Positions 1 through 64,000 of a stretch of DNA of 64,000 bases are shown here, piece by piece. The position numbers and the translations under genes were made by a program. The notes below the pieces were generated by a model. The model had not been told where the DNA came from. It saw nothing but the letters and a program-made list of their open reading frames with translations, and made no database searches. The stretch is from Elusimicrobiota bacterium (lineage in GTDB: Bacteria > Elusimicrobiota > Elusimicrobia > UBA1565): NCBI GenBank assembly GCA_002401485.1, contig NVTF01000002.1, positions 4,299 through 68,298 on the forward strand, in the 5' to 3' direction. The stretch's first letter is position 1, and the number at the start of each line of letters is the position of its first letter.

Positions 1-292
1 CAAAGCGTGTAAAACAATCCGGAATCACCAGCACGGCGGCGCGAACCTTGCCTGAGGAGACCAGCCGATCAAATCGTTCGATAATGTTTTCTTTCCAGGG
101 ATCGCTAAAAACCGCCTTCTGGGACGTACCCGTAAACCCAACGAGATAATAAATGACGGGAAACCGTTTCGCGGGATCGTTCAAATAAGACGGCGGCAAA
201 TAGACAGGAATTTCCCGCAAGCGGGGGTCTCCAAGGGCATTGCCCTTAAGGGCGATACTCCCCACTGTTTCAATAACAAGTTTTCCATTCAT
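1..292 (-). CDS. Putative esterase (esterase/enterochelin-esterase-like alpha/beta hydrolase), N-terminal part only; gene continues past window start
   Basis: Reverse-strand translation from ATG (rc of 290-292): MNGKLVIETVGSIALKGNALGDPRLREIPVYLPPSYLNDPAKRFPVIYYLVGFTGTSQ... The RFPVIYYLxGftG motif is typical of the putative-esterase family. Its start overlaps the murQ stop by 4 nt (ATGA), consistent with a co-transcribed operon. Confidence 0.6.
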   Translation of the reverse strand, partial: MNGKLVIETVGSIALKGNALGDPRLREIPVYLPPSYLNDPAKRFPVIYYLVGFTGTSQKAVFSDPWKENIIERFDRLVSSGKVRAAVLVIPDCFTRF

Positions 293-1188
293 GAGGAACT
301 CTCCAAAACCTTGCGAAGCGAATTGCCGTTTTCTCGAAGGAGGCGACCAGCTGACTTCTTGCTGACTCCGAGGCGAGCCATGACAACCGCCGTTTTTACA
401 TGCAATCCGGAGTCGACCAGCAACACGTCCGCGCGCTTGGGGGATACCCGCCCAAGGTTCGCAATTATCCGCGAGGCGCGATTTTTTAGTTTGACGTTGC
501 TGGGCTTCAAATCCAGCATCCACTGGTCGTAGACCTTCCCGAGTCGGATAAAAGAAGCTGCGGTCAGGGTATTGAGTACCAGCTTGGCGGCGGTCCCGGA
601 TTTCAAACGCGTGGACCCCGCGATGAACTCCGGCCCCACGCGCGGGGCGATCACGATATCGGCCGCCTTCATGCCGCTGCCGGGATTAGAGGTAACGAGA
701 ACCGTCGCGCATTTTGCACGTTTCCCCGCTTCAAGAGCACCTCTTACAAACGGAGTAATGCCGCTTGCGGCAATTCCAACGATGACGTCCCCGCGCGAAC
801 CCCGCTTGCGAAGTTGGCGAGCGCCGTCTTTTGCATCGTCTTCCGCCCCTTCGCGGGAACGAAACACAGCACTCTTTCCCCCGGCCACGACAGCCTGCAC
901 CAAGGACGGCGGCGTGCCGAAGGTGGGCGGACACTCCGCCGCTTCCAGAACAGCCAAACGCCCGCTTGTGCCCGCACCGACAAAGAAAAGTTTGCCGCCT
1001 TCCGAGAGGGCTTTCACGATCACATCCACCGCTGCAGCGATTGAGGCCGATTCACGACCAACCGCCGCCGGAACCTTGGCGTCTTCGCGATTAATCAACC
1101 GGACGATTTCTTTAGATGTCTTGGTGTCGACACGCTTCGCGGCGGGGTTGCCAAGCTCGGTGGCGAGCTTCCCGTAGCGCACGGCCAT
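289..1188 (-). CDS. murQ: N-acetylmuramic acid 6-phosphate etherase (SIS domain)
   Basis: 299 aa with the FFVGAGTSGRLAVLEAAECPPTFG and GIAASGITPF SIS-domain signatures characteristic of MurQ. Confidence 0.88.
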   Translation of the reverse strand: MAVRYGKLATELGNPAAKRVDTKTSKEIVRLINREDAKVPAAVGRESASIAAAVDVIVKALSEGGKLFFVGAGTSGRLAVLEAAECPPTFGTPPSLVQAVVAGGKSAVFRSREGAEDDAKDGARQLRKRGSRGDVIVGIAASGITPFVRGALEAGKRAKCATVLVTSNPGSGMKAADIVIAPRVGPEFIAGSTRLKSGTAAKLVLNTLTAASFIRLGKVYDQWMLDLKPSNVKLKNRASRIIANLGRVSPKRADVLLVDSGLHVKTAVVMARLGVSKKSAGRLLRENGNSLRKVLESSS

Positions 1189-1190
1189 TG

Positions 1191-2069
1191 TCAGTCGGAA
1201 ACGCCGTCGGCGATTCTATCGGGGTCTTCGATGGACAAGTCATCCGCCGGGTCTCCAAGATCGGGCGCCTTCACCGGCTCATCGATCCATTCCAGGATTT
1301 GGGGGATCAACCCGCGGCTGTAGTAAAGCATGCGGGTTCCGTGCCCGCGTTCGGCGTTAAGAATCGTTGCATTCTCCTCACCGGCGGATCGCTTCGCGAA
1401 CTCAAAAAGGATAGGCGTCTCCGTTGCGGAGCGACGATCATCTTCAGCGACCGCGAGTAAAATCGGTCGATCCCGATAGGAGCGCATCGCATTCACCGTC
1501 AACACTTCTTTGTAGCTCATGCCGGGAGACAACATGAAGACCATCGGGACATCCGGATGCAAAGCGGCGTAGCGCAACGCAATTGAACCGCCGACATCCG
1601 CGCCGCCAAGAGCAATGGACTCAATGGGGATGCCTTGCTCAACAAGCCACCCAATAGCCGCGTCCACATCGGCGCTCATCGCTTTCCACGAATTATCGCC
1701 TCGTTTGGTCCGAAACTTGCGGTAGGACCCTTCAACCCCTTCGGGAGGGTTTTGCGAGAGCCCATGACCGCGCAGATCGATGGCAAGATATCCTATTCCG
1801 CGGCGCGCCATTTTGCGCGCGAGCCAATACCAATTCTGCTTGCGGCCGCGAGCTTCATGCAGCAGGACAAAGGTAAGCGTATCCTCTTCTCGAGACGGGA
1901 AATAGCGGCCGGACAACGTCCACCCGTCCTTGGTTTCGAACTCGACGAGCTCCCCGCGCAGTTCGCGCTTTTTTTTTGCCGACGCCGAATGGGCAATCGC
2001 CGGAAAGGCGATTACCAATACAAGCAACGCGGAAAAAGGCGTCAGATGATCTCTTCGGCTTTGAACCAC
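1191..2069 (-). CDS. Secreted alpha/beta-hydrolase (DLH/S9-like)
   Basis: 292 aa with an N-terminal signal peptide (LLVLVIAFPAIAHSASA) and an alpha/beta hydrolase-like core (HGLS..., GGADVGGSIALRYAALHPDV). The 3' end overlaps ndk by 28 nt. Confidence 0.65.
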   Translation of the reverse strand: MVQSRRDHLTPFSALLVLVIAFPAIAHSASAKKKRELRGELVEFETKDGWTLSGRYFPSREEDTLTFVLLHEARGRKQNWYWLARKMARRGIGYLAIDLRGHGLSQNPPEGVEGSYRKFRTKRGDNSWKAMSADVDAAIGWLVEQGIPIESIALGGADVGGSIALRYAALHPDVPMVFMLSPGMSYKEVLTVNAMRSYRDRPILLAVAEDDRRSATETPILFEFAKRSAGEENATILNAERGHGTRMLYYSRGLIPQILEWIDEPVKAPDLGDPADDLSIEDPDRIADGVSD

Positions 2070-2494
2070 AATTTAATTTCGCGATCCGCGTCCTCGCGGT
2101 TGCCCGAAGCGTGAATCACATTCTCGAACTGGCCATCCGTCGTAATGCGGCCAAATGATCCTCGAATGGTCCCCGGATCCGCCTCTTCAGGGTTTGTCGC
2201 GCCGGCGACCTTGCGAACATGCTTGATCGCATCCTCTCCCTGGAATACGGCCGCGAGGATCTTATTATTTCGAATGGAATGAAATTCGCCGCGAATATAC
2301 TTAATGAGATTTTCAAAAAAGGGCTTATCGGAAAGGTCTTTATAATGCTCACGCGCGTGTTCTTCGCTCACCGAAACTACCTTGGCGGCGCACAAATCGA
2401 GTCCTGCGGCTTCGAGGCGATCAAACACCATTCCGGTCAGTTGACGCTTCGCGCCGTCGGGTTTCACGAGGATGAGGGTCTTTTCTAGGGCCAT
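2042..2494 (-). CDS. ndk: Nucleoside diphosphate kinase
   Basis: 150 aa with LILVKPDG, NVIHASG (active-site His) and TIRGSFG motifs typical of NDK. Confidence 0.93.
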   Translation of the reverse strand: MALEKTLILVKPDGAKRQLTGMVFDRLEAAGLDLCAAKVVSVSEEHAREHYKDLSDKPFFENLIKYIRGEFHSIRNNKILAAVFQGEDAIKHVRKVAGATNPEEADPGTIRGSFGRITTDGQFENVIHASGNREDADREIKLWFKAEEII

Positions 2495-2552
2495 ATTTGA
2501 GGATGCTCCAATTGAGGAAATGTAAGATTTGTCGGGTTTTATCGTAACAAAT

Positions 2553-2581
2553 TGACACTTTCACGAGCAAACAAGTAGAAT
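2553..2581 (+). promoter_or_regulatory. Sigma70-like promoter upstream of tandem receiver genes
   Basis: TTGACA (2553-2558), a 17-nt spacer, then TAGAAT (2576-2581), 8 nt before the ATG at 2589. Confidence 0.55.
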
Positions 2582-2588
2582 TCTCTCT

Positions 2589-2972
2589 ATGCCGAAGATT
2601 CTTGTTGTCGACGATGAACGGGATGTCGTTACCCTCTTAAAATTCGTTCTAGAGAAAGAGGGACACTCGGTTTCTCAAGCCTATAACGGCGTGCAGGCTC
2701 TTGAGAAACTCGGCGTGGACCCTGTCGATGACAAAGCTGAATTGCCCGATCTCATCGTATTGGACGTTATGATGCCGATTATGGACGGGCATACAACCGC
2801 CCGTCATATTGCGGACCACGAGCGTACGTCCAAGGTCCCGATCGTTGTGCTCACCGCGAAAGGACAAATGCGGGATCTATTCGATTCGATAGGCAATGTT
2901 GCCTCCTATCTCGAAAAACCGTTTGACCCTAGAAGGCTCCGCGAGATGGTCGCGAGTATACTCGGACTTTAA
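2589..2972 (+). CDS. Single-domain response regulator (CheY-like receiver), copy 1
   Basis: 127 aa with VVDDE (acid pocket), the LIVLDVMMP phospho-acceptor Asp and VLTAKGQ (conserved T/K); no output domain. Confidence 0.85.
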   Translation: MPKILVVDDERDVVTLLKFVLEKEGHSVSQAYNGVQALEKLGVDPVDDKAELPDLIVLDVMMPIMDGHTTARHIADHERTSKVPIVVLTAKGQMRDLFDSIGNVASYLEKPFDPRRLREMVASILGL

Positions 2973-2975
2973 TTT

Positions 2976-3377
2976 ATGGCCCAACTCCTTGTCGTTGATG
3001 ACGAACCCGAAATCGTAACCTTGCTCCGCTTCATCCTGGAGAAAGACGGCCATACCGTCAAGGAAGCAGGCAACGGCGTTATCGCGCTCGAAAAACTCGG
3101 CGTCGAACCGCCTTCCAACGAGATCGTAAAACCTGATTTAATCGTGCTCGACATCATGATGCCGGTCATGGACGGCTACGAGCTCAATAACCGGCTCCAA
3201 AAAGAAGAAGCGACGATGAAAATCCCCATCCTCGTCCTGACCGCCAAAGGACAAAAGATGCGTGATCTCTTTGAAATGGCGCCCAATGTGGCCGCCTACG
3301 TGCAGAAACCGTTCGATCCTAAAATGCTGCGCGAGTTAATCGTCAGCATCCTCGCGGGGGACAAATCCAAGTCATGA
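2976..3377 (+). CDS. Single-domain response regulator (CheY-like receiver), copy 2 (tandem paralog)
   Basis: 133 aa, roughly 55% identical to copy 1 with the same motifs (VVDDEPEIVTLLRFILEKDGH, LIVLDIMMPVMDG, VLTAKGQKMRDLFE). It sits 3 nt after copy 1, and its stop overlaps the lysS start. Confidence 0.85.
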   Translation: MAQLLVVDDEPEIVTLLRFILEKDGHTVKEAGNGVIALEKLGVEPPSNEIVKPDLIVLDIMMPVMDGYELNNRLQKEEATMKIPILVLTAKGQKMRDLFEMAPNVAAYVQKPFDPKMLRELIVSILAGDKSKS

Positions 3378-4891
3378 CGAAGGAGCAGGAGTCTCCCCGC
3401 CAGATCAAGGCGCGGGAACTCGTAGAAGCAGGGGTTACGCTGTACCCCCACCGCTGGGGCGGTTGGGAAAATCGCGTGTCGGCAGCTGTTGCCAATTCCT
3501 ACGGAACCTCCCTGAAGGAAGAAGAAAAAACCGACAAACAGGTTCAGGTCGCCGGTCGCGTGATGCAAACCCGCGTCATGGGCAAGGCGGCTTTTTTCCA
3601 CATCCTCGATGACGGCGTCAAACTTCAGCTCTATCTGAAGCGCGACGTTATGGACGAACATGACAAAGAGGGCACCTACAACCTTTTCAAGAAACGTATT
3701 CATACTGGGGATTTCATTGGTGTCACCGGAACCATCTTCAAAACGAAGACGGGTGAAATTACCGTGGAGGTACACAAGTTAACGCTGCTCTCGAAAGCCC
3801 TGCGCGAACTCCCTGAAAAATGGCACGGGCTCAAGGACACCGACACCCGCTACCGGAAGCGACATCTCGATTTAATTGCAAACCCCGACGTGCGAAACGT
3901 ATTTGTCACGCGCTCAAAACTCCTCTCCTCCATTCGCAAAACCTGTGAATCGTTGGGGTTTCTTGAAGTGGAAACCCCAATCCTGCTGCACCAGGCCGGC
4001 GGCGCAACCGCCCGTCCGTTTGAAACCCGTCACAATGCTCTGGGAACAAACCTGGTCATGCGCATCGCGACCGAACTTCCGCTGAAAAAGCTGATCATTG
4101 GAGGTTATCCGGGCGTCTATGAAATCGGCCGTATTTTCCGCAATGAAGGCATCGACACGACGCATAATCCCGAATTCACCACACTCGAAGCCTATCAGGC
4201 TTATACCGATTACAACGGCATGTCGGCATTCTTTGAAAAGGTCATGACGGACGCGACCGATTCCCTGGGAATCGACACCATCACCTACAAAGACCAGCAA
4301 ATTTCACTCACGCCGCCCTACAAACGCGCCTTTATGCCTGAACTCTGGAAAGAACACTGCGGCGAAGACATCCATGAAGTTCTCGAAGGAAAAGGATTTA
4401 ACCGGGACGGGTTGCTCGCCCTCGCCAAGAAATTGGAGATCGGCGGCGTGGCCGGCGCCCCTGACGCAAAAATTTTCGACCGCATTTTTGAAGCGAAAAT
4501 CGAACCGCTGCTGATTCACCCGACCTTTGTCTTCGATCACCCGACAGCCATCACGCCGCTGGCGAAGTGTAAAGAAAACGCCGACGGTTCTATCGATGAA
4601 TCCATTTGTGAACGCTTTGAGCTCTTCGTGGCGGGCATGGAACTCGCCAACGCCTACACCGAGCTTAACGATCCCATCGATCAGAGGGAACGCTTCGCCG
4701 AGCAGGCCAAACAAAAAGACGGCGGGCACGATGAAGCCGAATTACTCGATGAAGAATTTCTCGAGGCAATGGAGCAGGGCATGCCCCCCACCGGCGGCAT
4801 CGGCTTTGGCATTGATCGTCTCGTGATGCTGTTGACCGGAAACCCCTCTATTCGCGAAGTCATCCTCTTCCCTACGCTGAAGCCGGAATAG
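3374..4891 (+). CDS. lysS: Lysyl-tRNA synthetase, class II
   Basis: 505 aa with an N-terminal OB-fold anticodon-binding region and class II motifs (FRNEGIDTTHNPEFT, GGIGFGIDRLVMLLT). Confidence 0.93.
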   Translation: MTKEQESPRQIKARELVEAGVTLYPHRWGGWENRVSAAVANSYGTSLKEEEKTDKQVQVAGRVMQTRVMGKAAFFHILDDGVKLQLYLKRDVMDEHDKEGTYNLFKKRIHTGDFIGVTGTIFKTKTGEITVEVHKLTLLSKALRELPEKWHGLKDTDTRYRKRHLDLIANPDVRNVFVTRSKLLSSIRKTCESLGFLEVETPILLHQAGGATARPFETRHNALGTNLVMRIATELPLKKLIIGGYPGVYEIGRIFRNEGIDTTHNPEFTTLEAYQAYTDYNGMSAFFEKVMTDATDSLGIDTITYKDQQISLTPPYKRAFMPELWKEHCGEDIHEVLEGKGFNRDGLLALAKKLEIGGVAGAPDAKIFDRIFEAKIEPLLIHPTFVFDHPTAITPLAKCKENADGSIDESICERFELFVAGMELANAYTELNDPIDQRERFAEQAKQKDGGHDEAELLDEEFLEAMEQGMPPTGGIGFGIDRLVMLLTGNPSIREVILFPTLKPE

Positions 4892-4897
4892 GGGCGC

Positions 4898-6133
4898 GTG
4901 CCCTTCACCCTCTTCATCGCGTTTCGCTACCTCATAACAAAACGAAAGGGGCTTTTCACCATGATCACAACCGTGATCGGGGTGACCGGCGTCGCCATCG
5001 GGGTTGCGGCGCTGCTCACGACCCTCTCGGTCATGAATGGGTTTCAATCCGATATCCAGAAGAAAATTGTGGGCGCGCAGGCTCATTTGTCCATTTATGC
5101 CCGGATGAATCCCGATCGGGAGAAACACCTGAGAGAGTCGATCGAGGAAGAAGAAGAGATCATCGCCACCTCTCCCTTCGTGCTCGGCCAAGGCATCGTA
5201 ACCTTTGGAGAACGCTCGTCCGGCATCGTTCTAAAGGGGATCGATCCCCGCCAGGAATTTACCGTCAACGATCTTTCCACAAAATTAACAGCGGGAGAGT
5301 GGGCCGACCTCAAACCGGCCTCCAAAAACGGTGCCAAACCCGTCCCGGGAATAGTGCTGGGCGAAGAGCTCGCAAAAAGCCTTGGCGCGTGGATCGGTGA
5401 CGAAGTCATCCTGATTTCCCCGCAAAGCCTCGCAACCCCCATGGGAATGATCCCCGCAATGAAGCGGTTCAACGTTGTGGGCACCCTCCACACCGGTTAC
5501 TACGAATACGATAGCGCGGCCGGGTACGCGGAAATTGAACCTGTCGCTTCTTTTTTCAACACCCCCGGGGGACTTTCCGGCCTTCAGGCCAAAATTGCCG
5601 ATTTAGACCATGCAGACGCCGTCGCAAAATCCCTTCAAGGCAGGCTTGGCTGGGATTACACAGTGCGCTCGTTCACCGAGATGAATCGGACGTTGTTTGC
5701 GGCACTCAAACTCGAGAAGGCCGTGATGTTTATTATTCTCGGACTCATCATTCTTGTCGCCTCGTTTAATATCGCCTCCAATCTCGTCTTGATGGGAACC
5801 GAAAAATTGCGCGATATCGGACTGCTCAAGGCAATGGGTGCGACCCCCGGCCAAATCCGCAACATCTTCTTGTGGATCGGAACCCTCATTGGAAGCTTCG
5901 GCGTTTTTCTCGGCATCGGCTTGGGTCTGATCCTATGCTGGGTCATTGAGCGTTACCCGATTGTGGAGCTCCCCCCCGATATCTATTACCTCTCCCGAGT
6001 GCCCGTTGAGGTCAAAGCGATGGACGTCCTCGGGGTCGTTGTCTGTGGACTCACACTTGCGATCCTTGCCACCCTTTACCCGGCTTATAAGACCTCGACA
6101 GTCGACCCGATCGAGGCCATCCACTATGGCTGA
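4898..6133 (+). CDS. Lipoprotein-releasing system permease (LolC/LolE, FtsX-like)
   Basis: 411 aa in a 4-TM FtsX/MacB-like arrangement with a large periplasmic loop; N-terminus FRYLITKRKGLFTMITTVIGVTGVAIGVAAL; a lolD-like ATPase lies immediately downstream. Confidence 0.8.
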   Translation: MPFTLFIAFRYLITKRKGLFTMITTVIGVTGVAIGVAALLTTLSVMNGFQSDIQKKIVGAQAHLSIYARMNPDREKHLRESIEEEEEIIATSPFVLGQGIVTFGERSSGIVLKGIDPRQEFTVNDLSTKLTAGEWADLKPASKNGAKPVPGIVLGEELAKSLGAWIGDEVILISPQSLATPMGMIPAMKRFNVVGTLHTGYYEYDSAAGYAEIEPVASFFNTPGGLSGLQAKIADLDHADAVAKSLQGRLGWDYTVRSFTEMNRTLFAALKLEKAVMFIILGLIILVASFNIASNLVLMGTEKLRDIGLLKAMGATPGQIRNIFLWIGTLIGSFGVFLGIGLGLILCWVIERYPIVELPPDIYYLSRVPVEVKAMDVLGVVVCGLTLAILATLYPAYKTSTVDPIEAIHYG

Positions 6134-6818
6134 TCCGAGCCCGATTTTAACCGTTTCCGGCCTCAAAAAATCCTACGAACAGGCGGATAAACCCCTTGAG
6201 GTTCTACGCGGCGTCGATCTGGAAGTTCACCCGGGGGATTATATCGCGATCCTCGGCCCGAGTGGGACCGGCAAATCGACGTTATTGAACATTATGGGCT
6301 TGCTCGATCGCCCCTCGGCCGGCACACTCACAATAGCAGGACAAAATGCAGCCTCTCTTTCCGAAAATAGCCGGGCTCAAGTCAGGAACAACAAAATCGG
6401 CTTCGTACTCCAATTTGACTCACTTTTGGCGGAATTTTCAGTGCTCGAGAACGTATTAATGCCCGCTCGTATCGGGGGGCGAGCCTTGGAGCCGCTGAAG
6501 GAAAAAGCTTTTGATTTATTGAAGATACTCGGAATAGAAAGTCTCGCCGAGCGACTTCCTACGGGCCTTTCCGGAGGTGAAAAACAGCGGGCAACCATTG
6601 CTCGTGCCTTGATCAATGACCCGGTCGTTTTGCTCGCAGATGAGCCCACCGGGAACCTCGATAGACCCAATGCCGAGCTGGTATTTGGTAAAATGAAGGA
6701 GTTGACGGACACGTTGCCAGTGGCGGTCGTGATGGTCACCCACAACGAACATGCGGCTGATTACGCCTCACGACCCGTACACCTACGGGACGGCCGCATC
6801 ACCGATTTAAAGGACTAG
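6126..6818 (+). CDS. lolD: Lipoprotein-releasing system ATP-binding protein
   Basis: Walker A GPSGTGKST, signature LSGGEKQR and Walker B LLADEPTGNLD. The start is taken at the ATG at 6126 (MADPSPILTVSGLKKSY); the in-frame upstream extension to 5946 looks like an ORF-caller artefact overlapping the permease. Confidence 0.88.
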   Translation: MADPSPILTVSGLKKSYEQADKPLEVLRGVDLEVHPGDYIAILGPSGTGKSTLLNIMGLLDRPSAGTLTIAGQNAASLSENSRAQVRNNKIGFVLQFDSLLAEFSVLENVLMPARIGGRALEPLKEKAFDLLKILGIESLAERLPTGLSGGEKQRATIARALINDPVVLLADEPTGNLDRPNAELVFGKMKELTDTLPVAVVMVTHNEHAADYASRPVHLRDGRITDLKD

Positions 6819-6830
6819 CGGGGTATTCCT

Positions 6831-7724
6831 ATGAAAATTTGGATTGACGGCGAATACGTAGCGCAAGAAGACGCAAAAATCTCAGTTTACGACCACGGTC
6901 TCCTCTACGGAGACGGGGTTTTTGAAGGCATTCGCTCGTACGGCGGCTTCGTTTTCCAACTCGAAGAACACATCGACCGCCTGTATGCTTCCGCAAAAGC
7001 CATCCTCCTGACAATCCCGATGGAGCCTAAAGCGATGGCCGACCTGGTTTGCGACGCCGTCCGCACCAACGGCCTGAAAGACTCGTATATCCGCGTCCTC
7101 GTGACCCGGGGAAAGGGTGACCTCGGCCTCGACATGCGAAAATGCCCGAAGGCGAGCATTATCGTCATCGCGGATAAAATCCAGCTTTTTCCAGAAGAAG
7201 TCTACAACCGGGGCATGAAATTGATTGTGTCCCACCTTCGCCGCGTCCCCCCCGATACACTAAGCCCGGCGATCAAATCCCTGAACTATCTCAACAACAT
7301 TCTGGCTCGGGCCGAAGCCAGCCGTGCCGATTGTGATGAGGCCATCCTGCTCAATCGCGATGGATACGTCGCGGAGTGCTCAGGCGACAACATCTTTGCT
7401 ATCCGCCGAGGAAAGGTTTACACGCCCCCAGTGTACGTGGGCATCCTCGAGGGCATCACGCGCAACGCCGTCATGCATTTAGCCGAGACCAAACTCGGAC
7501 TTAAGGTTGTTGAGCAGGTCTTCACCGTCCCGCAAATGTATCGCGCCGATGAGGTGTTTGTCACGGGAACCGGAGCCGAGATTATCGGTGTTGTTGAGGT
7601 CAACGGCCGGATTATCGGCAACGGCAAGCCTGGTCCGCTGACTCAGAAGCTGATCAAGGAATTCCGCGCCTACGCGTGCTCCCCTGAAGCGGGAGCAGCT
7701 GTCTACCAGACAGCATCCGTGTAG
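6831..7724 (+). CDS. ilvE: Branched-chain amino acid aminotransferase (class IV PLP fold)
   Basis: 297 aa with VYDHGLLYGDGVFEGIRSY and class-IV aminotransferase fold motifs; catalytic Lys region present. Confidence 0.8.
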   Translation: MKIWIDGEYVAQEDAKISVYDHGLLYGDGVFEGIRSYGGFVFQLEEHIDRLYASAKAILLTIPMEPKAMADLVCDAVRTNGLKDSYIRVLVTRGKGDLGLDMRKCPKASIIVIADKIQLFPEEVYNRGMKLIVSHLRRVPPDTLSPAIKSLNYLNNILARAEASRADCDEAILLNRDGYVAECSGDNIFAIRRGKVYTPPVYVGILEGITRNAVMHLAETKLGLKVVEQVFTVPQMYRADEVFVTGTGAEIIGVVEVNGRIIGNGKPGPLTQKLIKEFRAYACSPEAGAAVYQTASV

Positions 7725-7736
7725 CGGCCCTGACGG

Positions 7737-8813
7737 TCACTCCAGTTCGACTTCGAACTCTTCGAGCATATACTCGACATCCAACTTTAGGTTGTACGCC
7801 GCATCTTCAATTTTTTTAAGCGAGGCGCGGATTTCGTTGCGAATAACCTTTTCTTTTTCTTTTGTAAGGCGCGCTGTAAGGGGCTTTTTCGCTCGCTCCG
7901 AACCGATATCACCCAACGCACGAACAACCACTCCCCGAAAACGCCGATCTTTCGCTGTAAGATAAGGGAGCAGTACTTTCGACGATTTCGCCGACCCTAT
8001 TTTTCCGATTGAGTCCGCCGCCTGCGACCGCACACGAACATCGGGATCCTGAAGAGCGTCTATTAACGGCGCGACAGCACCATCGTTTCCCCGAAATCCC
8101 AGAGCCTTGGCAGCAGCCTCGCGATCAACGGGATCACCATCCCGAAGCTGCGCCGACAGCGCCCGCAGTTCCTGCTCGGCAGTAGTGTCAATTTCGATTT
8201 GCCGCCGGGTCGTGCTGGTGCGAATACGTTTTCTTTCCAAAATGTCAATTTCTTTAATTTTTCGCTTTATGAAACTTCGGACCGGAAAACCCGGCGCGAC
8301 CAACTCCAATCCCTTGTTAAAAAAGGAACGCGACTGATCCCATACCTGCGCATCCATGGCATACATTCCCAACCCAGCAAAACCCTCAGGCGGCAGTGAG
8401 GCATCGATCGACTGCGCTTGGCGAATATCCGCGATTCCTCGCGGATTGTTCCTTAACGCCCGGACGAACCCGCGCAGCGCATAGGCGCGGCCATTATTCA
8501 CATCCGCGAGTACCGCACGGTCAAAATCCTCCTCCGCGCGTCCCATGGTATCCCAGCGATTATCCCGAATCCCACGATCCAAATACGCCATGCCCCGAGC
8601 CATATACAAACCGGGGATGTTGTCATTTAATTGGATCGCATTGCCGAAGTCTTTAATCGCGGAGCCATAGGCCCCGCGCATGCGCTTCCTCATCCCACGC
8701 CGCAGGAAGTCGTGAGCGGTAAAATTGTCATCTTCTCCTGCAGAAACAGGAATTATCCCAGCTCCAAAAAGCAGGGCCAGACAAAGACATGCGCGACTCA
8801 TTAGTCCAAGCAT
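7737..8813 (-). CDS. Secreted TPR/HEAT-repeat protein
   Basis: Signal peptide, TPR-like N-terminal half, and a C-terminal half of PBS-lyase/HEAT-like repeats (DPDVRVRSQAADSIGKIGSAK..., RFRGVVVRALGDIGSERA). Confidence 0.65.
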   Translation of the reverse strand: MLGLMSRACLCLALLFGAGIIPVSAGEDDNFTAHDFLRRGMRKRMRGAYGSAIKDFGNAIQLNDNIPGLYMARGMAYLDRGIRDNRWDTMGRAEEDFDRAVLADVNNGRAYALRGFVRALRNNPRGIADIRQAQSIDASLPPEGFAGLGMYAMDAQVWDQSRSFFNKGLELVAPGFPVRSFIKRKIKEIDILERKRIRTSTTRRQIEIDTTAEQELRALSAQLRDGDPVDREAAAKALGFRGNDGAVAPLIDALQDPDVRVRSQAADSIGKIGSAKSSKVLLPYLTAKDRRFRGVVVRALGDIGSERAKKPLTARLTKEKEKVIRNEIRASLKKIEDAAYNLKLDVEYMLEEFEVELE

Positions 8814-8843
8814 AACCCGTCAGTAGAAAGACCGCCAGGGCCG

Positions 8844-9125
8844 TTATTCGCGGTCTGAGGAGGCCGGCTCAACGGGGTCTAAATTCCCCCTCTCAGCAGG
8901 AACACCCGACTGGGGGGTGCGCAGCTTCCAAAAGGTAAGAAAAGCAACCGGCAAAAGAATGATGATCATGACCGTCTGGGCCTGTTCCCGTGGGATATCG
9001 GTAAAACGGCCGAGCAGATCCCCCACCACCGCAAAAATCGCGATGATGACAAAAATCCAACGCCCCCGATTGTCTCCGTATCCAATCACCTGCAGTATTA
9101 TAGAGGATAGAAACCCTAAGGGCAA
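8844..9125 (-). CDS. Small hypothetical membrane protein (2 TM helices)
   Basis: 93 aa with two hydrophobic helices. The start abuts the hsp20 terminator hairpin, so expression signals are unclear. Confidence 0.35.
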   Translation of the reverse strand: MPLGFLSSIILQVIGYGDNRGRWIFVIIAIFAVVGDLLGRFTDIPREQAQTVMIIILLPVAFLTFWKLRTPQSGVPAERGNLDPVEPASSDRE

Positions 9126-9160
9126 AGAAAACCCGGTTCCCCATCGGGTGGAGAACCGGG
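9123..9160 (-). terminator. Rho-independent terminator downstream of hsp20
   Basis: On the minus strand, stem CCCGGUUC...GAACCGGG (plus-strand 9132-9139 / 9153-9160) is followed by a U-run (plus-strand aaagaaaa, 9124-9131). Confidence 0.5.
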
Positions 9161-9185
9161 GCGGCAGTCGCGCTCCAGTGCGCGT

Positions 9186-9605
9186 CTATTGGATTTCAAG
9201 ACGCTGTTTTTGCGACTCGCTCGTCTTAGGAAGGCATATTTTAAGAACCCCATCCTTATAAGAAGCCTTCGCTTCTTTCGTATTTATAACGGTCGGAAGC
9301 GTGAAGGTCCGCGAGAAGGAACCGTATCCCTGCTCGATGCGATGAACCCCTTCATCATTCTCATAATCCGTATCGAGTTTACGCTCCCCGCGGATTGTGA
9401 CCTCATCGTTGCGAAGATCCACATGCAGGTCCTTTTTCTCAACTCCAGGGACTGAAACGGAGAAGACGAACTCTGCTTCGGTTTCCTTTACATCAACCCG
9501 GGGCGTGAAACCAGCCACGCCGCCAAGCAAAGCCGGTGGATTGCGCAGCGCTAGCGGCCAAGCCCCGAACGCGCGGTCCAATGGAATCATGTCTTTGAAT
9601 GTCAT
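9186..9605 (-). CDS. Small heat-shock protein (Hsp20/alpha-crystallin family)
   Basis: 139 aa with an alpha-crystallin domain (PRVDVKETEAEFVFSVSVPGVEKKDLHVDL..., GVLKICLPK). Confidence 0.9.
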   Translation of the reverse strand: MTFKDMIPLDRAFGAWPLALRNPPALLGGVAGFTPRVDVKETEAEFVFSVSVPGVEKKDLHVDLRNDEVTIRGERKLDTDYENDEGVHRIEQGYGSFSRTFTLPTVINTKEAKASYKDGVLKICLPKTSESQKQRLEIQ

Positions 9606-9651
9606 TCTTGTAGCCTCCTTTTTTAAGATTACCTAACATCTTCTAGTAGCT

Positions 9652-9680
9652 ATTATAACATCAAATCTAATCAGTGTCAA
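9652..9680 (-). promoter_or_regulatory. Consensus sigma70 promoter driving hsp20
   Basis: Minus strand reads TTGACA (plus-strand 9675-9680), a 17-nt spacer, then TATAAT (plus-strand 9652-9657). An AAGGAGG ribosome-binding site lies 7 nt before the ATG. Confidence 0.6.
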
Positions 9681-9732
9681 TAGGAAACCTGATAGATTCT
9701 GTTATATATTAAAAGTGCTGAAATATTAAGGG

Positions 9733-10914
9733 TTAAAAGTCGTGCGGAGTGATAATAAACGGCAGAGTAGGAAGAATAAAAGGTTTTGAGAGGTGCAGAG
9801 CAGCAACCTTTTTAAATCCCCAATGATCAGGCTGACCCTTCGCCTGCTTGTAAAGAGCCATCGCGTCTTCGCGCTTTCCCATTGTATCTAGGACATTTCC
9901 AGCCCGAATCAAACTCGCAACGGCATAACGGCTCAACTGGCCCTTCATTTTAATAAGAGCGGCTTCACGAAAAGACTTCAATGCCAGGGTTGGTTTTCCA
10001 AGGAACCATTGGGCATGACCCAAAATCAACAATCCCTTTGCCTTTTCCAGAGCCAGATACTCCCCAGAATCGACGCGTTTAATAAACTTCACAGCATCCA
10101 CTTCCACTTCCGCGTAATGATTCGCGTACAACTTCGCACATAACTCAGCCGAATGAAGCATCGAACTATTCGGAAATGCCTCCCGAACCTCCGCCATGAT
10201 CTCAACCGCCCTTTCAGGATCCTTGGCCCCCCACATGTCGTGGGTGTAAATCTCAACGAGGGCCATCTTCGCCGTCCATTTTGAAAACCGGCCTTTTTCA
10301 GCGACCTCATTGATAAGCGCAATGCCGCGCTCGCGGTCGCCGCGCAAAACAAGCTTTGCCAGCACGCCGACAAAATGCGGATAGACGTCCGTATAATAAT
10401 CGTACATGCCTATGCCAAGCTTGGCGTCCATCAACTCGGGATCGATCTTCAACGCCCGGCGAACCGACTTCATCGAGGTCCGCGCCGTAAAATATCCCTT
10501 AATATAGCGATGACGGGTCATCAACAGGCGAGCGTAAAGGCCGTGCAGCGCCCCTCGCGTCATCCAACCCTCAGCGTCCTCGGGATGCAGCTTGACCCAG
10601 GCATCCGACACGTCAATGCCCTTCTCGATGGCCTCATGAAAGGGTTTTAGAAGCGCCTGATCACTTTGTTCACTTTCGTAAATAAATCGAAGCCAGGCCA
10701 CCGACGCGTAGCCAAAATAAGGATGCGGATGCCCGGGGACCATCTTTTCCAGCACCTCGAATTCCTTTCGCGAAGCATCAAACTCCATGCGAATCATTTT
10801 CTCCACACCCCGGTGGATATAGGCCTCCTGTTCGGGGTTGAGAAATTTTGGCTTTTCCGCTGAGGCGCCGGTCGCGCCCAGCATCAAGACGAAGGATAAC
10901 AGCGTCCGCATCAT
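9733..10914 (-). CDS. Secreted TPR-like repeat protein (hypothetical)
   Basis: 393 aa with a signal peptide (MMRTLLSFVLMLGATGASA) and a helical-repeat-like sequence; no catalytic motif recognised. Confidence 0.6.
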   Translation of the reverse strand: MMRTLLSFVLMLGATGASAEKPKFLNPEQEAYIHRGVEKMIRMEFDASRKEFEVLEKMVPGHPHPYFGYASVAWLRFIYESEQSDQALLKPFHEAIEKGIDVSDAWVKLHPEDAEGWMTRGALHGLYARLLMTRHRYIKGYFTARTSMKSVRRALKIDPELMDAKLGIGMYDYYTDVYPHFVGVLAKLVLRGDRERGIALINEVAEKGRFSKWTAKMALVEIYTHDMWGAKDPERAVEIMAEVREAFPNSSMLHSAELCAKLYANHYAEVEVDAVKFIKRVDSGEYLALEKAKGLLILGHAQWFLGKPTLALKSFREAALIKMKGQLSRYAVASLIRAGNVLDTMGKREDAMALYKQAKGQPDHWGFKKVAALHLSKPFILPTLPFIITPHDF

Positions 10915-10986
10915 CTTAAGGAAGGGTAGAAGGTTCCCTCACATAATTCAAGTGGCATCCGTGAATGGTCTCGCTACTGTAGTAGA

Positions 10987-12030
10987 ATGGCACTCATGAC
11001 AACCGACGCACCCGCCCTTCCGGATTGGGACAAACTCTCGTTCTCCCTGACGCAAACCGACACGATCTTCGAGTGTTTTGGAGACCTCGACAGCGATCCC
11101 CAATGGGATGAAGGTGCTTTTAAACCATTTGAGAACGTTAGTATCTCCCCCGCCGCAACGATTTTTTCCTACGGGCTCTCCATTTTTGAGGGCCTTAAAG
11201 CCGAACGGACCGAAGACGGAAAAATTCTGCTCTTTCGGGTCGACCGAAACGCGTGGAGATTCGGGCACTCCGCAACCCAGCTGCGCATGCTCAACTTCCC
11301 CGAGAAACGATTTATCACGGCGGTGACCGAACTCGTGCGGCGCAATGAACGCTTCATCCCTCCCGCGGGAAAAGGAACCCTCTACGTCCGGCCGACGCTT
11401 TTTGCAGATGAGCCGCAATTAGGACTTCGGACCGCACGCCGTTACCGCGTTCTTATGTATGCGTCCCCGGTGGGAGCCTACTTCTCCTCCGCGGACGCGG
11501 GCGTGCGCCTGCGCGTGCTGGAACAGGGACGGGTCGCTCCCGGCGGCACCGGATCGGCCAAAGCGGCCGGCAATTATGCCGGAAGCCTTAACCGCCGGGA
11601 ACAGATGCATGTGGAAGGTTTTGACGATGTTCTCTTCCTCGACGCCCGTGACGCTCAGTTCGCGACAGAAACGACGGGCTCCAACGTTTTTGCGAAGCTA
11701 AAGAACGGAATCCTCGTCACACCCAAACTCAACGATCAAATTCTTCCAGGGATCACGCGCGAGTCGGTGATTCAACTCGCAAAAGAGCAACTCGGACTCA
11801 CCGTGGAAGAACGTCCGCTGCGAATTGAAGAGATTCTCGGTGATGTCTCCGAACTTTTTTGCACAGGAACCGCCTGGACAGTTCGTCCGGTCCGTGAACT
11901 TCAGTACCGGGACGAAATCACTAAATTTGACGCCCCGGACGTTGCCGTGCAATTGCTTCAAAGCCTTCGCGCCATCCAATCCGGGGAAGCTCCGGACAGG
12001 TTCGAATGGATCCGAGAGGTCGCCCTGTGA
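10987..12030 (+). CDS. Branched-chain amino acid aminotransferase, long (type II / eukaryote-like BCAT) class IV
   Basis: 347 aa with YGLSIFEGLKA, TLYVRPTLF and GSAKAAGNYA blocks typical of the ~350-aa BCAT subfamily. Confidence 0.75.
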   Translation: MALMTTDAPALPDWDKLSFSLTQTDTIFECFGDLDSDPQWDEGAFKPFENVSISPAATIFSYGLSIFEGLKAERTEDGKILLFRVDRNAWRFGHSATQLRMLNFPEKRFITAVTELVRRNERFIPPAGKGTLYVRPTLFADEPQLGLRTARRYRVLMYASPVGAYFSSADAGVRLRVLEQGRVAPGGTGSAKAAGNYAGSLNRREQMHVEGFDDVLFLDARDAQFATETTGSNVFAKLKNGILVTPKLNDQILPGITRESVIQLAKEQLGLTVEERPLRIEEILGDVSELFCTGTAWTVRPVRELQYRDEITKFDAPDVAVQLLQSLRAIQSGEAPDRFEWIREVAL

Positions 12031-13154
12031 GTTCCAAACGCATCAACGCGATTCGCAAACAAGTCGACGCGTTTGACAACAGGTTGCTGAAAACGCTCGC
12101 CGGACGACGGAAAGCCGTATTGGCCCTGATTAAGGAAAAAGCCTCTTCCGACCGCCCCATTCGCGACCTGGGCCGTGAGGAAAAATTGCTCGCCCGCGTC
12201 ATCGGTGCCGGCCGGACGATCGGCCTGGATCCTGATTTTGTCCGCCGGGTGTATGAAGAAATTTTGGAAGACTCGGTTCGCGCCCAGCAGCGGCGCGCAC
12301 CGCAAGGGCGCGGCGTCATTCGCGTCGCCTTTCAGGGAATCGAAGGCGCCTACAGTGAACTCGCCGCGCGGCGCTTCTTCACCGACCGAAGCGGAAAGTT
12401 AAGCCTGTTGGGACGACCGACCTTCGACGAAGCTGTTTCCGCTGTTGATGAAGGGCATGCCGAATTCGCGATCCTCCCGATCGAAAATACGACCGCCGGC
12501 AGCATCAACGAGGTTTACGACCTCTTATCACGTTCCCGATTGCGCATCATCGGAGAGGAAATTCTCCCGGTTTCGCACTGCCTATTGGCCGTTGAAAAAG
12601 TTCCCGTCTCCAAAATCCGCCGCGTTTTATCCCACCCGCAAGCCTTGGCTCAGTGCATGCGTTTTTTAACCGGACTCTCGAATTGCACGACCGAATATTT
12701 CGGGGACACCGCGATGGCGGTGCGAAAAGTCGCTGCGGACAAAGACATTGCCCAAGCCGCCATCGCAAGCGAAGAAGCCGGCAAGCGATATGGACTGAAG
12801 GTCCTCCAACGCGATCTCGCCGATCAGAAGGACAACTTCACCCGATTTCTAGTCGTCGCCCATGACGCACCGCCGCCGCCGGCGCGGGTTCCCTGCAAAA
12901 CTTCAATTGTCATGGCGACAGCCCACAAGGAAGGAGCGCTCCTTCGCGCGTTGAACCATCTGCACGAAAGTAAAATCAATTTAACCAAGCTGGAAAGCCG
13001 CCCGGAACCGGGCAAACCGTTCCAATACCGATTTTTCATCGATTTCGAAGGACACGCAGACTTGCCCCATATTGCCGCCGCCCTCGCCAAGGTAAAAAAA
13101 GAAACGGCCTACCTTAAGATTCTCGGCAGTTACCCGGCTAGAAAACGATCATGA
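12006..13154 (+). CDS. pheA: Bifunctional chorismate mutase / prephenate dehydratase (P-protein)
   Basis: N-terminal CM region (INAIRKQVDAFDNRLLKTLAGRRKAV), PDT domain (VAFQGIEGAYSE..., ESRPEPGKPFQYRFFIDFEGH) and a C-terminal ACT domain. Overlaps the upstream gene by 25 nt. Confidence 0.88.
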   Translation: MDPRGRPVSSKRINAIRKQVDAFDNRLLKTLAGRRKAVLALIKEKASSDRPIRDLGREEKLLARVIGAGRTIGLDPDFVRRVYEEILEDSVRAQQRRAPQGRGVIRVAFQGIEGAYSELAARRFFTDRSGKLSLLGRPTFDEAVSAVDEGHAEFAILPIENTTAGSINEVYDLLSRSRLRIIGEEILPVSHCLLAVEKVPVSKIRRVLSHPQALAQCMRFLTGLSNCTTEYFGDTAMAVRKVAADKDIAQAAIASEEAGKRYGLKVLQRDLADQKDNFTRFLVVAHDAPPPPARVPCKTSIVMATAHKEGALLRALNHLHESKINLTKLESRPEPGKPFQYRFFIDFEGHADLPHIAAALAKVKKETAYLKILGSYPARKRS

Positions 13155-14119
13155 AAAATATTTTTGCTGCGGCACTGCTTCTTGCGTTCACGACAACTTC
13201 TTCTTACGCCCGATTCGCGCCGGTGCGATTAGGCTTGCGATCAACCACTCTCGTGACGGCGCCGGCTCTTGTTGTTCCCGGCACGCTTCTCGCGCAAAGC
13301 CTCACCCCAACACTTCCCTCTCTTTACGTATCGGCATTGGTGGTGCCGGCAGCGGTCGCCATAAAGAAAACGCCGATTCGAACATCGGTGCAGCGTGCAG
13401 CGGCTCCGGCCCCCCAACGTCGGAGTCCGGGCGCAGCCTCCCGCCATTGGACGGGATTTTTTGACGGAATCCAAGGAAAATCCGCGCCGACCGTTGTTGT
13501 CAACGCGGCCGACACCCCGTCACGCCCTCAGGTCGCGACGTCGGTAAAAGAAAAAGGCCTCGTGGGGCGCGAAGTCCCCGTTCCCGGCAACACCGCGCTC
13601 CAAAAACACGTCTCTTTCTTCGATCGCAACGGTGATGGAATCATTACCGTTTCCGAAACCCGCTTCCGCCTGCGCCAACTGGGATTTTCATGGACAAAAT
13701 CCGCATTTCTTTCATTCGTCATTCATGCCGGTCTCGCGAAATCGACATCCGCCTCTTGGACAGACGCGCTGCTGCTGCGCCTGAGCGTCGAAAAAATGCA
13801 CCTCGGAATTCATGCCGCTGATACCGGCATCTACGATGAACACGGCAATTTTGTGCCGGAAGCTTTCAAACGCCTCTTCGCCGATCACGCCAAGACCGAT
13901 CCTGCCTTTCTGACCGAGTCCGAGTTTCAAAACATGATCACGGCCAACGCCAAACGCCGCCCGGGAGCACTCGGCAAGTTCGCCGCCAAGCAGGAATTCG
14001 GCCTGCTCCTCGATATCGCATCCGACGGAAAGCTCGGAGAGGAGCGAACGATCAGCCGGTCCCGCATGGAAGGTTTCTACGATGGGACGCTCCTGTATAC
14101 ACTGGTCGGCGAACGTTGA
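13151..14119 (+). CDS. Secreted caleosin-like (EF-hand peroxygenase family) protein with a shared N-terminal module
   Basis: Signal peptide, then a ~130-aa Ala/Pro/Leu-rich module ending in FFDGIQGKSAPTVVVNAADTPSRP, then a caleosin-like domain: LQKHVSFFDRNGDGIITVSETRFRLRQLGF. The His and the canonical EF-hand loop D-x-N-x-D-G-x-I-x-x-x-E are both present. Confidence 0.7.
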   Translation: MKNIFAAALLLAFTTTSSYARFAPVRLGLRSTTLVTAPALVVPGTLLAQSLTPTLPSLYVSALVVPAAVAIKKTPIRTSVQRAAAPAPQRRSPGAASRHWTGFFDGIQGKSAPTVVVNAADTPSRPQVATSVKEKGLVGREVPVPGNTALQKHVSFFDRNGDGIITVSETRFRLRQLGFSWTKSAFLSFVIHAGLAKSTSASWTDALLLRLSVEKMHLGIHAADTGIYDEHGNFVPEAFKRLFADHAKTDPAFLTESEFQNMITANAKRRPGALGKFAAKQEFGLLLDIASDGKLGEERTISRSRMEGFYDGTLLYTLVGER

Positions 14120-14165
14120 CCCACCCCGCTTGACGGGGCGGGACTCACCTCGTACCCTATTCGCG

Positions 14166-15584
14166 ATGCGGACCCTATACGCCGTAATTGCACTCGCGCT
14201 GGTCAGCGCTGCCGATGCCGCTCCCTCCCGGCTTGAGACACTCTCGAAGCAAACGGACGCGCTCGTCATTGAAATCAATGCGCTCGACCGTTCCTTGCAG
14301 CTGCATTTGACGAGTTTTTCCCGGCAAGGGGCCGCGACCTCAGGTTCGACAAAAAAAGCACAAGCCTTGCGGCGTCGAACTGCGGCCCTGCTCAAACGGT
14401 GGAAGACCCCCTCTGCGGAATGGAAAAAAACATCCAAGGAACGCAGCAAACAATTCAAGGCGCAGCAACGATGGTTGACCGACTTAAACAAAAGCGTCCT
14501 TAAAGACCGCATCAAGATTCGAAAAGAGTTTGAAAAGGCGGCGGCGGCATGCGACCTTGGATCAATATCCGCGGGAATCGCCGCTCTTTGTCCGCGGGGA
14601 TGTCCTTCGAAAAAACTTATTCGCGGATACAGGCTGCCCTGCGCCCTTAAAGAACGCAAAACAGTGCTGCAGCTCCCCTTAAATCGACTTAGGTTGGAGG
14701 GCGGAAAACATCGAATAGACATCGAAGGCGGCGCGCTCAGCCTCCGGGCTCACGGTATCTACGCGCTCCGTGAACCGCTCTCGCGTTTTTGGACGGCATT
14801 TTATGCGCTCTCCATAAAATCCACCAACGCGAAAGAAATCGAAGCCCTGCGCCGCTACGCAGGTTACATACGAGAGGACTCCCCGGCGGAAACAATCGGC
14901 CCCGCCGCGCTTCAGCGGGTGATTTCGGTTTGGAATCTTCGGTCGCACGAGAACCCGGACGAACTGGAAACGGATGCCGAAACAACGGCCAAACGCGCCT
15001 ATTTTGAGATGTCCGGTGAAGCCGCTTCCGCGATTGCGGCGTCTTCCTCCTCAGGAATCCGGTCCCAACCGTCCGCCCGCGACGCGATTCGCCGCGTGCT
15101 GCGCGCGGCCGGAAGCTCGCGCGGTGTTTCCAACAGTGACGCGGAGCGCTTGCTCGCCGCCAATCGAACAACAGAAATCTCCGGTGCCTGGCCGGTTCAT
15201 TCCCTCAAGGCATCCGTCGCCTCGTTGGTCGGATCCGTGGTCGGCGCAGAGGTCTCGGAGGATGGGAATGTCGTTTTCTCTTCCTTCAAAAAACCGTACC
15301 GCGTGGTTGCGGACCCGGCAAAAGGTTCGTTTCGGGTTTGCCGCGATGCCTGCGGTGAAAACGATTTTTTGACCATCGATGGGAAGCCGCCGGTCGCGCC
15401 TGTTGTCAAAAAAGATCCACCCAAAATAATTATTAAGAAGAAGAAGAAAAAAAAGAAAAAGCGTTGGTGGTGGGGCGGTTCGAAGGACGATGAGGAGAAA
15501 GAGGAAAAAGAACCCACCGTCGTTGTAGATCCCAACGCTCCTCCGCCGCAGCCCACCTGGTTCCTCATTCAGGAATTGCAATAG
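14166..15584 (+). CDS. Secreted coiled-coil protein with C-terminal poly-Lys tract (hypothetical)
   Basis: Start placed at the ATG at 14166 (MRTLYAVIALALVSAADA signal peptide). The C-terminus is KKKKKKKKKRWWWGGSKDDEEKEEKE...FLIQELQ; the 14082 start given in the ORF table has no hydrophobic leader. Confidence 0.6.
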   Translation: MRTLYAVIALALVSAADAAPSRLETLSKQTDALVIEINALDRSLQLHLTSFSRQGAATSGSTKKAQALRRRTAALLKRWKTPSAEWKKTSKERSKQFKAQQRWLTDLNKSVLKDRIKIRKEFEKAAAACDLGSISAGIAALCPRGCPSKKLIRGYRLPCALKERKTVLQLPLNRLRLEGGKHRIDIEGGALSLRAHGIYALREPLSRFWTAFYALSIKSTNAKEIEALRRYAGYIREDSPAETIGPAALQRVISVWNLRSHENPDELETDAETTAKRAYFEMSGEAASAIAASSSSGIRSQPSARDAIRRVLRAAGSSRGVSNSDAERLLAANRTTEISGAWPVHSLKASVASLVGSVVGAEVSEDGNVVFSSFKKPYRVVADPAKGSFRVCRDACGENDFLTIDGKPPVAPVVKKDPPKIIIKKKKKKKKKRWWWGGSKDDEEKEEKEPTVVVDPNAPPPQPTWFLIQELQ

Positions 15585-15590
15585 TCCTGA

Positions 15591-16184
15591 ATGATCCATC
15601 TCTTACCGGGAATGGGCGCCACCTCGGCCATGTACGATGGCCCCTGGAAAAGCCTGCCCGATTCAAATCCGCTCGAATGGCCGACGCATCACGGGGAAAC
15701 AACAATTGCAGACGTCGCCCGGCGCATGATCGATGAACACGCGATCAGCGCCAGGGATTCGATCATCGGCAGTTCCCTGGGAGGCATCGTCGCCCTTGAG
15801 ATTCATCGTTTTCTTACCTTAAACCAAGTCATACTTGTCGGCAGCGCCGTCTCGCGAGCGGAGATCAACGGACTGCTTTTGGGCTTAGCGCCGCTGGCGC
15901 AAATAACCCCCCTGAAATTCATTCAGGTCTTGGCCGGAAAGACGCCGACCTTGATGTCGTCCATGTTTGCCGAGGTGGACAGTGACTTTATCAAGGCGAT
16001 GTGCGGCGCTGTCGCACAATGGGAAGGCTACACCGGTTCGAAAGAAAGGATCTCGCGCATTCATGGGGATCAGGATTTGATTATTGCCTGTCCGGCCGAC
16101 GCCCATGTGATCGCCGGCGGGGGGCATCTCATCGCGATCACCCATTCAGAAGACTGCGTGCGTCTCATTGAGGAATTGCAATGA
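15591..16184 (+). CDS. YqiA-like esterase (small alpha/beta hydrolase)
   Basis: 197 aa; IIGSSLGGIVA (GxSxG nucleophile elbow) and GGGHLIA resemble E. coli YqiA (IVGSSLGGYYA ... GGNHAF). Confidence 0.65.
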   Translation: MIHLLPGMGATSAMYDGPWKSLPDSNPLEWPTHHGETTIADVARRMIDEHAISARDSIIGSSLGGIVALEIHRFLTLNQVILVGSAVSRAEINGLLLGLAPLAQITPLKFIQVLAGKTPTLMSSMFAEVDSDFIKAMCGAVAQWEGYTGSKERISRIHGDQDLIIACPADAHVIAGGGHLIAITHSEDCVRLIEELQ

Positions 16185-17560
16185 GGAAAATTGCAATCCT
16201 GATGATTGCACTCTTCGCCTTGAACGTGTCCGCCGAACCGACGCAATCCCCTCGGCAGAGATGGCTTGACGCGTTTTTCCAAGCGGCGAACGAGTCCGCG
16301 CGGGTATGGCCAGGGCTCGAAATTTGGGATCGGCCGTTTCTGCTGACCGACGGGACAACCTGGAATGTCTTGTACGGACATCCAAACCCTCCCGCTAACT
16401 TCTCGCCGTTCACTTTAAGAGGACGAGACTTCCACACAAGTTCCCAACCGCCCGACTTCGAGGGTCTTAACTACAGCTACAAGTATGAACTCGGCGGCAT
16501 CGCGATCTATGCGCGCAGGGTGGAAATAGCCAACGACCTCCGCGACGGGTATCGAACCATGAACCGGGTGTTCCACAACCAATTTCATGAGTACCAAACC
16601 GTTGTACTTGCGGGGCGTGATCCCTTAAGCTCTCAACTGGGCCAACCCACCGCCTTCGATATTGCCGACGCCGATGCTGAAAACAGATTGTTAAAAGCGG
16701 CGTTAGGGGAGTCGGATTTAGAGGCGCTGCGCGACTTTATCGCTATTCGCAGCAGGACCCCCTCGCGCGCGGATCACGGGGAGTGGGTAGAGGGCATCGC
16801 CACGTATTATGATCTACGCGTATTTGAATCGGTTCGTGGAGAAGGAAGCGGAATTGCGGAAATTCTAGGAGAAATCACTAAAAAGACGGATCCCGTTCAT
16901 CGAAAAGCATCTCGTTATTATAGAACCGGCGCGGCCATTGGCTACCTGTTGGATCGTCTCGGGGCGGATTGGAAAGATCAGATTAAAGCGGGCGTACCCC
17001 CGTTTCAAATCCTGTCAGAAGCAATTTCAATGCCGGACACCGAAATCGACCGCCGCGCGGCGCGAGTTCGGTCGACACCAGAATACGAAACCGCTCTCGG
17101 CGTCATTAACGCCGAATTGGTTGAAGAAAGACGGGCCGCACGCAGCGCGCAGGAGCGCTATGATTCTGCAGAAGGCCCGCGGGTTCGCTTAATACTCATT
17201 CGTAATTCAGTAGCCGAACTACGATTTAATGCAGGCCCCAAATACGACTCCCCGAACCGGGAATACACGCTTCACACCGGCGGCGTTTTAGGACACGGCA
17301 AATCATGGGACGTGGAAATTTTCGATCGCATCTTACTGATGCGGTGGAAACACATGGCACGCGACCTGACATTTGCTCTCGGCGGCGGGGCACGGTGGAC
17401 CATAGACGGAAGAGAATGGGAACCTAGTGCGGGAGTGATCCAGGTCCGGGAAGTCGCAATCGAAAATGACAGCGTTGAGATTAGGGTCAGCGACGCCTTC
17501 ATTGAGGTCGAAGACAGCGGCATGATTACGATTTACAGCGCCGCGATCGGGAAGCATTAA
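16181..17560 (+). CDS. Secreted hypothetical protein
   Basis: 459 aa with a signal peptide (MRKIAILMIALFALNVSA), coding-like composition, and a start overlapping the upstream stop (ATGA). Confidence 0.6.
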   Translation: MRKIAILMIALFALNVSAEPTQSPRQRWLDAFFQAANESARVWPGLEIWDRPFLLTDGTTWNVLYGHPNPPANFSPFTLRGRDFHTSSQPPDFEGLNYSYKYELGGIAIYARRVEIANDLRDGYRTMNRVFHNQFHEYQTVVLAGRDPLSSQLGQPTAFDIADADAENRLLKAALGESDLEALRDFIAIRSRTPSRADHGEWVEGIATYYDLRVFESVRGEGSGIAEILGEITKKTDPVHRKASRYYRTGAAIGYLLDRLGADWKDQIKAGVPPFQILSEAISMPDTEIDRRAARVRSTPEYETALGVINAELVEERRAARSAQERYDSAEGPRVRLILIRNSVAELRFNAGPKYDSPNREYTLHTGGVLGHGKSWDVEIFDRILLMRWKHMARDLTFALGGGARWTIDGREWEPSAGVIQVREVAIENDSVEIRVSDAFIEVEDSGMITIYSAAIGKH

Positions 17561-17603
17561 CCCTCGAAATTAATAAGGAACTCCTAGGGGCCCGTTTGCT
17601 ATC

Positions 17604-18959
17604 ATGGGACTCTTGGAAGCCATCGACAAGTTTCTGTCTACTGCCGTTGACCTCGCCTGGGGCTGGCCTCTGATCGCCCTCCTCGTAGGCGGCGGCGCCT
17701 TCCTCACCCTCTATTCCCGGCTGATTCCCTTTCTCGGGTCCCGGCACGCGCTTGATATTGTACGCGGCAAATTCGACGACCCCGACGATCCGGGTCAAAT
17801 CAGTCACTTTCAGGCACTCACCACCGCTTTGGCATCCACAGTCGGCGTCGGCAATATCGGCGGCGTCGCAGTCGCCATCACCCAAGGCGGTCCCGGAGCG
17901 GTTTTCTGGATGTGGGTGGCGGCAATCGTCGGCATGGCGACGAAGTTTTTCACCTGCACCCTCGCCTCGATGTACCGAAGAGAAGACGAACTAGGCGTCG
18001 TGCAAGGCGGGCCGATGTACTACATCGAGGTCGGTCTCGGTAAAAAGTGGCGCTTCCTAGCCGTTCTCTTCTCGTCCTTCGGCCTGATCGGGTGTTTACC
18101 GATGTTCCAATCAAACCAACTCGCCGATGTTCTCAAGGGCTCCTACAACGTGCCGCCGCTCGCGGTCGGCATTGGCTGTTCCCTGATTGTCGGGGCCGTG
18201 ATTCTAGGCGGCATCCAACGCATCGGGCGCTTCACCGAAAAACTCGTTCCCTTCATGTGCGCTCTCTACATCATGGGCTGCCTTTACATCCTCGCCACTC
18301 GCGCCGGCCAAATTCCGGCCGTGCTTGCTTCGATTTTTCATGACGCTTTTACGGGGACAGCGGCCGTCGGGGGATTTGAAGGCGTCACCGTCAGCGCGGT
18401 GATCTCCATCGGCGTCAAACGCGCGGCATTCTCCAATGAAGCCGGGATCGGCACCGCCCCGATGGCTCACGGCGCGGCCAAAACCAAGGAACCCGTTCGC
18501 GAAGGGCTCGTCGCCATGGTCGGCCCGTTCATCGATACGATCATCATCTGTTCGATGACCGCCTTCGCGATTCTCTCCACCGACCTCTGGCATGCCAGCG
18601 GCGTGCAAGGCACCTCTCTTACCGCGAAGGTATTTGCCTCCGCGATGGGCTCAGGCGGAGAACTGCTCATCGCGGTGGTGGTGTGCATGTTCGCGATCTC
18701 CACCATGGTCGGCTATTCCTATTATGGAAAGAAGTGCTTCGCCTATCTCTTCGGCGCTCAGTGGGGCTTCGTGTATGAGTATTTCCTAATAGCCACCCTG
18801 ACCCTAGGCGCCGTCTGGTCCACCGGCAGCCTCGTCAACCTTCTCGACACCGCCTTCGCCCTCATGGCCTTCCCCAACATGATCGCCGCCCTGATGTTGT
18901 CGCCAGTAGTCATGGCCGCCGTCCACGACTACTTCAAACGCCAAAAACTTCTGGCATAG
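17604..18959 (+). CDS. agcS: Sodium:alanine symporter family transporter
   Basis: 451 aa, multi-TM; QALTTALASTVGVGNIGGVAVAI is the signature region of the AGCS family. Confidence 0.88.
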   Translation: MGLLEAIDKFLSTAVDLAWGWPLIALLVGGGAFLTLYSRLIPFLGSRHALDIVRGKFDDPDDPGQISHFQALTTALASTVGVGNIGGVAVAITQGGPGAVFWMWVAAIVGMATKFFTCTLASMYRREDELGVVQGGPMYYIEVGLGKKWRFLAVLFSSFGLIGCLPMFQSNQLADVLKGSYNVPPLAVGIGCSLIVGAVILGGIQRIGRFTEKLVPFMCALYIMGCLYILATRAGQIPAVLASIFHDAFTGTAAVGGFEGVTVSAVISIGVKRAAFSNEAGIGTAPMAHGAAKTKEPVREGLVAMVGPFIDTIIICSMTAFAILSTDLWHASGVQGTSLTAKVFASAMGSGGELLIAVVVCMFAISTMVGYSYYGKKCFAYLFGAQWGFVYEYFLIATLTLGAVWSTGSLVNLLDTAFALMAFPNMIAALMLSPVVMAAVHDYFKRQKLLA

Positions 18960-18969
18960 GTGCCGCATT

Positions 18970-19060
18970 GGTGCCAGGCACCGCGCACACTCCCCCCGTC
19001 GAGACATTTTTCGGAAATATGCTAAACGCAACAAACGCACGCGGTGCCTGGCACCTTTTG
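18970..19060 (+). terminator. Long hairpin plus U-tract downstream of agcS (terminator or attenuator)
   Basis: Perfect 16-bp inverted repeat GGTGCCAGGCACCGCG (18970-18985) / CGCGGTGCCTGGCACC (19040-19055), followed by TTTTG. Confidence 0.45.
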
Positions 19061-19066
19061 TATGAT

Positions 19067-19357
19067 ATGCGTATGCCAATTTCAGACGAACTTAAGGGAC
19101 AAATCGAAGAGGCTTTTAGCTACCGCGGGCATGTGACGGTGACGTTTACCGACGGGAAGATGCTGGAAGGCTTTTTGTTTAACCGCATTTATAAGAGTGA
19201 GAAGATTCCTGACGGGGATTATATCGAGATGTACCCTAAGGACAGCGAAGAACAGAAGCGTTTTTCGTTTGATAGCCTGAAGTCGATTGAGCTGACCGGA
19301 AAAGACGCGGCGGAGTCTTATGGCGACTTCATCAAGCGTACCGGCGGCCGGTCCTAG
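19067..19357 (+). CDS. Small hypothetical protein
   Basis: Coding-like segment MRMPISDELKGQIEEAFSYRGHVTVTFTDGKMLEGF.... The ORF table starts it at 18968, but that N-terminal extension spans the hairpin above, so a start at 19067 or 19073 is preferred. Confidence 0.45.
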   Translation: MRMPISDELKGQIEEAFSYRGHVTVTFTDGKMLEGFLFNRIYKSEKIPDGDYIEMYPKDSEEQKRFSFDSLKSIELTGKDAAESYGDFIKRTGGRS

Positions 19358-19451
19358 TCCAAAAAGTCCTTTCGGCATAGGCCTCTTTCCAGCTTTTAAG
19401 GTCCCCTGATGGCCCTATAATGGACCGCCCATATCAGGATACAGTTCATCA

Positions 19452-22400
19452 GTGACAAAGGTCCTCTCGATTTGTCTTTCGGCCGCCTTGTTGTTCGCCC
19501 CAGCTCCTGCTGCGGCCAAGGTGCTGCGTTCGGCTCCCAGCAATGCCCCGACGTCATACGTGATTGGAGGAATGCCGGGGACCCTGTCGCATTCAAACAG
19601 CCTCCCCAGCCAACTCTTTCCTTTAGGAAGCACACTCACCGGGACGCTACCGACACTCTCGGTCCTTCCTACGCTAACCCCTCAGTCCAAGGTTGGAGTC
19701 CAAGCAATCGCGCCGGTTCTGAAGGCTGCTCCCAATCTCATCCGACACCAAGCCGCAGCCAAACGCCCGCCGACCACGCTCGAAACAGTTCAGACCTTCA
19801 CTAAGGAAGCCGCACCGCAAAAGAAGGGCGCCGCCGCCGCGAGTCTGCATCTCTTTGACGGACTCCAGACGAGGGTCGGTTCCCCAGTTGGCCTAGCGGT
19901 CAACGCGGCGGATGCCGCCCAAACTCCTTCACGTCCGATCTTCCACGTACCGGTGCACTCGTTTACTCTCGACAACGGACTTCAGGTCGTCGTTCAGCCC
20001 GATCACTCCAATCCGGTGGTGGCCGCAGCCGTCACCTACAAGGTTGGTTCCCGCAATGAAACGAAAGGCCTCTCCGGGTTAGCGCATTTCTTCGAACATT
20101 TGATGTTTGAGGGAACGTCGAACATGAAGCCCAACGAACTTTCAAATTTGATTTCCAACTACGGCGGCAATGACAACGCCCATACGATGGAAAACAACAC
20201 GGCCTATCATGAGATTTTTCCGAAGTCGCTGCTGAGGACCGTGCTTTGGGGGGAAGCCGACCGGATGAGAAATCTTTCTCTGACGCCGCATGTCGTGGCC
20301 AATGAAAAGAGCGTCGTCATTCAAGAGATGGGCCAAAGCGTCGAAAATCAAGCCTACGCCAAGGGCCACGTCGAGGGATTTCCGAGCCTCGCTTACGAAA
20401 AATGGATTAACCAGCATCGGGTGCTTGGTTCCCGTGAAGACGTTCGCGACGCGAGCCTTGAAGAAATCGAAGCGTTTTACAAGGCTCACTACGCGCCCAA
20501 CAACGCTGTCTTAACGCTGGTCGGCGACGTGACCCTCGCGGAAGCCAAAGAATTAGCCCAAGAATATTTCGGCGATGTGCCGCGGCGCAACGTCGCCCCC
20601 GCCCCCGACGTCTCAGAAGGTCCGATCGAAGGCGTTCGCAGGGCTGTTTTTGAAGACCCGCTGGTAACAACTCCTCTGACCATGGTCGGCTGGCGTCTGC
20701 CCCCCATCGGAACGCGGGATTACTGGGCGCTTAGCCTGTTGTCGCGAATTCTCTCCGGGGACGCGGGGAGTGTTCTCTATCAGAAACTCGTGAAGGAAAT
20801 GAAAATGGTCTTGGCGCTTGGCATGGCCGCGCCGCATTCCAACTTCTCCCATTTCGACGCGTCCGGACCACATCTATTTTCCGCCCTCTTCCAGCCGAAA
20901 GGAGACACCACTGTCGACTCAATCATCGAAGTAATCGACCGGGTACTTGCCGAATTCGCGAAAACCGGCCCGACCGAAAAGCAGCTGGCGGGAGCCAAGA
21001 CCTTCGCAGAAGTTCTCTGGATCGATGCGTTTGAGGATATGCGGGACCGTGCAGTCAATCTCGGATCCTACGCCGCCCTGATCCGCAACCCAGCCAATCT
21101 TCGCCACGATTTGCGCCGCATGTTGTCGATTAAGCCCGACGACGTCCGCCGGGCGATCAAGAAGTGGCTGCTCGGCACCGGTCGCGCCATCGCCGAAATT
21201 GTCCCAACGGATAAACCGCGCCAGGAACTCGCCTCTCAGGAGACAGAGGGCAATCATCCGGCGCAACCGGAATTTAATCCAACCTCGCGTCCGCCGCAAC
21301 CGGAAGGCCCGGGTGCATTCAAGTCTCCCGAAACAGTGGAGAAAATACTTCCCAACGGACTGCGCGTTGTCATGATCAGCGACTCACGCATGCCGACAGC
21401 GGAATTCAAACTTCGTTTTCCCGCAGGCACAAGCAACAGTGCTGCGAAATCGATTGCTGAAATCGTAGCCTTACCTGAGTTGGTGACCAAAGGCACGCGC
21501 ATGTTCAACGACTCCTCAATCGCAACAAAGTCCCGCGGGCTCGGCTGGAGCTTGAGAGCGGAAGGATTTGCAGAATCAACAGTCGTGCAAGGCGGCGGAC
21601 TTTCCCGGAATCTCCCCGAATTCCTCGAACTCTTATCCGAAGTGATTCAAGGCGCTTCCTACCCGGCGGATCAAATCAGCCTCTGGCAGGACGAGCAACT
21701 GGAAGAATTGATAGGCCGCAGGAAAGACATCGAGGCCCTGTCGGAAGATGTATGGCTCGACGAAATCTTCGGTGATCACGCCTACGCCCTGCGGGAGCCC
21801 AATGAAGAACAAACGATGGGCCTGACGCAGTACCGGTTGCGGCGGCTGCACGATTGGGTCTTTCGTCCCGATGGAGCGGTTCTGACCTTGGTCGGCGACT
21901 TCGATCCCGAAGAGATGGCCGGCATCATTGAGAAAAAATTCGCGGGCTGGAAAGGGCGCATGAGGGACGAAACCGTCGCGCCCGTAAACGACACAGGACC
22001 CAGCAGCATCGCCTTGGTCGACCTTCCCGGTGCGACCCAAGCCTCAATCGCCCTCGGAAAAACCATGGACATCGGCCCCAAACATAAAGACTGGGCGGCC
22101 TTCCACCTCATGAATCAAATCCTCGGCAACGACACGGGACGATTGCAAAACAACCTTCGCCGCGACCACGGCTATACCTATGGGGCCTACTCCCGCTTAT
22201 TTAATTTCAAGAAAGCGACGGCCTTTCAGGCAACGGCACAAACAGCCAACGCCGTTACCGGTGCGGCGATTACCGAGATGTTTAATGAGATTAACCGCCT
22301 GCGCGACGAAGAAGTGCCCGTTGAATTGCTGGAAGCGGCGAAACGTTTCTTAATCGGGCAGCAGCAGATCGCGCTCACCAAGCTGCACGGCATCGTCATA

Positions 22401-22619
22401 AATCTAGACAGCGTGACCTATCAAGGGCATGACTTTAAAGATCATATCGACGGCTTCATCGAACGAATCGAAAATATCACGCCCGCAGACATAAAAGCGA
22501 TGGCGAAAAAATATCTCAATCCGGCATCAATGAAGGTGACGGTCGTGGGAGACCGCGAAGCGCTGCAAGAAGATCTTCAATCCTTAGGACGCCCATTCCG
22601 GGTCGTCGAGCAGCACTAA
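19452..22619 (+). CDS. Secreted tandem M16 (pitrilysin/insulinase-like) zinc peptidase with the shared N-terminal module
   Basis: 1055 aa from a GTG start, with a signal peptide and a module ending LFDGLQTRVGSPVGLAVNAADAAQTPSRP. The first M16 unit carries the inverted zinc motif HFFEHLMFEG; a second inactive-type M16 unit follows (two M16 units is the usual PqqL-like arrangement). Confidence 0.88.
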   Translation: MTKVLSICLSAALLFAPAPAAAKVLRSAPSNAPTSYVIGGMPGTLSHSNSLPSQLFPLGSTLTGTLPTLSVLPTLTPQSKVGVQAIAPVLKAAPNLIRHQAAAKRPPTTLETVQTFTKEAAPQKKGAAAASLHLFDGLQTRVGSPVGLAVNAADAAQTPSRPIFHVPVHSFTLDNGLQVVVQPDHSNPVVAAAVTYKVGSRNETKGLSGLAHFFEHLMFEGTSNMKPNELSNLISNYGGNDNAHTMENNTAYHEIFPKSLLRTVLWGEADRMRNLSLTPHVVANEKSVVIQEMGQSVENQAYAKGHVEGFPSLAYEKWINQHRVLGSREDVRDASLEEIEAFYKAHYAPNNAVLTLVGDVTLAEAKELAQEYFGDVPRRNVAPAPDVSEGPIEGVRRAVFEDPLVTTPLTMVGWRLPPIGTRDYWALSLLSRILSGDAGSVLYQKLVKEMKMVLALGMAAPHSNFSHFDASGPHLFSALFQPKGDTTVDSIIEVIDRVLAEFAKTGPTEKQLAGAKTFAEVLWIDAFEDMRDRAVNLGSYAALIRNPANLRHDLRRMLSIKPDDVRRAIKKWLLGTGRAIAEIVPTDKPRQELASQETEGNHPAQPEFNPTSRPPQPEGPGAFKSPETVEKILPNGLRVVMISDSRMPTAEFKLRFPAGTSNSAAKSIAEIVALPELVTKGTRMFNDSSIATKSRGLGWSLRAEGFAESTVVQGGGLSRNLPEFLELLSEVIQGASYPADQISLWQDEQLEELIGRRKDIEALSEDVWLDEIFGDHAYALREPNEEQTMGLTQYRLRRLHDWVFRPDGAVLTLVGDFDPEEMAGIIEKKFAGWKGRMRDETVAPVNDTGPSSIALVDLPGATQASIALGKTMDIGPKHKDWAAFHLMNQILGNDTGRLQNNLRRDHGYTYGAYSRLFNFKKATAFQATAQTANAVTGAAITEMFNEINRLRDEEVPVELLEAAKRFLIGQQQIALTKLHGIVINLDSVTYQGHDFKDHIDGFIERIENITPADIKAMAKKYLNPASMKVTVVGDREALQEDLQSLGRPFRVVEQH

Positions 22620-23437
22620 TAGAGCCGTTCCTGCCCGCCGAGCATGCGGATTTTGTCCGCGATCAAGGCTATTCGTGAAAACGCGAGTCTGAGTTCGTCT
22701 TCCTCAAGAAGGCGATTTGAAATAAGACGCACCTCCGCGCCGCTCGCATGCAGCACGATTTCACGTTCGCCCCCGCGCAATTCAAACAGTTCGGAGATGC
22801 GCGCAACCATGGCGATGTCGAGAACGCCAAATACATAGTCGGCCGGAATCGCCTTAAAAATCAGATTCGCCGGCTGCCCTTCCAAACCGGTGAGCGCCGA
22901 TTGATCGGTGAGGGTTGTTCGAAATTTTTTGTCGCAGTCTTCATGGTGAATAAACAGAACACCGGAAATAAAGGGGGCCACTTGAGCCGAGAGAAGAACC
23001 TGGTATTCGTCTTCGTTTTCTCCAACGAACTTGAGGGAGAGCTCAATGGGCTTTTGCTCTGCAGCGCCGGGCGCTCCTCCCATTTTGGGAGACTCCCGCC
23101 ACAGCCCCATCAGTCCTTTGGGAAGAGTCCTCATCTTCTGGAATCCGATCTCATGACCCTCCACCTCGATGGTGGTTAAAGAAGCGACCGCCTTCTCCTG
23201 TCGCTGCCGTACATCGCGATGCAGGAAATAAAGCGCGGCGAGAAATGCCGGAATGGTGATGATCGATGGAAGATAGAAGGTATAACCGATGCCGGCGCAC
23301 AGAATCGCAACCGCCCCGGGCACCGCCCATGAACGCATTTCAGCATCGCCGAATCGGCGAAGCCCAAAACCCACCGCCGCAGCACCTATAACAGTTGATG
23401 TCAGCAGAACAACGGGACTTTGAGCATCAAGAGTCAT
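22616..23437 (-). CDS. Hypothetical membrane protein (last gene of the hutI operon)
   Basis: 273 aa with N-terminal TM helices; its start overlaps the stop of the upstream cyclodeaminase. Confidence 0.55.
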   Translation of the reverse strand: MTLDAQSPVVLLTSTVIGAAAVGFGLRRFGDAEMRSWAVPGAVAILCAGIGYTFYLPSIITIPAFLAALYFLHRDVRQRQEKAVASLTTIEVEGHEIGFQKMRTLPKGLMGLWRESPKMGGAPGAAEQKPIELSLKFVGENEDEYQVLLSAQVAPFISGVLFIHHEDCDKKFRTTLTDQSALTGLEGQPANLIFKAIPADYVFGVLDIAMVARISELFELRGGEREIVLHASGAEVRLISNRLLEEDELRLAFSRIALIADKIRMLGGQERLY

Positions 23438-24021
23438 CGCGCCGTCAGTTCGCGGCGAATATCTTCAGCGAGATCGCGCAAGCGTTTCGCCTCTTTTTCG
23501 TCCTTAAGCGACGCTGCGTTGATCTCGACATTTTCAAGAGCGCACAACCCCGCCGCACGCACTAAATGGATTGCGCAATTAACATCCGACGTGACCGTTC
23601 CAATGGTCTGAGTCTCGACGTCTGCGAGCTTTTCAAGGATCTCGGCGGCCTTATCAGCCGTCTCAAGAGGCACCTCACCCGCATGAACAAGCGCGGCGTG
23701 CAGCTTGGCCGGACGTTTGGGATCGTCCTTGGGAAGAGCATACACATCCATAAACGCGTCAAAGGCGGCGGCGTCTTCCGCGGTCAGGCGTTCAAATTCA
23801 AGTTGCTCTTTCTTAAAATCGTCCAGCGCCCAAGAAAGCGCTTCACGGCGCCCGTCGTCCATTTTTTTGGATTTGGATTTTGCGCTGATGCCGGCGGCCA
23901 TGCGCGCCAGGGCGCAGGCAATCACACCCGCCACACCGGCGGCAGAACCACCCCCCGGCGTTGCGTCGGTATTTGAAAATGCTTCCCCAAGTATGGATGC
24001 GGCTTTTTTCCAATCACTCAT
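23434..24021 (-). CDS. Formiminotetrahydrofolate cyclodeaminase / methenyl-THF cyclohydrolase family protein (FTCD C-terminal-like)
   Basis: 195 aa; the GGGSAAGVAGVIACALARM motif and all-helical composition match the cyclodeaminase/cyclohydrolase family. Confidence 0.7.
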   Translation of the reverse strand: MSDWKKAASILGEAFSNTDATPGGGSAAGVAGVIACALARMAAGISAKSKSKKMDDGRREALSWALDDFKKEQLEFERLTAEDAAAFDAFMDVYALPKDDPKRPAKLHAALVHAGEVPLETADKAAEILEKLADVETQTIGTVTSDVNCAIHLVRAAGLCALENVEINAASLKDEKEAKRLRDLAEDIRRELTAR

Positions 24022-25313
24022 GGCTTTAAAATTAACGTCCTCGTTTGAGTATATTCCTGCATCGCCCAGCGCACGCCTTCCCGACCGGTGCCGGATTCCT
24101 TATTGCCGCCGTACGGCATAAGATCCGATCGGTAGGTCGGAACGTCGTTCACCATAAGGCCGCCCACGTCCAACTGCTCCCACGCCCCCAACACCCGCTC
24201 AATATCCCGGGTAAATATTCCCGCCTGCAGGCCGTAACGGCTTTTCGAAATTTCCAACAAGCCATGTTCGATCCCTGGAATTTTCTCCAGGGTCGCGACG
24301 GGCCCGAACACTTCTTCGCAAATCAATTTGCTGTCAGCCGGGGCCATTTCCACAACCGTCGGTCCGATCACACTCCCGTCGCGAGTCCCCCCGCACAAGA
24401 CCGACGCGCCAGCGGCCTTCGCTTCATCGATCCACTGCTCAACACGGATGGCCGCCGCTTCATTAATCATCGGACCGAGATCGGTTTTTTCATCGGCGGG
24501 CTCCCCGACAACCAGCTCCGCGACGTTTTCAAGGAGTAATTTCTTGAATTCCTCATACACCGGTTCTGCCGCTAAAATCCGCTGCGTCGAAATGCAGATC
24601 TGCCCCGAATACACAAACGCACCCGCTGCGCACCGCGCGGCTGCCAACGGGAGATCGGCGTCCTCAGCAATAATCACGCTCGCGTTGCCGCCCAACTCAA
24701 GCACGACATGGCGGCGGGGATTTAAGGCTTTTAATTTCCAGCCGACGTCGGCGCTTCCGGTAAACGACAAAACGGCGAAACGATCGTCCATAACGAGAGT
24801 TTCGGCTTCTTGGTTCGAACATACATGCACGGCAAAACCCTCTTCGGGCCAACCCGCCTCTTTGATGATGTCCCCTAACCGCTTCGCCGTTTTCGGCGCC
24901 TGCGGCGCAGGTTTGAGCACGAAGGGCGCGCCCACCGCCATCGCGGGAGCGATTTTGTGCACAGCCAAATTAAGCGGGAAATTGAAGGGCGTAATGAAGA
25001 GACAGGCACCCCTCGGAAACCGGCGCACCAGCGCCATGCGTCCCTCTCCCCCGGCGTCAACATCAAGCGGCATCCACTCACCGCCAAACCGCTCCGCTTC
25101 CCCCGCCGCCCACTGAAAGTTAAAAACGGCCCGCTCGACTTCCCCCCGCGCGGCCTTCAGAGGTTTTCCGACCTCCTCTACAATCAAGGAAGCGAAAGCC
25201 TCACGCTGCTTTCCAATGGCATCAGAAACGGCACGCAGAATGCGCGCCCGTTCATGCACGGGCATCGCCGCGAGACGCGGACCCGACGCTAAAGTTCGAT
25301 CCAACGCATCCAT
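24018..25313 (-). CDS. NAD(P)-dependent aldehyde dehydrogenase
   Basis: 431 aa with ALDH motifs FTGSADVGWKL, VLELGGN and the catalytic Cys region GQICIS. Confidence 0.88.
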   Translation of the reverse strand: MDALDRTLASGPRLAAMPVHERARILRAVSDAIGKQREAFASLIVEEVGKPLKAARGEVERAVFNFQWAAGEAERFGGEWMPLDVDAGGEGRMALVRRFPRGACLFITPFNFPLNLAVHKIAPAMAVGAPFVLKPAPQAPKTAKRLGDIIKEAGWPEEGFAVHVCSNQEAETLVMDDRFAVLSFTGSADVGWKLKALNPRRHVVLELGGNASVIIAEDADLPLAAARCAAGAFVYSGQICISTQRILAAEPVYEEFKKLLLENVAELVVGEPADEKTDLGPMINEAAAIRVEQWIDEAKAAGASVLCGGTRDGSVIGPTVVEMAPADSKLICEEVFGPVATLEKIPGIEHGLLEISKSRYGLQAGIFTRDIERVLGAWEQLDVGGLMVNDVPTYRSDLMPYGGNKESGTGREGVRWAMQEYTQTRTLILKP

Positions 25314-25990
25314 TGTTTGATATTCCTAAAATCCTTGGTGAGATGATCGGGGCCGGCGGCGGCCAGGTCCTTCCACGGCGACCAACCGGTGCCCACCGCT
25401 ATTGTTCGATATCCGGCACGTTTGCCCGCACTCACATCAAGCGGAGTATCCCCGATGATCCAAACATTGCGGCGGAAAATTCGTTTTCCCCCGATTTTTT
25501 TACGAGCGCGCGCAACGCCGCAGCGCAGAAGGTTGGGTCTATAATAAGAATCGGAACCATACCCCCCGAAATCGAAATAGCCGGATAGTCCGGATGGAAG
25601 AAGTTTGATCCAAGCCCCCTTTTCAAGATTCCCCGTGCCAAGACCGAGCAGCACATCCTCCTGCTTAGACAATCGTTCCAATAAAGGTCGAATCCCCGGA
25701 GTTGTTTTGTATGTTTTCCGGCGAAGCGAAATGCGCACCTGTTTGGGCAATTCCTTCAAATATTCCCGATGAACAGCCGCAATCTGACGCGGCGTCGCGC
25801 GCCGCTTGGTTACCGCCGTGATTGCTTCGGAAAAATTCCTCAAATCCGTCTTTCCTTGAAAATTGAGAAGCTTGCATACACCGGCGACTCCATGACGACG
25901 CTCGACGGCTTTGTCGAGTGCACGTCCTCCCGCCCCCCCTGCTCGGACCAGGGTTCCATCAAGATCAAACAAGAGAACCTTCATGCTCAT
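25289..25990 (-). CDS. HAD-superfamily hydrolase (phosphatase)
   Basis: LLFDLDGTLV (motif I), a motif II Thr, and IIGDTPLDVSAG (motif IV). Confidence 0.8.
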   Translation of the reverse strand: MSMKVLLFDLDGTLVRAGGAGGRALDKAVERRHGVAGVCKLLNFQGKTDLRNFSEAITAVTKRRATPRQIAAVHREYLKELPKQVRISLRRKTYKTTPGIRPLLERLSKQEDVLLGLGTGNLEKGAWIKLLPSGLSGYFDFGGYGSDSYYRPNLLRCGVARARKKIGGKRIFRRNVWIIGDTPLDVSAGKRAGYRTIAVGTGWSPWKDLAAAGPDHLTKDFRNIKQWMRWIEL

Positions 25991-27285
25991 AAAAGTTTTC
26001 CCTTCTTAAAGACCTTCGAGACGATATTTGATCCGAACCAATACGCCAGCTCACGGTAATCGCTGCAGTCGAGAATGATCACATCAGCCTGCTTTCCTTT
26101 TTCAAGCGAGCCGTGCGTCTTGCCTAGACCCAAAGCGTGCGCCCCGTTGATCGTTGAGGCAATAATCGCCTCCTCCACGGTCATGCCCATTTGCGTGGTC
26201 GCTATCGAAATTACTTCCTGCATATTCCAACAGGGACAGGTTCCCGGGTTAAAATCAGTGGCCAAAGCGACCGGAACGCCGGCGTCTATGATCTTTCGCG
26301 CGTCGGGATAGTCTCGATGGCCTAGAAAATGATTCGATCCAGGAACCAAGGCAGCGATCACACCGGCCTCCCGCAACTTCACGAGATCAACTGCATCCGC
26401 GTGGTCGAGATGATCCGCCGACGCGGCCTTTAGCTCCGCGGCAAGGGAGGCCCCGCGGGAACGCGTAAGCTGCTCCGCATGAATCCGGACGCCCAAACCG
26501 GCGTCCGCGCCGGCTTTTAGAAATTTACGGCATTCAAATTGCGAGAAAAAACCCTTTTCGCAAAAGGCGTCGACAAATTTAGCGAGCCCCTCCTGAACAA
26601 CAACAGGGAGAACATCCTTAATAAGCATGTCCACATATTCCCCGGGACGACCTTGATACTCGGGCGGAATGGCATGAGCACCCAGAAAGGTTGGGACGAA
26701 TTCGAGAGGAGAACCCGCAGCGACGTGTTTGATCGCACGTAAAGCCTTGAGCTCGGAATCTTTATCAAGCCCATATCCCGTCTTCGCTTCGATGGTTGTT
26801 GTGCCGCATTCAGTGAATCGAGAGCTCTGATCCAGCAGGCGCTGGGTTAATTCTGATTCAGTCGCCCCACGGGTCGACCGTATACTCGATACGATGCCCC
26901 CGCCCTGAGCCGCGATCTCCTGATAGGACTTTCCCGAGGTCCGCAGTCCGAAATCCTTCAGCCGCGCTTCGCCGAATACGGGATGGGTGTGGCAATCGAC
27001 AAATCCGGGCATGACGATGCGCCCGCCCGCATCATGAATTTGCCCTTTTTTCACCTCGGGATCACGCAAAACGGTGTCGGCGAGCCCCACTAATTGAATG
27101 AGCCCTTTATCCATGAACACGGCTCCATTGCGGATAAGGCCGACGGAGCGCATCCCCCCTTTCGTGCGGGGTTCATGATCCCCGGCGAGAGTCAAAAGCG
27201 TCGCATTCGTGATGAGCTGCTTCATAATCAAGGCGATTCTACTAATTCCGCTCCTCTCGATTTGATATGCTAGCGGAGGGGCCAA
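25987..27285 (-). CDS. hutI: Imidazolonepropionase (amidohydrolase)
   Basis: VDCHTHPVF metal site, TTIEAKTGYGL, GAHAIPPEYQ and ATDFNPG blocks match HutI closely (B. subtilis HutI has GAHAIPPEYQ and ATDFNPG identical). The real start is probably the ATG at 27225 (MKQLITNATLL). Confidence 0.85.
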   Translation of the reverse strand: MAPPLAYQIERSGISRIALIMKQLITNATLLTLAGDHEPRTKGGMRSVGLIRNGAVFMDKGLIQLVGLADTVLRDPEVKKGQIHDAGGRIVMPGFVDCHTHPVFGEARLKDFGLRTSGKSYQEIAAQGGGIVSSIRSTRGATESELTQRLLDQSSRFTECGTTTIEAKTGYGLDKDSELKALRAIKHVAAGSPLEFVPTFLGAHAIPPEYQGRPGEYVDMLIKDVLPVVVQEGLAKFVDAFCEKGFFSQFECRKFLKAGADAGLGVRIHAEQLTRSRGASLAAELKAASADHLDHADAVDLVKLREAGVIAALVPGSNHFLGHRDYPDARKIIDAGVPVALATDFNPGTCPCWNMQEVISIATTQMGMTVEEAIIASTINGAHALGLGKTHGSLEKGKQADVIILDCSDYRELAYWFGSNIVSKVFKKGKLL

Positions 27286-27349
27286 AGGACCTATATCAGG
27301 ACCACCCCCTTGGCCCTACAACGGACCTTCCGGAGCACCTAAACTATTA

Positions 27350-28627
27350 GTGATGACGCACGAACCGCATAAACTCTCGATCCTTATCATCGATGATGAA
27401 CCCGGTGATGCGGAGCTGCACGCACGGATAATTGCCGCAGCGGGCTACCACGTCGAAACAGCCGAGACGCTGTACCAAGCGCGGGCTAAAATAGCCGATC
27501 ACAGCTTTGCCGTTCTTCTAGTGGATTTGCGCCTCCCGGATGGAGATGGACTTCAGCTTCTCGAGCCGGCTCGCGCCAACGACCCCCATACAGTTGCCGT
27601 CGTAATCACCGCCTTCACCTCCGTCGAAAGTGCGGTCGCCGCCATTAAGGCCGGCGCCTACGATTTTCTGACCAAACCGACACCTTCGGAAAAACTCGTC
27701 TCAACAATTCATCGTGCCGCCGAACGGTATTATCTTGCAAAATCGCTCGCGGAACGCACCGATGAACTTAAATCCACCAACGAACACTTGGATCAACGCG
27801 TCAAAGACGCCACGGAAGAGATTTTTGAACTGAACGAGCGACTTCGCCGGTACGTCGGTCAACTCGTGGAAACCAACAATCATCAGACCCACTACCTTGA
27901 GGACATGGCACACGAACTTAAAAATCCTTTGGCTGTTGTCATGGGATATGCCAGTTACCTCACGTCCTCTCCCATCGAAACTTTCGAGAAGCGTGAAATC
28001 GAAAAATGCCTGGATGCCGTGCAAGAGAATTCAAAACACCTGCACGCGCTCATTGAAGAACTACTCGATTCAACACGCTTGGCCAGCCGCAAAATCACGA
28101 TTAAACCCATCAGACTCTCAGGGGCCAAAGCCCTTACGGATGCGGTTCACGGGATGCGTTTTAAAGCGGAGGAGCGGGGAATAACCATTACTCTGAATCT
28201 GCCCGCCGGCGACAAACTCACGATGGCCGCTGACCCCAACCGACTCAAACAAATTATCAACAACCTTATTACCAACGCGGTTAAATTCACTCCGTCCGGC
28301 GGGACCATTGCGGTTTCAGGACGCCTCCGTGGGAAGAAGATCGAAGTTACCGTTTCCGACACCGGCTGCGGCATGAGCGAGAATCAGGTCGAACGTATTT
28401 TCGATCGCTTCTATCAAGTTTTCGGCCCCAAAAACGGCTCCAATCGAGGGCTCGGTCTTGGACTCAATATTGTGCAGGGTCTCGTTAAACTGCACGGCGG
28501 CCGCATCTGGGCTCAGAGTGAAGAGGGCCGCGGTTCGAAGTTTTACTTCACGATGCCGACATCCTTGTCGGGCATCCCGTCCGGCTCAGTAGAATACGAA
28601 GACGTTCCCGCCCCCATCCAAAACTAA
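27350..28627 (+). CDS. Hybrid receiver-histidine kinase (N-terminal REC + HisKA + HATPase_c)
   Basis: N-terminal receiver (ILIIDDEPGD..., LLVDLRLPDGDG, ITAFTS), an H-box (ed: MAHELKNPLAV), then N, G1 (SDTGCGM) and G2 (GLGLGL) boxes. Confidence 0.85.
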   Translation: MMTHEPHKLSILIIDDEPGDAELHARIIAAAGYHVETAETLYQARAKIADHSFAVLLVDLRLPDGDGLQLLEPARANDPHTVAVVITAFTSVESAVAAIKAGAYDFLTKPTPSEKLVSTIHRAAERYYLAKSLAERTDELKSTNEHLDQRVKDATEEIFELNERLRRYVGQLVETNNHQTHYLEDMAHELKNPLAVVMGYASYLTSSPIETFEKREIEKCLDAVQENSKHLHALIEELLDSTRLASRKITIKPIRLSGAKALTDAVHGMRFKAEERGITITLNLPAGDKLTMAADPNRLKQIINNLITNAVKFTPSGGTIAVSGRLRGKKIEVTVSDTGCGMSENQVERIFDRFYQVFGPKNGSNRGLGLGLNIVQGLVKLHGGRIWAQSEEGRGSKFYFTMPTSLSGIPSGSVEYEDVPAPIQN

Positions 28628-28715
28628 GTCCCGCGAGGCCCAAATCTGCATGGGCCTAAAGAATCCTTACATCTACCTCAACGACCTATACGTGCCCGAT
28701 TGACAATTCGATACC

Positions 28716-29918
28716 GTGGCTCTCATGCTTAAGACATCTTTTAGTCTAGTGTCCGCGTTCGCATTGCTGCTGTCGCTCGTTTCACCGGCATCGGCACGCG
28801 TCGTCATTGGAGCCGCCGCTCGCTCCGCAACGATCGCCCCCGCACCGCTCGGCGCATTCCGCGCCCCCTTGGTCAACCCAGGCATCGGTGCGCCTACCCT
28901 CATTGCGCCTTCATTAAGCCTGGATGTCGGTCTACCGACCTTGCTTCCGGTGCTGACACAAGGACTTCCGATGACCGCCGCGCCGAAAGTACACGTGCAG
29001 AAAACCGCACCAGCACCCGCAGCCCTGCGGCGGGAATTCAAACCGCTTCCCGGAATACAAACAACTGTGCGCACGGATAATAAGAAGGTCCCGCTGCGCC
29101 AAACCCTTGAAGCAACGGCAAAAGATTCCAAGTCCGTCGCGAAAATGAATTTGGGCGCCGCGCGTTTTAACGCGGGACGCTTATTCGACGGAACGGGCAA
29201 CCACCGCGGACTGGTCAACGCCGCCGATGCGCAAAGCTGGCGCAATCCGGATTGGTCGGAAGACCGGCGCATCAACCGCGCACTTCGCAGCCTTTACGAT
29301 TCAGAAACCGGATCAGCCCTCTACAATGACGTTCGCAGCAACCAACCCGACCTCCGCATTCGTGTAGACACCGCCCGCGATTCCTACTACGACGCCCGCA
29401 TGCGCTGGGAAGACGGGAACCCGGTCCTTTACCTAACCGAGTCGCTTGTCGACAATGAATCGAAGGAAGCCCTCGCCGCCTACATCGCACGGGAATTCAC
29501 AGACCTGTACTTCATCGACTTCCCGGCTTCCGTAGAAATGAATTATCTCGCCCACGGATCGATGCTCCGCGTATTTGCAGAACTCACCGACAGCGGGAGA
29601 TCGAGGTACAACTATTGGTGGGACCAATCCAAGGACCAGCGCGTCGGCGATTCCTACGCGTTTGAAAGTTATTACGGCTCCTGGAAAACGGCCGCGTACA
29701 ACAAGGAACGCTTCGGAACAGCCGTCCGCCGCTCGGAATTTTTCCGTTATCTGAAAAACCAAGACATCTCAAATAAGGATCCGAACTCAAGCAAAACAAT
29801 CCACCAGCACTACCAAAACGGAGACATCAGCTACTCCACTTATCGCAGGTTCGCCAAGCAATTCGGGGAACTCACGGATGCCGAAGCCTCATGGTTCGGC
29901 GACACGGGACGCTGGTAA
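28716..29918 (+). CDS. Secreted hypothetical protein with the shared N-terminal module
   Basis: Signal peptide, a Pro/Ala/Leu-rich module ending RLFDGTGNHRGLVNAADAQ, and a C-terminal Tyr/Trp-rich domain of unknown function. Confidence 0.6.
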   Translation: MALMLKTSFSLVSAFALLLSLVSPASARVVIGAAARSATIAPAPLGAFRAPLVNPGIGAPTLIAPSLSLDVGLPTLLPVLTQGLPMTAAPKVHVQKTAPAPAALRREFKPLPGIQTTVRTDNKKVPLRQTLEATAKDSKSVAKMNLGAARFNAGRLFDGTGNHRGLVNAADAQSWRNPDWSEDRRINRALRSLYDSETGSALYNDVRSNQPDLRIRVDTARDSYYDARMRWEDGNPVLYLTESLVDNESKEALAAYIAREFTDLYFIDFPASVEMNYLAHGSMLRVFAELTDSGRSRYNYWWDQSKDQRVGDSYAFESYYGSWKTAAYNKERFGTAVRRSEFFRYLKNQDISNKDPNSSKTIHQHYQNGDISYSTYRRFAKQFGELTDAEASWFGDTGRW

Positions 29919-29937
29919 GCGGGACTAGGAGAACATC

Positions 29938-31626
29938 ATGAACTTCAAACATTGGATGCCGGTACTGTTGGCTCTCGCGGTTGGTTCTGCTCCCGCCGCC
30001 GCCCTTGAAGACAAACCCGTCCCGAAGGATTGGACGACGCTTCAAGGATCGATCAGCGGCGTGACTCGCTACCGAACCGTCGATGTGCAAGACGACGAGA
30101 CGTGGCAGAAACTCTGGAAGGAGCACACGGCCCTCCATAGCGAAGCCCCGCCTGCGCCGTTTGTGGACTTCAAGGACGAACGCGTCATTGCGATCTTCTT
30201 GGGATCACGAGCCTACGGCCACGGTGTCGATCTTGCAGTGAAGCGAAACAAGACGGCTGATTCGCTGACGGTCTTTGTTAAGGAAGGCAAACCGAGCAAG
30301 AACCGCGGATTCGGTATTACGATGATGGAGCAGCCGTACGTGTTCCGTCGTGAAACCAAGGAATTCACAACGGTGATCTTTCCGACGATGCCTGGAGCGC
30401 TGTCGGCTCCGACCGCCCAAGTAGAGAAAAAGATTCCCGCTCCAAAAAAAATCGCCCAGACCGCCCACAAAACCATCGCGGCATGGACCGAGAACCTTTC
30501 GGGCCTCCGCGATTCCGTCGCTTCTTTAGGAACCGTTTACGACGGCTCGTCCGCTAAAACAGCGGCGGCATCCGTCGTTCTTGTCGGCGGCAAACCATTG
30601 CCGGGGCAACGCCAGGAACAGGGCAAACCACTTCCAGGCGATCGGCAAGAAACGGGAAAACCGTTGCCGGGCCAACAACCCCCGAAGCGGGACAAACCTC
30701 TCCCGGGCCAAGGCGGTGGCGGAAAACCGCTGCCGGGCCAAGGCGGCGGGAAGCCGCTTCCAGGCGGCGGCACCGTTCGTCATCCGCGACCATCTTATCC
30801 GGGTGGTCCGTTGCCGAGCAACGATCCACGACTGGAAGGCGCCGACCGGACCTACTCAACCTACGGGATGCAGTATGTCGGCTACTGGAACGGCAAGACC
30901 TACTACAAGACGAGCCAAGGCACGCTTGACCGTTCGGGTAAAAATCCGGGCACTCGCTACACCCTGACGCTCACCAGTCGCCGGGTCAAAAAGCAATACG
31001 ACTTCTATTACAGCGCTGCGGATAAGGCGTATTACTGGGTACCTGACGAGACTCCGGTATCGGGCCGCAGAACACGCGATCTCAGCATTGTGTTCAGCAA
31101 CACGGCCAACAAGCCGCTGCACCCGTGGGAATCGGAACGCTTCGTATTCTCGTTGACGGGCTCTCAGCTTTCGCTTGACAGCCAGAAGGGCGCCTACCGC
31201 TACACAGGCACCTTCACCAGCGACGCCAACGACGCGACCGTTGTGACCGCCCACCTGACCGCAGGCGCAAAAGTCCTCACGGCAGCGGATCCGAAAGGAG
31301 TCAGCCTCGGCATTCAGTCGACGGGCTCGAGACTCAAGTTCGTTGTCACCGACAAGTGGGGCGACGAATACGCCGGCGAAACAATTGAAATCGCCGCTGT
31401 TGTGCGATGGGACGACGGCAGCCGGTGGCGACGCGACCCCATCATCATCAAATACACACAACGCTCACCGCTCCAGCTCACTACGGCGAAATCCGTTGAA
31501 TCGACCTTCACCACCAATAAACGAGGCAAACACTACATCGAATCCTGGTCATTTCGGCGCGCAAACAGCCAAATCAGCTCAAGCCGCTGGATAAACAAGG
31601 GGAAGGGAAACAGCGTTACACACTAA
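29938..31626 (+). CDS. Secreted protein with G-K-P-L-P-G-Q heptad repeats (hypothetical)
   Basis: 562 aa with a signal peptide; six tandem GKPLPG(Q/D/G) units (nt 30589-30772); Tyr/Trp-rich C-terminal domain. Confidence 0.6.
   Translation: MNFKHWMPVLLALAVGSAPAAALEDKPVPKDWTTLQGSISGVTRYRTVDVQDDETWQKLWKEHTALHSEAPPAPFVDFKDERVIAIFLGSRAYGHGVDLAVKRNKTADSLTVFVKEGKPSKNRGFGITMMEQPYVFRRETKEFTTVIFPTMPGALSAPTAQVEKKIPAPKKIAQTAHKTIAAWTENLSGLRDSVASLGTVYDGSSAKTAAASVVLVGGKPLPGQRQEQGKPLPGDRQETGKPLPGQQPPKRDKPLPGQGGGGKPLPGQGGGKPLPGGGTVRHPRPSYPGGPLPSNDPRLEGADRTYSTYGMQYVGYWNGKTYYKTSQGTLDRSGKNPGTRYTLTLTSRRVKKQYDFYYSAADKAYYWVPDETPVSGRRTRDLSIVFSNTANKPLHPWESERFVFSLTGSQLSLDSQKGAYRYTGTFTSDANDATVVTAHLTAGAKVLTAADPKGVSLGIQSTGSRLKFVVTDKWGDEYAGETIEIAAVVRWDDGSRWRRDPIIIKYTQRSPLQLTTAKSVESTFTTNKRGKHYIESWSFRRANSQISSSRWINKGKGNSVTH
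30589..30772 (+). repeat. Tandem 21-27-nt coding repeat (GKPLPGQ x6)
   Basis: ggcaaaccattgccggggcaa / ggcaaaccacttccaggcgat / ggaaaaccgttgccgggccaa ... read directly from the sequence. Confidence 0.8.
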
Positions 31627-31644
31627 CGTTATCGGACAAAGGAG

Positions 31645-31680
31645 AAAAAATACCCGGCTCTCAGCCGGGTATTTTTTTTG
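31645..31680 (+). terminator. Rho-independent terminator
   Basis: Stem AAAATACCCGGCT / AGCCGGGTATTTT with loop ctc, followed by TTTTTTTT. Confidence 0.75.
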
Positions 31681-31834
31681 GAATTGAAGACCGTTTCTCC
31701 ACTTTTTCTCACAAAGTGGAACTTTTTTGTCAGTAAAACGCATTTATTTGACGAAACCAACGCGAAAACCAATAAGAACGAGAAATTCTAGTTTAAAAAA
31801 GTAGAAACAATGCGATTCTGGAGAAACGGTCTCA

Positions 31835-32605
31835 TTATGGACCTAGTTTGACGGGGGCGGACCAGAACCATTTTAGGGATAGGTCGCTGTTGCGGCCTTC
31901 GGTTAGGCCGAGGGTTTTAAGATCTTCATCGTCGGCCTCAGCGAAGGTTCCAAACATATGATCCCACCAGAGGAAAATCGTTGAGTAGTTGTTGTCGCGT
32001 GTCCGGACCGCGACTGTGTGATGGGCGGCGTGCAGACGCGGGGTCATATGCACCCACCGGATGATATTTTCAAGCGGACCGAGACGGATGTTCGCGTGAT
32101 GGAACATCGCATAGAATGTGATTGCGATCTCAAATACAACAAAGGCCAGCATCGACGGACCCCAAATTAAAATCCACGAGGCTTTAAAAACCGTGGAAGC
32201 AGCAAACTCGAGGATATGAAATCGCAGTGTTGTGGTGACGTCAACATGTGTGTCGTAATGATGGGTTCTATGGAAACGCCATAACAGGGGAACGTTGTGA
32301 TTCCATCGATGCATCCAATAATCGAAAAAATCGAACAACACCAGCGTCACGATGACATCCACCCACCCACTGGCGCCGAGTGCCGGACCGATCCCCCACT
32401 CCCGCGCGTGCACAGTCGTTGCCAGCCACATTAACGGAGGAACAAATATAAAACGCATGAGAATCTGATTGAGCAAAGCAACCAAGCCGTGAAATCCGAG
32501 TCGTTTCACTCGAGAAACCCGCCAGGGCCGAGCCGGAAAAAAAGATTCGACAAGAAGCATCAACGCGAGCATTCCGAAGAATGCCGCCAATCGCCAGAAA
32601 ATCAA
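31835..32605 (-). CDS. Fatty-acid hydroxylase / sterol desaturase superfamily membrane protein
   Basis: His boxes HRWNH, HRTHHYD and HAAHH in a multi-TM protein. Confidence 0.75.
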   Translation of the reverse strand: MIFWRLAAFFGMLALMLLVESFFPARPWRVSRVKRLGFHGLVALLNQILMRFIFVPPLMWLATTVHAREWGIGPALGASGWVDVIVTLVLFDFFDYWMHRWNHNVPLLWRFHRTHHYDTHVDVTTTLRFHILEFAASTVFKASWILIWGPSMLAFVVFEIAITFYAMFHHANIRLGPLENIIRWVHMTPRLHAAHHTVAVRTRDNNYSTIFLWWDHMFGTFAEADDEDLKTLGLTEGRNSDLSLKWFWSAPVKLGP

Positions 32606-33528
32606 AGCTTGAAGGAGCGAAGCGCGCCTTCGAGGTCGCGATGCTCGAAGGGATAACCCTCGGCTTCCAGGCGGGCGGGAATAACTTTCTGTCCACCAAT
32701 TAAAATACTATCGCCCATTTCACCGAACATCAGCCGCACCATAAACTCCGGCAGCGGCAGCACCGTGGGACGACGCAGAACCTTGCCTAAGGTTGCGGTA
32801 AATTCGGCGTTGGTGACGGGAAGCGGGGCAGTTGCATTCACGGGCCCGCGATACGCCTCATCCTCAATGCAGTGCCGAATCGCCCCGGCGACATCATCGA
32901 TGTGAATCCAGCTCATCCACTGCGTCCCATCGCCGATCCTCCCCCCGACGCCGAATTTAAAAGGAAGCAGCATCTTGCCCAAGGCTCCGCCTTCAGTGCT
33001 AATCACCACACCGATGCGCAAATTCACTACGCGAATTCCGGCTTGAAGGGCTTGGGAACAAGCCCCTTCCCAGTCACGACATACCATCGCCAAAAAATCG
33101 TTGCCAAGCGGCGCGGTTTCATCAACCGAGGATTTCCCATGCCCATACACCCCAACAGCGGACGCGCAAACAAGAACCTTGGGCTTACGCGTCAGCCCCG
33201 CAAGCGAAGCGCACAACGCTTTCGTTCCATCAACGCGGCTTTTGCGAATTTTTGCTTTTTTGTTTTCCGACCAGCGCCCGGTCGCGATATTTTCACCGGC
33301 TAAATGGACCACCGCTTCCATGCCTTCCAAGCGAGAAGGCTCGAACACGCCGCGCTCCGGGCTCCAAAGCACCGAGGAACCGGTCTCGGCCTTTCGTGAA
33401 TCCCGCACCAGAGCAACCACATGGTAATCCGAGGCTGTTAGATCTTTTGATACGGCACATCCGACCAAACCGCTCGCACCCGACAAGGCGACCCGCCGTC
33501 GATCAACCATCGCTCTTTTCTTCGGCAA
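32602..33528 (-). CDS. NAD-dependent epimerase/dehydratase family protein (YfcH/SDR39U1-like, TIGR01777)
   Basis: GASGLVG Rossmann motif and a C-terminal DUF1731-like region; 308 aa. Confidence 0.75.
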   Translation of the reverse strand: MPKKRAMVDRRRVALSGASGLVGCAVSKDLTASDYHVVALVRDSRKAETGSSVLWSPERGVFEPSRLEGMEAVVHLAGENIATGRWSENKKAKIRKSRVDGTKALCASLAGLTRKPKVLVCASAVGVYGHGKSSVDETAPLGNDFLAMVCRDWEGACSQALQAGIRVVNLRIGVVISTEGGALGKMLLPFKFGVGGRIGDGTQWMSWIHIDDVAGAIRHCIEDEAYRGPVNATAPLPVTNAEFTATLGKVLRRPTVLPLPEFMVRLMFGEMGDSILIGGQKVIPARLEAEGYPFEHRDLEGALRSFKL

Positions 33529-33703
33529 GGGTTTCCAGCTCAGCCTTATACTTTGCCAGATTATCGTTCATCGACCCGATAAATTTTTCCGCATACTTTT
33601 TCTCAAGATCGCCGTCCTTGTAATATTTAAGTCGGCCCTCAAAATCGGGGATAGACATCTCAAGACCCATGATCACACGTTCTAAATATTCTCGCCGTTC
33701 CAT
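33503..33703 (-). CDS. Small hypothetical protein
   Basis: Charged helical 66-aa product (MERREYLERVIMGLEMSIPDFEGRLKYYKD...). The longer start at 33748 would run through the bcp promoter, so the shorter start is preferred. Confidence 0.35.
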   Translation of the reverse strand: MERREYLERVIMGLEMSIPDFEGRLKYYKDGDLEKKYAEKFIGSMNDNLAKYKAELETLAEEKSDG

Positions 33704-33728
33704 AAAAAACCTTGTTTTTCCGTATAAA

Positions 33729-33757
33729 TTGACAGCTTCCCGACGCATAGTTATACT
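33729..33757 (+). promoter_or_regulatory. Sigma70 promoter for bcp (near-leaderless)
   Basis: TTGACA (33729-33734), a 17-nt spacer, then TATACT (33752-33757), only 6 nt before the ATG at 33764. Confidence 0.55.
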
Positions 33758-33763
33758 TTAAGC

Positions 33764-34237
33764 ATGTCTACAAAAACAACCGTGGAACTGGCTGTCGGTG
33801 ACGCGGCGCCCGCCTTTGACCACCTCGATGGTGCCGGCAAAAAACACACGCTCAGCGACTACAAAGGAAAAACAGTCGTTCTCTATTTTTATCCCAAAGA
33901 CATCACGCCTGGCTGCACCATCGAGGCCTGTGACTTTCGCGACCTCCAGCCTAAATTTCAAAAAAAGGGTGCCGTTGTATTGGGCGTCAGCCCCGACCCG
34001 GCTAAGCTGCATCAGAAGTTCACTGACAAATTCGAACTCAACTTCCCCCTTCTCGTCGACGAAGAAAAGACGCTCTGCAACGCGTATGGCGTCTGGCAGC
34101 TCAAAAAATTTATGGGACGTGAATTCATGGGCGTCGTTCGCTCGACCTTTGTGATTGATCCCAACGGAAAGCTCTCCTATGTGGAATACGGCGTTTCAGC
34201 CAAGGGCCACGCCGAGGCGATGCTTGGAGAACTCTAA
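33764..34237 (+). CDS. bcp: Peroxiredoxin Bcp (thiol peroxidase, AhpC/TSA family)
   Basis: VVLYFYPKDITPGCTIEAC carries the peroxidatic Cys in a typical Bcp context; 157 aa. Confidence 0.9.
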   Translation: MSTKTTVELAVGDAAPAFDHLDGAGKKHTLSDYKGKTVVLYFYPKDITPGCTIEACDFRDLQPKFQKKGAVVLGVSPDPAKLHQKFTDKFELNFPLLVDEEKTLCNAYGVWQLKKFMGREFMGVVRSTFVIDPNGKLSYVEYGVSAKGHAEAMLGEL

Positions 34238-34632
34238 TGGCCGCCCCTCTTAATCCCAAACGCCGCGAAGCTCTCGTCAAAGGCGCCTCCAGGGCCAAAA
34301 TTAAGGCACGCATCGATCTCACCGCCTGCACGGGATGTGAAGTCTGCATCTCAGCCTGCCCAGTGCCCACCTGCATTGAACCCTTTGGCGATAGCATCCA
34401 AACCCGGGGCGTTTACGTTAATTATGACTTATGCATCGGCTGCAAGCTTTGTGTGAAGGATTGCCCTTGGGATACGATTGCCATGGTGCCTACCCCCACG
34501 GTGGCCGGCGAGGTGACTTCGCTGGAGAGCAAGCAGGACGAAACGGCGCTGATCTACGACAACCTCGCGGACCTCGACGAAAGGGTAAGGAAAGCCTTGG
34601 AAAATCGTACTTCCACACCTCCTGCCGCGTAG
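34237..34632 (+). CDS. 2x[4Fe-4S] ferredoxin-like protein
   Basis: Two Cys clusters, CTGCEVCISACP and CIGCKLCVKDCP; start overlaps the bcp stop. Confidence 0.75.
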   Translation: MAAPLNPKRREALVKGASRAKIKARIDLTACTGCEVCISACPVPTCIEPFGDSIQTRGVYVNYDLCIGCKLCVKDCPWDTIAMVPTPTVAGEVTSLESKQDETALIYDNLADLDERVRKALENRTSTPPAA

Positions 34633-34716
34633 TCTTTCACCCTGTCGAAGGAACTACGTGCCCTGAGCCGGTATCTCAAATAAGATAAACACCATTCCTT
34701 CTTGTGAAGAATCGCC

Positions 34717-35400
34717 ATGAAAGACGGAAACTCAAAAGCCCAGACCATCGATAGAGCCAAACGAACGAGGTTCTCTGGATCCCTGATTCTCGCTGGGTTA
34801 CTCGCTGCACTAATCCCTTTGTACGCGCAGGCCGAGATTCATATCCGCGACAGCCTCCAGTGGCAGGCAGCGGATTCTGATTTGATTGTCCAAGGGAAGG
34901 TGCTGAATGTTCGGAAATCCGAACCCTTCAAGGAGGAGGGAGGCGGGATTTCCGTATGGGAAGATGTGTTCATCCAGCCTTCGGCCGTGCTGAAGGGCCG
35001 TGTCCCCAAGCGCCGCTTGCACATCCGCTGGAAATCTCCCAACGCCCCGGACTTTTCAGCCGAACGATGGAAGGCGAGCGAACACGAGCATATATTCTTC
35101 TTGCGGAAGGCGCAATTCCCAGGTCGTCTCAAGAAGGAATGGACCCTCCGTACCGGCGTGTCCGATGCAGTGGACCTCGACGCAGCTAAGGCGCCTTTTT
35201 GGCCCGTCGTCTCACAGGACTTCACGGTCCCCGACACTAGACGCAAAATTCTCAACGCCCTCAAGCGATGGCTCCGTCATGCCAGACGACGCCGATACGA
35301 AGTCAAACAGGTCGAGGCACCCGATGATTCAGCCGCTTCTCAGGCCCTATTTAGCGGGAGCGCGGTCTATTTGCGGATTCCGGTCGAACGGCATAAATAG
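34717..35400 (+). CDS. Hypothetical exported/membrane-anchored protein
   Basis: 227 aa with a hydrophobic N-terminal segment (LILAGLLAALIPLYAQA); no recognisable domain. Confidence 0.5.
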   Translation: MKDGNSKAQTIDRAKRTRFSGSLILAGLLAALIPLYAQAEIHIRDSLQWQAADSDLIVQGKVLNVRKSEPFKEEGGGISVWEDVFIQPSAVLKGRVPKRRLHIRWKSPNAPDFSAERWKASEHEHIFFLRKAQFPGRLKKEWTLRTGVSDAVDLDAAKAPFWPVVSQDFTVPDTRRKILNALKRWLRHARRRRYEVKQVEAPDDSAASQALFSGSAVYLRIPVERHK

Positions 35401-35995
35401 AGTCCAAGCGGCCCCGCCTGCGGGACAAAGGGCGCTTCAGCGGCCTCCCCGGCAGCCTGATTTCCCACCTCATCTGATCTGCCCGGTCTTTCATCCCTCA
35501 TTTTCCGGAGGTCATCCAATGTTGAGCTATGGTGCTCATTATTGACCCATATCGGCTTGACCTGTATCCAAAACCGTATCCAATCGCCAAAAGTGGATAC
35601 GGCTTTGGACAAAGTGGTCACGGTTCTGGGAGATTCTGCTTACGCTTCCTCTTCATGCCACTCCTTCCAAATATACGGAGGGGCCGCACCACAAGGCATA
35701 CCGAGCCGGCTAAGTGCGGACAGCTCAAGCAATTGAACACCTCAAGTACTTTCTATGCCTAGCGGATTACCTTGGTGAGATAAGGGCAATCGGGCCGTCC
35801 AACATTCCCATACTGGGCTAAAGTACTCCCAGAGGCACCAAGTCTTCCCGTCAGCGGCGGGGACCGGAACCTCCTGGGAACACTTATAAGACGGTCTTTT
35901 ACTGTTCCGGAATCTTTCTGGTAATACATGCAGAAATCGTTCAACAAGGTGGGAGTAAGATTGGACCGCACCTACATCCGGTACCAGCCTCAAAA

Positions 35996-37104
35996 ATGAA
36001 CGCGATTCAAGTAGCGGTGGTGGTTGCCGTATGGCTCATGAGCAGGTCGGGTTCGGTCTGGGCGCAAGAAAGCCCAGATAAAGAGTCCCAGAAAGTTAAG
36101 AACCTGACCGAGGAGGTCAATCAAGAACAGCTCCAGACACCCATGAATGCAGGCCGCGCTAGCCTGGAAACTCGACTCAATAGTCTGGAGACCAGGTTGG
36201 ACCAAATGCAAACAGACACGGCATCTGATCTTCGTGTAGTCTGGAAAAATGGTTTCAAGATAATAAGCAGGGACAAGATGTTCGAGTTGATAGTTGGAGG
36301 GCGGGCTCATTTTGATGGAAGATTTCGCCTCGGCCGTAATGATCCCTCTACCAGCACCTTTGACGTACGAAGCGTTCGCATCTTCACGAGAGGGCATCTG
36401 TTCGAGCATTACTATTGGAAAGTCGGGGTCGAGTTTTCTCGCGGTCGCGGAAGGCTACGTTCCGGGTGGCTGGATTTCCGTTACTTCGACGATATCCAAT
36501 TACAAGTAGGGCAGTTCAAGGAACCGTTTGGCCTCGAGGCCCTTACCTCCGGTAAATACGTCAAGTTTTCGGAACGATCCATGGCAACAAAGTTCATCGC
36601 GCCCGCCTTCGGTACTGGTGCAATGCTTCACGGAAGCCTACTCAATACGCGTCTTGGTTATAGCATTGGGATTTTAAACGGCAACGGAAGAAATCGCACC
36701 GATGAAAACGACGACAAAGATTTGGCTGTTCGCTTAAATACCAAGCCGCTCGCTGCTTCCAATGATAATTTACTCAAAGGCATCCAGTTCGGAGGCAGCC
36801 TTACCGTTGGAAATAAGAAGACCACAAGCATTGACGGCTCAGGACCAACGACACAGATGGGAACTCGCTTTTTTACCTTTAACTCTGGTGTTGGCCGCGA
36901 TGGGGAACGGATTAGGCAGGGCTTGGAGGCTGCTTGGCATGTTGGTCCATTCGGGATATCTGGCGAATATCTAAAACTCAAAGAAAGACTTTCTAATGGC
37001 GGCATTGGTTCCGCCTCCGGCTCAATCCGGGGTTGGTACGGGACAGCGTTGACGGCAGCATGAGTGAGCGTTCGCTTATGTTTCGTGCCCAGATGGAGTT
37101 TTAG
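35996..37104 (+). pseudogene. Phosphate-selective porin O/P-like outer-membrane barrel, apparent -1 frameshift near the 3' end
   Basis: Signal peptide, coiled N-terminal segment, then porin O/P-like barrel sequence (VVWKNGFKIISRDKMFELIVGGRAHFDGRF...). The annotated frame ends ...GTALTAA* at 37063, without the C-terminal aromatic residue expected for a barrel. The overlapping -1 frame (37060-37104) continues ...SERSLMFRAQMEF*, ending in Phe. Confidence 0.55.
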
Positions 37105-37160
37105 TATCAACAGCGAAAAATCGCTTTACAAAAGGCTCTTCGCGGAAACAGGAGAATGAA

Positions 37161-39503
37161 ATGAGCGTACGCCACAAATTAATTCTGGCTTTTATGGGAG
37201 TTTCTAGCATATCAGCGGTAATTGGTTATTTTGGCATGAATGCCGCCAATAGCGTTGAAGCCGTCTATCGTAACGTCAGTAAGGACTTTACGCCCTTTGC
37301 GCAGGCTGCTACAGAAATAACCACTTATTCGAAGTTAATGGAAAACCGACTCTACACTTACCTCATGTTTGGCAACAAGGAATCTAAGGAGAGATTTTAC
37401 AGAAGGTCCACGTCATTGGGAAAACGAATTCCCGAGCTTCTCGATTTGACAGAATCATCAAATGACAAAGAGATAGTTTTCCAAATGCGCACTGAGGCCG
37501 AATCTGCGCGGAAGTTAGGAGAGGAAATTATTGCAATCTATGAGCGTGCATCAAAGCCATTCAAATTTCGAGAACATTCCGAACTGATCACTGAATTTCG
37601 TCGCGCAACGGCGGCTGTCAGGAAAGGAGGCGTAAAACTGTCAGCGCTCAAGGCAAATTTGTTCGTAGATCAAAAGGTGATTGATTCTACATTATCCATT
37701 ATCGGATACTCGAAGCTCATCGAAGGACGCTTGTATTTTCACATTATGTTGGGCACGGAGGAATCAAAGCAAAAATTCTATTCAAGGTTCGCGTCCTTAC
37801 GCGAGCTCATTTCCTCGCTGAAAAAAACTCATGGCGCCATCGAGATAGCGCAAGACAAATCCCTTCTGGAAGAAATGGATTCGCAGACTGAAGTTGGCAT
37901 TGGCATCGCCAATAAGATCCTAGCGATATACGAAACGAATCCGACGACGTTTGATCCAAAAGCCCACCAAGAGCTTCTGACCAAGTTTCGCAATTCCACG
38001 GCTAGAGTACGAAAAGCTGCCGACAAAATGCAAAAAGCGAGGATCCAAAAAATTACTCGAGCGAGTGAAGCTTTGCTGGACAAGACAATGGCTATGCGAA
38101 GAAAAATCGTCTCAATTACGATTACCCTGTTTGTACTCGCCCTCGTTATCGGATACATGGTGGCAAGGAGCATCGCAACTCCAATTAAAAACCTCGCAGA
38201 CGCCAGCACCCGAATAGGAAATGGCATGTTTGATACAAGAATCGAGGTCAAGTCCAACGATGAGCTCGGTCTTCTCGCGACGTCATTCAACAAAATGGCT
38301 GCGGCCCTGAAGAAATCAAGAAACGAAATAGTCTCCGCCCGGGATTATATCGACAATATCATCAAAAGCATGAGCGATGCGGTTATAGTTCTGAATACTG
38401 ACGCAACGATCAAAACGATCAACCAAGCGACGCTTACTCTTTTGGGGTATCGATCCAATGAACTTATTGGACGACGATTCGACGAGCTCCTTATTGAAGG
38501 AGACAAACATAGGTTCATGGACTCCGTCTTAGAGAAACTGGGCCAAAAAGGATCCATTGCCAATGCTGACAAGATCTTCATTTCAAAAGACCGACGCAGA
38601 ATTCCCGTGCTTCTTTCGGGGTCAGCCATGTGTGATGGCGAGGGCCAGCTCCAAGCAATTGTATGTGTAGCCAAAGACATCACTGAACGTAAGCGAATAG
38701 AAAAAGAACTTCTGCACTCCAATGGAGAGCTAAGGCAATTTGCTTACTTGGCTTCCCACGATCTTCAGGAACCATTGCGCATTGTGGCAAGCTATACAGC
38801 ACTCCTATCAAGGCGATACAAAGGCAGGCTCGACTCCAATGCGGACGAAATCATTTCTATTGCCGTCGATGCCGCCAAGCACATGCAGCAATTGATCAAC
38901 GACCTGCTGAGCTTTTCTCAGTTGAGCCGGCAGGAGCGGGTGCTCGCCCCCTTTGACTCCGAGATCCTATTGAGTCAAGCCCTTGCAAACCTGCGGGAGG
39001 CCACTGCTGAGGCAGATGCAGTGGTAACGCATGATCCCCTCCCCAAGGTAATGGCAGATCGTGCGCAATTGGCGCAGGTGGTCCAAAATCTTATCGGGAA
39101 CGCCATAAAGTACCGGGGCAACGAGCGGCCGAAGATTCACGTTAGCGCTAGGCGAAAAAATGGCGAATGGTTGTTTTCTGTTCGCGACAACGGTATTGGC
39201 ATTGAACCGCAATATGCTGAGCGTATCTTTATTCTGTTTCAACGCTTGCATAACAAATCTGAGTATACCGGTACCGGTATCGGTTTGACGATTTGTAAGA
39301 AAGCAATTGACCACCACGGCGGCCGCATCTGGGTTGAATCAGAGCTAAAAAAGGGCTCCACATTCTACTTCACAATTCCAGAGACACCACATCCCTCACA
39401 AAGGGCTGGCATCTCAACACCTAAATCGAACATGGACTTTGGCACCCCACCTTCGACACTTTTGACCGATAACGGTCGCGACGCACCCCCCCCAGCGGCC
39501 TGA
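37161..39503 (+). CDS. Sensor histidine kinase (duplicated periplasmic sensor module, TM, HAMP, PAS, HisKA, HATPase_c)
   Basis: 780 aa: signal-anchor, a ~290-aa extracytoplasmic region with an internal repeat, a TM helix, HAMP (IATPIKNLADASTRIGNGMF...ELGLLATSFNKMAAAL), PAS, an H-box LASHDLQEPLR, and N/G boxes (IGNAIKY, DNGIGI, GTGIGL). Confidence 0.85.
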   Translation: MSVRHKLILAFMGVSSISAVIGYFGMNAANSVEAVYRNVSKDFTPFAQAATEITTYSKLMENRLYTYLMFGNKESKERFYRRSTSLGKRIPELLDLTESSNDKEIVFQMRTEAESARKLGEEIIAIYERASKPFKFREHSELITEFRRATAAVRKGGVKLSALKANLFVDQKVIDSTLSIIGYSKLIEGRLYFHIMLGTEESKQKFYSRFASLRELISSLKKTHGAIEIAQDKSLLEEMDSQTEVGIGIANKILAIYETNPTTFDPKAHQELLTKFRNSTARVRKAADKMQKARIQKITRASEALLDKTMAMRRKIVSITITLFVLALVIGYMVARSIATPIKNLADASTRIGNGMFDTRIEVKSNDELGLLATSFNKMAAALKKSRNEIVSARDYIDNIIKSMSDAVIVLNTDATIKTINQATLTLLGYRSNELIGRRFDELLIEGDKHRFMDSVLEKLGQKGSIANADKIFISKDRRRIPVLLSGSAMCDGEGQLQAIVCVAKDITERKRIEKELLHSNGELRQFAYLASHDLQEPLRIVASYTALLSRRYKGRLDSNADEIISIAVDAAKHMQQLINDLLSFSQLSRQERVLAPFDSEILLSQALANLREATAEADAVVTHDPLPKVMADRAQLAQVVQNLIGNAIKYRGNERPKIHVSARRKNGEWLFSVRDNGIGIEPQYAERIFILFQRLHNKSEYTGTGIGLTICKKAIDHHGGRIWVESELKKGSTFYFTIPETPHPSQRAGISTPKSNMDFGTPPSTLLTDNGRDAPPPAA

Positions 39504-39574
39504 TTTCCCGCTAATTTCGTAGAAATAAGCCGGGCATTTCGGCAATCCCCGGTGTATAGTAAGAGAAGTTTAGT

Positions 39575-40165
39575 GTGATGTTAAAATTAACACTCTTGCT
39601 AAGTGTCGCCGCTCTCGCCGCGCCGGATTCGGTTCGTCCGTTGCTCGTGGGCGAAACCATCCCTTCAGCCGAAATCACCACTCTCGACGGCAAAAAAACC
39701 GATATGGCAGAAGAACTGAAGGGCTCTCACACCATCCTTGTTTTCTACCGCGGCGGCTGGTGCCCCTATTGCAATCGCCAATTAGCAGCACTCGGCGGCC
39801 TAAAAGGAAGATTGAAAAAGCTCGGCTGGGAAATGGCGGCGATTAGCCCGGATCGCCCGGAATTATTGCTTGAGACCAAGGGGAAACATTCCATCGACTA
39901 CGCCCTCTATTCGGACAGTCCTTGCAATGCCGCTCGTGCGATGGGTCTCGCGTTCACGGTGGAAGAGAATAAGTACCGGAAAATGAAAAATTATGGGGTG
40001 GATCTTGCCTTGGCCTCAGGACTCACCCACCGCCAACTGCCGATCCCAGCCGTTTATCTTGTTTCACCCAACGGGGAGGTGTTGTTTCAATACGCGAACC
40101 CCAATTACAAAATCCGCCTCAATCCGAAGGTTCTATTGTCAGCGGCCCAAGCGTACGGGCCGTAA
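39575..40165 (+). CDS. Secreted AhpC/TSA-family thiol-disulfide oxidoreductase (peroxiredoxin-like)
   Basis: Signal peptide plus ILVFYRGGWCPYCNRQL, a thioredoxin-fold CxxC-like active site. Confidence 0.75.
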   Translation: MMLKLTLLLSVAALAAPDSVRPLLVGETIPSAEITTLDGKKTDMAEELKGSHTILVFYRGGWCPYCNRQLAALGGLKGRLKKLGWEMAAISPDRPELLLETKGKHSIDYALYSDSPCNAARAMGLAFTVEENKYRKMKNYGVDLALASGLTHRQLPIPAVYLVSPNGEVLFQYANPNYKIRLNPKVLLSAAQAYGP

Positions 40166-40169
40166 ACAA

Positions 40170-41816
40170 CTACCGCATCAGCATCAAAACATGCGGCGGC
40201 GAATGATGCGGGTCCGCATAAGAAACCGTCCACCCCTGAACGGGGTGAATCAAGCGCACGCTGTGATCCGTGCCAGAATCGAAGTGCCTGGAAAGAAACG
40301 CCGTTCCCGCCATCTCCCAATCGACAACAAACATTTTCCCGCGTGCATTAAGCCACACCGATAAATCATCCGGAGCCGGTCCCTTTGGAATGGACGTACT
40401 TTGCGGCGGTTTTTTAAATTGATAGAAAGAAAGATCTCCGCTATGGCCGTAAATTACGCCGGAGGCACCGTCAACCCGGTCGAACACATCCCGGTAGCAG
40501 GCAAGCGGCCGGTCGGTTTCAAAGGGGCGCGCCCATCCCCACGTGGCGGCCTTAACCCCGAAAGAAGCGAGCAGTGTTCCCGAAAGAAGTGCGAACGCAG
40601 TCTTTCCCCAAAAGGGAGCCCGCGCCCCTAAACGGGGCTGCAGCACGTCCCACCCCCGGACGGCGCCTCCCGCCAATACGACAAAGACAATGGGATTGAG
40701 AATGCCGATGAAGCGCTCGCTTGAAGAAATCTGGTGATACCAGGCGAAAAGAACAAAAAAACCGCTATACAGAAAAATGGAAAACCATTTTCCGCCGTCT
40801 GTCCAGGACAAACGTCGGCGCCCGATCCATAATAGGCCAAGCGCGGCGACTGCCAAGGGCCATCGCAAGGCGTGCAGGACGGGAAAAGTTTTATCGGGTG
40901 ATAAACACGCGAACGCGACCGGAATAAATCCGAACATTCCAAAAAACAGACGACCCGCGATACCGGCCACTCCGTGAGTGCGCAGATACCCCATTGCCGA
41001 CAAATTTTCCCGTGCCGCCGTATCGACTTGTGACCAAGCATCAAGCCAGATCACATGCCGCGACGAGAAATTATAAGTGGGGTCCCCGTACAGCTGATAA
41101 TTGCCCCACCACAGCAGACTCGCGAACGGAATGAAACCCAGAAAAAACAACGGCGCTCGCTTTAAGAGCACCGCACGTCGACTTCGGTCCATCAAAACAG
41201 TCAAGGCCACCGCCCCGAACCAGGCATATACAAACAACTGGCCGGTTCCTTTCGCCAAGGATGCAATGCCCGCGATTGCACCCGCCCCAAACCACCATCG
41301 CCCATCCTCTTCAAACCCCTTTTGAACCGCAAACCAGCACAACAACGCCAATGGAGGCATCAAGACCTCGGCACGCAAGGACATGCTCAATGCGACATGG
41401 ATCCAATTCACTGAAATCATGAGGGCGGCAGCCAATCCTGCCCGTCGGTCGAATCGCTGGGCAGCAATCCGGTAAACCAGCACGACCAGGAGCGCCCCGA
41501 GCGTGAAGCTAAATAATTTTGAGAGCGTAAACGCGCTCGGCGCCGTGGACGCCCACAACGAAAGGATAAACGGATACAGGGGGAGATCGTTTCCCATCGG
41601 AACGCTGATACCTTCACGTATCGCCTGTGCGTACTGGAGCCAGGGATCCTGCGCGAAGCCCGGACGGCGATTCCAGCCGACCCAGGTCCACACGGTCAAC
41701 AGATAATTGGCCCCGGCAATCGCCGCAAAAACGACTGCGAGGCGAGTCCAAGAAATCTGAAAATTCCTTAAGAATCCTGCCATTTCCTGTATTAAACCTA
41801 ATTCTTGACGGAACAA
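40170..41816 (-). CDS. GT-C family glycosyltransferase (ArnT/PMT-like, GT39/GT83) membrane protein
   Basis: 548 aa with about 11 predicted TM helices, an N-terminal loop and a C-terminal soluble domain, as in 4-amino-arabinose/mannosyl transferases. The true start may be the internal Met (MAGFLRNF...). Confidence 0.65.
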   Translation of the reverse strand: MFRQELGLIQEMAGFLRNFQISWTRLAVVFAAIAGANYLLTVWTWVGWNRRPGFAQDPWLQYAQAIREGISVPMGNDLPLYPFILSLWASTAPSAFTLSKLFSFTLGALLVVLVYRIAAQRFDRRAGLAAALMISVNWIHVALSMSLRAEVLMPPLALLCWFAVQKGFEEDGRWWFGAGAIAGIASLAKGTGQLFVYAWFGAVALTVLMDRSRRAVLLKRAPLFFLGFIPFASLLWWGNYQLYGDPTYNFSSRHVIWLDAWSQVDTAARENLSAMGYLRTHGVAGIAGRLFFGMFGFIPVAFACLSPDKTFPVLHALRWPLAVAALGLLWIGRRRLSWTDGGKWFSIFLYSGFFVLFAWYHQISSSERFIGILNPIVFVVLAGGAVRGWDVLQPRLGARAPFWGKTAFALLSGTLLASFGVKAATWGWARPFETDRPLACYRDVFDRVDGASGVIYGHSGDLSFYQFKKPPQSTSIPKGPAPDDLSVWLNARGKMFVVDWEMAGTAFLSRHFDSGTDHSVRLIHPVQGWTVSYADPHHSPPHVLMLMR

Positions 41817-42091
41817 CGGAACAAAGTGGGTGTCTCATTCGTAGTGATGGTAGAGGATGGAAATATGAAACTAGGACTTCGCGCTAGAATAATTATCTCA
41901 CCGGACTCGGTTTCCCAAAGTCAATGGGTTCATGATATGGCCAACGCTTTTTGCCGGGCCCGCCTTCGTCTTGAACTGGATTTGAAGTCGCCTCGAACTT
42001 CCTGGGCCTGCTAGTCCTAGTCCCCATTCGGGCTATTTGGTAGAATATCCAAAATGCACGACGGCGACGGGAAACCGTTGTTCGAGGTCCG

Positions 42092-43261
42092 ATGGAATCA
42101 CGCAGAAAACTCTCACTCTTAAATTCAGTTTTTATGACAACGACGCCGTTTTTGGCTGTCGGCCTGTCGATTTATTACCTCATCACCCAAGGCCTGCATT
42201 GGGGAGACGTCGCGCTGTTTGGGGCTATGTATATTCTCACCGGCATGGCCATTACCGCCGGGTATCATCGTTATTACTCTCACCGCGCGTATGACTGTCA
42301 TTGGGCGGTGCAGTTGTTCTATTTACTGTTTGGAGCCGCAGCGATCGAAAATTCGGCTCTGAAATGGTGCCGCGACCATCGCCTCCACCACCAAAAAGTC
42401 GACACGGATGAAGATCCCTACAACATCAAAAAGGGTTTCTTCTATGCCCACATGGGATGGATTTTTTACGAAACTCCGAAGGATCGGACTTTTGCGTGCG
42501 TCCCCGACCTCCAGCGGGACCCTCTCGTACAGTGGCAAAACAATCATTTTTTTAAAATCCTCATTGTCGTTGGTTTTGTTATGCCGACGCTCATCGGGGC
42601 CGCCTACGGGCGACCGCTTGGCGGCTTCTTATTCGGCGGCTTGGTGCGGGCGGTATTTGTCCAGCACACAACCTTTCTCATCAATTCAGCGGCCCATTAT
42701 TTTGGAACCCGCCCTTATTCCGTCAACAATACCGCACGCGACACCTGGTGGCTGGCCTTCTTCACGTACGGGGAGGGTTACCACAACTTCCACCACCGAT
42801 TCGGCGCCGACTACCGAAACGGATATAAGTGGTACCAATTCGATCCGACGAAATGGTGGATCAAGACGCTCAACGTTGTTGGGCTGTCCTGGCGGCTGAC
42901 GCGATTTCGGGCGGAACACATCCTCAAAGCCCGCATCGAAGCGGACATTCGCCGCGTCCAACTCAAAATCGCGGACGCTCCGGATGCCTTGTCCGCTCGA
43001 ATTCAAAAACGCATGGCGGACGCTCAGCTCCAACTCGAAACCGCCTATAATCGCCTCGCCGAAGCAAAAATTCGCTACCGCAAATTAAAACGCTCGGTGG
43101 TAGCAAGCTCAGAAATTGCAACTACACGGTTGGCTAACTCGCTGGAGCAGTGGAAACTTCGAAATCGACAGTATAAATTTCAGTTTCGGGCCGCCCAAGC
43201 CCGATGGGCTCTTTTGATCGCCGCCTTCAGCCGTTTTCAGCTGCAAACACCCATAACCTGA
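42092..43261 (+). CDS. Acyl-CoA/acyl-lipid delta-9 fatty-acid desaturase
   Basis: His boxes HRYYSHRAY, HRLHHQKVD and HNFHH, four TM helices, and a C-terminal helical tail. Confidence 0.85.
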   Translation: MESRRKLSLLNSVFMTTTPFLAVGLSIYYLITQGLHWGDVALFGAMYILTGMAITAGYHRYYSHRAYDCHWAVQLFYLLFGAAAIENSALKWCRDHRLHHQKVDTDEDPYNIKKGFFYAHMGWIFYETPKDRTFACVPDLQRDPLVQWQNNHFFKILIVVGFVMPTLIGAAYGRPLGGFLFGGLVRAVFVQHTTFLINSAAHYFGTRPYSVNNTARDTWWLAFFTYGEGYHNFHHRFGADYRNGYKWYQFDPTKWWIKTLNVVGLSWRLTRFRAEHILKARIEADIRRVQLKIADAPDALSARIQKRMADAQLQLETAYNRLAEAKIRYRKLKRSVVASSEIATTRLANSLEQWKLRNRQYKFQFRAAQARWALLIAAFSRFQLQTPIT

Positions 43262-43292
43262 TACCGTAATAGAACCCGCACCCAACATCAGG

Positions 43293-43325
43293 AAAACCCT
43301 TCATTAAGAAGGGTTTTTTATTTTA
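43293..43325 (+). terminator. Rho-independent terminator after the desaturase
   Basis: Stem AAAACCCTT (43293-43301) / AAGGGTTTT (43309-43317) with loop cattaag, followed by TTATTTTATT. Confidence 0.8.
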
Positions 43326-43435
43326 TTCCGTGACTAATTTAGTCTTGAATCCGCAACATCCTGGGGCTATATACGCAGTAGGGAGTTCTTCGCGCACATG
43401 CGGGAAACATTCCCGGGCCTCGTTTTTTCGCCGCC

Positions 43436-46400
43436 ATGCTTCGCATCACGGCCGTATTTTTCTGCGTAATCGCATCCGTCCCGATTTTTTCGGGAACGTC
43501 GACAGCGGCTACCCCAACCAGCGTTCAATTTACGACAGCAACCACCGACTCTATCGAAATAACGTGGACGCTGGAGTCCTCTGGCCAGATTCCCTTGTAC
43601 GCTTTATCAACGGTGGAGAACTTTTCCACCACCATCGCCTCCGCTACGGGGGCGGTTGGACAAGAAAACATTCTGATTCAGTCCCTCCTCAAGAACACAA
43701 CCTATTATTTCAAGGTAAAGGTTTCTACGGAAAATGACTCGACCTATACCTCGACAATTGCACTGGCAACACTCGCGGCTCCGCCCGGTGCGGCTCCGAG
43801 CGTTGTTTTATCCTCAGGCGATATTATAGTCAGCTGGACCCACGACGGAAACGCAACCGACACAGAATATTCCGGAGAACTATATGAGGACCCCGCGTTT
43901 TTAACCCAACTCGCGGTGCTGCCGTTTCAAACCGGGTCATCATTCACTGCGACCGACCTTGATCCAAATACGACCTTCTACTTTCGAGTCCGAGCCCAAA
44001 ACCGACAAGGAATCGTAACGGGTTACCGAATTCTCCCTGCGGCTCTCACCCATTCCTCCCCCGCGGCGGCCTCCCAGCCAACGAACGTTTTCGGCGCGCG
44101 CATGACGGCGAATTGGATCACCGATCTGTCTGCCAACACCCAATACAAAGCGGAACTCTCCACGGTCGCGAATTTTACCGGTTCCAACGATCAAACGACC
44201 GCCTTCATCGCCGGAGCGAATTCAAACGAATTTGTAGGACTGCTCCTCGGCACGCAATATTTCACACGGGTCAAATCCCGCGGCTTCAACCTTGTTGAAT
44301 CGGTATACACGACGCTCCCAACCACAACGACGCAGGTATTCCTCGAAACGCCGCCTCCATCCAATGTCCTCTCCTCAAGCGCCACAACAACGACGCTCGG
44401 TTATTCCTGGACGATGCAGAATTCCAACGAAGCTCCGCTGATCGCGCTGGCCGATAATTTTGATTTTACTTCGCTGGTTTCCTCGCTCACCGCAGGCGTC
44501 AATCAATCGAGCCACCAATTCACGGGCCTCGCGATTAACAACACGTATTGGTTCAAAATCAAGGTATCTACGGCAAACGATTTTTTCTACACGGTCAAAA
44601 TAGAAACCGCAACGCATGCGGCAGATCCGATCGCGTCGCTCACCACAGTGCTCTCTTCGGCAGACATCAATGTCTCATGGACCGCCAACGGCAATCCCCC
44701 GGACACCCTCTACGATGTATCTATTTTCGATGACGATACGTATCAGAACTCTCTCGGAAAAAGCGGATTTACAACCGTCCTAAATTCCACCATTCCCACC
44801 CTCACCCCGGCAACAACCTTCTATTTCCACGTGCAAGCGTTCAACCGCTTACTCACGCCAACAACGGCGGTCATCCTAACCGAAGCCATGACGTTCGCCG
44901 AACCGCCGACGGCTTCCCAACCGCAGGATGTGCTCGATACGAAGTTTCGAACACACTGGAATCCCGGCCTCAACCCTCCGGGGGTCTTGTTCCGCGCCCA
45001 GCTTTCCACGGCAACAAATTTCACAGGGAGTCTCGATTTGACCTCCGGATTTGTACCCGATATTTCCAGTTTCACATTCTCGGGCTTAGCGCTGGGCAAG
45101 ACCTACTATACCCGGGTGCAGGCGAGAAACGCCGCGGGACAAACGACTGGTTTCGTTAATTTGCCTTCCACCGAAACCCTGAACCAGCCCGCCGCGCTCC
45201 CGCCGACCAACATTGTCGCCGGAACCGCAACATTAACCGCAATCGACCTTGATTGGAAGCTGGGCAGCCCGGGTCAAACTCCGCTGTTTGCCATCTCGGA
45301 GTCTTCCGATTTTGTCACGACCGTCTCCTCCATTACCGGCGGCATCGGACAGGAGATAGTCTCACTGGGCGGACTGAACGCGAACACGACGTATTATTTC
45401 AAGATCAAGGTATCGACCGTCAACGATATTTTTTACAGCGCGACGCTTACAACGGCAACCTTGGCGGCGGCCCCGCTCTCAGCGGCGCCCGTCGTTATTT
45501 CCACATCGGAAATCCAAGCGAACTGGACGCATGGCGTCAATCCTACCGACACGCAATATTCAGGCGAATACGCGCGCATCGCCGATTTCACTTCCCTCGA
45601 TGGATCCAGTGATTTTTCCGAGGGGACCTCTCTCAATGTCCCGGGACTGAAATCCAACACGACCTACTACTTTCGCATCCGCGCCCGAAATCGATTCGAA
45701 ATTCAAACCACAACAACAATTCTCCCCACGGCCGTGACGCTGGCGGAGGACGCAACGGCGGCGCTGTTGATCGACATCTTTAATACGAATTTCAAGCTGG
45801 AATGGTCCACAGGCACCAACCCGATCGGCACTGAATTTTTTGCCGAAACATCAACCGCAACCGATTTCAGCGGCTCCGCCGATATCAATTCCTCTTGGCT
45901 GCCCAATATTTCGAGCTTTACGTTTGTCGGCCTGACTCCGGACACAACCTACTATGCGCACGTTAAATCGCGCAACGTTGCGGCCGTTGAAACCGCGTTT
46001 ACGACAACACTCTCCACACTCACAACAACAATCGAAAACATTCCCGCTCCTACCAATATCCTCGCCGGCGATGTTTCCACAGCGACCCTGCGGATCAATT
46101 GGACTCTCGGCTCTCCCGGCCAAGCACCGCTTTACGCCTTCTCCACGAATTCGAATTTTACAACGACATTCTCTTCAGAAACCGGGACCGTGGGGCAAAA
46201 CACCAAGACGGTTCTTGGTTTAACCCCCAATGCGACCTACTACTTCAAAATTAAAGTTTCCACCGCCAATGACTTCCTCTTTTCCCCGACCTTTTCAACA
46301 GCAACACACGCGCAGGTCCCGGTCAGTTCTCCCACGCTCGTCACGTCATCGGGAAGCCTGCTGGGCCAATGGGGCGTCGATCAAAACCCGCCCGGAACCG

Positions 46401-49400
46401 AATACAGCGGAGAAATTTCAGACACATCCAACTTTGCGTCAATTCTGGCGGAAAGCCCCTTCGGTACCGACACCTTCGTCAGCATCACCAATCTCAATGC
46501 CAACACAACCTTTTATCTTCGCGTACGCTCTCGGAACTGGAACGGGGTTGAGTCATCCACGATCGCTCTGCCGACGGCAGTCACCCTTGCCGCCCGTCCC
46601 ACCTCGGGGCTGCCGACCGATGTACTCGACACGCGCCTGAGCGCCCATTGGAACGTCGGCAGCAATCCCGTGGGAACCGAATTCTCGGTTGAGATCGCAT
46701 CCGACCCGACCTTCACAGACGATTTCCAAGCCTCCGCGTTTCAGGCCGATATGACAAGTTTCACCTTCCTAAACCTGTCGCTTGACACGACGTATTACAC
46801 CCGTGTCCGCGGACGCAACCACGCAGGAGTGCCCAGTTCCTATTTTTCGTTGGTCTCCACAAAAACACTCCCGTTCGAGGCCGTGCTGCCGCCCATCAAC
46901 ATCCAAATCGCGACGATCACAACAACCGATCTCGGCTATTCCTGGACCTTGCTTTCCGCCGCCCAATCGCCCTTCTATGTCTTTGGAGAAGACCCGTTGT
47001 ATGCAGTCACCGTGACTTCGGAGTCTGGGGGTGTTAACCAAAGCAGCCATGTGGTATCAGGGCTCTCCATCAACACGTCCTACTTCTTCCAAGTCAAGGT
47101 CGCAACCGCACCCGATTTTTTCTACTCGATCACCTTCGAAACAGCAACCCATGCCAATCCCCCAACATCCCAGCCCAGCGTCGTGCTCTCGAGTGCAAAC
47201 ATCCAGGTCGACTGGAACGTCAATGGGAACCCGCCCGGGACTCAATTTCTCGCAGAGCTCTCATTTAACGCGGGGTTTGGCGGCATCGCGAGTGCCAGCC
47301 CATGGACCGGCGCGTCACAGTTTATCGCTCCCGGCCTGACGCCCAACACCACGTATTACATACGCGTTCGCGGGAGAAACAGTTCAAACGTTCATACCGC
47401 GACCGTTCCCTTAAACGCGCAGTGTACGTTCGCAGACGTCATAGCACCGTCACTTGCACCCGCACCCGGGCCGACCCAAATGGGTCTCACATGGGTGCGT
47501 GCGGCCAATCCGCTCGGAACCGAGTTCAAGTCGGAGATCGACGATGACCCGGCGTTTGGAACTCCTGATGCAACGACCTGGTTGACCGGAACTGCAACGA
47601 CTTTCTTCAATCTAACCCCGAACACGACCTATTATTCCCGCGTGCGGGCTCGCAATTGCCAAAACGTCGAAACCGCCAACATCATCCTCGCAACGACCGC
47701 GACCAGCGCGGCCATCCCCTCCGCCGACACGGCTTCCGGAATCACGATCAGCACCATCGTTGCGAATTGGGGAAGCAATGGGAATTCGGCCGGAACCGTG
47801 TACTCCGCGGAAATCGCGAGTGAAAACACGTTCGTCGTTAACTACGCATCCATCCCGTTCGCCGCTGTGTTTGCCTCAACCTTCACCGGGCTCGCAGCGA
47901 ACACGACGTATTACATACGGGTACGGGCCCGTAATTGGGCGGGATTAGAAACAGCCACCCAATTGCTGGCCCAAGAGTCCACCGACGCCGAGGGTCCCGG
48001 TTCCCAATCACCCACCGTGGTCACCAATGATCAAGTGACGCTCAACTGGTCCGCAGGCGGCAACCCCGCCGGAACTTTCTTCCAAACCGAGCGTTCGACC
48101 GACTCCAACTTTAACGGAACCTTATTCGCGTCTCCATTTTTGACGTCGACAAGCCATGCCTTTGGATCACTCATCGGAGGGACAACCTATTACTTCCGCG
48201 TGAAGGCGCGCAGTCACAACGGAAACGACACAGCCTGGGTCGCGCTTCCCTCAACCATGACCCTCCCCAGCCCTCCGACCTCGCAAATCCCGCAAAACGT
48301 TTTTGGATCACGATTGCGCGCCCATTGGGGAGTTCTTACCAATGCCATTGGGAGCCAATTCTTTGCCGCACTCTCAACAGGGACAAACTACACGGGGAGT
48401 CTCGACCAAAACACAGGATGGGTCACAGACCTCTCGAGCAACACCTTCCTGAGTCTCACCCTGGACACAACGTATTACACGCGGGTTAAGGCGAGAAACG
48501 CCAAGCTGGAGGAAAGCTCATTTACAAACCTGCCCTCCACACTGACCTTGAACTTTTTAGAGACGCTCCCACCGACATCGGTGAGCATCGATACCGTAAC
48601 CACGACATCGCTGGATGCCTCCTGGATTCTGGAAAACCCCACGATGGCGGCGCATTACAAGTTCTCAACACTCCTCAATTTCTCGACGATTGCATCGAGT
48701 GAGACGTTAGGGGTCGCCGTTTCCAGCATCAGCCTATCCCCCATCGCGCCAAACACAACCTTCTATTTTAAGATCAAGATATCCACCGCCGACGATCTCT
48801 TCTTCAGCGACGTCTTGTCGACTGCTACCGCTGTTCTCGATCCCGGAGTGCTCACCCCGGTGACGCTTTCCTCCGCGGATGTCGCAGCCCTCTGGGAGCA
48901 CACGGGAAATCCGGCGGGCACTGAATTCTTAGCGGAGCGGGCGACCAATCCGGGATTCTCGACCGGTCTTGCCAACGGAGGGTGGACGACCCTGAACGGA
49001 TCCACCTTCACAAGCCTAACGCCCAATACCACCTATTACCTCCGCGTTCGTTCGCGCGGACACAATTCGGCGGTCAAACCCCCCGTGGTACTGGGATCGA
49101 CGATCACACGCGCCGAAGTTCCGTCTAGTCCAACCAGCACTCTCCTGTCCTCCGCCGGAATTTTCGTTAGTTATTCGACCGGGTCCAATTCAGGGCCGAC
49201 GGAATTCCTGATTGAAATCTCAAGCGTCGCGGGATTTACACCTCTCACCGCAACAGCCGGATGGGCAACCATCCGCGAATCAACCTTTACGGGACTCATT
49301 CCAAATACGCTTTATTATGCGCGTGCGCAGGCGCGCAACGCGGCAAAAGAAGTCACTGCATTTGCAACGGTTCCCTCAACCCGCACATTCGCCCAACCTC

Positions 49401-52400
49401 CGAGCGCGCTTGGGCCCGTCCCAGTATTTGGCCGTACCTTAACGGTGAACTGGCTTGGGGGCAACAATCCCAGCGGCACCGAGTTTTTCGCGGAAGTCTC
49501 CACCGCAACCGGCTTCACAGGCTCCCTGGACCAAGACTCCGCGTGGATCACATCCCTGAGCCATACCTTTACCGGTCTTGCTCTGAACACGACGTATTAT
49601 TCCCGGGTGAGGGCTCGCAACGGAGACTTCGTCGCAACCCCGTTTACGGCTCTCTTCTCAACAATGACATTGCCGTTTGAGGATACACTGCCTCCCAATA
49701 ATATTCTCTACTCAACGGCCAGTCCAACCTCGGTGGATGTCTCCTGGAGCCTGCTCGTTGCGTTCCAAGCACCGTTTTACGCCCTCTCAACGGACCCAGA
49801 CTTCACCACAACGGCCTCTTCACAGGCCGGCATCCCCGGGCAGGAGAGTGTTTCAATCGGCGGGCTGACTGTCAATACGACGTATTACTTCAAAGTAAAG
49901 GTTTCGACCGCACAGGATCTTTTCTACAGCATGGCCATCGCAACGGCGACCGAAGCCGTTACACCGATCGTGGGGCCCGGGGTCACGCTTTCTTCATCGA
50001 ATATCTCTCTCACATGGGGCGGCAGCGCAAATCCGGCTGGGACCGAGTTTTTAGCCGAGGCTGCCGTTAATTCCGGATTTTCGGCCGGCCTTGCCAGCGG
50101 TCCATGGTCAGCAGGATTTTCATCAACCTTTAGCGCACTCTCAGTCAATACGACCTATTATCTGCGCGTCCGGGCGCGCAACCACTATGGGCATCCGACG
50201 CCGGCCGATGTCGCGGCGCCGATAGCCACGGACGCCGAACCTCCCACCGCGGGGGCCCCGACGAGCATCACCTCCGCGACCTTCGCCGCGAATTGGGGCG
50301 CCGCCTCAAACCCGGCCGGCACTTTGTTCCTGGTCGAGCGCGCGACAGACACCGCTTTTGGGGGCGCTCTCGTGAATTCGGGATGGTCCACCGCATTAGC
50401 CTCGACCTTTACGGCATTAATCCCGAACACGACCCATTTTTTGCGGGTGCGAGCCCGCAGCAACAACGGAAATCAAACAGCAAACACATCCTTACCCACG
50501 GTTCTGACGCTCGCCGAACCTCCCGCCAGCGCTCCCTTCACGAATGTATTCGATATCCAGCTGACGGCGCATTGGGGCCTGGGTGCAAATCCCAGCGGCA
50601 CGGAATTTTTCACCGAGTTATCGAGCGCCGCAGACTATTCAGGCAGCGCCGATCAAAATACCGGTTGGGCCGCCAATCTCTCCAGCAATACTTTCTTTGG
50701 ACTGGCGAAGGCGACAACCTATTACCTCCGCACAAAAGCGCGCAACGCCGCATTCATTGAAACAAGCTTTGTCCCCATCGGTTCAACCGTGACCCTGACG
50801 TTCGATGCGCTTTTGCCGCCCACTCAAATCGTCTTCACGACGGCGACGACAACGACCCTGGACGCGACCTGGACACTGGAGAACGCAAGCCAATCTCCGC
50901 TGTTCGCTCTATCCTCAGTCGATGACTTTGCGACAACAATCTCCTCACTGACAGGGAGCGTTGCACAATCGAGCGCGACCTTCAATGCATTGGCGATCAA
51001 CACCACGTATTACTTCAAGATCAAGGTTTCCACTGCCATTGACCTCTTCTACAGTTCTCCGATCTCAACGGCAACCCTTGCCGCCGTTCCCATCAGTTCT
51101 CCAAGCGTGATCATTTCGTCGGTAAGCCTGGCCGCACATTGGCTCCTGGGAGCAAACCCCACCGGGACTCAATTCCTGGCGGAGGCCGCGCTTGACACCT
51201 TGTTCTCCAGCGGGCTCTCCTCCAACGCGTGGACCTCGAATCTAGTCTCAAGCTTTACGGCATTATCGGTCAACGCGACCTACTATCTCCGCGTCGGCGC
51301 TCGAAATTGGAGCGGCATAAAAACAGCGACCGTCTCGCTGCCGACACGCGCAACCAACGCGGGACTTCCGGGAACCGGCACACCGGTCGTTCTTTCCTCC
51401 AACGACGCGCGGGGGGAATGGACCGCGGGCGTCAATCCGGCAGGCACACTCTTCCAGGCCTCACTCTCAACGGACTCCGCCTTCTCCCCCGCATCAACAG
51501 CGGCGTGGACCCCCTTGACCAATTCCACGTTTACCGGCCTGTCCGTGAATACAACCTATTACTGGCGCGTCCTCGCACGCAGTCATAACGGATCCCAAAC
51601 GGCGAATGTATCTCTCACAACCACGCCCACCCTCGCCGATATTCCGGTTGCAGGCACACCGGCCGCCATTTCCTCTACGAATGTGCGCGCCGATTGGAAC
51701 TCCGGGAACAACCCCGCAGGCACTGAGTTCCGAGCGGAACTGGCGACGGATTCCCTCTTCACAACCAATACCGCCTCCGCAAGCTGGACAATCCTGACAG
51801 ACTCCACCTTTACGGCGCTCACGCCCAATACAACCTACTATACGCGGGTTCGGGCCCGAAACCACGCAGGCGTCGAAACGTCTACGGTCGCATTAACAGA
51901 GGTTCCAACCAACGCAGCTATTCCGATCTCGCTGACTCCCGTCATTCTTTCGACAGCGGACTTCTCACTCTCCTGGACGGCAAACAACAACCCTGCGGGG
52001 ACCCTGTTCCTTGCGGAAATGGGCACCGACCCCGATATTTCGGCGGGTGTGCAGACGTCTGGATGGATCAACGCAACCTTCACCACCTTCACCGCGCTTT
52101 CTCCCAACACAACGTTTTACGCTCGCGTGCGGGCGCGCAACCACGCGGGAGTCGTGACGACAACCGACGCGGTGCGCACCGCAGTGAGTGCCGCCAAGGA
52201 TCCCGTCTCCATTGATCCCGTCGTATTATCGTCTGCAGACATCAGCGCCCGCTGGGATACCGATGGCAATCCATCCAATACGGAATTTTTTGCAGAAGCC
52301 GCGCTCAATTCCGGATTCTCCGTTGGACTCATGAACAACGGCTGGCTTACAGGATCGGCATCGACATTTACAACCCTCACGCCCAACACCAGTTATTATC

Positions 52401-55400
52401 TCCGCGTCAAAGCCCGCAGCCATGCGGGAGTCGAAACGGGCTTCACCACGCTTCCCACAACAATGACCTTCTCCGACCCGCCGACCTCCCAGCCGCTCAC
52501 CCGCGTCTTCGGGTCGAAGCTCACGACGCATTGGGGATCCGCCTCCAATCCGCCGGGGACGCGTTTTTCCGCGGAAGTATCGACAGCAACCGATTTCACC
52601 GGATCCAATGACCAAACAACCGCATTCATAGCCGAATTGAGCTATACCTTTGTCGGCCTGATTCTTGATACGACGTATTATTCCCGCGTTCGTGCTGAGA
52701 ATCTTCGCGGCGCGCTCTCTGCTTACACGGCTCTCCCCACAACAACAACACTCGCCAGCGAAACGCTGCCTCCAACCAACATCTCATTTGACACCGCCAC
52801 AGCAACCAGTCTCGATGCTTCGTGGATCCTCGATAACCCGACCCAAACACCTTTCTACGCCCTCGACGTATCTTCGGCATTTGCGGCTCCGGCCTCTTCG
52901 GTGACGGGATCGGTCGGCCAATCGAGCGCTTCGATCGGGGGACTAATCCCCAACACCACCTATTGGTTTGTGATCAAGGTTTCGACCGCGTTGGATATTT
53001 TTTACAGCATCCCGTTAGCATCACCGACGTTGGCAGCGGCCCCGACCTCAGGTGCCTCCGGTGCGGTTTCCGACGGCTCGATTCTTGCGGTCTGGAATGC
53101 CAACGCCAATCCTGCCGGAACAGAATTTTTCGCCGAACGCGCCCTTGATGCAGCGTTTACAGCCAGCCCGACGAACTCGGGCTGGATCACCAACACGAGT
53201 TTTATCTTCAGCCCGCTCTCTGCCAACACAACGCAATATATTCGCGTCCGCGCGAGAAATCTCAATCGTGTGGAAACGTCAACCGTTTCCCTTGGCGCCG
53301 TAGTCACGCTTGCCAAACTCCCCAGCGCCCCCGCCAGCGTCGGTCTCTCTTCGGCTGATGTATTCGTCTCCTGGTCTACCGGAACCAATCCCACGGGAAC
53401 CCAATTCTTGGTTGAAATATCGACCCACGCCGGGTTCGCAACTCTCGCGGATTTTGCGGGATGGACGGATTTTCGCGAATCCACGTTTACGGGGCGAACC
53501 CCGAATACGCTCCACTATAGCCGCGTTAAGGCCCGCAACGCCGTCAACATTGAAACGAGCTTCGTCGCTATCCCGTCCACCTGGACGTTTGCCGAGCAGC
53601 CTTCCACCGGGGCCCCAACAAACATTCTAGGAGAAGCAATTACAACGACCTGGGGGATTGGCGGCAACCCCGCAGGAACCGAATTCTTCGTTGAAATATC
53701 CACGGCGGTGAGTTTCCTTGGGAACGCCGACCAGAACTCCGGCTGGGTCACAACCTCCTCGCATACATTTAACGGCCTTATACTGGCCACCACCTATTAC
53801 TCCCGCGTTAAAGCGCGCAACGGCGTTTTACAAGAAACCGCCTTCACAATCCTGGCCGCAACCCTCACCCTTCAAAGTCAATCTGCCCTTCCCCCGACAA
53901 ATATTCAGTTTACAACCGCGAGCGTCGTATCCCTGGACCTCTCTTGGAACATGAGAAACCCAACGGAAGCACCGCTGTACGCCCTGTCGTTGTTTCCCAA
54001 CTTCATCACCACGATCTCCTCCCAAACGGGGACCCTCGGGCAAGAAAACGTCACTCTTACCGGCCTCGGCGCCAACACCACGTATTACTTTAAGATAAAG
54101 GTCTCCACCAGCCAGGATCAATTCTACAGCTCGGTCATCAGCACCGCCACACAAGCGAAGGACCCGGGCGCGCCTGCGGCTGTCGCAATCTCTTCCAACG
54201 ACTTGCAACTGGATTGGAATGCCAACGGCAATCCCGCCGCGACCGAATTTCTAGCGGAGGCGGCATTGGACTCCGGGTTCACGGTTGGTTTGACCAGTGG
54301 CCCATGGGCAGCCGGAACCTCCTCAACATTCACGTCCTTGAGCGTGAACACCACTTATTTCACCCGTGTACGCGCCCGCAACCACAATCATCATCACACG
54401 GATCTCGTTTCCGCCTCGGCCGCGGCAACACTCGCCGAACCTCCCAGCACGAGTGCCATCGTTTTTGCCAGCACATGGATTACGGTTAATTGGATTCTCG
54501 GCGCCAATCCCGCCGGAACCGAATTCCGTGCGGAGGCTTCAACCGATGCAGTCTTCGCAGCGGCATTCTCCCAATCGGGCTGGGTCACAGGATTCTCCGA
54601 GACCTTCACGTCCCTAATCCCCAATACCACGTATTACCTGCGGCTGCGCGCACGCAGCCACTCCGGGACGGCAACCACCGCCTCCCAATTTCCAAACGTG
54701 CATACCCTTGCGTTCACACCGGGCTCACTCAGCCCGGATCGAAAATTCGCCACACGCATCACCAACCAATGGCTTCGCCTTTCCAACCCGCTGGTCACCG
54801 AGTTTTTCACTGAAATTTCCACCGCCGCTGATTATTCCGGCGCCGCCGACCAAAATTCAAATTGGGTTGCGAATTCGAGTCACACCTTTACCGGCTTGAT
54901 CGTCAATACCACTTATTATTCCCGGGTCAAAGCGCGCAACGGGCTCGGCGTTGAAACGGCAATCACGATGCTGCCGACAACAACAACACTCTTAACCGAA
55001 ACCCTTCCCCCCGACGGCATACGCTTCGATACCGCGACGGTATCGACGCTTGATGTCTCGTGGCAGCTGGATAACCCGACGCAAACACCCTTCTACGCCC
55101 TGTCACTCGTTTCAAATTTTGCAACGACGATCTCCTCGACCATCGGCGCATTAGCGCAATCGAGCGCCTCAATCGGCGGCCTTTCCCTTAACACGACGTA
55201 TTGGTTTACGATCAAGGTTTCAACCGCCATCGATCTTTTTTACAGCAATCCCATCGCGACCCCGACGCTCGCCGGCGTCGCGGCAAGTTCTCCAAGCGTC
55301 ACACTAACTTCCACCAGTCTTCAAGCGCATTGGCTGATCAATGGAAATCCCGGGGGGACTGAGTTCCTGGCGGAGGCCGCGCTGGACCCATCCTATACAA

Positions 55401-58400
55401 GCGGCGTCGCGTCAGGCACATGGGCGACGCCCCTGGTTTCAACGTTTACGGCGTTGTCGGTCAATGCCACCTATTATCTGCGCGTTCGCGCGCGCAATTG
55501 GGCGGGCATAGAAACCTCAACCCTAACACTGCCGGAAACGGTCACGCACGCCGCGCTGCCTTCGACAGCCGCAACAGCCGCTCTTTCAACCGGGTCGCTT
55601 GCTGCCACTTGGACTGCGAATTCAAACCCGGCAGGGACTCTCTATATTGCGGAAACCTCCACATCGGCGGCCTATGACACCCTCGCGACTACCGGATGGA
55701 ACGCCGTGGCGTCGGCGACATTCACCGCCCTCCTGCCCAATGCCACCTATTATCTGCGTGTACGCGCGCGCAATCACGCGGGCGTCGAAACCGTGAACGT
55801 CAATTTCGATCCGCGCGCAACCGACGCACGCGACCCGCTCACCGGCACACCGGTGACGCTTTCCTCCGCGGATCTGCGGGCGGTGTGGGGTGCAGACACA
55901 AACCCGGCCTCAACCCACTACTTCAGCCAGATCTCACTCGACGCCGCGTTCACAACGGGATTGGCCTCAGCGGGCTGGGTAACCGGAACAACCTCTACCT
56001 TCTCCGCCTTGGTCCCCAATACGAGTTATTACCTCCGGGTAAAGGCGCGCAGCCATGGAGGCGTCGAATCCGGCTACACCACACTCCCGACAACCATGAC
56101 CTTCGCCCGACCGCCGGCTTCCCTCATCGGAGAACAGGTGTTTGCCACTCAGCTGACCGCACGCTGGGACGTTTTGAACAACCCGGTCGGCACGGAATTT
56201 TTGGCCCAATTGTCGACCGCTGCGAATTTCAGCGGAACCTTGCTGCCCTCCGGGTGGACGACAAATTCGAGCCATACATTTACAGGTTTGAGCAACACGA
56301 CGACCTATTACTCCCGCGTGCAAGCGAGGAATGCACATCTGGCGGTGTCGGCATTCACGTCTCTGCCGACCACGGTAACCCTGACAGCGGAAGCGCTGCC
56401 GCCGACGAATATCCTCTTCGCTACCTCAACTTCAACCACCCTCGATGTGTCGTGGACACTAGACAATGCAAGCCAGGCGGCCTTCTTCGCCTTAGGAATC
56501 TCCTCCAATTTTGCAGCACCGATTTCCTCCGCGACCGGCAATGTCAATCAATCAACGGCTTCGTTTGGCGCGCTCACCGCGAATACAACCTACTGGTTCC
56601 GCATCAAGGTTTCGACGGCATCCGATTTGTTCTACAGCGTCCCGATCGCAACCATGACGCGCGCTTCAGCTCCCCTCGCAGGCACACCCGTCGCCTTGTC
56701 TTCCGTTGCCCTGCGTGCGGGTTGGACCGCCAACGGAAATCCCGCAGGAACTCAATTCCTGCCGGAGGCCGCGCTCAACACCGTCTTCACCGTCGGCGTT
56801 GTGAGCGGAACGTGGACAACCGGCCTCACCCAGGATTTCTCAGGCCTTAGTTCCAACGCCACCTACTATCTTCGCGTGCGCGGCAGGAACGGACATCACA
56901 TCGAAACCGCCACAACCACATTGACGGCGACCGCCACCCACGCCGGCGCGCCGGGATCGGCGGCCGCCTCCCAGCAGTCCTCCACCACCGTCCGGGTCAA
57001 TTGGACGGCGAACGGAAATCTCTCGCCGACATCCTATGTGGCTGAAATCGCGACATCCGCGGCGTTCGCTTCGCTAACCGCTTCCTCGACAACCTTCGAA
57101 ACATTCGCGGACTTCGCCGGTCTCGATACCAGCAAACTCTACTTCTCCCGAGTATTGGCGATTGGGCATGGTGGGACCAACAGTGTAAACACCTCCCTGC
57201 CCGACGCGGTGACGCTTGCCACTGCACCAACCGGCGGCTCCATTATTTCCGTATTCGGGCAAAGCGTAACATTGGACTGGAACGTTAACGGAAATAATGT
57301 CGGCACTGAATTTCAACTCGAACATTCCACCGCCGCCAATTTCACCGGAACCCTCGTAAAATCATTGTGGATCACGCAGTCGTCGCACACCTTCGCAGCA
57401 CTGCAGGCAGTCACGACCTATTATTTCCGGGTCAAAGCCCGCAATCCGGGGTTAGTCGAGACCAACTTCCTCGTTCTTCCCTCTACGCTGACGTTAACTC
57501 CACCCAACGCACCCACCGCTGTCGCCTTCACCAATGCGACGATTGCTTCGCTGGACCTCGCCTGGACGCATGGCAACCTCGGCATCACCCCGCTTTACGC
57601 CCTTTCGACGCGCGACGACTTCGCGACCACGGTCAGTTCTCAAACGGGCGTAGTCAATCAAGAAACCGTCACGTTATCGGGACTTTCCGCCAACACAACC
57701 TATTATTTCAAGGTCAAATTCTCGACCGAAACCGATGACGGGTATTCCTTCCCGATCGCGACCGCGACGCTCGCCGCAGTCCCGTCGGCCCCGAGCCAAA
57801 CCGCCGTTACCACGCACTCCGTTTCCGCCTCCTGGAGCGGAGGCTCCAACGGACCCAATACCGTATATATTTGGGAACTGGACGATGATCCTGGATTCGG
57901 TTCCGTTGACGCCTCCAGCAGCACACTCACAACGGCCGCGACCATTGCCGGTCTCTTCGGAAATACCCGCTACTTCGGACGTGTGCGCGCCGTGAACCAC
58001 CAAGGCAACCCCTCGGAGAACTCCAGCCTCGGCGCCTTCGCTACCCTCGCACGGGCGCCCATCGCGGTTGCGTCGCCCTTTGTGACGGTAACCTTCACGA
58101 GCGTCACGGTTCAGTGGACGGCATTTCCTTCCTCACCCTCCAGCACCTCAGCGCAAGGTTTTGTTGTGGAAGCGTCCACCGCCTCCGATTTCTCGGGAAC
58201 AATTTCCTCCAATTCCATCCTGGCGTTGACGGACCGGCTCGCCCTCGCGGGACTCGCCGATTTGCCGACATTATTCTTCCGCATTGGATCGCTCAATCCG
58301 GATCTCACGCCTAATTATCTATCCCTAGGCTCGACCCTCCCACTCACGGCCGCAACGACCGGCCAGATGTTCATGAATGCAGAGCCGTTTAGCGTGACAC

Positions 58401-59077
58401 TCGCACCGTCAGATCCCGAGATATTGAGTGTAACCGTCAACATTCCCTCCAATTCGCTTCCGGAAGGAACGACTGTTGCGATCAACACCGGGGTCGCGTT
58501 CTTCCTGCCCCCGCCGATTTCCAATCAAATGTCGCTGACGCCGCTCGGAGGCGTCGGCATCGAAATCGACACCGGCGGCGTACAGCCGGTCAACCCGGTT
58601 ACAATCACGATGATCTACGACCCGGCCGCGCTGCCGTCGGGAAAAAATCCACGGTCTCTCATTATGGCGCGCTACGACGTCGCGTCCGCGCAATGGACCC
58701 TAATGCCCACAACCGTCGATACAATTGCCCGTTCCGTCACGGGCATTACCGATCATTTCTCTTTGTTCGCTCCGTTCTTTGCGACGGCCTCAACGGCATT
58801 CGACGCGATTCAAATCTTCCCTGTTCCGTGGGAACCCGGAGCGAACACTCAGTTTGACGCGCAGGTTCTAACCTTCTCCAACCTGCCGGGTGGGACCGAG
58901 GTTGAGATTTACTCCATTCTGGGCGAACGCCTGCGCCGAATGACCGCTCCGCCCAACGGCATCGTCCAATGGGACGGGCGAAACGGCAGCGGCACCCGTG
59001 CCGCTTCGGGCACCTATCTCGTGCTCTTCAAAAAGGATGGAGATCGTACGACGCGACGCGTGGTGGTAATCCGATGA
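43436..59077 (+). CDS. Giant (5,213-aa) secreted protein: ~50 tandem fibronectin-III-like repeats with a T9SS-type C-terminal sorting domain
   Basis: Single uninterrupted 15,642-nt ORF with a signal peptide (MLRITAVFFCVIASVPIFSGTSTA). Roughly 95-aa units recur with the [NT]TTYY[FLST][RK][VI][RK] hallmark of FN3 F-G strands. The C-terminal ~90 aa (IQIFPVPWEPG...VEIYSILGERL...WDGRNGSGTRAASGTYLVLFKKDGDRTTRRVVVIR) fits the Por_Secre_tail / FlgD-Ig-like CTD pattern. Confidence 0.85.
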   Translation: MLRITAVFFCVIASVPIFSGTSTAATPTSVQFTTATTDSIEITWTLESSGQIPLYALSTVENFSTTIASATGAVGQENILIQSLLKNTTYYFKVKVSTENDSTYTSTIALATLAAPPGAAPSVVLSSGDIIVSWTHDGNATDTEYSGELYEDPAFLTQLAVLPFQTGSSFTATDLDPNTTFYFRVRAQNRQGIVTGYRILPAALTHSSPAAASQPTNVFGARMTANWITDLSANTQYKAELSTVANFTGSNDQTTAFIAGANSNEFVGLLLGTQYFTRVKSRGFNLVESVYTTLPTTTTQVFLETPPPSNVLSSSATTTTLGYSWTMQNSNEAPLIALADNFDFTSLVSSLTAGVNQSSHQFTGLAINNTYWFKIKVSTANDFFYTVKIETATHAADPIASLTTVLSSADINVSWTANGNPPDTLYDVSIFDDDTYQNSLGKSGFTTVLNSTIPTLTPATTFYFHVQAFNRLLTPTTAVILTEAMTFAEPPTASQPQDVLDTKFRTHWNPGLNPPGVLFRAQLSTATNFTGSLDLTSGFVPDISSFTFSGLALGKTYYTRVQARNAAGQTTGFVNLPSTETLNQPAALPPTNIVAGTATLTAIDLDWKLGSPGQTPLFAISESSDFVTTVSSITGGIGQEIVSLGGLNANTTYYFKIKVSTVNDIFYSATLTTATLAAAPLSAAPVVISTSEIQANWTHGVNPTDTQYSGEYARIADFTSLDGSSDFSEGTSLNVPGLKSNTTYYFRIRARNRFEIQTTTTILPTAVTLAEDATAALLIDIFNTNFKLEWSTGTNPIGTEFFAETSTATDFSGSADINSSWLPNISSFTFVGLTPDTTYYAHVKSRNVAAVETAFTTTLSTLTTTIENIPAPTNILAGDVSTATLRINWTLGSPGQAPLYAFSTNSNFTTTFSSETGTVGQNTKTVLGLTPNATYYFKIKVSTANDFLFSPTFSTATHAQVPVSSPTLVTSSGSLLGQWGVDQNPPGTEYSGEISDTSNFASILAESPFGTDTFVSITNLNANTTFYLRVRSRNWNGVESSTIALPTAVTLAARPTSGLPTDVLDTRLSAHWNVGSNPVGTEFSVEIASDPTFTDDFQASAFQADMTSFTFLNLSLDTTYYTRVRGRNHAGVPSSYFSLVSTKTLPFEAVLPPINIQIATITTTDLGYSWTLLSAAQSPFYVFGEDPLYAVTVTSESGGVNQSSHVVSGLSINTSYFFQVKVATAPDFFYSITFETATHANPPTSQPSVVLSSANIQVDWNVNGNPPGTQFLAELSFNAGFGGIASASPWTGASQFIAPGLTPNTTYYIRVRGRNSSNVHTATVPLNAQCTFADVIAPSLAPAPGPTQMGLTWVRAANPLGTEFKSEIDDDPAFGTPDATTWLTGTATTFFNLTPNTTYYSRVRARNCQNVETANIILATTATSAAIPSADTASGITISTIVANWGSNGNSAGTVYSAEIASENTFVVNYASIPFAAVFASTFTGLAANTTYYIRVRARNWAGLETATQLLAQESTDAEGPGSQSPTVVTNDQVTLNWSAGGNPAGTFFQTERSTDSNFNGTLFASPFLTSTSHAFGSLIGGTTYYFRVKARSHNGNDTAWVALPSTMTLPSPPTSQIPQNVFGSRLRAHWGVLTNAIGSQFFAALSTGTNYTGSLDQNTGWVTDLSSNTFLSLTLDTTYYTRVKARNAKLEESSFTNLPSTLTLNFLETLPPTSVSIDTVTTTSLDASWILENPTMAAHYKFSTLLNFSTIASSETLGVAVSSISLSPIAPNTTFYFKIKISTADDLFFSDVLSTATAVLDPGVLTPVTLSSADVAALWEHTGNPAGTEFLAERATNPGFSTGLANGGWTTLNGSTFTSLTPNTTYYLRVRSRGHNSAVKPPVVLGSTITRAEVPSSPTSTLLSSAGIFVSYSTGSNSGPTEFLIEISSVAGFTPLTATAGWATIRESTFTGLIPNTLYYARAQARNAAKEVTAFATVPSTRTFAQPPSALGPVPVFGRTLTVNWLGGNNPSGTEFFAEVSTATGFTGSLDQDSAWITSLSHTFTGLALNTTYYSRVRARNGDFVATPFTALFSTMTLPFEDTLPPNNILYSTASPTSVDVSWSLLVAFQAPFYALSTDPDFTTTASSQAGIPGQESVSIGGLTVNTTYYFKVKVSTAQDLFYSMAIATATEAVTPIVGPGVTLSSSNISLTWGGSANPAGTEFLAEAAVNSGFSAGLASGPWSAGFSSTFSALSVNTTYYLRVRARNHYGHPTPADVAAPIATDAEPPTAGAPTSITSATFAANWGAASNPAGTLFLVERATDTAFGGALVNSGWSTALASTFTALIPNTTHFLRVRARSNNGNQTANTSLPTVLTLAEPPASAPFTNVFDIQLTAHWGLGANPSGTEFFTELSSAADYSGSADQNTGWAANLSSNTFFGLAKATTYYLRTKARNAAFIETSFVPIGSTVTLTFDALLPPTQIVFTTATTTTLDATWTLENASQSPLFALSSVDDFATTISSLTGSVAQSSATFNALAINTTYYFKIKVSTAIDLFYSSPISTATLAAVPISSPSVIISSVSLAAHWLLGANPTGTQFLAEAALDTLFSSGLSSNAWTSNLVSSFTALSVNATYYLRVGARNWSGIKTATVSLPTRATNAGLPGTGTPVVLSSNDARGEWTAGVNPAGTLFQASLSTDSAFSPASTAAWTPLTNSTFTGLSVNTTYYWRVLARSHNGSQTANVSLTTTPTLADIPVAGTPAAISSTNVRADWNSGNNPAGTEFRAELATDSLFTTNTASASWTILTDSTFTALTPNTTYYTRVRARNHAGVETSTVALTEVPTNAAIPISLTPVILSTADFSLSWTANNNPAGTLFLAEMGTDPDISAGVQTSGWINATFTTFTALSPNTTFYARVRARNHAGVVTTTDAVRTAVSAAKDPVSIDPVVLSSADISARWDTDGNPSNTEFFAEAALNSGFSVGLMNNGWLTGSASTFTTLTPNTSYYLRVKARSHAGVETGFTTLPTTMTFSDPPTSQPLTRVFGSKLTTHWGSASNPPGTRFSAEVSTATDFTGSNDQTTAFIAELSYTFVGLILDTTYYSRVRAENLRGALSAYTALPTTTTLASETLPPTNISFDTATATSLDASWILDNPTQTPFYALDVSSAFAAPASSVTGSVGQSSASIGGLIPNTTYWFVIKVSTALDIFYSIPLASPTLAAAPTSGASGAVSDGSILAVWNANANPAGTEFFAERALDAAFTASPTNSGWITNTSFIFSPLSANTTQYIRVRARNLNRVETSTVSLGAVVTLAKLPSAPASVGLSSADVFVSWSTGTNPTGTQFLVEISTHAGFATLADFAGWTDFRESTFTGRTPNTLHYSRVKARNAVNIETSFVAIPSTWTFAEQPSTGAPTNILGEAITTTWGIGGNPAGTEFFVEISTAVSFLGNADQNSGWVTTSSHTFNGLILATTYYSRVKARNGVLQETAFTILAATLTLQSQSALPPTNIQFTTASVVSLDLSWNMRNPTEAPLYALSLFPNFITTISSQTGTLGQENVTLTGLGANTTYYFKIKVSTSQDQFYSSVISTATQAKDPGAPAAVAISSNDLQLDWNANGNPAATEFLAEAALDSGFTVGLTSGPWAAGTSSTFTSLSVNTTYFTRVRARNHNHHHTDLVSASAAATLAEPPSTSAIVFASTWITVNWILGANPAGTEFRAEASTDAVFAAAFSQSGWVTGFSETFTSLIPNTTYYLRLRARSHSGTATTASQFPNVHTLAFTPGSLSPDRKFATRITNQWLRLSNPLVTEFFTEISTAADYSGAADQNSNWVANSSHTFTGLIVNTTYYSRVKARNGLGVETAITMLPTTTTLLTETLPPDGIRFDTATVSTLDVSWQLDNPTQTPFYALSLVSNFATTISSTIGALAQSSASIGGLSLNTTYWFTIKVSTAIDLFYSNPIATPTLAGVAASSPSVTLTSTSLQAHWLINGNPGGTEFLAEAALDPSYTSGVASGTWATPLVSTFTALSVNATYYLRVRARNWAGIETSTLTLPETVTHAALPSTAATAALSTGSLAATWTANSNPAGTLYIAETSTSAAYDTLATTGWNAVASATFTALLPNATYYLRVRARNHAGVETVNVNFDPRATDARDPLTGTPVTLSSADLRAVWGADTNPASTHYFSQISLDAAFTTGLASAGWVTGTTSTFSALVPNTSYYLRVKARSHGGVESGYTTLPTTMTFARPPASLIGEQVFATQLTARWDVLNNPVGTEFLAQLSTAANFSGTLLPSGWTTNSSHTFTGLSNTTTYYSRVQARNAHLAVSAFTSLPTTVTLTAEALPPTNILFATSTSTTLDVSWTLDNASQAAFFALGISSNFAAPISSATGNVNQSTASFGALTANTTYWFRIKVSTASDLFYSVPIATMTRASAPLAGTPVALSSVALRAGWTANGNPAGTQFLPEAALNTVFTVGVVSGTWTTGLTQDFSGLSSNATYYLRVRGRNGHHIETATTTLTATATHAGAPGSAAASQQSSTTVRVNWTANGNLSPTSYVAEIATSAAFASLTASSTTFETFADFAGLDTSKLYFSRVLAIGHGGTNSVNTSLPDAVTLATAPTGGSIISVFGQSVTLDWNVNGNNVGTEFQLEHSTAANFTGTLVKSLWITQSSHTFAALQAVTTYYFRVKARNPGLVETNFLVLPSTLTLTPPNAPTAVAFTNATIASLDLAWTHGNLGITPLYALSTRDDFATTVSSQTGVVNQETVTLSGLSANTTYYFKVKFSTETDDGYSFPIATATLAAVPSAPSQTAVTTHSVSASWSGGSNGPNTVYIWELDDDPGFGSVDASSSTLTTAATIAGLFGNTRYFGRVRAVNHQGNPSENSSLGAFATLARAPIAVASPFVTVTFTSVTVQWTAFPSSPSSTSAQGFVVEASTASDFSGTISSNSILALTDRLALAGLADLPTLFFRIGSLNPDLTPNYLSLGSTLPLTAATTGQMFMNAEPFSVTLAPSDPEILSVTVNIPSNSLPEGTTVAINTGVAFFLPPPISNQMSLTPLGGVGIEIDTGGVQPVNPVTITMIYDPAALPSGKNPRSLIMARYDVASAQWTLMPTTVDTIARSVTGITDHFSLFAPFFATASTAFDAIQIFPVPWEPGANTQFDAQVLTFSNLPGGTEVEIYSILGERLRRMTAPPNGIVQWDGRNGSGTRAASGTYLVLFKKDGDRTTRRVVVIR
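43500..58300 (+). repeat. Coding tandem-repeat array: 13 super-repeats of A-B(n)-C FN3-like units (~845 to ~1,950 nt each)
   Basis: A-type units (...TTYYFKIKVSTAxDxFYS) begin near 43711, 44551, 45400, 46245, 47089, 48770, 49890, 51010, 52960, 54080, 55200, 56590 and 57700. Between them lie 1-5 B-type units (...TTYYLRVRARNHAGVET) and one C-type unit (...TTYYSRVKARN). Nucleotide identity between equivalent units is roughly 75-85%. Confidence 0.8.
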
Positions 59078-60108
59078 GGATACTCAGCGCGCTTCTTACT
59101 GTACTGCTCGCGAGTCAGCCCGCGTCCGCCCTCAGCAGCAACCGCGGGGGAGCGGCGATGGAATTCCTTCGCATCGGCGCAGGAGCGCGGGCGCTTGGAA
59201 TGGGAGATGCGTTTGCGCCCATCGCCGAGGGCGCCGACAGCGTTTATTGGAACCCGGCAGGCATGGTCCAAAGTCGGCATCTCGAAATCTCGGCGACGCA
59301 TATCGATATGCTCGAGTTTTTCAGTCATGACAACTTCGCCGTTATCAAACCCTTCCCCAAATCCCGCAACGCAATTGGATTCTCCGCGACCTTCTTCTCG
59401 CAGGACAGCCTCAATCGCGTGTCCAACACAAACCAACAACTCGGCTCTTTTAGACCCCACAGCGAGTCATTTTCCTTTGCGGTGGCTCATGCCTTCGGCA
59501 AAGGCGATACACTGGCGGACAGCGGAGGTCTCTACGATTTCAAAGACAGGTCCATTTATGAGATCAACCGACGCGGAGACCGGAGCCGTCACTTCCGCGC
59601 CGGCAATGTAATGGTCGGAGCCGCCGTAAAACACGTACGGGAAACTCTCAATACACGAACGGCGACCGCGTTGGCCATCGACTTCGGAGTACTCGCACGT
59701 CCGGAGTCGATCCCGGAATTATCAATTTCCGGAACGATTCGAAATTTCGGATCGCGACCGAAATTCATAAACGAACTGCAGGATCTACCGACGGAATTCT
59801 CGGCTGGAGCCGCGTACAACATTTCGAGCCAACGCCGACGCTTCCTAACCGCCGTGGAAGCCATCGTCCCAATCTACGGAACACCGTACGGAAAATTAGG
59901 ATTCGAATATTCGCTCGCGATTTCCGGTTCCAGCTTCATTTCTTTCCGAGGCGGCTATAAATCGTTGTCGGCGCCGACGCTGGGAATCGCCAGCGGCGTC
60001 ACAGGAGGCATCGGGTTCGGGTTCGGTCGTTTTACGTTCGATTTTGGATTCCAGCCGATGGGGGATCTTGGGGAGGCTTATCGTGGCAGCGCCGGTTTCA
60101 GATTCTAA
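59074..60108 (+). CDS. PorV/PorQ-family-like outer-membrane beta-barrel protein (putative T9SS cargo shuttle)
   Basis: ATG at 59074 overlaps the giant gene's stop (ATGA). Signal peptide MRILSALLTVLLASQPASA; the N-terminal AAMEFLRIGAGARALGMGDAFAPIAEGADSVYWNPAGM matches the hallmark of PorV/PorQ-family proteins; C-terminal ...GSAGFRF ends in Phe as in OM barrels. The 58969 start given in the ORF table lies inside the giant gene. Confidence 0.6.
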   Translation: MRILSALLTVLLASQPASALSSNRGGAAMEFLRIGAGARALGMGDAFAPIAEGADSVYWNPAGMVQSRHLEISATHIDMLEFFSHDNFAVIKPFPKSRNAIGFSATFFSQDSLNRVSNTNQQLGSFRPHSESFSFAVAHAFGKGDTLADSGGLYDFKDRSIYEINRRGDRSRHFRAGNVMVGAAVKHVRETLNTRTATALAIDFGVLARPESIPELSISGTIRNFGSRPKFINELQDLPTEFSAGAAYNISSQRRRFLTAVEAIVPIYGTPYGKLGFEYSLAISGSSFISFRGGYKSLSAPTLGIASGVTGGIGFGFGRFTFDFGFQPMGDLGEAYRGSAGFRF

Positions 60109-60110
60109 CT

Positions 60111-63100
60111 CATGACTTCTCGCTTCCCTTATTTTCGATTTCTACTCGCGCTGCTGCTCTTGGGGGCAGGATTTGCGCCGCGCGTTGGCGCGGTCGAGAA
60201 ACTTGATGGCCGCCTGCGGCTTCTCCAACAGCAATCGAATTCGGGCGGTGGGTATCGCACGGCTGACGTTGACGACACCGGACCGATTATTTTGGTCCCG
60301 ATCTTCATCGAAATCAATTCCTGGGCCACGCGGGATATTTTGGTGGCTCGGTATCCTGAAATACGGTTCTCAGGGCAACACGGCAATATCCTGACGGGGC
60401 GCTGCCCCATCTCGTCGCTGGCAGCCTTAGCCGCCGACCCCGATGTACTGCGCGCCCAAGCCGGCACCCAGCAGCGCCCCCTGCTCAACGTCGTAAAGTC
60501 GACGATCATAACCTCCGGAAACTTTCTCGGAATTGTCGATGAGGGGTCTCCGAACTTCGGAACCCGGGATGGGAGCAACGTCATTTTCGGCATCGTTGAC
60601 AGCGGCGTCGACTACACACACGAGGATTTCATTACCGGCGCGGGATTTACCCGCATCCTCTTTCTCTGGGATCAAACCGATGAAATCGGGGCTCCGGGGA
60701 CCTTCCATCCCGATGGGTTTACAGTCGGGACCGAGTGGACCGAGGCTCAAATCAACGATGAAATTGACGGCTCTCCCGCCGGCAACGTGCGCCAAACCGA
60801 TACCGTCGGCCACGGCACACACGTCCTCGGCATCGCCGCGGGCGACGGAAGCGCAACGGACGGCGACGTAGCGGCCAATACATTTGTCGGAATTGCACCC
60901 GACGCCGACATCATTGTGGTCAAAACCACATTATTTAATACCGACATTTTGGACGGCGTGCGCTACATTGTCGACAAAGCGGCCTCCCTCGGTAAACGTG
61001 CGGTGATCAATCTCAGCCTCGGGTCCCACTCGGGTCCGCACGACGGCACGAGTTCGTATGAAACAGGCATCGCACTGGTCGCCTCCACCGTTCCCGTTGT
61101 CATCGCGATGGGCAACGAGGCCGCAAGTGCGATTCACGCGGCCGCAACCGTCGCCCCGGCCGGTGAAGAAACATTTCAGTTTACGTTGGCCGGATCTCCG
61201 TCTTCCGTTGAGACGGAGTTCTGGGTGCCCTCAGGAGACCTGTATACGGTTACGGTGACAACCGCGGCAGGAGGCTCGGGTGCTGTATCGGCAACTCCGG
61301 GTCAGGATATCTCGAGCACCATCGGAGCCCTGAATGTCGCGATTTTTAACTCACCGACGAGCCACCCGGCGGGAGACCGCCAAATCCTCATCCGACTGAC
61401 CCAGAGCCCGAGCATAAATGCAACCAACTTTTTTGTTCGCATGCAGCGCAGCGCCAGCGGCGGATCCGGCCGAGTCGACGCCTGGATTGTAAACTTCGCG
61501 AACGTCTCCTGGGTTAATTTCATCGAATCAAGCCGTACGATCAGCGTTCCCGCTACCGCCAACAATGTTATTGCAGTTGGGTCCTATTGTTCCAAACGGA
61601 CCTGGACCGCCGATGACAATCTCGTCTACAACGACACGTCCTGCACCGCCGGTTTGCTGGGCGATATTTCCAATTCCAGCTCGCTCGGTCCTACACGTGA
61701 CGGACGCCTCAAACCCGATGTTGCCGCACCCGGCCAACGGGTAGCGTCCGCCCAATCCGTGAGCAACACCGGTGAACCTATCGCCAATATCCAAAAGGAC
61801 GGAAAACACCGGCTGATTAGCGGGACGAGCATGGCGAGCCCGGTCATCGCCGGGGCCGCGCTGCTTGCTCTCGAATCGGATCCGGACCTGACGGTTGAGG
61901 AATTTAGAACCTTGATTACCAGCCACGCTCGCGTCGATGCGAAGGTGGCGGCCCACGGGGCCACTCCCAACACCTTATGGGGGTACGGCAAGGCCCGGAT
62001 ATTTGGATGCGGGGACGTCATCGTCTCCTCCGCCGCATCCGTTGTCTCCGATGTACTGGGAACCTCTTCAATTTCATGGAACTGGTCCCGGGTGGCCGGC
62101 GCGCAGGACTACAATCTCTATTTTGCCGATACACTGGCGCTGATCACGAACGTATCCGCTACAACCTATCTTCAGACCTCCCTCCAAGGAAATTCGACGG
62201 TCCAGTTCCTCGTGCGCGGCAACAACGCCTGCGGCGAGGGCCCCGACGGGGTTTCAGCCTCCACCTCGACCCTCTCGATTTTAACCGCCGCGCCGGTGTT
62301 CAGCGTATTCGAATCAAGCATCACGGGCGTATTTGGAGTGCTGCCGACCTCCCCCCGTTCCGCTTCCAGCTTCGGATACCAACTAGACGCCTCAACAACA
62401 GCCGATTTCTCCGCAACGATAATCACGTCCGCAACCCCCAACAATCAAAACGGATCGCTGACCGTGACGGGGTTGCTGGCGTTTACGTCGTATTACATGC
62501 GACTGGGAACTCTCAATGAAGTGGGAGGCGTTAATTTCGCGTTGCTCGGCATTCAATTTACAGAAACCCCTTTAAACCCTCCCGGCATCGCGGTTTTTAC
62601 CAACGTCACCGAGACTCAGATTGAGGCGAATTGGGTTCTCAACGGAAACCCCGCAGGCCTCGAGTATATCGCCCAAACATCGACCGCCTCTGATTTTTCG
62701 GGAACATTGCTGAGCAGCCAGACATTCGCGCTCAAGGCCCTCTTCACCGGGTTGACCGAGAATACGCAATACCACTTTCGAGTCCGCGCCACCGAAGGTC
62801 CGTTTGCCTCCCTCAATTTTGAAGAAACACTCTCCGCCGCTCCGAAGATTTCTACTCCCGCGTTTACATCCGTCAGCCGCACAAGCGTCACGGTTGCGTG
62901 GAATGATCTCATCAACCCAGCGGGAACACAGTACAGGGCTCAAATTTCTCCGGCAGCGGATTTTGCGGTTTCGGTCATCTCCTCCGACACCCTTAATCTA
63001 ACCGCGACCTTCACAGGGCTCCTCGGAAATACGACCTACTACTTACGCACGGCGTCGCTTGGCATCGGAGGCGGTCTCAGCGCGTTTGACACCATCACGG

Positions 63101-64000
63101 CAAGTCCGACACTCACCAATGCTCCAACCTCTGCGGCTCCGCCGATCACAGGGGTATTTGCCTCATCGATCACGGTGGCGTGGAATGCCCTGCCAACCAC
63201 CCCCCCGGATCAAAGTGCCGAGGGATACCGCGTCGACGCGTCCACCGCCTCGGATTTTACCGGGACCTTAACCAGCCAGTTCATTTTCTCTCCGACCGCA
63301 AACTCATTAACCGTCTCCGGGCTGCTTCAAGACACAACCTACAATTTCCGCGTCGGCGCGCTTAATTGGCAAAACATCCCGTCCTACCTTGCGCTCGGAT
63401 CGACCAAAACGGTAGGCCAGATCTTATCCTCGGGAACAGCCGTAAGCGGTCAAGCAATAACTCTCAATGTAAATCCCTCTGTCCCCGAGATTGTCACAAT
63501 TCAAGTCAAGGTACCGGCCAACACGTTCCCCGCCGGCACCGAAGTAGGGGTGAACGCGACAATCGGGACACTCCTGGCACCCCAATCAAGCCAGGGATCG
63601 GTCACCCTCCTTTCCGACCAAATCGGCGTCGATATTACCGCCTCTAACGGGAATCAACCGGTCAATCCCGTCGAAGTGCTCTTTACCTATTCCCCGGCAC
63701 AAATCCCGCCAAACATCAATCTCGATACGATCATTATCGGAAGATTGGATGGAGACAGTCCCTTGTGGACGCTGCTTCCTACGGTTCACGACCCGGTCAC
63801 AAGACAGTTCAAGACAGTCACAACTCATTTCTCTATTTTTTCGCCCTTAATCGTGACGGCATCGACCGATCTCGATGACATCCAAATATTCCCCGTGCCG
63901 TGGAAGACAGGAACCGGGGACCCCTTCTTTGATGCGTCGTTTCTCAGTTTCACCAATCTCCCTGCGGGCGGAAGAATCACCCTCTACACGATGCTCGGAG
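60111..64000 (+). CDS. Secreted subtilisin-like (S8) serine protease with FN3-like repeats and the same T9SS-type C-terminal module; 3' end truncated by window
   Basis: Frame was not flagged in the ORF table because it has no stop before the window end. Signal peptide MTSRFPYFRFLLALLLLGAGFAPRVGAV; catalytic triad GIVDSGVD (Asp), GHGTHV (His), GTSMASP (Ser); FN3-like units (NTQYHFRVRATEG, NTTYYLRTASLG, DTTYNFRVGALN); terminal ...DIQIFPVPWKTGTGDPFFDASFLSFTNLPAGGRITLYTMLG parallels the giant protein's C-terminus. Confidence 0.85.

Follow-up and report, generated by a model that had tools for sequence, protein, structure and literature searches.

The window analysed here is the whole 64,000-nt stretch at positions 4,299-68,298 of the forward strand of contig NVTF01000002.1, from an uncultured Elusimicrobiota bacterium (assembly GCA_002401485.1). 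It contains three plus-strand genes, A, B and C, whose products carry a common block of sequence just ahead of their folded domains. Each product begins with a Sec signal peptide and follows the same order: signal peptide, a stretch rich in Pro, Ala, Leu and Thr, the junction block, and the folded domain. The signal peptides were read by applying the -3/-1 rule to the sequence by eye, and all three have small residues at those positions (SSYA/RF in A, PAAA/KV in B and PASA/RV in C). About ten other signal-peptide proteins encoded in the window lack the block. A first-pass annotation of this DNA had described the three genes as secreted enzymes sharing an N-terminal module, and its reading frames, coordinates and quoted peptides proved exact.

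The three carrier genes

Gene A (13151-14119, + strand; 322 aa; PCI40639.1, an Elusimicrobia MAG protein annotated as hypothetical) encodes a secreted caleosin-like protein. Residues 147-318 match the Pfam caleosin family PF05042 (E = 5.5e-39, 134 bits against a cutoff of 27), and the sequence can be read to contain an EF-hand, FFDRNGDGIIT, along with LQKHVSFFD and its conserved His, features that are common to metagenomic homologs. The Sec-type signal peptide (13151-13210, aa 1-20) leads into an uncharged Pro/Ala/Leu/Thr-rich spacer (13211-13360, aa 21-70) and then the junction block (13361-13531, aa 71-127), which reads IKKTPIRTSVQ...FFDG...VNAAD followed by TPSRPQ, with FFDG at 13457-13468 and VNAAD at 13499-13513. 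Across the extension (aa 22-126), P, A, L and T together account for 49% of residues.

Gene B (19452-22619, + strand; 1055 aa; PCI40645.1) encodes a secreted four-domain M16 zinc peptidase, with Pfam matches to PF00675 (Peptidase_M16, the active-type domain; 87 bits) and PF05193 (Peptidase_M16_C, the inactive type; 213 bits, in two stretches) and the inverted zinc motif HxxEH, which we read from the sequence as HFFEH. Its signal peptide (19452-19517, aa 1-22) is followed by a Pro/Leu/Thr-rich spacer (19518-19757, aa 23-102) and a junction block (19758-19940, aa 103-163) of the form AKRPPTTLETVQTF...LFDG...VNAAD and then AAQTPSRPI; LFDG lies at 19851-19862 and VNAAD at 19899-19913. A single-sequence AF2 model of aa 1-640, made without an alignment, has a mean pLDDT of 33 and is uninformative. 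The nearest B ortholog codes the motif with different codons (GTT instead of GTC).

Gene C (28716-29918, + strand; 400 aa; PCI40652.1) encodes a secreted member of an Elusimicrobiota-specific family that matches no Pfam or NCBIfam family. The signal peptide (28716-28796, aa 1-27) keeps its position in orthologs and precedes a Pro/Ala/Leu-rich spacer (28797-29078, aa 28-121) that is predicted to be disordered (AF2 pLDDT 33-46). The junction block (29079-29249, aa 122-178) reads NKKVPLRQTLEAT...LFDG...VNAAD and then AQSWRNP, with LFDG at 29181-29192 and VNAAD at 29214-29228. At the C-terminus (aa ~175-400, nt 29238-29915) lies a domain with a zincin-like fold. Neither HExxH nor a variant of it is conserved in the family, and a 16-member alignment contains no invariant or nearly invariant His, so we do not file C as a zincin peptidase. 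The description of all three proteins as enzymes is not supported for C; the claim that their downstream domains are unrelated is borne out.

The extensions of A, B and C resemble no described family in Pfam, NCBIfam or the PDB. There is no match to the SLH model (PF00395) at E <= 0.1 in any of the three N-termini, nor any Pfam or NCBIfam match over the extensions to known propeptide or inhibitor domains (I9, FTP, PepSY and others), and PDB sequences return nothing for the extension. None of the three has a lipobox ([LVI][ASTVI][GAS]C) where the h-region ends. The leaders of A and C contain no Cys, and the one in B, at residue 8, falls too early and is absent from its ortholog (L008). These results agree with the earlier view that the module is neither SLH nor lipobox. 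At the DNA level the modules of the three genes show no similarity to one another, and we rejected recent duplication of the modules for this reason.

Homology and conservation of the junction block

Sequence comparison shows that a junction block of ~55 residues is homologous in A, B and C. Its general pattern is K-K-x-P-x-R-x-x-L-E ... LFDG-x(7-12)-VNAAD ... R-x-P, laid out as a basic amphipathic K-K-x-P-[VIL]-R-x-x-L-E helix, [LF]FDG, a short strand-prone h-V-N-A-[AV]-[D] segment, and R-x-P directly before the folded domain. By BLASTP with composition-based statistics, A and B align at 35% identity over 122 aa (E = 2e-6), B and C at E = 0.005, and A and C at E = 0.11. An HMM of the 56-column block built from C sequences alone was run against 8,835 ORFs from 1.06 Mb. 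Its best matches outside the C family are the B ortholog at 20.7 bits, B itself at 18.5 and A at 17.4, with the next at 10.3 bits. Reciprocally, an HMM of A and B recovers C orthologs at 17-19 bits, with the next match at 9. Cross-family block scores overall fall between 17 and 23 bits.

Low-complexity leaders can resemble one another by chance, and a likeness without common origin would account for the A-C alignment, which reaches only E = 0.11 after composition correction, for the lack of cross-family signal from the Pro-rich half, and for a global search that also returned ELFDGL repeat proteins as false positives. For the block itself we consider this explanation in effect refuted. The A-B match survives the composition correction that had been proposed as a check, the reciprocal HMM detection leaves a gap of 7-10 bits to all other ORFs, and the block occupies a collinear position in all three proteins, immediately before the folded domain, where orthologs show the signature of purifying selection described below. 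Among the 37 proteins of the window, [LF]FDG-x(6-14)-VNA[AV] is observed three times against 0.0005 expected from residue shuffles, and in a six-frame scan of the 64-kb window the related pattern [FYLW]DG-x(2-25)-[VIL]N[AS][AS]D occurs only in ORFs A, B and C.

The homology does not extend through the whole leader. Built from the Pro-rich N-terminal half alone, HMMs match none of the other families in either direction, and the ~130-aa homologous module originally described is overstated for that reason; what stands of it is the ~55-aa junction block. The PGTL, LP[ST]L and AAPAP motifs cited for the Pro-rich half are indeed present but amount to no more than composition plus very short matches.

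Comparison of orthologs shows purifying selection on the junction block. B and its ortholog share 74% identity overall, with synonymous positions close to saturation. Identity is 85% in the block (pN 0.086) and 79-90% in the M16 domain, against only 24% in the adjoining segment of the spacer (aa 77-104) and 60% in the earlier part of the spacer (aa 23-76). The block is likewise kept in 15 diverged C orthologs. Across the 16 members of the C family, which descend to 39% identity, F157 and D158 never vary, and conservation extends to L131 and R176; LFDG becomes [LF]FDA in two distant orthologs. VNAAD is not conserved in distant C orthologs, where it reads VNAV or VNGV or is absent, and a reading built on AAD was dropped for this reason.

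The block is also predicted to be disordered. In the AF2 model of C, residues 1-172 have pLDDT below 50 and residues 175-400 are at ~90, a prediction that rests on a shallow alignment of 16 sequences from this one family. The block forms weak helices at 129-141 and 146-155 in the model and is not docked on the protein's own domain. The structure prediction that had been suggested as a follow-up is in line with a flexible N-terminal region.

Distribution of the block and a passive alternative

Judging from the searches made here, the block is restricted to the Elusimicrobiota lineage, as had been suggested. An exhaustive profile search of 1.84 billion representative proteins at E <= 1e-3 returned only the B family, the C family and two false positives, both repeat proteins containing ELFDGL; at this threshold the search is blind to carriers as diverged from one another as A, B and C, whose mutual scores of 17-23 bits fall far below it. 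No further cargo family appeared among these representatives, and no new carrier came to light in ~120 kb of other distinct Elusimicrobiota sequence outside the window. Beyond the three proteins, these searches found the block in orthologs of B and of C and in no fourth host family. Carriers are rare, with three known host families, and the evidence for a "system" is thin because neither search produced another cargo family. Their small number also counts against a general sorting signal, for which many more cargo proteins would be expected.

The block does appear to be portable. Caleosin homologs at 35-43% identity have short N-termini that lack it, and alignments to 79 M16 loci from other phyla start only at residue ~127-171. 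That distant caleosin and M16 homologs go without the block fits the portable N-terminal element first proposed, found on three unrelated folds. At the syntenic locus of a relative (L002), whose C protein is 69% identical, genes A and B are both absent; this concerns that locus alone, and B may lie elsewhere in the L002 genome.

Such a pattern could arise from a passive spacer with a generic N-terminal cap, in which an ancestral leader-plus-linker cassette spread by recombination, no dedicated recognition machinery exists, and the helix and strand of the block merely stabilise or oligomerise the protein. The scarcity of carriers would be expected under this scenario, as would the free evolution of the Pro-rich part seen in the variable spacer segment of B, and the absence of A and B from the L002 syntenic site makes them look like gains specific to one lineage. 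We nonetheless regard a passive role as rather unlikely. The block of B is as well conserved as the catalytic domain in the ortholog comparison, and LFDG persists in C orthologs of ~40% identity, with the two [LF]FDA exceptions. A cap specific to one fold cannot be found on three different folds, and in the AF2 model of C the block is not packed on the domain that it would stabilise. The lack of DNA-level similarity between the modules also implies that any copying is old.

A putative docking, sorting or maturation handle

Conservation of a probably disordered element on three unrelated exported proteins suggests that the block is probably a handle for docking, sorting or maturation. The specific form that we favor, tentatively, is a linear motif confined to this lineage, carried on a flexible tether at the N-terminus and bound in trans. 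The extension links a Sec signal peptide, probably a cleavable one, to a folded domain of one of three unrelated kinds (caleosin, M16 peptidase and zincin-like). It falls into a spacer of 50-95 residues, predicted to be disordered, that evolves fast, is largely uncharged and is rich in Pro, Ala, Leu and Thr, and the ~55-residue junction block, which this tether would display as a short linear motif. After Sec export, a partner in the cell envelope would bind the block, which might then act as a docking or sorting handle that sets the place of the protein in the periplasm, in the outer membrane or at the cell surface.

The same position in the protein would also suit a cleavable pro-region that holds the proteins latent, or shields them, during export and is cut at the junction, around VNA/AD or R-x-P. 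The extension lies in the usual place of a propeptide, between signal peptide and folded domain; its predicted disorder would leave it accessible to proteases; and every family keeps an Arg at the boundary. Amphipathic presequences with an Arg close to the cut are what the M16 processing peptidases of mitochondria and chloroplasts recognise, and a processing-type M16 peptidase, itself bearing the block, is encoded within the same 17-kb stretch. Because M16 enzymes cut unstructured presequences, B could be the processing protease. Against this, the caleosin carrier is not a protease and C has no catalytic His, classical bacterial propeptides are folded, family-specific domains (with no I9, FTP, PepSY or similar match here), and the L002 relative keeps C with no B gene at the place that B holds in the window, as far as that locus goes. 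A cleavable pro-region seems unlikely to us on balance.

A third possibility concerns the strand within the block. In transporters and colicins, TonB boxes such as DTLVVTA form short strands within a disordered N-terminus and pair with a periplasmic partner; the h-V-V-N-A segment might do likewise, by beta-augmentation with a periplasmic energy-transducing or chaperone protein (TonB/Tol-like or a POTRA domain). PTVVVNA in A, whose TVVVNA resembles DTLVVTA, and GLAVNA in B both lie in the disordered N-terminal region, although the likeness is one of resemblance only. Members of the C family keep this segment poorly (GAVNAV, SANAV or none at all), LFDG being the better-kept part, and none of the three carriers has a plug or barrel. 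We consider a handle of this kind highly improbable.

Known systems offer partial parallels to the docking handle that we favor. The Borrelia tether and the Bacteroidota lipoprotein export signal are likewise disordered segments after the signal peptide that carry localisation information on unrelated cargo, but they act beside a lipidated Cys, and no lipobox Cys stands at the cleavage site of A, B or C; the extension here is moreover 100-150 aa long, with its conserved part at the far end, adjoining the folded domain. Protease propeptides (Inhibitor_I9, FTP/PepSY and the M4 pro-domain) occupy the same site between signal peptide and catalytic domain, and in two of the three carriers the fold is that of a peptidase or resembles one. 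These propeptides differ in being folded and family-specific, whereas the extension is predicted to be disordered, occurs on a caleosin too, and has no Pfam match.

The T9SS CTD, PEP-CTERM/exosortase, GlyGly-CTERM/rhombosortase and LPXTG/sortase systems also place a short conserved tag on unrelated secreted proteins within one lineage. Their tags are C-terminal, are found on tens to hundreds of cargo proteins in a genome and co-occur with an enzyme dedicated to processing them, whereas the tag here is N-terminal and has three known cargo families. TonB boxes and the unstructured colicin translocation domains likewise present short linear motifs in a disordered N-terminus, which periplasmic proteins bind in trans, as proposed for the block; the carriers have no colicin architecture, and the strand is not the best-conserved part of the block. 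SLH modules, also N-terminal, anchor diverse secreted proteins to the envelope, but each is a folded repeat of ~55 aa that Pfam covers with a dedicated model.

The phylum Elusimicrobiota is diderm and for the most part uncultured, and no described system that sorts its envelope proteins is known to us; a literature search for this motif or for Elusimicrobiota protein sorting found nothing relevant. It is conceivable, if improbable, that the block is a signal for sorting or maturation, placed N-terminally after the signal peptide, in an undescribed Elusimicrobiota envelope pathway with a lineage-specific receptor or processing enzyme, possibly the block-bearing M16 peptidase itself. Such a signal would be an N-terminal counterpart of the CTD, PEP-CTERM or LPXTG tags, and more diverged cargo would exist that current profile searches cannot see. 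A conserved and selected motif common to three unrelated exported proteins gives a definite starting point in the search for a partner or a processing enzyme. Were the block to be a leader-plus-linker cassette reused a few times, it would be a small example of N-terminal module shuffling, and its main use would be in better annotation of three "hypothetical protein" families.

Gene C also has a conserved downstream partner. Gene D (29938-31626, + strand) encodes a signal peptide, a PrcB_C-like domain (the PrcB matches are weak), a helix with [YF]DG after it, repeats of GKPLPG and a C-terminal domain. We considered D as a carrier of the same block, but at 9.6 bits (E = 0.11) this is statistically unsupported; D is not counted as a carrier, and the likeness stays an observation. 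D follows C in all eight distinct contexts, the window included.

Three exported proteins with a shared junction block

The window belongs to a 68.6-kb contig in the MAG of an uncultured member of Elusimicrobia/Elusimicrobiota (locus tags COB53_005xx) and encodes on its + strand three exported proteins, each annotated at source as "hypothetical protein": A (PCI40639.1; 13151-14119, 322 aa), B (PCI40645.1; 19452-22619, 1055 aa) and C (PCI40652.1; 28716-29918, 400 aa). A is a caleosin (Pfam PF05042, aa 147-318, E = 5.5e-39), B by Pfam an M16 peptidase that combines one active-type domain with several of inactive type, and C matches nothing in Pfam or NCBIfam. The three share a layout of signal peptide, uncharged Pro-rich spacer and conserved junction block. 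Read from the sequence, their leaders are Sec-type, with small residues at -3/-1 (SSYA, PAAA and PASA, followed by R, K and R), and they show neither a twin-arginine nor a prepilin motif. Spacer and block together, here called the extension, are 46-49% Pro+Ala+Leu+Thr. About ten further window proteins have a signal peptide but lack the block, which is thus selective and no general trait of exported proteins here.

The first-pass annotation had the three ORFs, the peptides ending their extensions and the difference between the downstream domains right, but its homologous module of ~130 aa stands only in part. The pattern [FYLW]DG-x(2-25)-[VIL]N[AS][AS]D is confined to A, B and C in a six-frame scan of the window, and [LF]FDG-x(6-14)-VNA[AV] occurs three times among 37 window proteins, against 0.0005 expected by residue shuffling. 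With composition-based statistics, BLASTP aligns A and B at E = 2e-6 (35% identity over 122 aa), so that this match is not a product of low complexity; B-C reaches E = 0.005 and A-C E = 0.11, and shuffle z-scores are 9.1, 4.9 and 3.8 for A-B, B-C and A-C. The most telling test was detection across families. A 56-column block HMM built from C-family sequences only was run against 8,835 ORFs from 1.06 Mb, mostly of unrelated bacteria, and its best non-C matches were a B ortholog (20.7 bits), B (18.5) and A (17.4), with the next ORF at 10.3. Conversely, the HMM built from A and B alone picked up C orthologs at 17-19 bits, with the following ORF at 9. HMMs from the Pro-rich half alone gave zero cross-family matches in either direction. 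At the level of sequence, homology is demonstrable over the distal ~55-60 residues only; this block is beyond chance, the remainder of the extension is not, and we consider pure chance an extremely improbable account. The aligned block reads K-K-x-P-[VIL]-R-x-x-L-E-x-T ... [LF]FDG-x(6-12)-[VA]N[AG][AV][D]-x(0-5)-R-x(0-1)-P. The modules of A, B and C have no DNA-level similarity to one another, and are therefore not recent copies.

Selection, predicted disorder and possible roles

Comparison of B with its ortholog shows 85% identity in the junction block (aa 105-165; pN 0.086), 79-90% in the M16 domain, 60% in the first part of the spacer (aa 23-76) and 24% in aa 77-104 (pN ~0.5). With synonymous change close to saturation (pS 0.63-0.9), the low pN and high identity indicate that the block is translated and under purifying selection matching that on the catalytic domain in strength. 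In an AlphaFold2 model of C, built on a 16-sequence alignment, residues 175-400 have a pLDDT of ~90, and residues 1-172 (pLDDT 33-46) form two weak helices only, at 129-141 and 146-155, a disorder check that the first-pass annotation had proposed. The block is not packed on C's own folded domain in this model. What is established, then, is a homologous, selected block, predicted to be disordered, which stands directly before three different folds and after a variable spacer and a leader that is probably cleaved.

Short stretches that stay conserved inside a disordered region, whatever fold adjoins them, are typical of linear motifs recognized in trans, and on this ground we tentatively favor a docking or sorting handle. 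Once the Sec leader had been cleaved, as it probably is, the variable spacer would form a flexible tether, and the block, bound in trans, would fix the position of A, B and C in the envelope. By function, the closest likeness to the extension is the N-terminal tether or sorting region of surface lipoproteins. Protease pro-regions offer another, and the extension could be a pro-region that is cleaved close to the conserved Arg, with B, the M16 peptidase, itself as a possible processing enzyme; this is unlikely, as the cargo includes a non-protease and the extension, unlike a classical propeptide, is without a fold. Slightly less likely again is the reuse of a leader-plus-linker cassette in which the block merely stabilizes or oligomerizes the protein in a generic way, since a structural cap fits poorly with three different carrier folds and with the undocked block of the model. 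A TonB-box-like beta-augmentation motif, whose one basis is the likeness we presume between TVVVNA and the TonB-box-type DTLVVTA, seems very improbable.

The extension matches nothing in Pfam or NCBIfam, and nothing among PDB sequences below E = 0.2; we found no literature on the block motif. As the first-pass annotation had held, an SLH domain (no Pfam match) and a lipoprotein signal (no lipobox Cys) are ruled out. Judged by these searches, the extension is an N-terminal, post-signal-peptide element with a conserved junction motif, outside every described family. Portable C-terminal sorting tags follow the same logic from the opposite end of the protein, with cargo far more numerous than is known for the block.

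Distribution of the block

The C family has 16 members, down to 39% identity, all in Elusimicrobiota-labelled or unlabelled metagenome records, in keeping with the lineage specificity first suggested. All 16 keep the extension, and F157 and D158 (LFDG), L131 (helix) and R176 (junction) never vary among them. VNAAD is less stable, reading VNAV or VNGV in some members and missing from others, and FDA replaces FDG in two. B has one close ortholog (74% identity, full extension) on a 2.5-kb contig, L008 (JAJDDX010000286.1), assigned to a Phycisphaerae MAG; because its gene carries the block and is so similar to one from Elusimicrobiota, this contig was probably binned wrongly. The remaining 79 M16 loci retrieved are from other phyla, and their alignment begins only at residue ~127-171. 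In metagenomic caleosin homologs (35-43% identity) the leader is short and the block is missing, which, with the three folds, bears out a portable element.

L002 is the locus of a metagenomic relative whose C protein is 69% identical. Its syntenic stretch has neither A, nor the two genes that follow it, nor B, so A and B look like lineage-specific gains bearing the same N-terminal element. Against L002 1-3800, the otherwise syntenic window has two extra gene sets, 13151-16184 (A, a 500-aa ORF and a small alpha/beta hydrolase) and 19452-22619 (B); each opens with a block-bearing gene, and GC content across both is unremarkable. The 500-aa ORF (14082-15584) has no family match and an odd C-terminal tail, ...KKDPPKIIIKKKKKKKKKRWWWGGSKDDEEKEEKE..., and its true start is likely the internal MRTLYAVIALALVSA signal peptide.

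Of the wider system once envisaged, no sign was found beyond the A, B and C families. An exhaustive HMMER search of 1.84 billion representative proteins with the block profile (E <= 1e-3) gave seven matches: four C-family members, B and two false positives. It revealed no new carrier family, although a carrier that differed from the profile as much as A, B and C differ among themselves would score just 17-23 bits and be invisible in a database of that size; ~120 kb of further distinct Elusimicrobiota loci outside the window held no new carrier either. That so few carrier families are known speaks most strongly against a general sorting system. The most far-reaching reading, an N-terminal sorting or maturation signal defining a new Elusimicrobiota envelope pathway, is improbable. 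The two false positives, P0019 and P0021, are PPR/TPR-like proteins whose repeats each contain ELFDGLLERG or AVLDGFGDKAP; summed over the repeats, their matches to the short profile attain E = 1e-5 to 1e-6, and they counsel caution in motif scans with the LFDG block. Locally, A has a score of 64 bits against the profile, and it represents its own 90% cluster. The exhaustive search nevertheless returned no A-like protein, so the 50%-identity cluster of A may have as its representative a relative in which the block is absent or diverged.

Neighboring genes

Directly after C lies a gene for a secreted protein of ~540-570 aa, D (29938-31626, +), an order found in 8/8 distinct contexts (window 28716-31626 and the retrieved loci L002, L003, L005, L006, L100, L102 and L103). 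D has a PrcB_C-like N-domain (weak matches), GKPLPG/PPPPG repeats and a conserved C-terminal domain. D and C may assemble in the envelope into a protease-like complex. In 4/5 aligned D orthologs a helix is followed by [YF]DG, which resembles the LFDG block at 9.6 bits, a score with no statistical support.

Elsewhere in the window, 43436-60108 encodes a giant 5213-aa protein with many fibronectin-III repeats and a sub-threshold C-terminal FlgD_ig-like match, and its gene is followed by a 379-aa ORF with no Pfam match, whose start it overlaps at its 3' end. L003 likewise has a FlgD_ig protein, beside a faint PorV-like gene. Together, these observations hint that the phylum has a T9SS-like pair for C-terminal sorting.

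Follow-up and report, generated by a model that had tools for sequence, protein, structure and literature searches.

The gene at positions 13151-14119 of the window (the whole 64,000-nucleotide stretch of Elusimicrobiota DNA analysed here) encodes a protein that is, by its profile match, a genuine member of the caleosin family PF05042, far beyond chance or generic EF-hand similarity. The product is probably an exported, soluble, Ca2+/heme-b peroxygenase-like protein of the periplasm or cell surface in a diderm bacterium, and thus represents an unusual form within an established family and no novel type of system. The gene and the parts of its product are as follows.

13151..14119, + strand: caleosin-family gene, ATG start, 322 amino acids (aa) plus stop, Pfam PF05042 match.
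13151..13210, + strand: predicted Sec signal peptide MKNIFAAALLLAFTTTSSYA (aa 1-20), n-h-c layout, predicted cleavage before RF.
13211..13570, + strand: disordered leader or linker rich in Ala, Val, Pro and Thr (aa 21-140).
13364..13531, + strand: conserved leader core, KKTPIRT…AASRHWTGFFDGIQ…VVNAADTPSRP (aa 72-127).
13589..14104, + strand: caleosin domain (aa 147-318), from the Pfam alignment.
13607..13609, + strand: His153, by position the counterpart of the first invariant heme-coordinating His of CLO/PXG proteins (LQKH motif).
13622..13657, + strand: predicted canonical 12-residue EF-hand Ca2+ loop DRNGDGIITVSE (aa 158-169, D158-E169).
13658..13810, + strand: region matching the plant/fungal lipid-binding 'proline knot' (aa 170-220), with amphipathic helices and 0 Pro.
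13811..13813, + strand: His221, by position the counterpart of the second invariant His, IHAADTGIYD corresponding to plant KHGSDSGxYD.

The product matches P0001, the NCBI entry 'hypothetical protein COB53_00505 [Elusimicrobia bacterium]', at 100%. In a Pfam profile search it matches PF05042 (Caleosin) at 134.2 bits (E=5.5e-39), where the gathering cutoff is 27 bits, and the alignment pairs aa 147-318 with profile positions 3-169 of 170, i.e. near full length. Caleosin-family identity, which a sequence-only reading had claimed and for which it had proposed this very search, is therefore upheld. A generic calmodulin-like EF-hand protein was considered and rejected, as there is a single canonical loop and the PF13405 EF-hand_6 score (17.5 bits) falls below its cutoff of 25. 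Kinship with calmodulin was likewise rejected: searching the PDB by sequence returned EF-hand-loop matches to calmodulins only, aligned over ~35 aa (E ~0.002-0.02). NCBIfam gave no family match for the caleosin or for the protein encoded downstream at 14166..15584, and the latter had none in Pfam either. An opposite-strand open reading frame (ORF; 13712-14722, - strand) was dismissed as an artefact lying opposite the + strand genes, which have Pfam support.

The family hallmark LQKHVSFFDRNGDGIITVSETRFRLRQLGF, encoded at 13598-13687, was located in the ORF and aligned to plant caleosins, so that the hallmark described earlier, with its EF-hand loop and heme-ligand His, stands. The loop matches plant loops in the alignment, having D1, N3, D5, G6, I8 and E12, and is the domain's single canonical one, placed N-terminally. 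When 174 bacterial-clan and 52 eukaryotic-clan domains were compared, loop positions D1, N/D3, D5, G6, I8 and E12 proved to be kept in both clans alike. The His153 column, invariant in alignment A1, holds His in 170 of the 174 bacterial-clan sequences and in all 52 eukaryotic-clan ones, while the His221 column holds it in 173/174 and 50/52, respectively; both residues and the loop align with plant 'peroxygenase' sequences. The first invariant His of CLO/PXG proteins has a role in heme coordination (PMC5957377), and a Ca2+ site together with two heme-coordinating His are requirements for peroxygenase activity (PMC5957377, PMC6309107). From the conserved residues alone, we infer that bacterial caleosins may bind Ca2+ and heme. 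The C-terminal kinase phosphorylation motifs of caleosins are a eukaryotic regulatory feature and are not considered meaningful for an exported bacterial protein.

Caleosins had been introduced in the earlier reading as lipid-droplet peroxygenases; the family assignment holds for the 13151-14119 product, but the lipid-droplet association does not, because the anchor segment is missing. A hydrophobic, proline-rich lipid-binding or transmembrane (TM) segment beside the EF-hand was not found in aa 170-220, where the 19-residue Kyte-Doolittle mean (KD19) peaks at 1.06 and there is no proline; the eukaryotic clan has medians of 1.72 and 4 Pro. The AlphaFold2 (AF2) model places helices at 181-199 and 203-207 in this region, and over the bacterial set the central segment is on average lower in hydrophobicity and proline than the eukaryotic one. 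Since the anchor is absent, the protein is read as a soluble periplasmic or surface protein; the 'lipid-droplet peroxygenase' label is not transferable to it. By its residues, then, the product is a caleosin-family domain but no lipid-droplet 'caleosin' in the cell-biological sense.

Comparison with plant L-type caleosins/peroxygenases (CLO/PXG; Arabidopsis CLO4-type and the Cicer 'probable peroxygenase 5', P0004) makes the same point. PF05042 is common to both, with 35-44% identity across all 170 aa of the domain, and so are the EF-hand/His motif LQKHVSFFDRNxDG, the second-His motif HGSDTGxYD and the C-terminal YDG(S/T)L(F/L); like the plant L-forms, the window protein has no N-terminal H-domain. 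Unlike them, it has 0 Pro rather than 4-5 in the central segment (KD19 1.06 versus ~1.4-1.9), carries a predicted bacterial Sec signal peptide with a 120-aa disordered leader, and is predicted to be extracytoplasmic, whereas plant caleosins reside on the ER or lipid droplets.

To our knowledge, no caleosin structure has been solved. The AF2 model indicates a confidently folded domain (pLDDT mostly >90 over aa 141-322), and the solved folds closest to it are four-EF-hand ligand-binding proteins, as weak matches (E >=5e-3). Coelenterazine-binding protein (2hps), juvenile hormone diol kinase (7pjd), aequorin and Streptomyces CabD (3akb) are, like the model, all-helical EF-hand-derived globules of similar size, but TM-scores are <=0.39, identities are 13-20% and they are not heme proteins. 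On the model, this likeness is one of fold class only and not of family membership.

Predicted secretion agrees with the N-terminus, which is laid out as MK / NIFAAALLLAFTTT / SSYA|R, Ser occupying -3 and Ala -1 (a heuristic rule), is modelled by AF2 as a helix over residues 2-20, and is kept in the orthologue P0002 (60% identical) as MKNIFASMLLIAFSATLSHA|RF. The leader that follows (A 15%, V 13%, P 11%, T 10%) has pLDDT <50 across aa 22-137. It shares 55% amino acid identity with that of the orthologue at saturated synonymous sites (dN/dS ~0.15); because amino acids are conserved while synonymous sites are saturated, the leader must be translated. Its core motif, (L/F)FDG-x(5-12)-VNAAD within KKxPxR…(L/F)FDG…VNAAD, recurs in the N-terminal leaders of two further genes.

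19452..22619, + strand: M16 peptidase of 1055 aa, with Peptidase_M16 and M16_C matches and an LFDG…VNAAD…TPSRP leader.
28716..29918, + strand: 400-aa protein with the same leader (RLFDGTGNHRGLVNAADAQ) by leader alignment, and no Pfam match.

Both proteins are unrelated to the caleosin and are predicted to be secreted, and the M16 peptidase resembles the caleosin in its predicted signal peptide, its low-complexity sequence and its leader. The columns P, FDG and VNAAD are invariant over the three leader-bearing proteins of the window plus P0002. The shared N-terminal module suggested earlier, behind a predicted signal peptide, is thus confirmed by the motif in three window ORFs and by purifying selection. 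In all members of the sub-clade to which the window protein belongs (P0002, P0009-P0014, P0018, P0020 and P0026), the domain is preceded by a predicted signal peptide, A/P-rich sequence and xFDG, while the extended FDG…VNAAD core is found among caleosins in the window protein and its orthologue only. When the core (alignment A4) was compared with 5.8 billion proteins, 52 word-sharing candidates were obtained and none at E <=10, the motif being so short that true relatives could have been missed. The window also encodes a Porin_O_P outer-membrane protein, hence the diderm envelope.

Two genes flank the caleosin gene.

12006..13154, + strand: pheA, encoding the P-protein (chorismate mutase, prephenate dehydratase and ACT; CM_2 + PDT + ACT), with Pfam and NCBIfam matches.
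14166..15584, + strand: downstream secreted protein, 472 aa from an internal ATG, with a tail of poly-Lys, WWWGG and acidic residues.

The TGA stop of pheA and the ATG of the caleosin overlap by 4 bp as ATGA, so the stop/start overlap reported earlier is present in the sequence. In the closest relative, the metagenome contig L001, pheA and the caleosin are adjacent but separated by a 226-bp gap; in more distant relatives there is no pheA linkage, and the caleosin lies beside a TetR regulator, TlyA or unknown genes. A functional tie to pheA or aromatic amino acid synthesis was rejected: mere adjacency occurs, and in L001 only, and no functional coupling is to be read from a linkage limited to the nearest relative. 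The position behind pheA probably reflects nothing more than incidental packing of genes. At the orthologous locus, only pheA, an aminotransferase and the 14166..15584 protein (55% identical over its full length to the gene following the caleosin in L001) are retained beside the caleosin. Over 50 bacterial caleosin loci, no neighbour family recurred across phyla save a generic hybrid histidine kinase cluster; two neighbours were particular to one clade each, a Ser/Thr kinase-AAA_16 protein to Polyangiaceae and a CBS-domain protein to gamma/beta metagenome-assembled genomes (MAGs). Among the neighbouring genes none indicates a substrate, and a scan for promoters and terminators over 10500-17800 gave counts no better than shuffles.

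The caleosin literature describes a plant, algal and fungal family with a proposed LECA origin. A pattern-limited scan recovered bacterial caleosins in at least 48 of 185,579 GTDB species from about 8 phyla, and NCBI already names bacterial members 'caleosin family protein'. Bacterial homologues are therefore rare, as had been stated, in frequency but not in breadth. In about 45% of the bacterial-clan sequences the N-terminus is of the signal-peptide, lipobox or TM type. Elusimicrobia caleosins (L004, P0157 and P0158) resemble the window protein in having an export or anchoring signal before the domain and all hallmark residues; so do the lipoprotein caleosins of Sericytochromatia, Myxococcota and Kofleriaceae and the TM-anchored forms of Vulcanimicrobiota, which also keep the hallmarks. 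Unlike the window sub-clade, with its long A/P-rich leader and xFDG, the other exported bacterial caleosins have short linkers or lipoboxes. The caleosin-like proteins of Sorangium cellulosum (PMC5957377) are bacterial members of the same family that keep both histidines and the EF-hand, but they have no signal peptide, have an acidic/Gly-rich N-terminus and are probably cytoplasmic; they fall in another part of the tree, the window protein lying in a separate leader-bearing clade.

Caleosins noted earlier in Sorangium and Legionella were read as isolated horizontal transfers from eukaryotes (PMC5957377, PMC7542358). Recent horizontal capture of the gene from a plant, algal or fungal donor, or a MAG contaminated with eukaryotic DNA, would be in line with that published view and with named word-index matches that are mostly plant 'peroxygenase 4/5' proteins, yet either is extremely unlikely here. 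The gene lies in a 68.6-kb bacterial contig, with the 4-bp pheA overlap and with synteny in L001, an independent contig that is also clearly bacterial; its GC content equals that of the flanking DNA; and its nearest relatives are bacterial or metagenomic (P0002 at 80% domain identity, the next at 47-54%), against <=44% for any eukaryote. Moreover, in a distance-based neighbour-joining (NJ) tree with 200 bootstraps, labelled bacteria and labelled eukaryotes were separated by one split in 166 replicates (83%), a result that tells against recent transfer from plant or fungal donors. The phylogeny proposed in the sequence-only reading for weighing eukaryotic transfer against an ancient bacterial clade thus speaks against the former if recent, and does not establish the latter: the exact 52-leaf eukaryotic clan was recovered in 29/200 bootstraps, and none of the bacterial groups had support as sister to the eukaryotic caleosins (4/200). 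A broader scenario, which we regard as rather unlikely, is that caleosins did not arise in eukaryotes but are an old bacterial family of Ca2+/heme peroxygenase-like, often extracytoplasmic proteins, of which one lineage was acquired by eukaryotes and later gained the lipid-droplet anchor; the window protein would then be an ancestral-type, soluble, exported form, its leader representing an undescribed lineage-specific sorting or pro-region.

Membership of the family, motif conservation, the domain architecture, the sharing of the leader and the bacterial setting of the gene are shown by the data above. As to function, we infer export, binding of heme and Ca2+, peroxygenase chemistry and the physiological role as follows. 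The Sec signal peptide would carry the protein across the inner membrane, and the ~120-aa disordered leader, present on at least two other secreted proteins as well, may serve as a spacer, a tether or a sorting/pro-region. The C-terminal 180 aa would form a compact soluble caleosin domain that, by analogy with plant and fungal caleosins, could bind one Ca2+ through the single EF-hand and a b-type heme via His153 and His221. On the same analogy, organic or lipid hydroperoxides would be the oxygen donors (ROOH -> ROH), with a co-substrate being epoxidised, hydroxylated or sulfoxidised. Because the lipid-droplet/membrane hairpin is missing, this chemistry would take place in the periplasm or at the cell surface, where possible roles include dealing with peroxidised lipids of the envelope or the environment and with hydroperoxides of other kinds.

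What counts against an exported peroxygenase is that a Sec-exported heme-b protein must obtain its heme outside the cytoplasm. The protein could instead be an exported, Ca2+-binding caleosin-fold protein devoid of peroxygenase activity, with a structural, Ca2+-buffering or lipid/hydrophobic-ligand-binding role and histidines kept for other reasons. The lack of a heme-handling or redox partner gene nearby would agree with this, as would the ligand-enclosing nature of the nearest solved folds (coelenterazine-binding protein and juvenile hormone diol kinase, both weak matches) and the multifunctionality of caleosins, for which Ca2+/lipid-binding roles have been described apart from catalysis (PMC5957377). 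We nevertheless find it doubtful, since both histidines are >=97% conserved over divergent bacterial and eukaryotic sequences (35-45% identity), the pattern expected of cofactor ligands, and their surroundings, LQKHxxFFD and HxSDTGxYD, are conserved as well. Export itself might also be questioned, either because the N-terminal helix and aa 56-71 of the leader form a membrane hairpin, or because translation starts downstream, for example at the in-frame GTG of codon 138, giving a cytoplasmic caleosin like that of Sorangium. Many bacterial caleosins (Sorangium, Acidobacteriota, beta/gamma-proteobacterial MAGs) do have no signal peptide, and aa 56-71 are a second, moderately hydrophobic stretch (KD19 ~1.4), the leader's top 12-15-residue hydropathy lying near aa 56-70; if this stretch spanned the membrane, the domain would face the cytoplasm. 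But the stretch contains a proline, is modelled as coil and stays under the usual TM threshold of 1.6, and it is missing from P0002, although that protein has both signal peptide and FDG…VNAAD core. A downstream start is at odds with a translated leader, and the M16 peptidase bearing the same leader belongs to a class that is typically periplasmic when a signal peptide is present. A non-exported protein is thus distinctly improbable, and an exported peroxygenase-like caleosin remains the preferred reading.

Bacterial caleosins with intact Ca2+/heme motifs thus occur in many phyla and are more widespread than the literature states; signals for export or anchoring are present in close to half of them. 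The window protein offers a soluble, probably easy-to-express version of a family without a solved structure, and the set of bacterial homologues opens the origin of the caleosin family to a proper phylogenetic test. For bacteria, the prediction is that hydroperoxide-dependent oxygenase chemistry may take place in the periplasm.

The caleosin ORF, its hallmark motif and its EF-hand loop are all present as the sequence-only reading had described them, and they are listed below with the other features discussed. The encoded protein is identical to the NCBI entry 'hypothetical protein COB53_00505 [Elusimicrobia bacterium]', found on a 68.6-kb MAG contig, and the GC content is even across this region of the window.

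Features of the window (position, strand, description)
12006-13154, +, pheA, bifunctional P-protein (CM_2, PDT and ACT domains), upstream of caleosin
13151-14119, +, caleosin ORF, 322 aa, ATG start
13364-13531, +, leader core motif of caleosin
13598-13687, +, hallmark motif LQKHVSFFDRNGDGIITVSETRFRLRQLGF, encoded in the caleosin ORF
13622-13657, +, EF-hand loop DRNGDGIITVSE, 12 residues (sequence check)
codons 153 and 221 of the caleosin ORF, +, the two family histidines (sequence check)
14166-15584 (from 14082 in the ORF tool), +, secreted 472-aa protein without assigned function, likely ATG at 14166, downstream of caleosin
19452-22619, +, M16 peptidase, 1055 aa, with leader core motif
28716-29918, +, 400-aa protein without assigned function, with leader core motif
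29938-31626, +, adjoining 562-aa ORF with a weaker version of the leader (VYDGS), possible fourth bearer

Caleosins are diagnosed in the literature by one EF-hand together with a pair of invariant histidines that coordinate heme and are needed for peroxygenase activity (PMC5957377, PMC6309107), and the ORF carries exactly the corresponding motifs. The match to PF05042, whose absence had been set beforehand as the refutation, reaches 134.2 bits (E=5.5e-39; gathering cutoff 27) and aligns aa 147-318 with positions 3-169 of the 170-position profile. A generic EF-hand protein fails as an explanation because PF13405 scores 17.5 bits, under its cutoff, and because PDB calmodulins (E ~0.002-0.02) match within the 35-aa loop region only. 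Alignment with plant 'peroxygenase' sequences reveals invariant columns at the His of LQKH, at the FFD-N-DG-E loop positions and at the His of HxxDxGxYD. Among 226 caleosin domains, divided into a bacterial clan (n = 174) and a eukaryotic clan (n = 52, with all labelled plants and one fungus), the H153 column is His in 170/174 and 52/52 domains, respectively, and the H221 column in 173/174 and 50/52, the Ca2+-ligand positions being equally conserved. The window protein thus carries a caleosin-family domain with its Ca2+ and His motifs intact.

An AlphaFold2 model built with a 44-sequence alignment displays an N-terminal helix (aa 2-20), a region devoid of confident structure (aa 22-137, pLDDT below 50) and a compact helical domain (aa 141-322, pLDDT mostly above 90). 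The signal peptide anticipated from the sequence agrees with the N-terminus MK-NIFAAALLLAFTTT-SSYA|RF, whose n-h-c layout and -3/-1 residues are those of a type I signal peptide, and with its counterpart MKNIFASMLLIAFSATLSHA|RF in the orthologue P0002 (60% identical). Comparison with this orthologue shows that translation does include the long N-terminal region, since amino acids are kept (55% identity in the alignable part of the leader, dN/dS ~0.15) while synonymous sites are saturated; the best-conserved parts are the signal peptide and the core motif. Plant and fungal caleosins possess a lipid-binding or transmembrane 'proline knot' (eukaryotic-clan medians: hydropathy 1.72, 4 prolines), whereas the equivalent segment of the window protein is an amphipathic helix pair with no proline and a maximum 19-residue hydropathy of 1.06, so that the domain looks soluble. 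Since a Porin_O_P outer-membrane porin is encoded in the window, the host is taken to be diderm, so that export would bring a protein at least into the periplasm. In principle, the moderately hydrophobic leader stretch at aa 56-71 could re-cross the membrane, but this topology is given low weight because the stretch includes a proline, appears as coil in the model, is less hydrophobic than the usual TM threshold requires and is missing from the orthologue.

The proposal that the N-terminal module is shared also holds, as it is common to three otherwise unrelated proteins of the window, namely the caleosin, the M16 peptidase and the 400-aa protein. Each has a signal peptide followed by 80-170 aa rich in Ala/Pro/Thr/Leu/Val and by the conserved core KKxPxR…AA(S/R)…(L/F)FDG-x(5-12)-VNAAD. 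A signal peptide, a stretch rich in A/P and 'xFDGxG' likewise precede the domain in every close caleosin relative that the exhaustive search gave (P0009-P0014, P0018, P0020 and P0026; 45-54% domain identity). The leader is covered by no Pfam or NCBIfam model, and a profile search with its core alone, of low power given the very short motif, returned zero matches at an E of 10 or better. It is read as a lineage-specific element that may be a spacer, a tether, a sorting signal or a pro-region.

The features observed around the Ca2+ and His motifs are a predicted export signal at the N-terminus, the shared and disordered leader, a domain free of lipid anchor and a bacterial context. The protein would be exported by Sec and its domain would bind Ca2+, whose abundance outside the cytoplasm is consistent with a structural role of the EF-hand. 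A b-type heme would be bound through H153 and H221 and, by analogy with characterised plant and fungal caleosins, organic or lipid hydroperoxides may be used to oxygenate co-substrates, with the net outcome that hydroperoxides in the envelope or environment would be reduced. The main rival is a non-catalytic role in Ca2+ or ligand binding; the structural match to ligand-enclosing four-EF-hand proteins is weak and fits both readings, while the histidines needed for peroxygenase activity are retained.

The overlap with pheA is real, the TGA of pheA and the ATG of the caleosin gene forming ATGA. Synteny extends to L001, a metagenome contig of independent origin (TPR protein, class IV aminotransferase, pheA, caleosin, 453-aa secreted protein, Na/Ala symporter), with a pheA-caleosin gap of 226 bp; in the window, two additional genes precede the symporter, one for an alpha/beta hydrolase and one for a 459-aa protein without assigned function. 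More distant leader-bearing relatives adjoin a TetR regulator (L052) or lie between a 1347-aa uncharacterised protein and TlyA (L054). No neighbour family recurs between phyla in 50 bacterial caleosin loci, the sole multi-phylum cluster being a generic hybrid histidine kinase. The overlap is therefore probably a local packing feature and does not point to a shared function; promoter and terminator scans around the gene gave no information. The downstream gene likely starts at an internal ATG (14166), in which case its apparent 38-nt overlap with caleosin disappears. Its product ends in a poly-Lys run, WWWGG and an acidic tail (KKKKKKKKKRWWWGGSKDDEEKEEKE); this tail is kept at the protein level in the 55%-identical homologue located 3′ of caleosin in L001, so an assembly artefact does not account for the A-rich DNA run. 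Beside the Oligoflexus tunisiensis caleosin lies a small heat-shock protein of the HSP20 family (L018, 6628-7188, -), and window ORF 9189-9605 (-), ~3.5 kb upstream of caleosin, belongs to the same BLAST cluster; as this occurs in two loci only, it is probably coincidence. The window also encodes a fatty-acid desaturase (PF00487; 42092-43261, +), ~28 kb from caleosin and with no evidence of linkage, and one giant ORF of 5213 aa (43436-59077, +).

Searched exhaustively with phmmer, 1.84 billion cluster representatives gave 606 clusters at E<=1e-3 and 304 at E<=1e-10. Bacterial caleosins are more widespread than published accounts suggest: a GTDB scan (one genome per species) confirmed caleosins in at least 48 species, a lower bound because only two exact peptide patterns were used. 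They occur in another Elusimicrobia MAG, Vulcanimicrobiota, Acidobacteriota, Sericytochromatia, Oligoflexus tunisiensis, many Myxococcota (including 13 complete Sorangium genomes) and alpha-, beta- and gamma-proteobacterial MAGs. Their N-termini carry a Sec signal peptide, a lipoprotein lipobox, a single TM anchor or none of these; by a simple hydropathy rule, an N-terminal hydrophobic segment is present in ~45% of bacterial-clan versus 17% of eukaryotic-clan sequences. The named plant sequences closest to the bacterial domain (P0004, P0005 and P0007, 'peroxygenase 4/5') have signal-peptide-like hydrophobic N-termini, e.g. MNTMNSFQIRLPLLISFFYIFLAIATAQ.

Several local arrangements were observed. 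Bacterial contig L057 has two caleosin paralogues (6001-6906 and 7406-8278) in one co-directional cluster, interleaved with two small ORFs (150 and 164 aa) without Pfam match, and a multi-EF-hand protein ~3.4 kb upstream of the first, two genes lying between. A Ser/Thr protein kinase-AAA_16 protein (~1300 aa) is encoded near caleosin in six myxobacterial loci (L043-L045, L047, L049 and L050; Polyangiaceae, Labilithrix and related), its gene stopping ~15 nt ahead of a signal-less caleosin in L043, and may form a clade-specific regulatory pairing. In gamma/beta-proteobacterial MAG caleosins (L017, L020, L021, L035, L037, L039 and others), the N-terminal tail is basic and closes with LPRTLKARSR, and a tandem-CBS-domain protein is encoded directly upstream in 8 loci.

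In an NJ tree of the 226 domains (200 bootstraps), a single split separates all sequences of known bacterial context from all labelled plants and fungi (166/200). The window caleosin groups with P0002 and P0008-P0013 (54% bootstrap), adjoining the other Elusimicrobia clade. Of two ambiguous long-contig members that were checked, P0189 belongs to the eukaryotic clan and its contig is eukaryote-like; the contig of P0143 is bacterial. Domain identity is 80% to P0002 and 47-54% to other bacterial relatives versus 44% to the best eukaryote. The sequence-only reading had opposed horizontal acquisition to an ancient bacterial clade: recent acquisition from plants or fungi, or contamination, is very unlikely given this split and these relatives, but support for the deep branches is too poor to place the root or to give a direction to any ancient transfer.

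The earlier interpretation of the gene is thus essentially correct. The protein belongs to a known family and does not amount to a novel kind of system. The existence of caleosins in bacteria was already on record, both in annotation (some as 'caleosin family protein' by NCBI) and in the literature, where our search found no survey or characterisation of them. New is a leader-bearing caleosin, predicted to be exported and free of lipid anchor, of moderate interest for the breadth of the bacterial family, its exported nature and the shared leader. Published work explains bacterial caleosins by isolated HGT, with Sorangium and Legionella as recipients (PMC5957377, PMC7542358), and places the origin of the family in LECA (PMC6309107); their breadth and exported nature challenge this narrative.

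What the first reader, a model, noticed from the sequence alone, without database searches (positions are those of the whole stretch)
43436..64000. Candidate T9SS cargo cassette: giant FN3-repeat surface protein, a translationally coupled PorV/PorQ-like barrel, and an S8 protease carrying the same C-terminal module
Three consecutive same-strand genes. (i) A 5,213-aa secreted protein made entirely of FN3-like repeats, ending in a Por_Secre_tail-like C-terminal domain (CTD). (ii) A PorV/PorQ-like outer-membrane barrel whose ATG overlaps the giant gene's TGA (ATGA). (iii) A subtilisin with FN3-like repeats and a C-terminus that aligns with the giant protein's last ~230 aa.

In Bacteroidota T9SS, PorV binds CTD cargo and shuttles it to the sortase/attachment complex. 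A dedicated PorV-like gene hard-wired between two cargo genes, one of them a giant adhesin or S-layer-like fibre, would be a compact surface-display module. It would resemble adhesin plus maturation-protease pairs, but as far as I know has not been described as a genetic unit, and not in a high-GC uncultured lineage.
Basis: partly seen in the sequence, partly recalled or inferred. Interest (0 to 1): 0.85.

Follow-up and report, generated by a model that had tools for sequence, protein, structure and literature searches.

The report
Surface proteins paired with anchor barrels
An uncultured Elusimicrobiota bacterium encodes a 5,213-residue fibre protein and a protease that each end in a probable self-cleaving joint plus a docking domain, and each is followed by its own outer-membrane barrel gene with overlapping stop and start codons; this conserved two-gene kit for displaying, and probably shedding, surface proteins resembles the Bacteroidota type IX cargo-carrier arrangement but is not the same.

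Summary
The genes are 43436-59077 (5,213 aa: 53 FN3 repeats plus a C-terminal module), 59074-60108 (344-aa barrel, ATGA overlap) and 60112 onwards (S8 subtilase, 1,346 aa, cut by the window edge).

The interpretation needs revision.
- The organism is an Elusimicrobiota MAG, not Bacteroidota.
- The unit is not one barrel between two cargos. It is a cargo-barrel pair, present twice: just past the window the S8 stop overlaps the ATG of a second barrel gene.
- Pairing is near-obligate. 32 of 33 barrel-seeded and 11 of 11 CTD-seeded relatives have an NTGA junction.
- The barrel meets only the PorV/PorQ family model. It fails the PorV, PorQ and PorV2 ortholog models. Its predicted fold is closest to PorV, then FadL.
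- The CTD has the T9SS CTD fold and is closest to PorZ, whose CTD docks on PorQ.
An H-F/L-S/T motif is present in 41 of 41 relatives, so HF|S autoproteolysis is likely.

Best reading: cognate carrier/anchor barrels hold cargos (mostly proteases on FN3 stalks) through a non-covalent joint that can release them. Whether a T9SS translocon exists in this genome could not be tested. I rate it a new variant of a known kind.

The parts
43291..43319 (+). Terminator-like hairpin after the upstream fatty-acid desaturase gene. It marks the 5' boundary of the transcription unit.
   Evidence: 12-bp stem, 5-nt loop and T-run. Four such sites were found against 1.0 expected.
43436..59077 (+). Cargo 1: a 5,213-aa secreted giant protein. 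Layout: signal peptide, 53 FN3-like domains, GAIN/ZU5-like domain, T9SS-type CTD.
   Evidence: Orthologues of 4,001-4,004 aa.
43436..43507 (+). Sec-type signal peptide (MLRITAVFFCVIASVPIFSGTSTA).
   Evidence: Read directly from the translation. No signal-peptide predictor was available.
43508..58339 (+). 53 tandem FN3-like domains of ~92 aa each. They form about 13 super-repeats, each opening with an 'A-type' unit.
   Evidence: Pfam fn3 hits. No DNA tandem repeat.
58346..58783 (+). GAIN_B/ZU5-like ('MAIN'-like) beta-sandwich domain (aa ~4971-5116).
58754..58762 (+). H5107-F5108-S5109. Putative autoproteolysis site (HF|S), in the turn before the last strand of the GAIN-like domain.
   Evidence: Motif present at -107/-108 from the C-terminus in 41 of 41 close relatives (38 HFS, 2 HLS, 1 HFT). 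H and F are invariant in A5. Its position in the model lies between strands E137-142 and E147-153. F|S cleavage was shown experimentally for MAIN domains in bioRxiv 10.64898/2026.05.12.724683.
58802..59074 (+). C-terminal sorting/docking domain. It is a T9SS type A-like, PorZ-like CTD ending ...RRVVVIR.
59074..59077 (+). ATGA stop/start overlap (translational coupling of cargo 1 and barrel 1).
   Evidence: The same NTGA junction occurs in 32 of 33 plus 11 of 11 relatives.
59074..60108 (+). Barrel 1: a 344-aa PorV/PorQ-family FadL-type outer-membrane beta-barrel with its own signal peptide.
   Evidence: NF033709 111.8 bits vs cutoff 90. AF2 pLDDT 85.7, pTM 0.82, about 14-16 strands with an N-terminal plug-like segment. 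Foldseek top hits are PorV 8gl6_F (E 3e-12) and 6h3i_F, then FadL/TodX.
60112..64000 (+). Cargo 2: S8 subtilase of 1,346 aa, with the last 50 aa lying beyond the window. Layout: signal peptide, S8 catalytic domain, FN3-like stalk, GAIN/ZU5-like domain with HFS, CTD.
60595..61842 (+). S8 catalytic motifs: VDSGVD (60595-60612), GHGTHV (60808-60825), NLSLG (61009-61023), GTSMASP (61822-61842).
   Evidence: Peptidase_S8 E 3.7e-33.
62284..63411 (+). Four FN3-like domains of the protease stalk.
   Evidence: profile built from the giant protein's repeats. Pfam fn3.
63826..63834 (+). H1239-F1240-S1241 of the protease: the same putative autoproteolysis motif (TTHFSIFSP).
63853..64000 (+). Start of the protease CTD (aa 1248-1346). 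The CTD, the stop codon and the ATGA-overlapping start of barrel 2 lie 1-152 nt past the window end.
   Evidence: Isolated CTD passes TIGR04183 at 25.8 bits. The second barrel's 5' fragment is at L001:15076-15249.

Best explanation
The locus holds two copies of a conserved two-gene surface-display module of Elusimicrobiota, one for the giant protein and one for the S8 protease.

Gene 1 of each module encodes a Sec-exported cargo. The cargo is either a 53-domain FN3 fibre or an S8 protease on an FN3 stalk. Its last ~245 aa form a fixed bipartite module: a GAIN/ZU5-like ('MAIN') beta-sandwich carrying an invariant H-F-S motif, followed by a PorZ-like T9SS-type CTD.

Gene 2 starts on the cargo's stop codon (ATGA). 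It encodes a PorV/PorQ-family, FadL-fold outer-membrane barrel.

Proposed mechanism:
- Translational coupling keeps expression of each cargo and its barrel linked, presumably near 1:1.
- Each barrel acts as the cognate carrier/anchor for the CTD of the cargo encoded just upstream. This parallels PorQ holding PorZ and PorP/SprF-like proteins holding type B CTD adhesins.
- The cargo is therefore held non-covalently on the cell surface instead of being handed to a PorU sortase.
- The GAIN-like domain cleaves itself between F and S. The ectodomain then stays attached only through the beta-sheet of that domain and can be released by force or unfolding.

Shown here: gene layout, near-obligate pairing, family and fold assignments, motif conservation.

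Inferred: CTD-barrel binding, autoproteolysis, release.

Unknown: how the cargo crosses the outer membrane, whether through a T9SS-like translocon encoded elsewhere or by another route.
For: Pairing:
- Among non-redundant close relatives found by searching with the barrel, 32 of 33 have a large same-strand upstream ORF (897-5,213 aa) whose stop overlaps the barrel start by 4 nt (26 ATGA, 6 GTGA).
- 74 of 89 upstream ORFs carry the same CTD.
- In an independent search seeded with the CTD only, 11 of 11 CTD proteins are followed by a barrel at an NTGA junction.
- Downstream genes are not conserved, so the unit is the pair.
- Pairs are inherited as units: CTD versus barrel distance correlation r=0.72, and 0 of 2,000 permutations reach it.
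- In this genome the S8 stop overlaps the start of a second barrel gene. Relatives show giant-barrel-S8-barrel.

Barrel:
- NF033709 scores 111.8 vs cutoff 90.
- The AF2 model is confident.
- The best structural matches are the T9SS carrier PorV, then FadL.

CTD:
- It passes TIGR04183 when scanned alone.
- 30 of 30 relatives match the C-terminal end of the PorZ model, best E 5e-16.
- PorZ is the only significant PDB sequence hit and shares the ...R.AVIR ending.
- PorQ is thought to collect PorZ and anchor it at the surface (PMC10947112). Type B CTD adhesins stay bound to adjacent-gene PorP/SprF carriers (PMC9143113, PMC12618676).

GAIN-like joint:
- H[FL][ST] sits at a fixed distance from the C-terminus in 41 of 41 relatives, in the turn before the last strand.
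- Bacterial MAIN domains with the same HFS motif cleave F|S and stay associated.

Cargo heads in relatives are S8, S53 (pro-kumamolisin), C1 and M10 peptidases, GH141/beta-helix enzymes, or FN3 only. This fits a generic display system.
Against: - No binding, cleavage or localisation has been measured. Every mechanistic step rests on homology or predicted fold.
- The barrel fails the PorQ, PorV and PorV2 ortholog models, and Pfam PorV scores only 14.6 bits. Functional transfer is therefore at family level only.
- TIGR04183 is met only marginally. It is missed (21.2 vs 23) when the CTD is scanned inside a 425-aa fragment.
- No T9SS core gene lies in the 64-kb window or beside the pairs examined, and none is reported for the phylum. 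The route across the outer membrane is unexplained.
- The mirror-tree correlation is expected for any two adjacent co-inherited genes.
- The second barrel in this genome is seen only as a 57-codon 5' fragment. It is broken at a GC drop at a contig end, which could be an insertion or an assembly join.
Confidence: 0.6

Rival explanations
1. Canonical T9SS cassette. One PorV-like shuttle serves both cargos, takes them from a Sov/SprA translocon to a PorU-type sortase, the CTD is cleaved, and the cargo is linked covalently to a surface glycolipid.
For: - The CTDs are T9SS type A-like by HMM and fold.
- The barrel is structurally closest to PorV.
- Distant relatives of the barrel sit next to a genuine PorU/PorU2-like sortase in a Cytophagia MAG (L077).
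- Cargo-barrel pairs also occur in phyla listed in the paragraph on organism and context as known to carry T9SS: Calditrichota, Marinimicrobia and Bacteroidota.
Against: - Each cargo has its own barrel, whereas canonical PorV serves all type A cargos (PMC12618676).
- The barrel fails the PorV equivalog model (37.7 vs 250).
- The CTD is closest to PorZ, which docks on PorQ rather than being handed to PorU.
- No PorU or other T9SS core gene lies in the window or flanks.
- The phylum is outside the clades where T9SS has been reported.
- A built-in autoproteolytic joint would be redundant if the CTD were removed and the cargo covalently attached.
Confidence: 0.12
2. Self-contained, T9SS-independent 'split autotransporter-like' system. 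The barrel is both the dedicated outer-membrane translocator and the anchor for the cargo encoded upstream, so no separate translocon is needed.
For: - Pairing is strictly 1:1 with translational coupling.
- No T9SS genes lie nearby and none is reported in the phylum.
- The order passenger, cleavable joint, C-terminal domain, then barrel mirrors a classical autotransporter cut in two. The MAIN-domain authors themselves draw the autotransporter analogy.
Against: - FadL/PorV-type barrels of about 14 strands with an N-terminal plug are not known to translocate proteins.
- In the solved T9SS complexes PorV binds the CTD by its extracellular loops inside the SprA pore and does not conduct it (PMC10994853).
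- Homologous pairs exist in T9SS-bearing phyla.
- Threading 53 FN3 domains through such a barrel has no precedent.
Confidence: 0.15
3. The barrel is an ordinary FadL-type channel for hydrophobic or peptide substrates. It is linked to the cargo only metabolically, for example to take up products released by surface hydrolases, and it does not bind the CTD.
For: - FadL, TodX and TbuX are strong structural matches.
- Some homologues carry the Treponema FadL-like family PF03687.
- Many cargos are proteases or glycan-active enzymes.
Against: - Coupling is to the CTD module, not to any enzyme class. It holds for a pure FN3 fibre with no catalytic head.
- PorV chains outrank FadL in the fold search.
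- NCBIfam places the protein in the PorV/PorQ family above its curated cutoff.
- CTD and barrel sequences diverge in parallel.
Confidence: 0.05
4. Assembly or annotation artefact. The giant ORF or the gene order results from mis-assembled repeats.
For: Metagenome-derived contig. Highly repetitive protein. One clear anomaly at the ENA contig end.
Against: - Three assemblies agree to within 2-5 mismatches across the locus and junctions.
- There are no DNA-level tandem repeats, and the repeats are only ~30% identical at protein level.
- Synteny is conserved in other samples.
Confidence: 0.01

Closest known systems
PorQ-PorZ sub-complex of the Porphyromonas gingivalis T9SS attachment complex
   Different: The barrel fails the PorQ equivalog cutoff (55 vs 220). 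PorQ-PorZ is a single machine component per cell that delivers A-LPS. Here the pair is a multi-copy module carrying varied cargos, with translational coupling, a GAIN-like joint, and a different phylum.
Type B CTD cargo with cognate PorP/SprF-like carriers (for example SprB-SprF in Flavobacterium johnsoniae)
   Same: A giant repetitive adhesin or other cargo is genetically linked to a dedicated outer-membrane barrel. The barrel is required for the cargo's secretion and keeps it anchored. There are several specific pairs per genome (PMC12618676, PMC9143113).
   Different: The CTD here is type A/PorZ-like, not type B: TIGR04131 gave no match in any C-terminal fragment scanned. The barrel gives no PorP/SprF hit. 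There is a 4-nt overlap instead of mere linkage, and a GAIN-like domain is present.
PorV, the general carrier of type A CTD substrates (SprA-PorV-CTD structures 6H3I, 8GL6)
   Same: PorV is the best structural match of the barrel (TM 0.66, E 3e-12). The CTD fold matches substrate CTDs solved in complex with PorV. The basic residue near the CTD's C-terminus is conserved.
   Different: One PorV serves all type A cargos and hands them to PorU. Here there is one barrel per cargo, and the PorV equivalog model is failed (37.7 vs 250).
MAIN (microbial GAIN-like) autoproteolytic domains, e.g. Bacillus subtilis YfkN (Brogan & Rudner, bioRxiv 2026)
   Same: Same domain order: signal peptide, adhesion/enzyme ectodomain, GAIN_B-like sandwich with an HFS motif, cell-surface anchor. 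Large proteins with FN3 and hydrolase heads. Cleavage is predicted in the turn before the last strand.
   Different: Described anchors are sortase signals, cell-wall-binding domains or SLH domains, mostly in monoderms. The paper's main text mentions no T9SS, no partner barrel and no Elusimicrobiota, and only a handful of ZU5+FlgD_ig architectures appear in its tables. Here the anchor is a CTD plus a dedicated outer-membrane barrel.
porU-porV (and NCBIfam 'PorU2-PorV2') gene pairs
   Same: A CTD-bearing protein is encoded directly upstream of a PorV-family barrel. One such pair (L077, Cytophagia MAG) was recovered among distant homologues.
   Different: The upstream protein there is the C25-type sortase, with an 82-nt gap between the genes. 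Here the upstream proteins are cargos with no PorU domain, and the start and stop codons overlap.
Classical autotransporters and two-partner secretion (type V)
   Same: A passenger with a dedicated barrel, adjacent or fused coding, and frequent proteolytic release of the passenger with non-covalent retention.
   Different: Different barrel families (12-strand AT or Omp85, versus FadL/PorV type). The recognition element here is a folded C-terminal Ig-like domain. Translocation by the barrel is not supported.

Membership tests
T9SS type A C-terminal sorting domain (TIGR04183 / Por_Secre_tail) | HMM score at or above the curated cutoff (23 bits) | tested here: met
   The last 100 aa of the giant protein score 25.1 and of the S8 25.8. 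26 of 30 relatives hit at E<0.01. The result is marginal: 21.2 bits when scanned inside a 425-aa fragment, and Pfam FlgD_ig scores 22.7 vs 27.
T9SS type A C-terminal sorting domain (TIGR04183 / Por_Secre_tail) | Seven-stranded Ig-like beta-sandwich at the extreme C-terminus of a Sec-exported protein | tested here: met
T9SS type A C-terminal sorting domain (TIGR04183 / Por_Secre_tail) | Genome encodes the T9SS core (SprA/Sov, PorK/L/M/N or GldK/L/M/N, PorT, PorU) | not testable with these tools
   Only 64 kb plus flanks of related loci could be read, and none holds a core gene. No query sequence for core genes was available. The literature reports no T9SS in Elusimicrobia, and TXSScan found none outside Bacteroidetes (PMC4793230).
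T9SS type A C-terminal sorting domain (TIGR04183 / Por_Secre_tail) | CTD removed by PorU and cargo attached to A-LPS or released | not testable with these tools
   Needs proteomics. The PorZ-like character of the CTD argues for retention.
PorV (NF033710), PorQ (NF033711) and PorV2 (NF052325) orthologues | Equivalog HMM score above cutoff | tested here: not met
   PorV 37.7 vs 250; PorQ 55.1 vs 220; PorV2 50.6 vs 325.
PorV/PorQ family (NF033709) | Subfamily HMM score above cutoff (90 bits) | tested here: met
   111.8 bits. The second-barrel orthologue in L006 scores 114.8, and distant relatives score 94-212.
PorV/PorQ family (NF033709) | FadL-type outer-membrane beta-barrel with an N-terminal plug segment | tested here: met
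   AF2 pLDDT 85.7, pTM 0.82, about 14-16 strands. Foldseek: PorV 8gl6_F E 3e-12 and 6h3i_F, then FadL, TbuX and TodX. The exact strand number was not counted from coordinates.
PorV/PorQ family (NF033709) | Binds the CTD of a secreted partner | not testable with these tools
   Supported only indirectly, by near-obligate adjacency and co-divergence.
PorP/SprF family (TIGR03519 / PF11751) | HMM match of the barrel; type B CTD (TIGR04131) on the cargo | tested here: not met
   The window barrel gives no PorP/SprF hit. A distant relative scores 20.9 vs 90.55. TIGR04131 gives only a spurious 17-bit N-terminal match.
GAIN/MAIN autoproteolytic domain | GAIN_B/ZU5-like beta-sandwich fold | tested here: met
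GAIN/MAIN autoproteolytic domain | Conserved H-x-S/T motif in the beta-turn preceding the last strand | tested here: met
   HFS at giant aa 5107-5109 and S8 aa 1239-1241. 41 of 41 close relatives have it at -107/-108. It lies between the last two strands of the domain in the model. Residue-level superposition on a GAIN cleavage site was not available.
GAIN/MAIN autoproteolytic domain | Domain lies between the ectodomain and the surface anchor | tested here: met
   Order is FN3 array, GAIN-like domain, CTD in both cargos and all relatives.
GAIN/MAIN autoproteolytic domain | Autoproteolysis with the fragments remaining associated | not testable with these tools
   Needs expression of the domain with and without S5109A, plus Edman sequencing or mass spectrometry.
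Subtilase (Peptidase_S8, PF00082) | HMM above cutoff and intact Asp/His/Ser triad | tested here: met
   115.5 bits vs 21.8. The VDSGVD, GHGTHV and GTSMASP motifs are present.
Fibronectin type III repeats (PF00041) | HMM match; tandem ~90-aa beta-sandwich units | tested here: met
   Pfam fn3 hits. A self-derived profile finds 53 units in the giant protein and 4 in the S8.

The most novel reading that the evidence does not exclude
These Elusimicrobiota lack a T9SS translocon. On this reading the [cargo - GAIN-like HF|S joint - CTD] + [PorV/PorQ-like barrel] pair is a free-standing outer-membrane display and release system. It would be a diderm counterpart of sortase-anchored MAIN proteins, possibly resembling the ancestral carrier module from which T9SS attachment components (PorV, PorQ, PorP) were recruited. 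The barrel would suffice to dock the cargo and perhaps help export it, and mechanical force would shed the proteases or the fibre.
Probability: 0.25. Interest if true: 0.85.

Novelty: new variant of a known kind. Interest (0 to 1): 0.66.

Why it matters
1. It separates 'T9SS-type CTD plus PorV-family barrel' from Bacteroidota. It shows a one-cargo-one-barrel logic for type A/PorZ-like CTDs, which so far are said to share a single PorV carrier.

2. It gives the newly described bacterial GAIN-like (MAIN) domain a diderm context. The anchor here is an outer-membrane barrel rather than peptidoglycan. The autotransporter analogy drawn by the MAIN authors therefore has a concrete Gram-negative counterpart that can be tested.

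3. Pairing is near-obligate and the module is only two genes. Questions that are hard to answer in the 20-component T9SS become directly testable by co-expression: what determines CTD-carrier specificity, whether a carrier can work without SprA, and whether surface enzymes are shed on demand.

4. It suggests how uncultured groundwater and sediment Elusimicrobiota deploy extracellular proteases (S8, S53, C1, M10) on long FN3 stalks.

Tried and rejected
- DNA tandem-repeat origin of the giant ORF: TRF found nothing.
- T9SS core genes in the window: Pfam and neighbour annotation of ~40 genes found none.
- A conserved third gene downstream of the pair: downstream ORFs cluster only within small clades. 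Those scanned are unrelated (S13 carboxypeptidase, PurD, PPIase-like) or have no Pfam hit.
- A T2SS link: secretin, GspE or GspF genes lie near pairs in only 3 contigs. I treat this as coincidence.
- S8 as a dedicated maturation protease of the giant protein: protease+barrel pairs occur without a giant neighbour, and other protease classes take the same place.
- 'The protease lacks its own barrel in this genome': I held this view first. It was overturned by translating from the ATGA at the S8 stop.
- A broad alignment (A1, A3) could not be used for collection scans because it had no sufficiently conserved stretch. Narrower alignments worked.
- Searching with the 250-aa C-terminal module found only 9 homologues because of the word prefilter.
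- A profile search of PDB sequences did not find GAIN or ZU5 by sequence. That similarity is structural only.
- Literature searches for Elusimicrobia + T9SS and for PorV2/PorU2 gave nothing relevant.

Full report
OBSERVATION

The three genes exist as described. The ORF 43436-59077 (+) is uninterrupted and encodes 5,213 aa. The next gene starts at 59074, with its ATG overlapping the giant gene's TGA (ATGA), and ends at 60108, giving 344 aa. A third gene starts at 60112 and runs off the window. An ENA assembly of the same sample (L001) shows it is 1,346 aa and ends 152 nt past position 64000.

ENA and Logan assemblies agree with the window to within 2-5 mismatches across the locus. ENA, Logan and JGI assemblies are all identical to the window at the barrel-S8 junction. 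A terminator-like hairpin at 43291-43319 separates the cassette from the upstream desaturase gene.

The giant protein has a signal-peptide-like N-terminus and 53 consecutive FN3-like domains at aa 25-4968. These average 30% pairwise identity and are arranged in about 13 super-repeats. There is no DNA-level tandem repeat.

The third protein is an S8 subtilase with intact Asp/His/Ser motifs and four or more FN3-like domains. Its C-terminal ~360 aa align with the end of the giant protein at 41% identity, E 3e-87.

ORGANISM AND CONTEXT

The barrel protein is identical to an NCBI entry from an 'Elusimicrobia bacterium' MAG. All homologues above ~37% identity come from Elusimicrobiota MAGs. The remaining 43 kb of the window encode housekeeping and lipid- or envelope-related genes: LysRS, PheA, aminotransferases, an M16 peptidase, a phosphate porin, PMT_2 and a desaturase. 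None is a T9SS core gene.

T9SS is described in the literature as specific to Bacteroidota or the FCB (Fibrobacterota-Chlorobiota-Bacteroidota) superphylum. TXSScan found it in no other clade (PMC4793230). No paper in the library links it with Elusimicrobia.

THE CONSERVED UNIT IS A PAIR, AND IT IS PRESENT TWICE

Searching one genome per species with a barrel alignment returned 80 loci. I called ORFs in them and searched with profiles of the barrel and of the CTD.
- In the close family, 32 of 33 non-redundant barrels with readable upstream sequence are preceded by a large same-strand ORF (897-5,213 aa). Its stop codon overlaps the barrel start by 4 nt (26 ATGA, 6 GTGA).
- 74 of 89 upstream ORFs end in the same CTD.
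- That search was seeded on the barrel, so I repeated it seeded on the CTD alone in metagenome contigs. All 11 CTD proteins found are followed by a barrel at an NTGA junction.
- Genes downstream of the barrel are not conserved.

In the nearest relatives the order is giant FN3 protein (4,001-4,004 aa), barrel, S8 (1,337-1,347 aa), second barrel. In this genome the S8 stop also overlaps an ATG. The ORF that follows begins MKRLLALFLSMLCASPADAFLNNVGGASAQFLRIGVGTRAAGLGEAYGPIAEGPDA, which is the family's conserved N-terminus. It breaks off after 57 codons at an abrupt GC drop, into a ParE/RelE-like fragment at the contig end.

Pairs are inherited as units. CTD and barrel distances correlate at r=0.72, and the giant-associated and S8-associated barrels of one genome are only 47% identical.

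Cargo heads in relatives are S8, S53 (pro-kumamolisin), C1 and M10 peptidases, a GH141/beta-helix enzyme, or FN3 only.

More distant barrels (23-30% identity) are also mostly preceded by CTD proteins. Their MAGs are labelled Calditrichota, Marinimicrobia, Bacteroidota, Eisenbacteria and others. One of them is a genuine PorU/PorU2-like sortase with a PorV2-like barrel.

The wider barrel family is large: 1,735 50%-identity clusters at E<=1e-30. The close subfamily is only about a dozen clusters.

WHAT THE PARTS ARE

Barrel.
- It passes the NCBIfam PorV/PorQ family model (111.8 vs 90).
- It fails the ortholog models for PorQ (55 vs 220), PorV2 (51 vs 325) and PorV (38 vs 250). Pfam PorV is sub-threshold.
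- The AF2 model is confident (pLDDT 85.7, pTM 0.82).
- Its best PDB matches are the PorV chains of the SprA-PorV complexes (E 3e-12, TM 0.66), followed by FadL, TodX and TbuX.

CTD.
- Scanned alone, both CTDs pass TIGR04183 narrowly.
- All 30 relatives tested match the C-terminal end of the PorZ model better than the generic model.
- PorZ is the only PDB sequence hit and shares the terminal ...R.xVIR.
- The predicted fold superposes on solved T9SS CTDs.

- The ~145 aa between the last FN3 and the CTD have no Pfam match.
- Both folds are known for autoproteolysis at an H-x-S/T or HFS motif.
- The domain carries HFS at aa 5107-5109, in the turn before its last strand.
- The motif sits at -107/-108 from the C-terminus in 41 of 41 close relatives, and in several more distant Elusimicrobiota subfamilies.
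- A May 2026 preprint shows that bacterial 'MAIN' domains of this fold cleave between F and S of HFS and that the fragments stay associated. They lie between ectodomains and sortase, SLH or cell-wall anchors. The authors propose that they allow force-triggered release.
- That paper's main text does not mention T9SS, partner barrels or Elusimicrobiota.

MECHANISM

Established T9SS work shows the following.
- PorV binds type A CTDs by its extracellular loops and carries them away from SprA (PMC10994853).
- PorQ is thought to collect PorZ and anchor it at the surface (PMC10947112).
- Type B CTD adhesins such as SprB remain bound to PorP/SprF-like carriers encoded next to them (PMC9143113, PMC12618676).

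By homology and gene logic, I propose that each barrel here is the cognate carrier/anchor of the cargo encoded just upstream. Translational coupling would keep their expression linked. The GAIN-like domain would convert the covalent tether into a non-covalent, releasable one. The result would be proteases on FN3 stalks, and a 53-FN3 fibre, displayed on the cell and able to be shed.

The layout, the pairing, the family and fold assignments and the motif conservation are shown. Binding, cleavage and release are inferred. The route across the outer membrane is unknown. Confidence is about 0.6.

RIVALS

- The canonical reading (shared PorV, PorU sortase) is disfavoured. Pairing is 1:1, the PorV ortholog test fails, the CTD is PorZ-like, no PorU is nearby, and the phylum is outside the known range (about 0.12).
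- A T9SS-independent system in which the barrel is also the translocator cannot be excluded. It is attractive given the phylum. However, FadL/PorV barrels are not known to conduct proteins, and homologous pairs occur in T9SS-bearing phyla (about 0.15).
- A purely metabolic FadL role (about 0.05) and an assembly artefact (about 0.01) are unlikely.

NOVELTY

Each component belongs to a known kind. Adjacent cargo/carrier genes are known for type B CTDs. I found no description of the combination seen here:
- a type A/PorZ-like CTD with its own translationally coupled PorV/PorQ-family barrel;
- a GAIN-like HFS joint between cargo and CTD;
- multiple paralogous pairs dominated by proteases;
- a lineage outside the FCB group.

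I rate it a new variant of a known kind. The rating would rise if the genomes prove to lack a T9SS translocon, which could not be tested with the sequence available here.

Noticed in passing
L001:15076-15442 (1-1,442 nt past the window end): The second barrel gene is cut after 57 codons. GC falls from ~0.6 to ~0.3, and the remaining sequence encodes a ParE/RelE-like toxin C-terminus up to the contig end. This is either a mobile toxin-antitoxin insertion into barrel 2 or a chimeric contig end.
   Followed up: partly
window 13151-14119 (+): A 322-aa ORF with a strong Caleosin match (PF05042, E 5.5e-39). This is a family of plant and fungal lipid-body Ca-binding proteins and is unusual in bacteria. 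It overlaps the end of the pheA-like gene by 4 nt.
   Followed up: no
window 31835-32605 (-), 40170-41816 (-), 42092-43261 (+): Fatty-acid hydroxylase, PMT_2-type glycosyltransferase and fatty-acid desaturase genes cluster just upstream of the cassette. They might relate to envelope lipid or glycan modification.
   Followed up: no
L077:4939-11011 (Cytophagia MAG): A PorU/PorU2-like sortase (NF033707, 368 bits) with a CTD, followed after 82 nt by a barrel scoring best on the NCBIfam 'PorV2' model. It is a second PorU-PorV-like pair, for which I found no publication.
   Followed up: partly
L044, L046, L047, L048, L049, L057 (MAGs labelled Clostridia, Elusimicrobia or 'bacterium'): A conserved triad: an ~830-aa S8 protease with a CTD but no HFS motif, a PorV/PorQ-family barrel (NF033709, 212 bits in L046), and an overlapping ~500-aa protein with no Pfam match. 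In L048 a secretin gene lies directly upstream.
   Followed up: partly
L063:4761-15706 and L065:9068-16652: Two or three barrel genes or fragments lie in tandem. They are followed, with a 4-nt overlap, by giant ORFs (>2,761 and >1,902 aa). This is the reverse order (barrel, then giant protein), in MAGs labelled Clostridia and Dehalococcoidales.
   Followed up: no
L051:3749-12526 and L069:3674-12551 (Calditrichota): A four-gene block: a ~940-aa ORF whose N-terminus looks like a CarboxypepD_reg/TonB-dependent-receptor protein (not scanned), a ~1,100-aa CTD protein, a PorV/PorQ-family barrel (178 bits) and a ~500-aa PPIase-like protein.
   Followed up: no
L008:13683-21032 (Elusimicrobiota GCA_043819795.1): A complete-looking T2SS cluster (gspC/D/E/F/G/H) lies 4 kb downstream of an M10/CARDB/FN3 cargo-barrel pair. 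The same 75-kb contig carries a second pair (L012) 20 kb away.
   Followed up: partly
window 43508-58339: The 53 FN3 units are not random variants. About 13 super-repeats each open with one conserved subtype (LPPTNI...YYFKIKVST) followed by 1-6 units of other subtypes. This suggests growth by duplication of multi-domain blocks.
   Followed up: partly
L058, L055 (distant pairs): Small (~295-aa) CTD proteins upstream of barrels carry DFS or SFS where the close family has HFS. The eukaryotic FIIND/ZU5 cleavage motif is SF|S. This could be a variant autoproteolytic site or a dead one.
   Followed up: no
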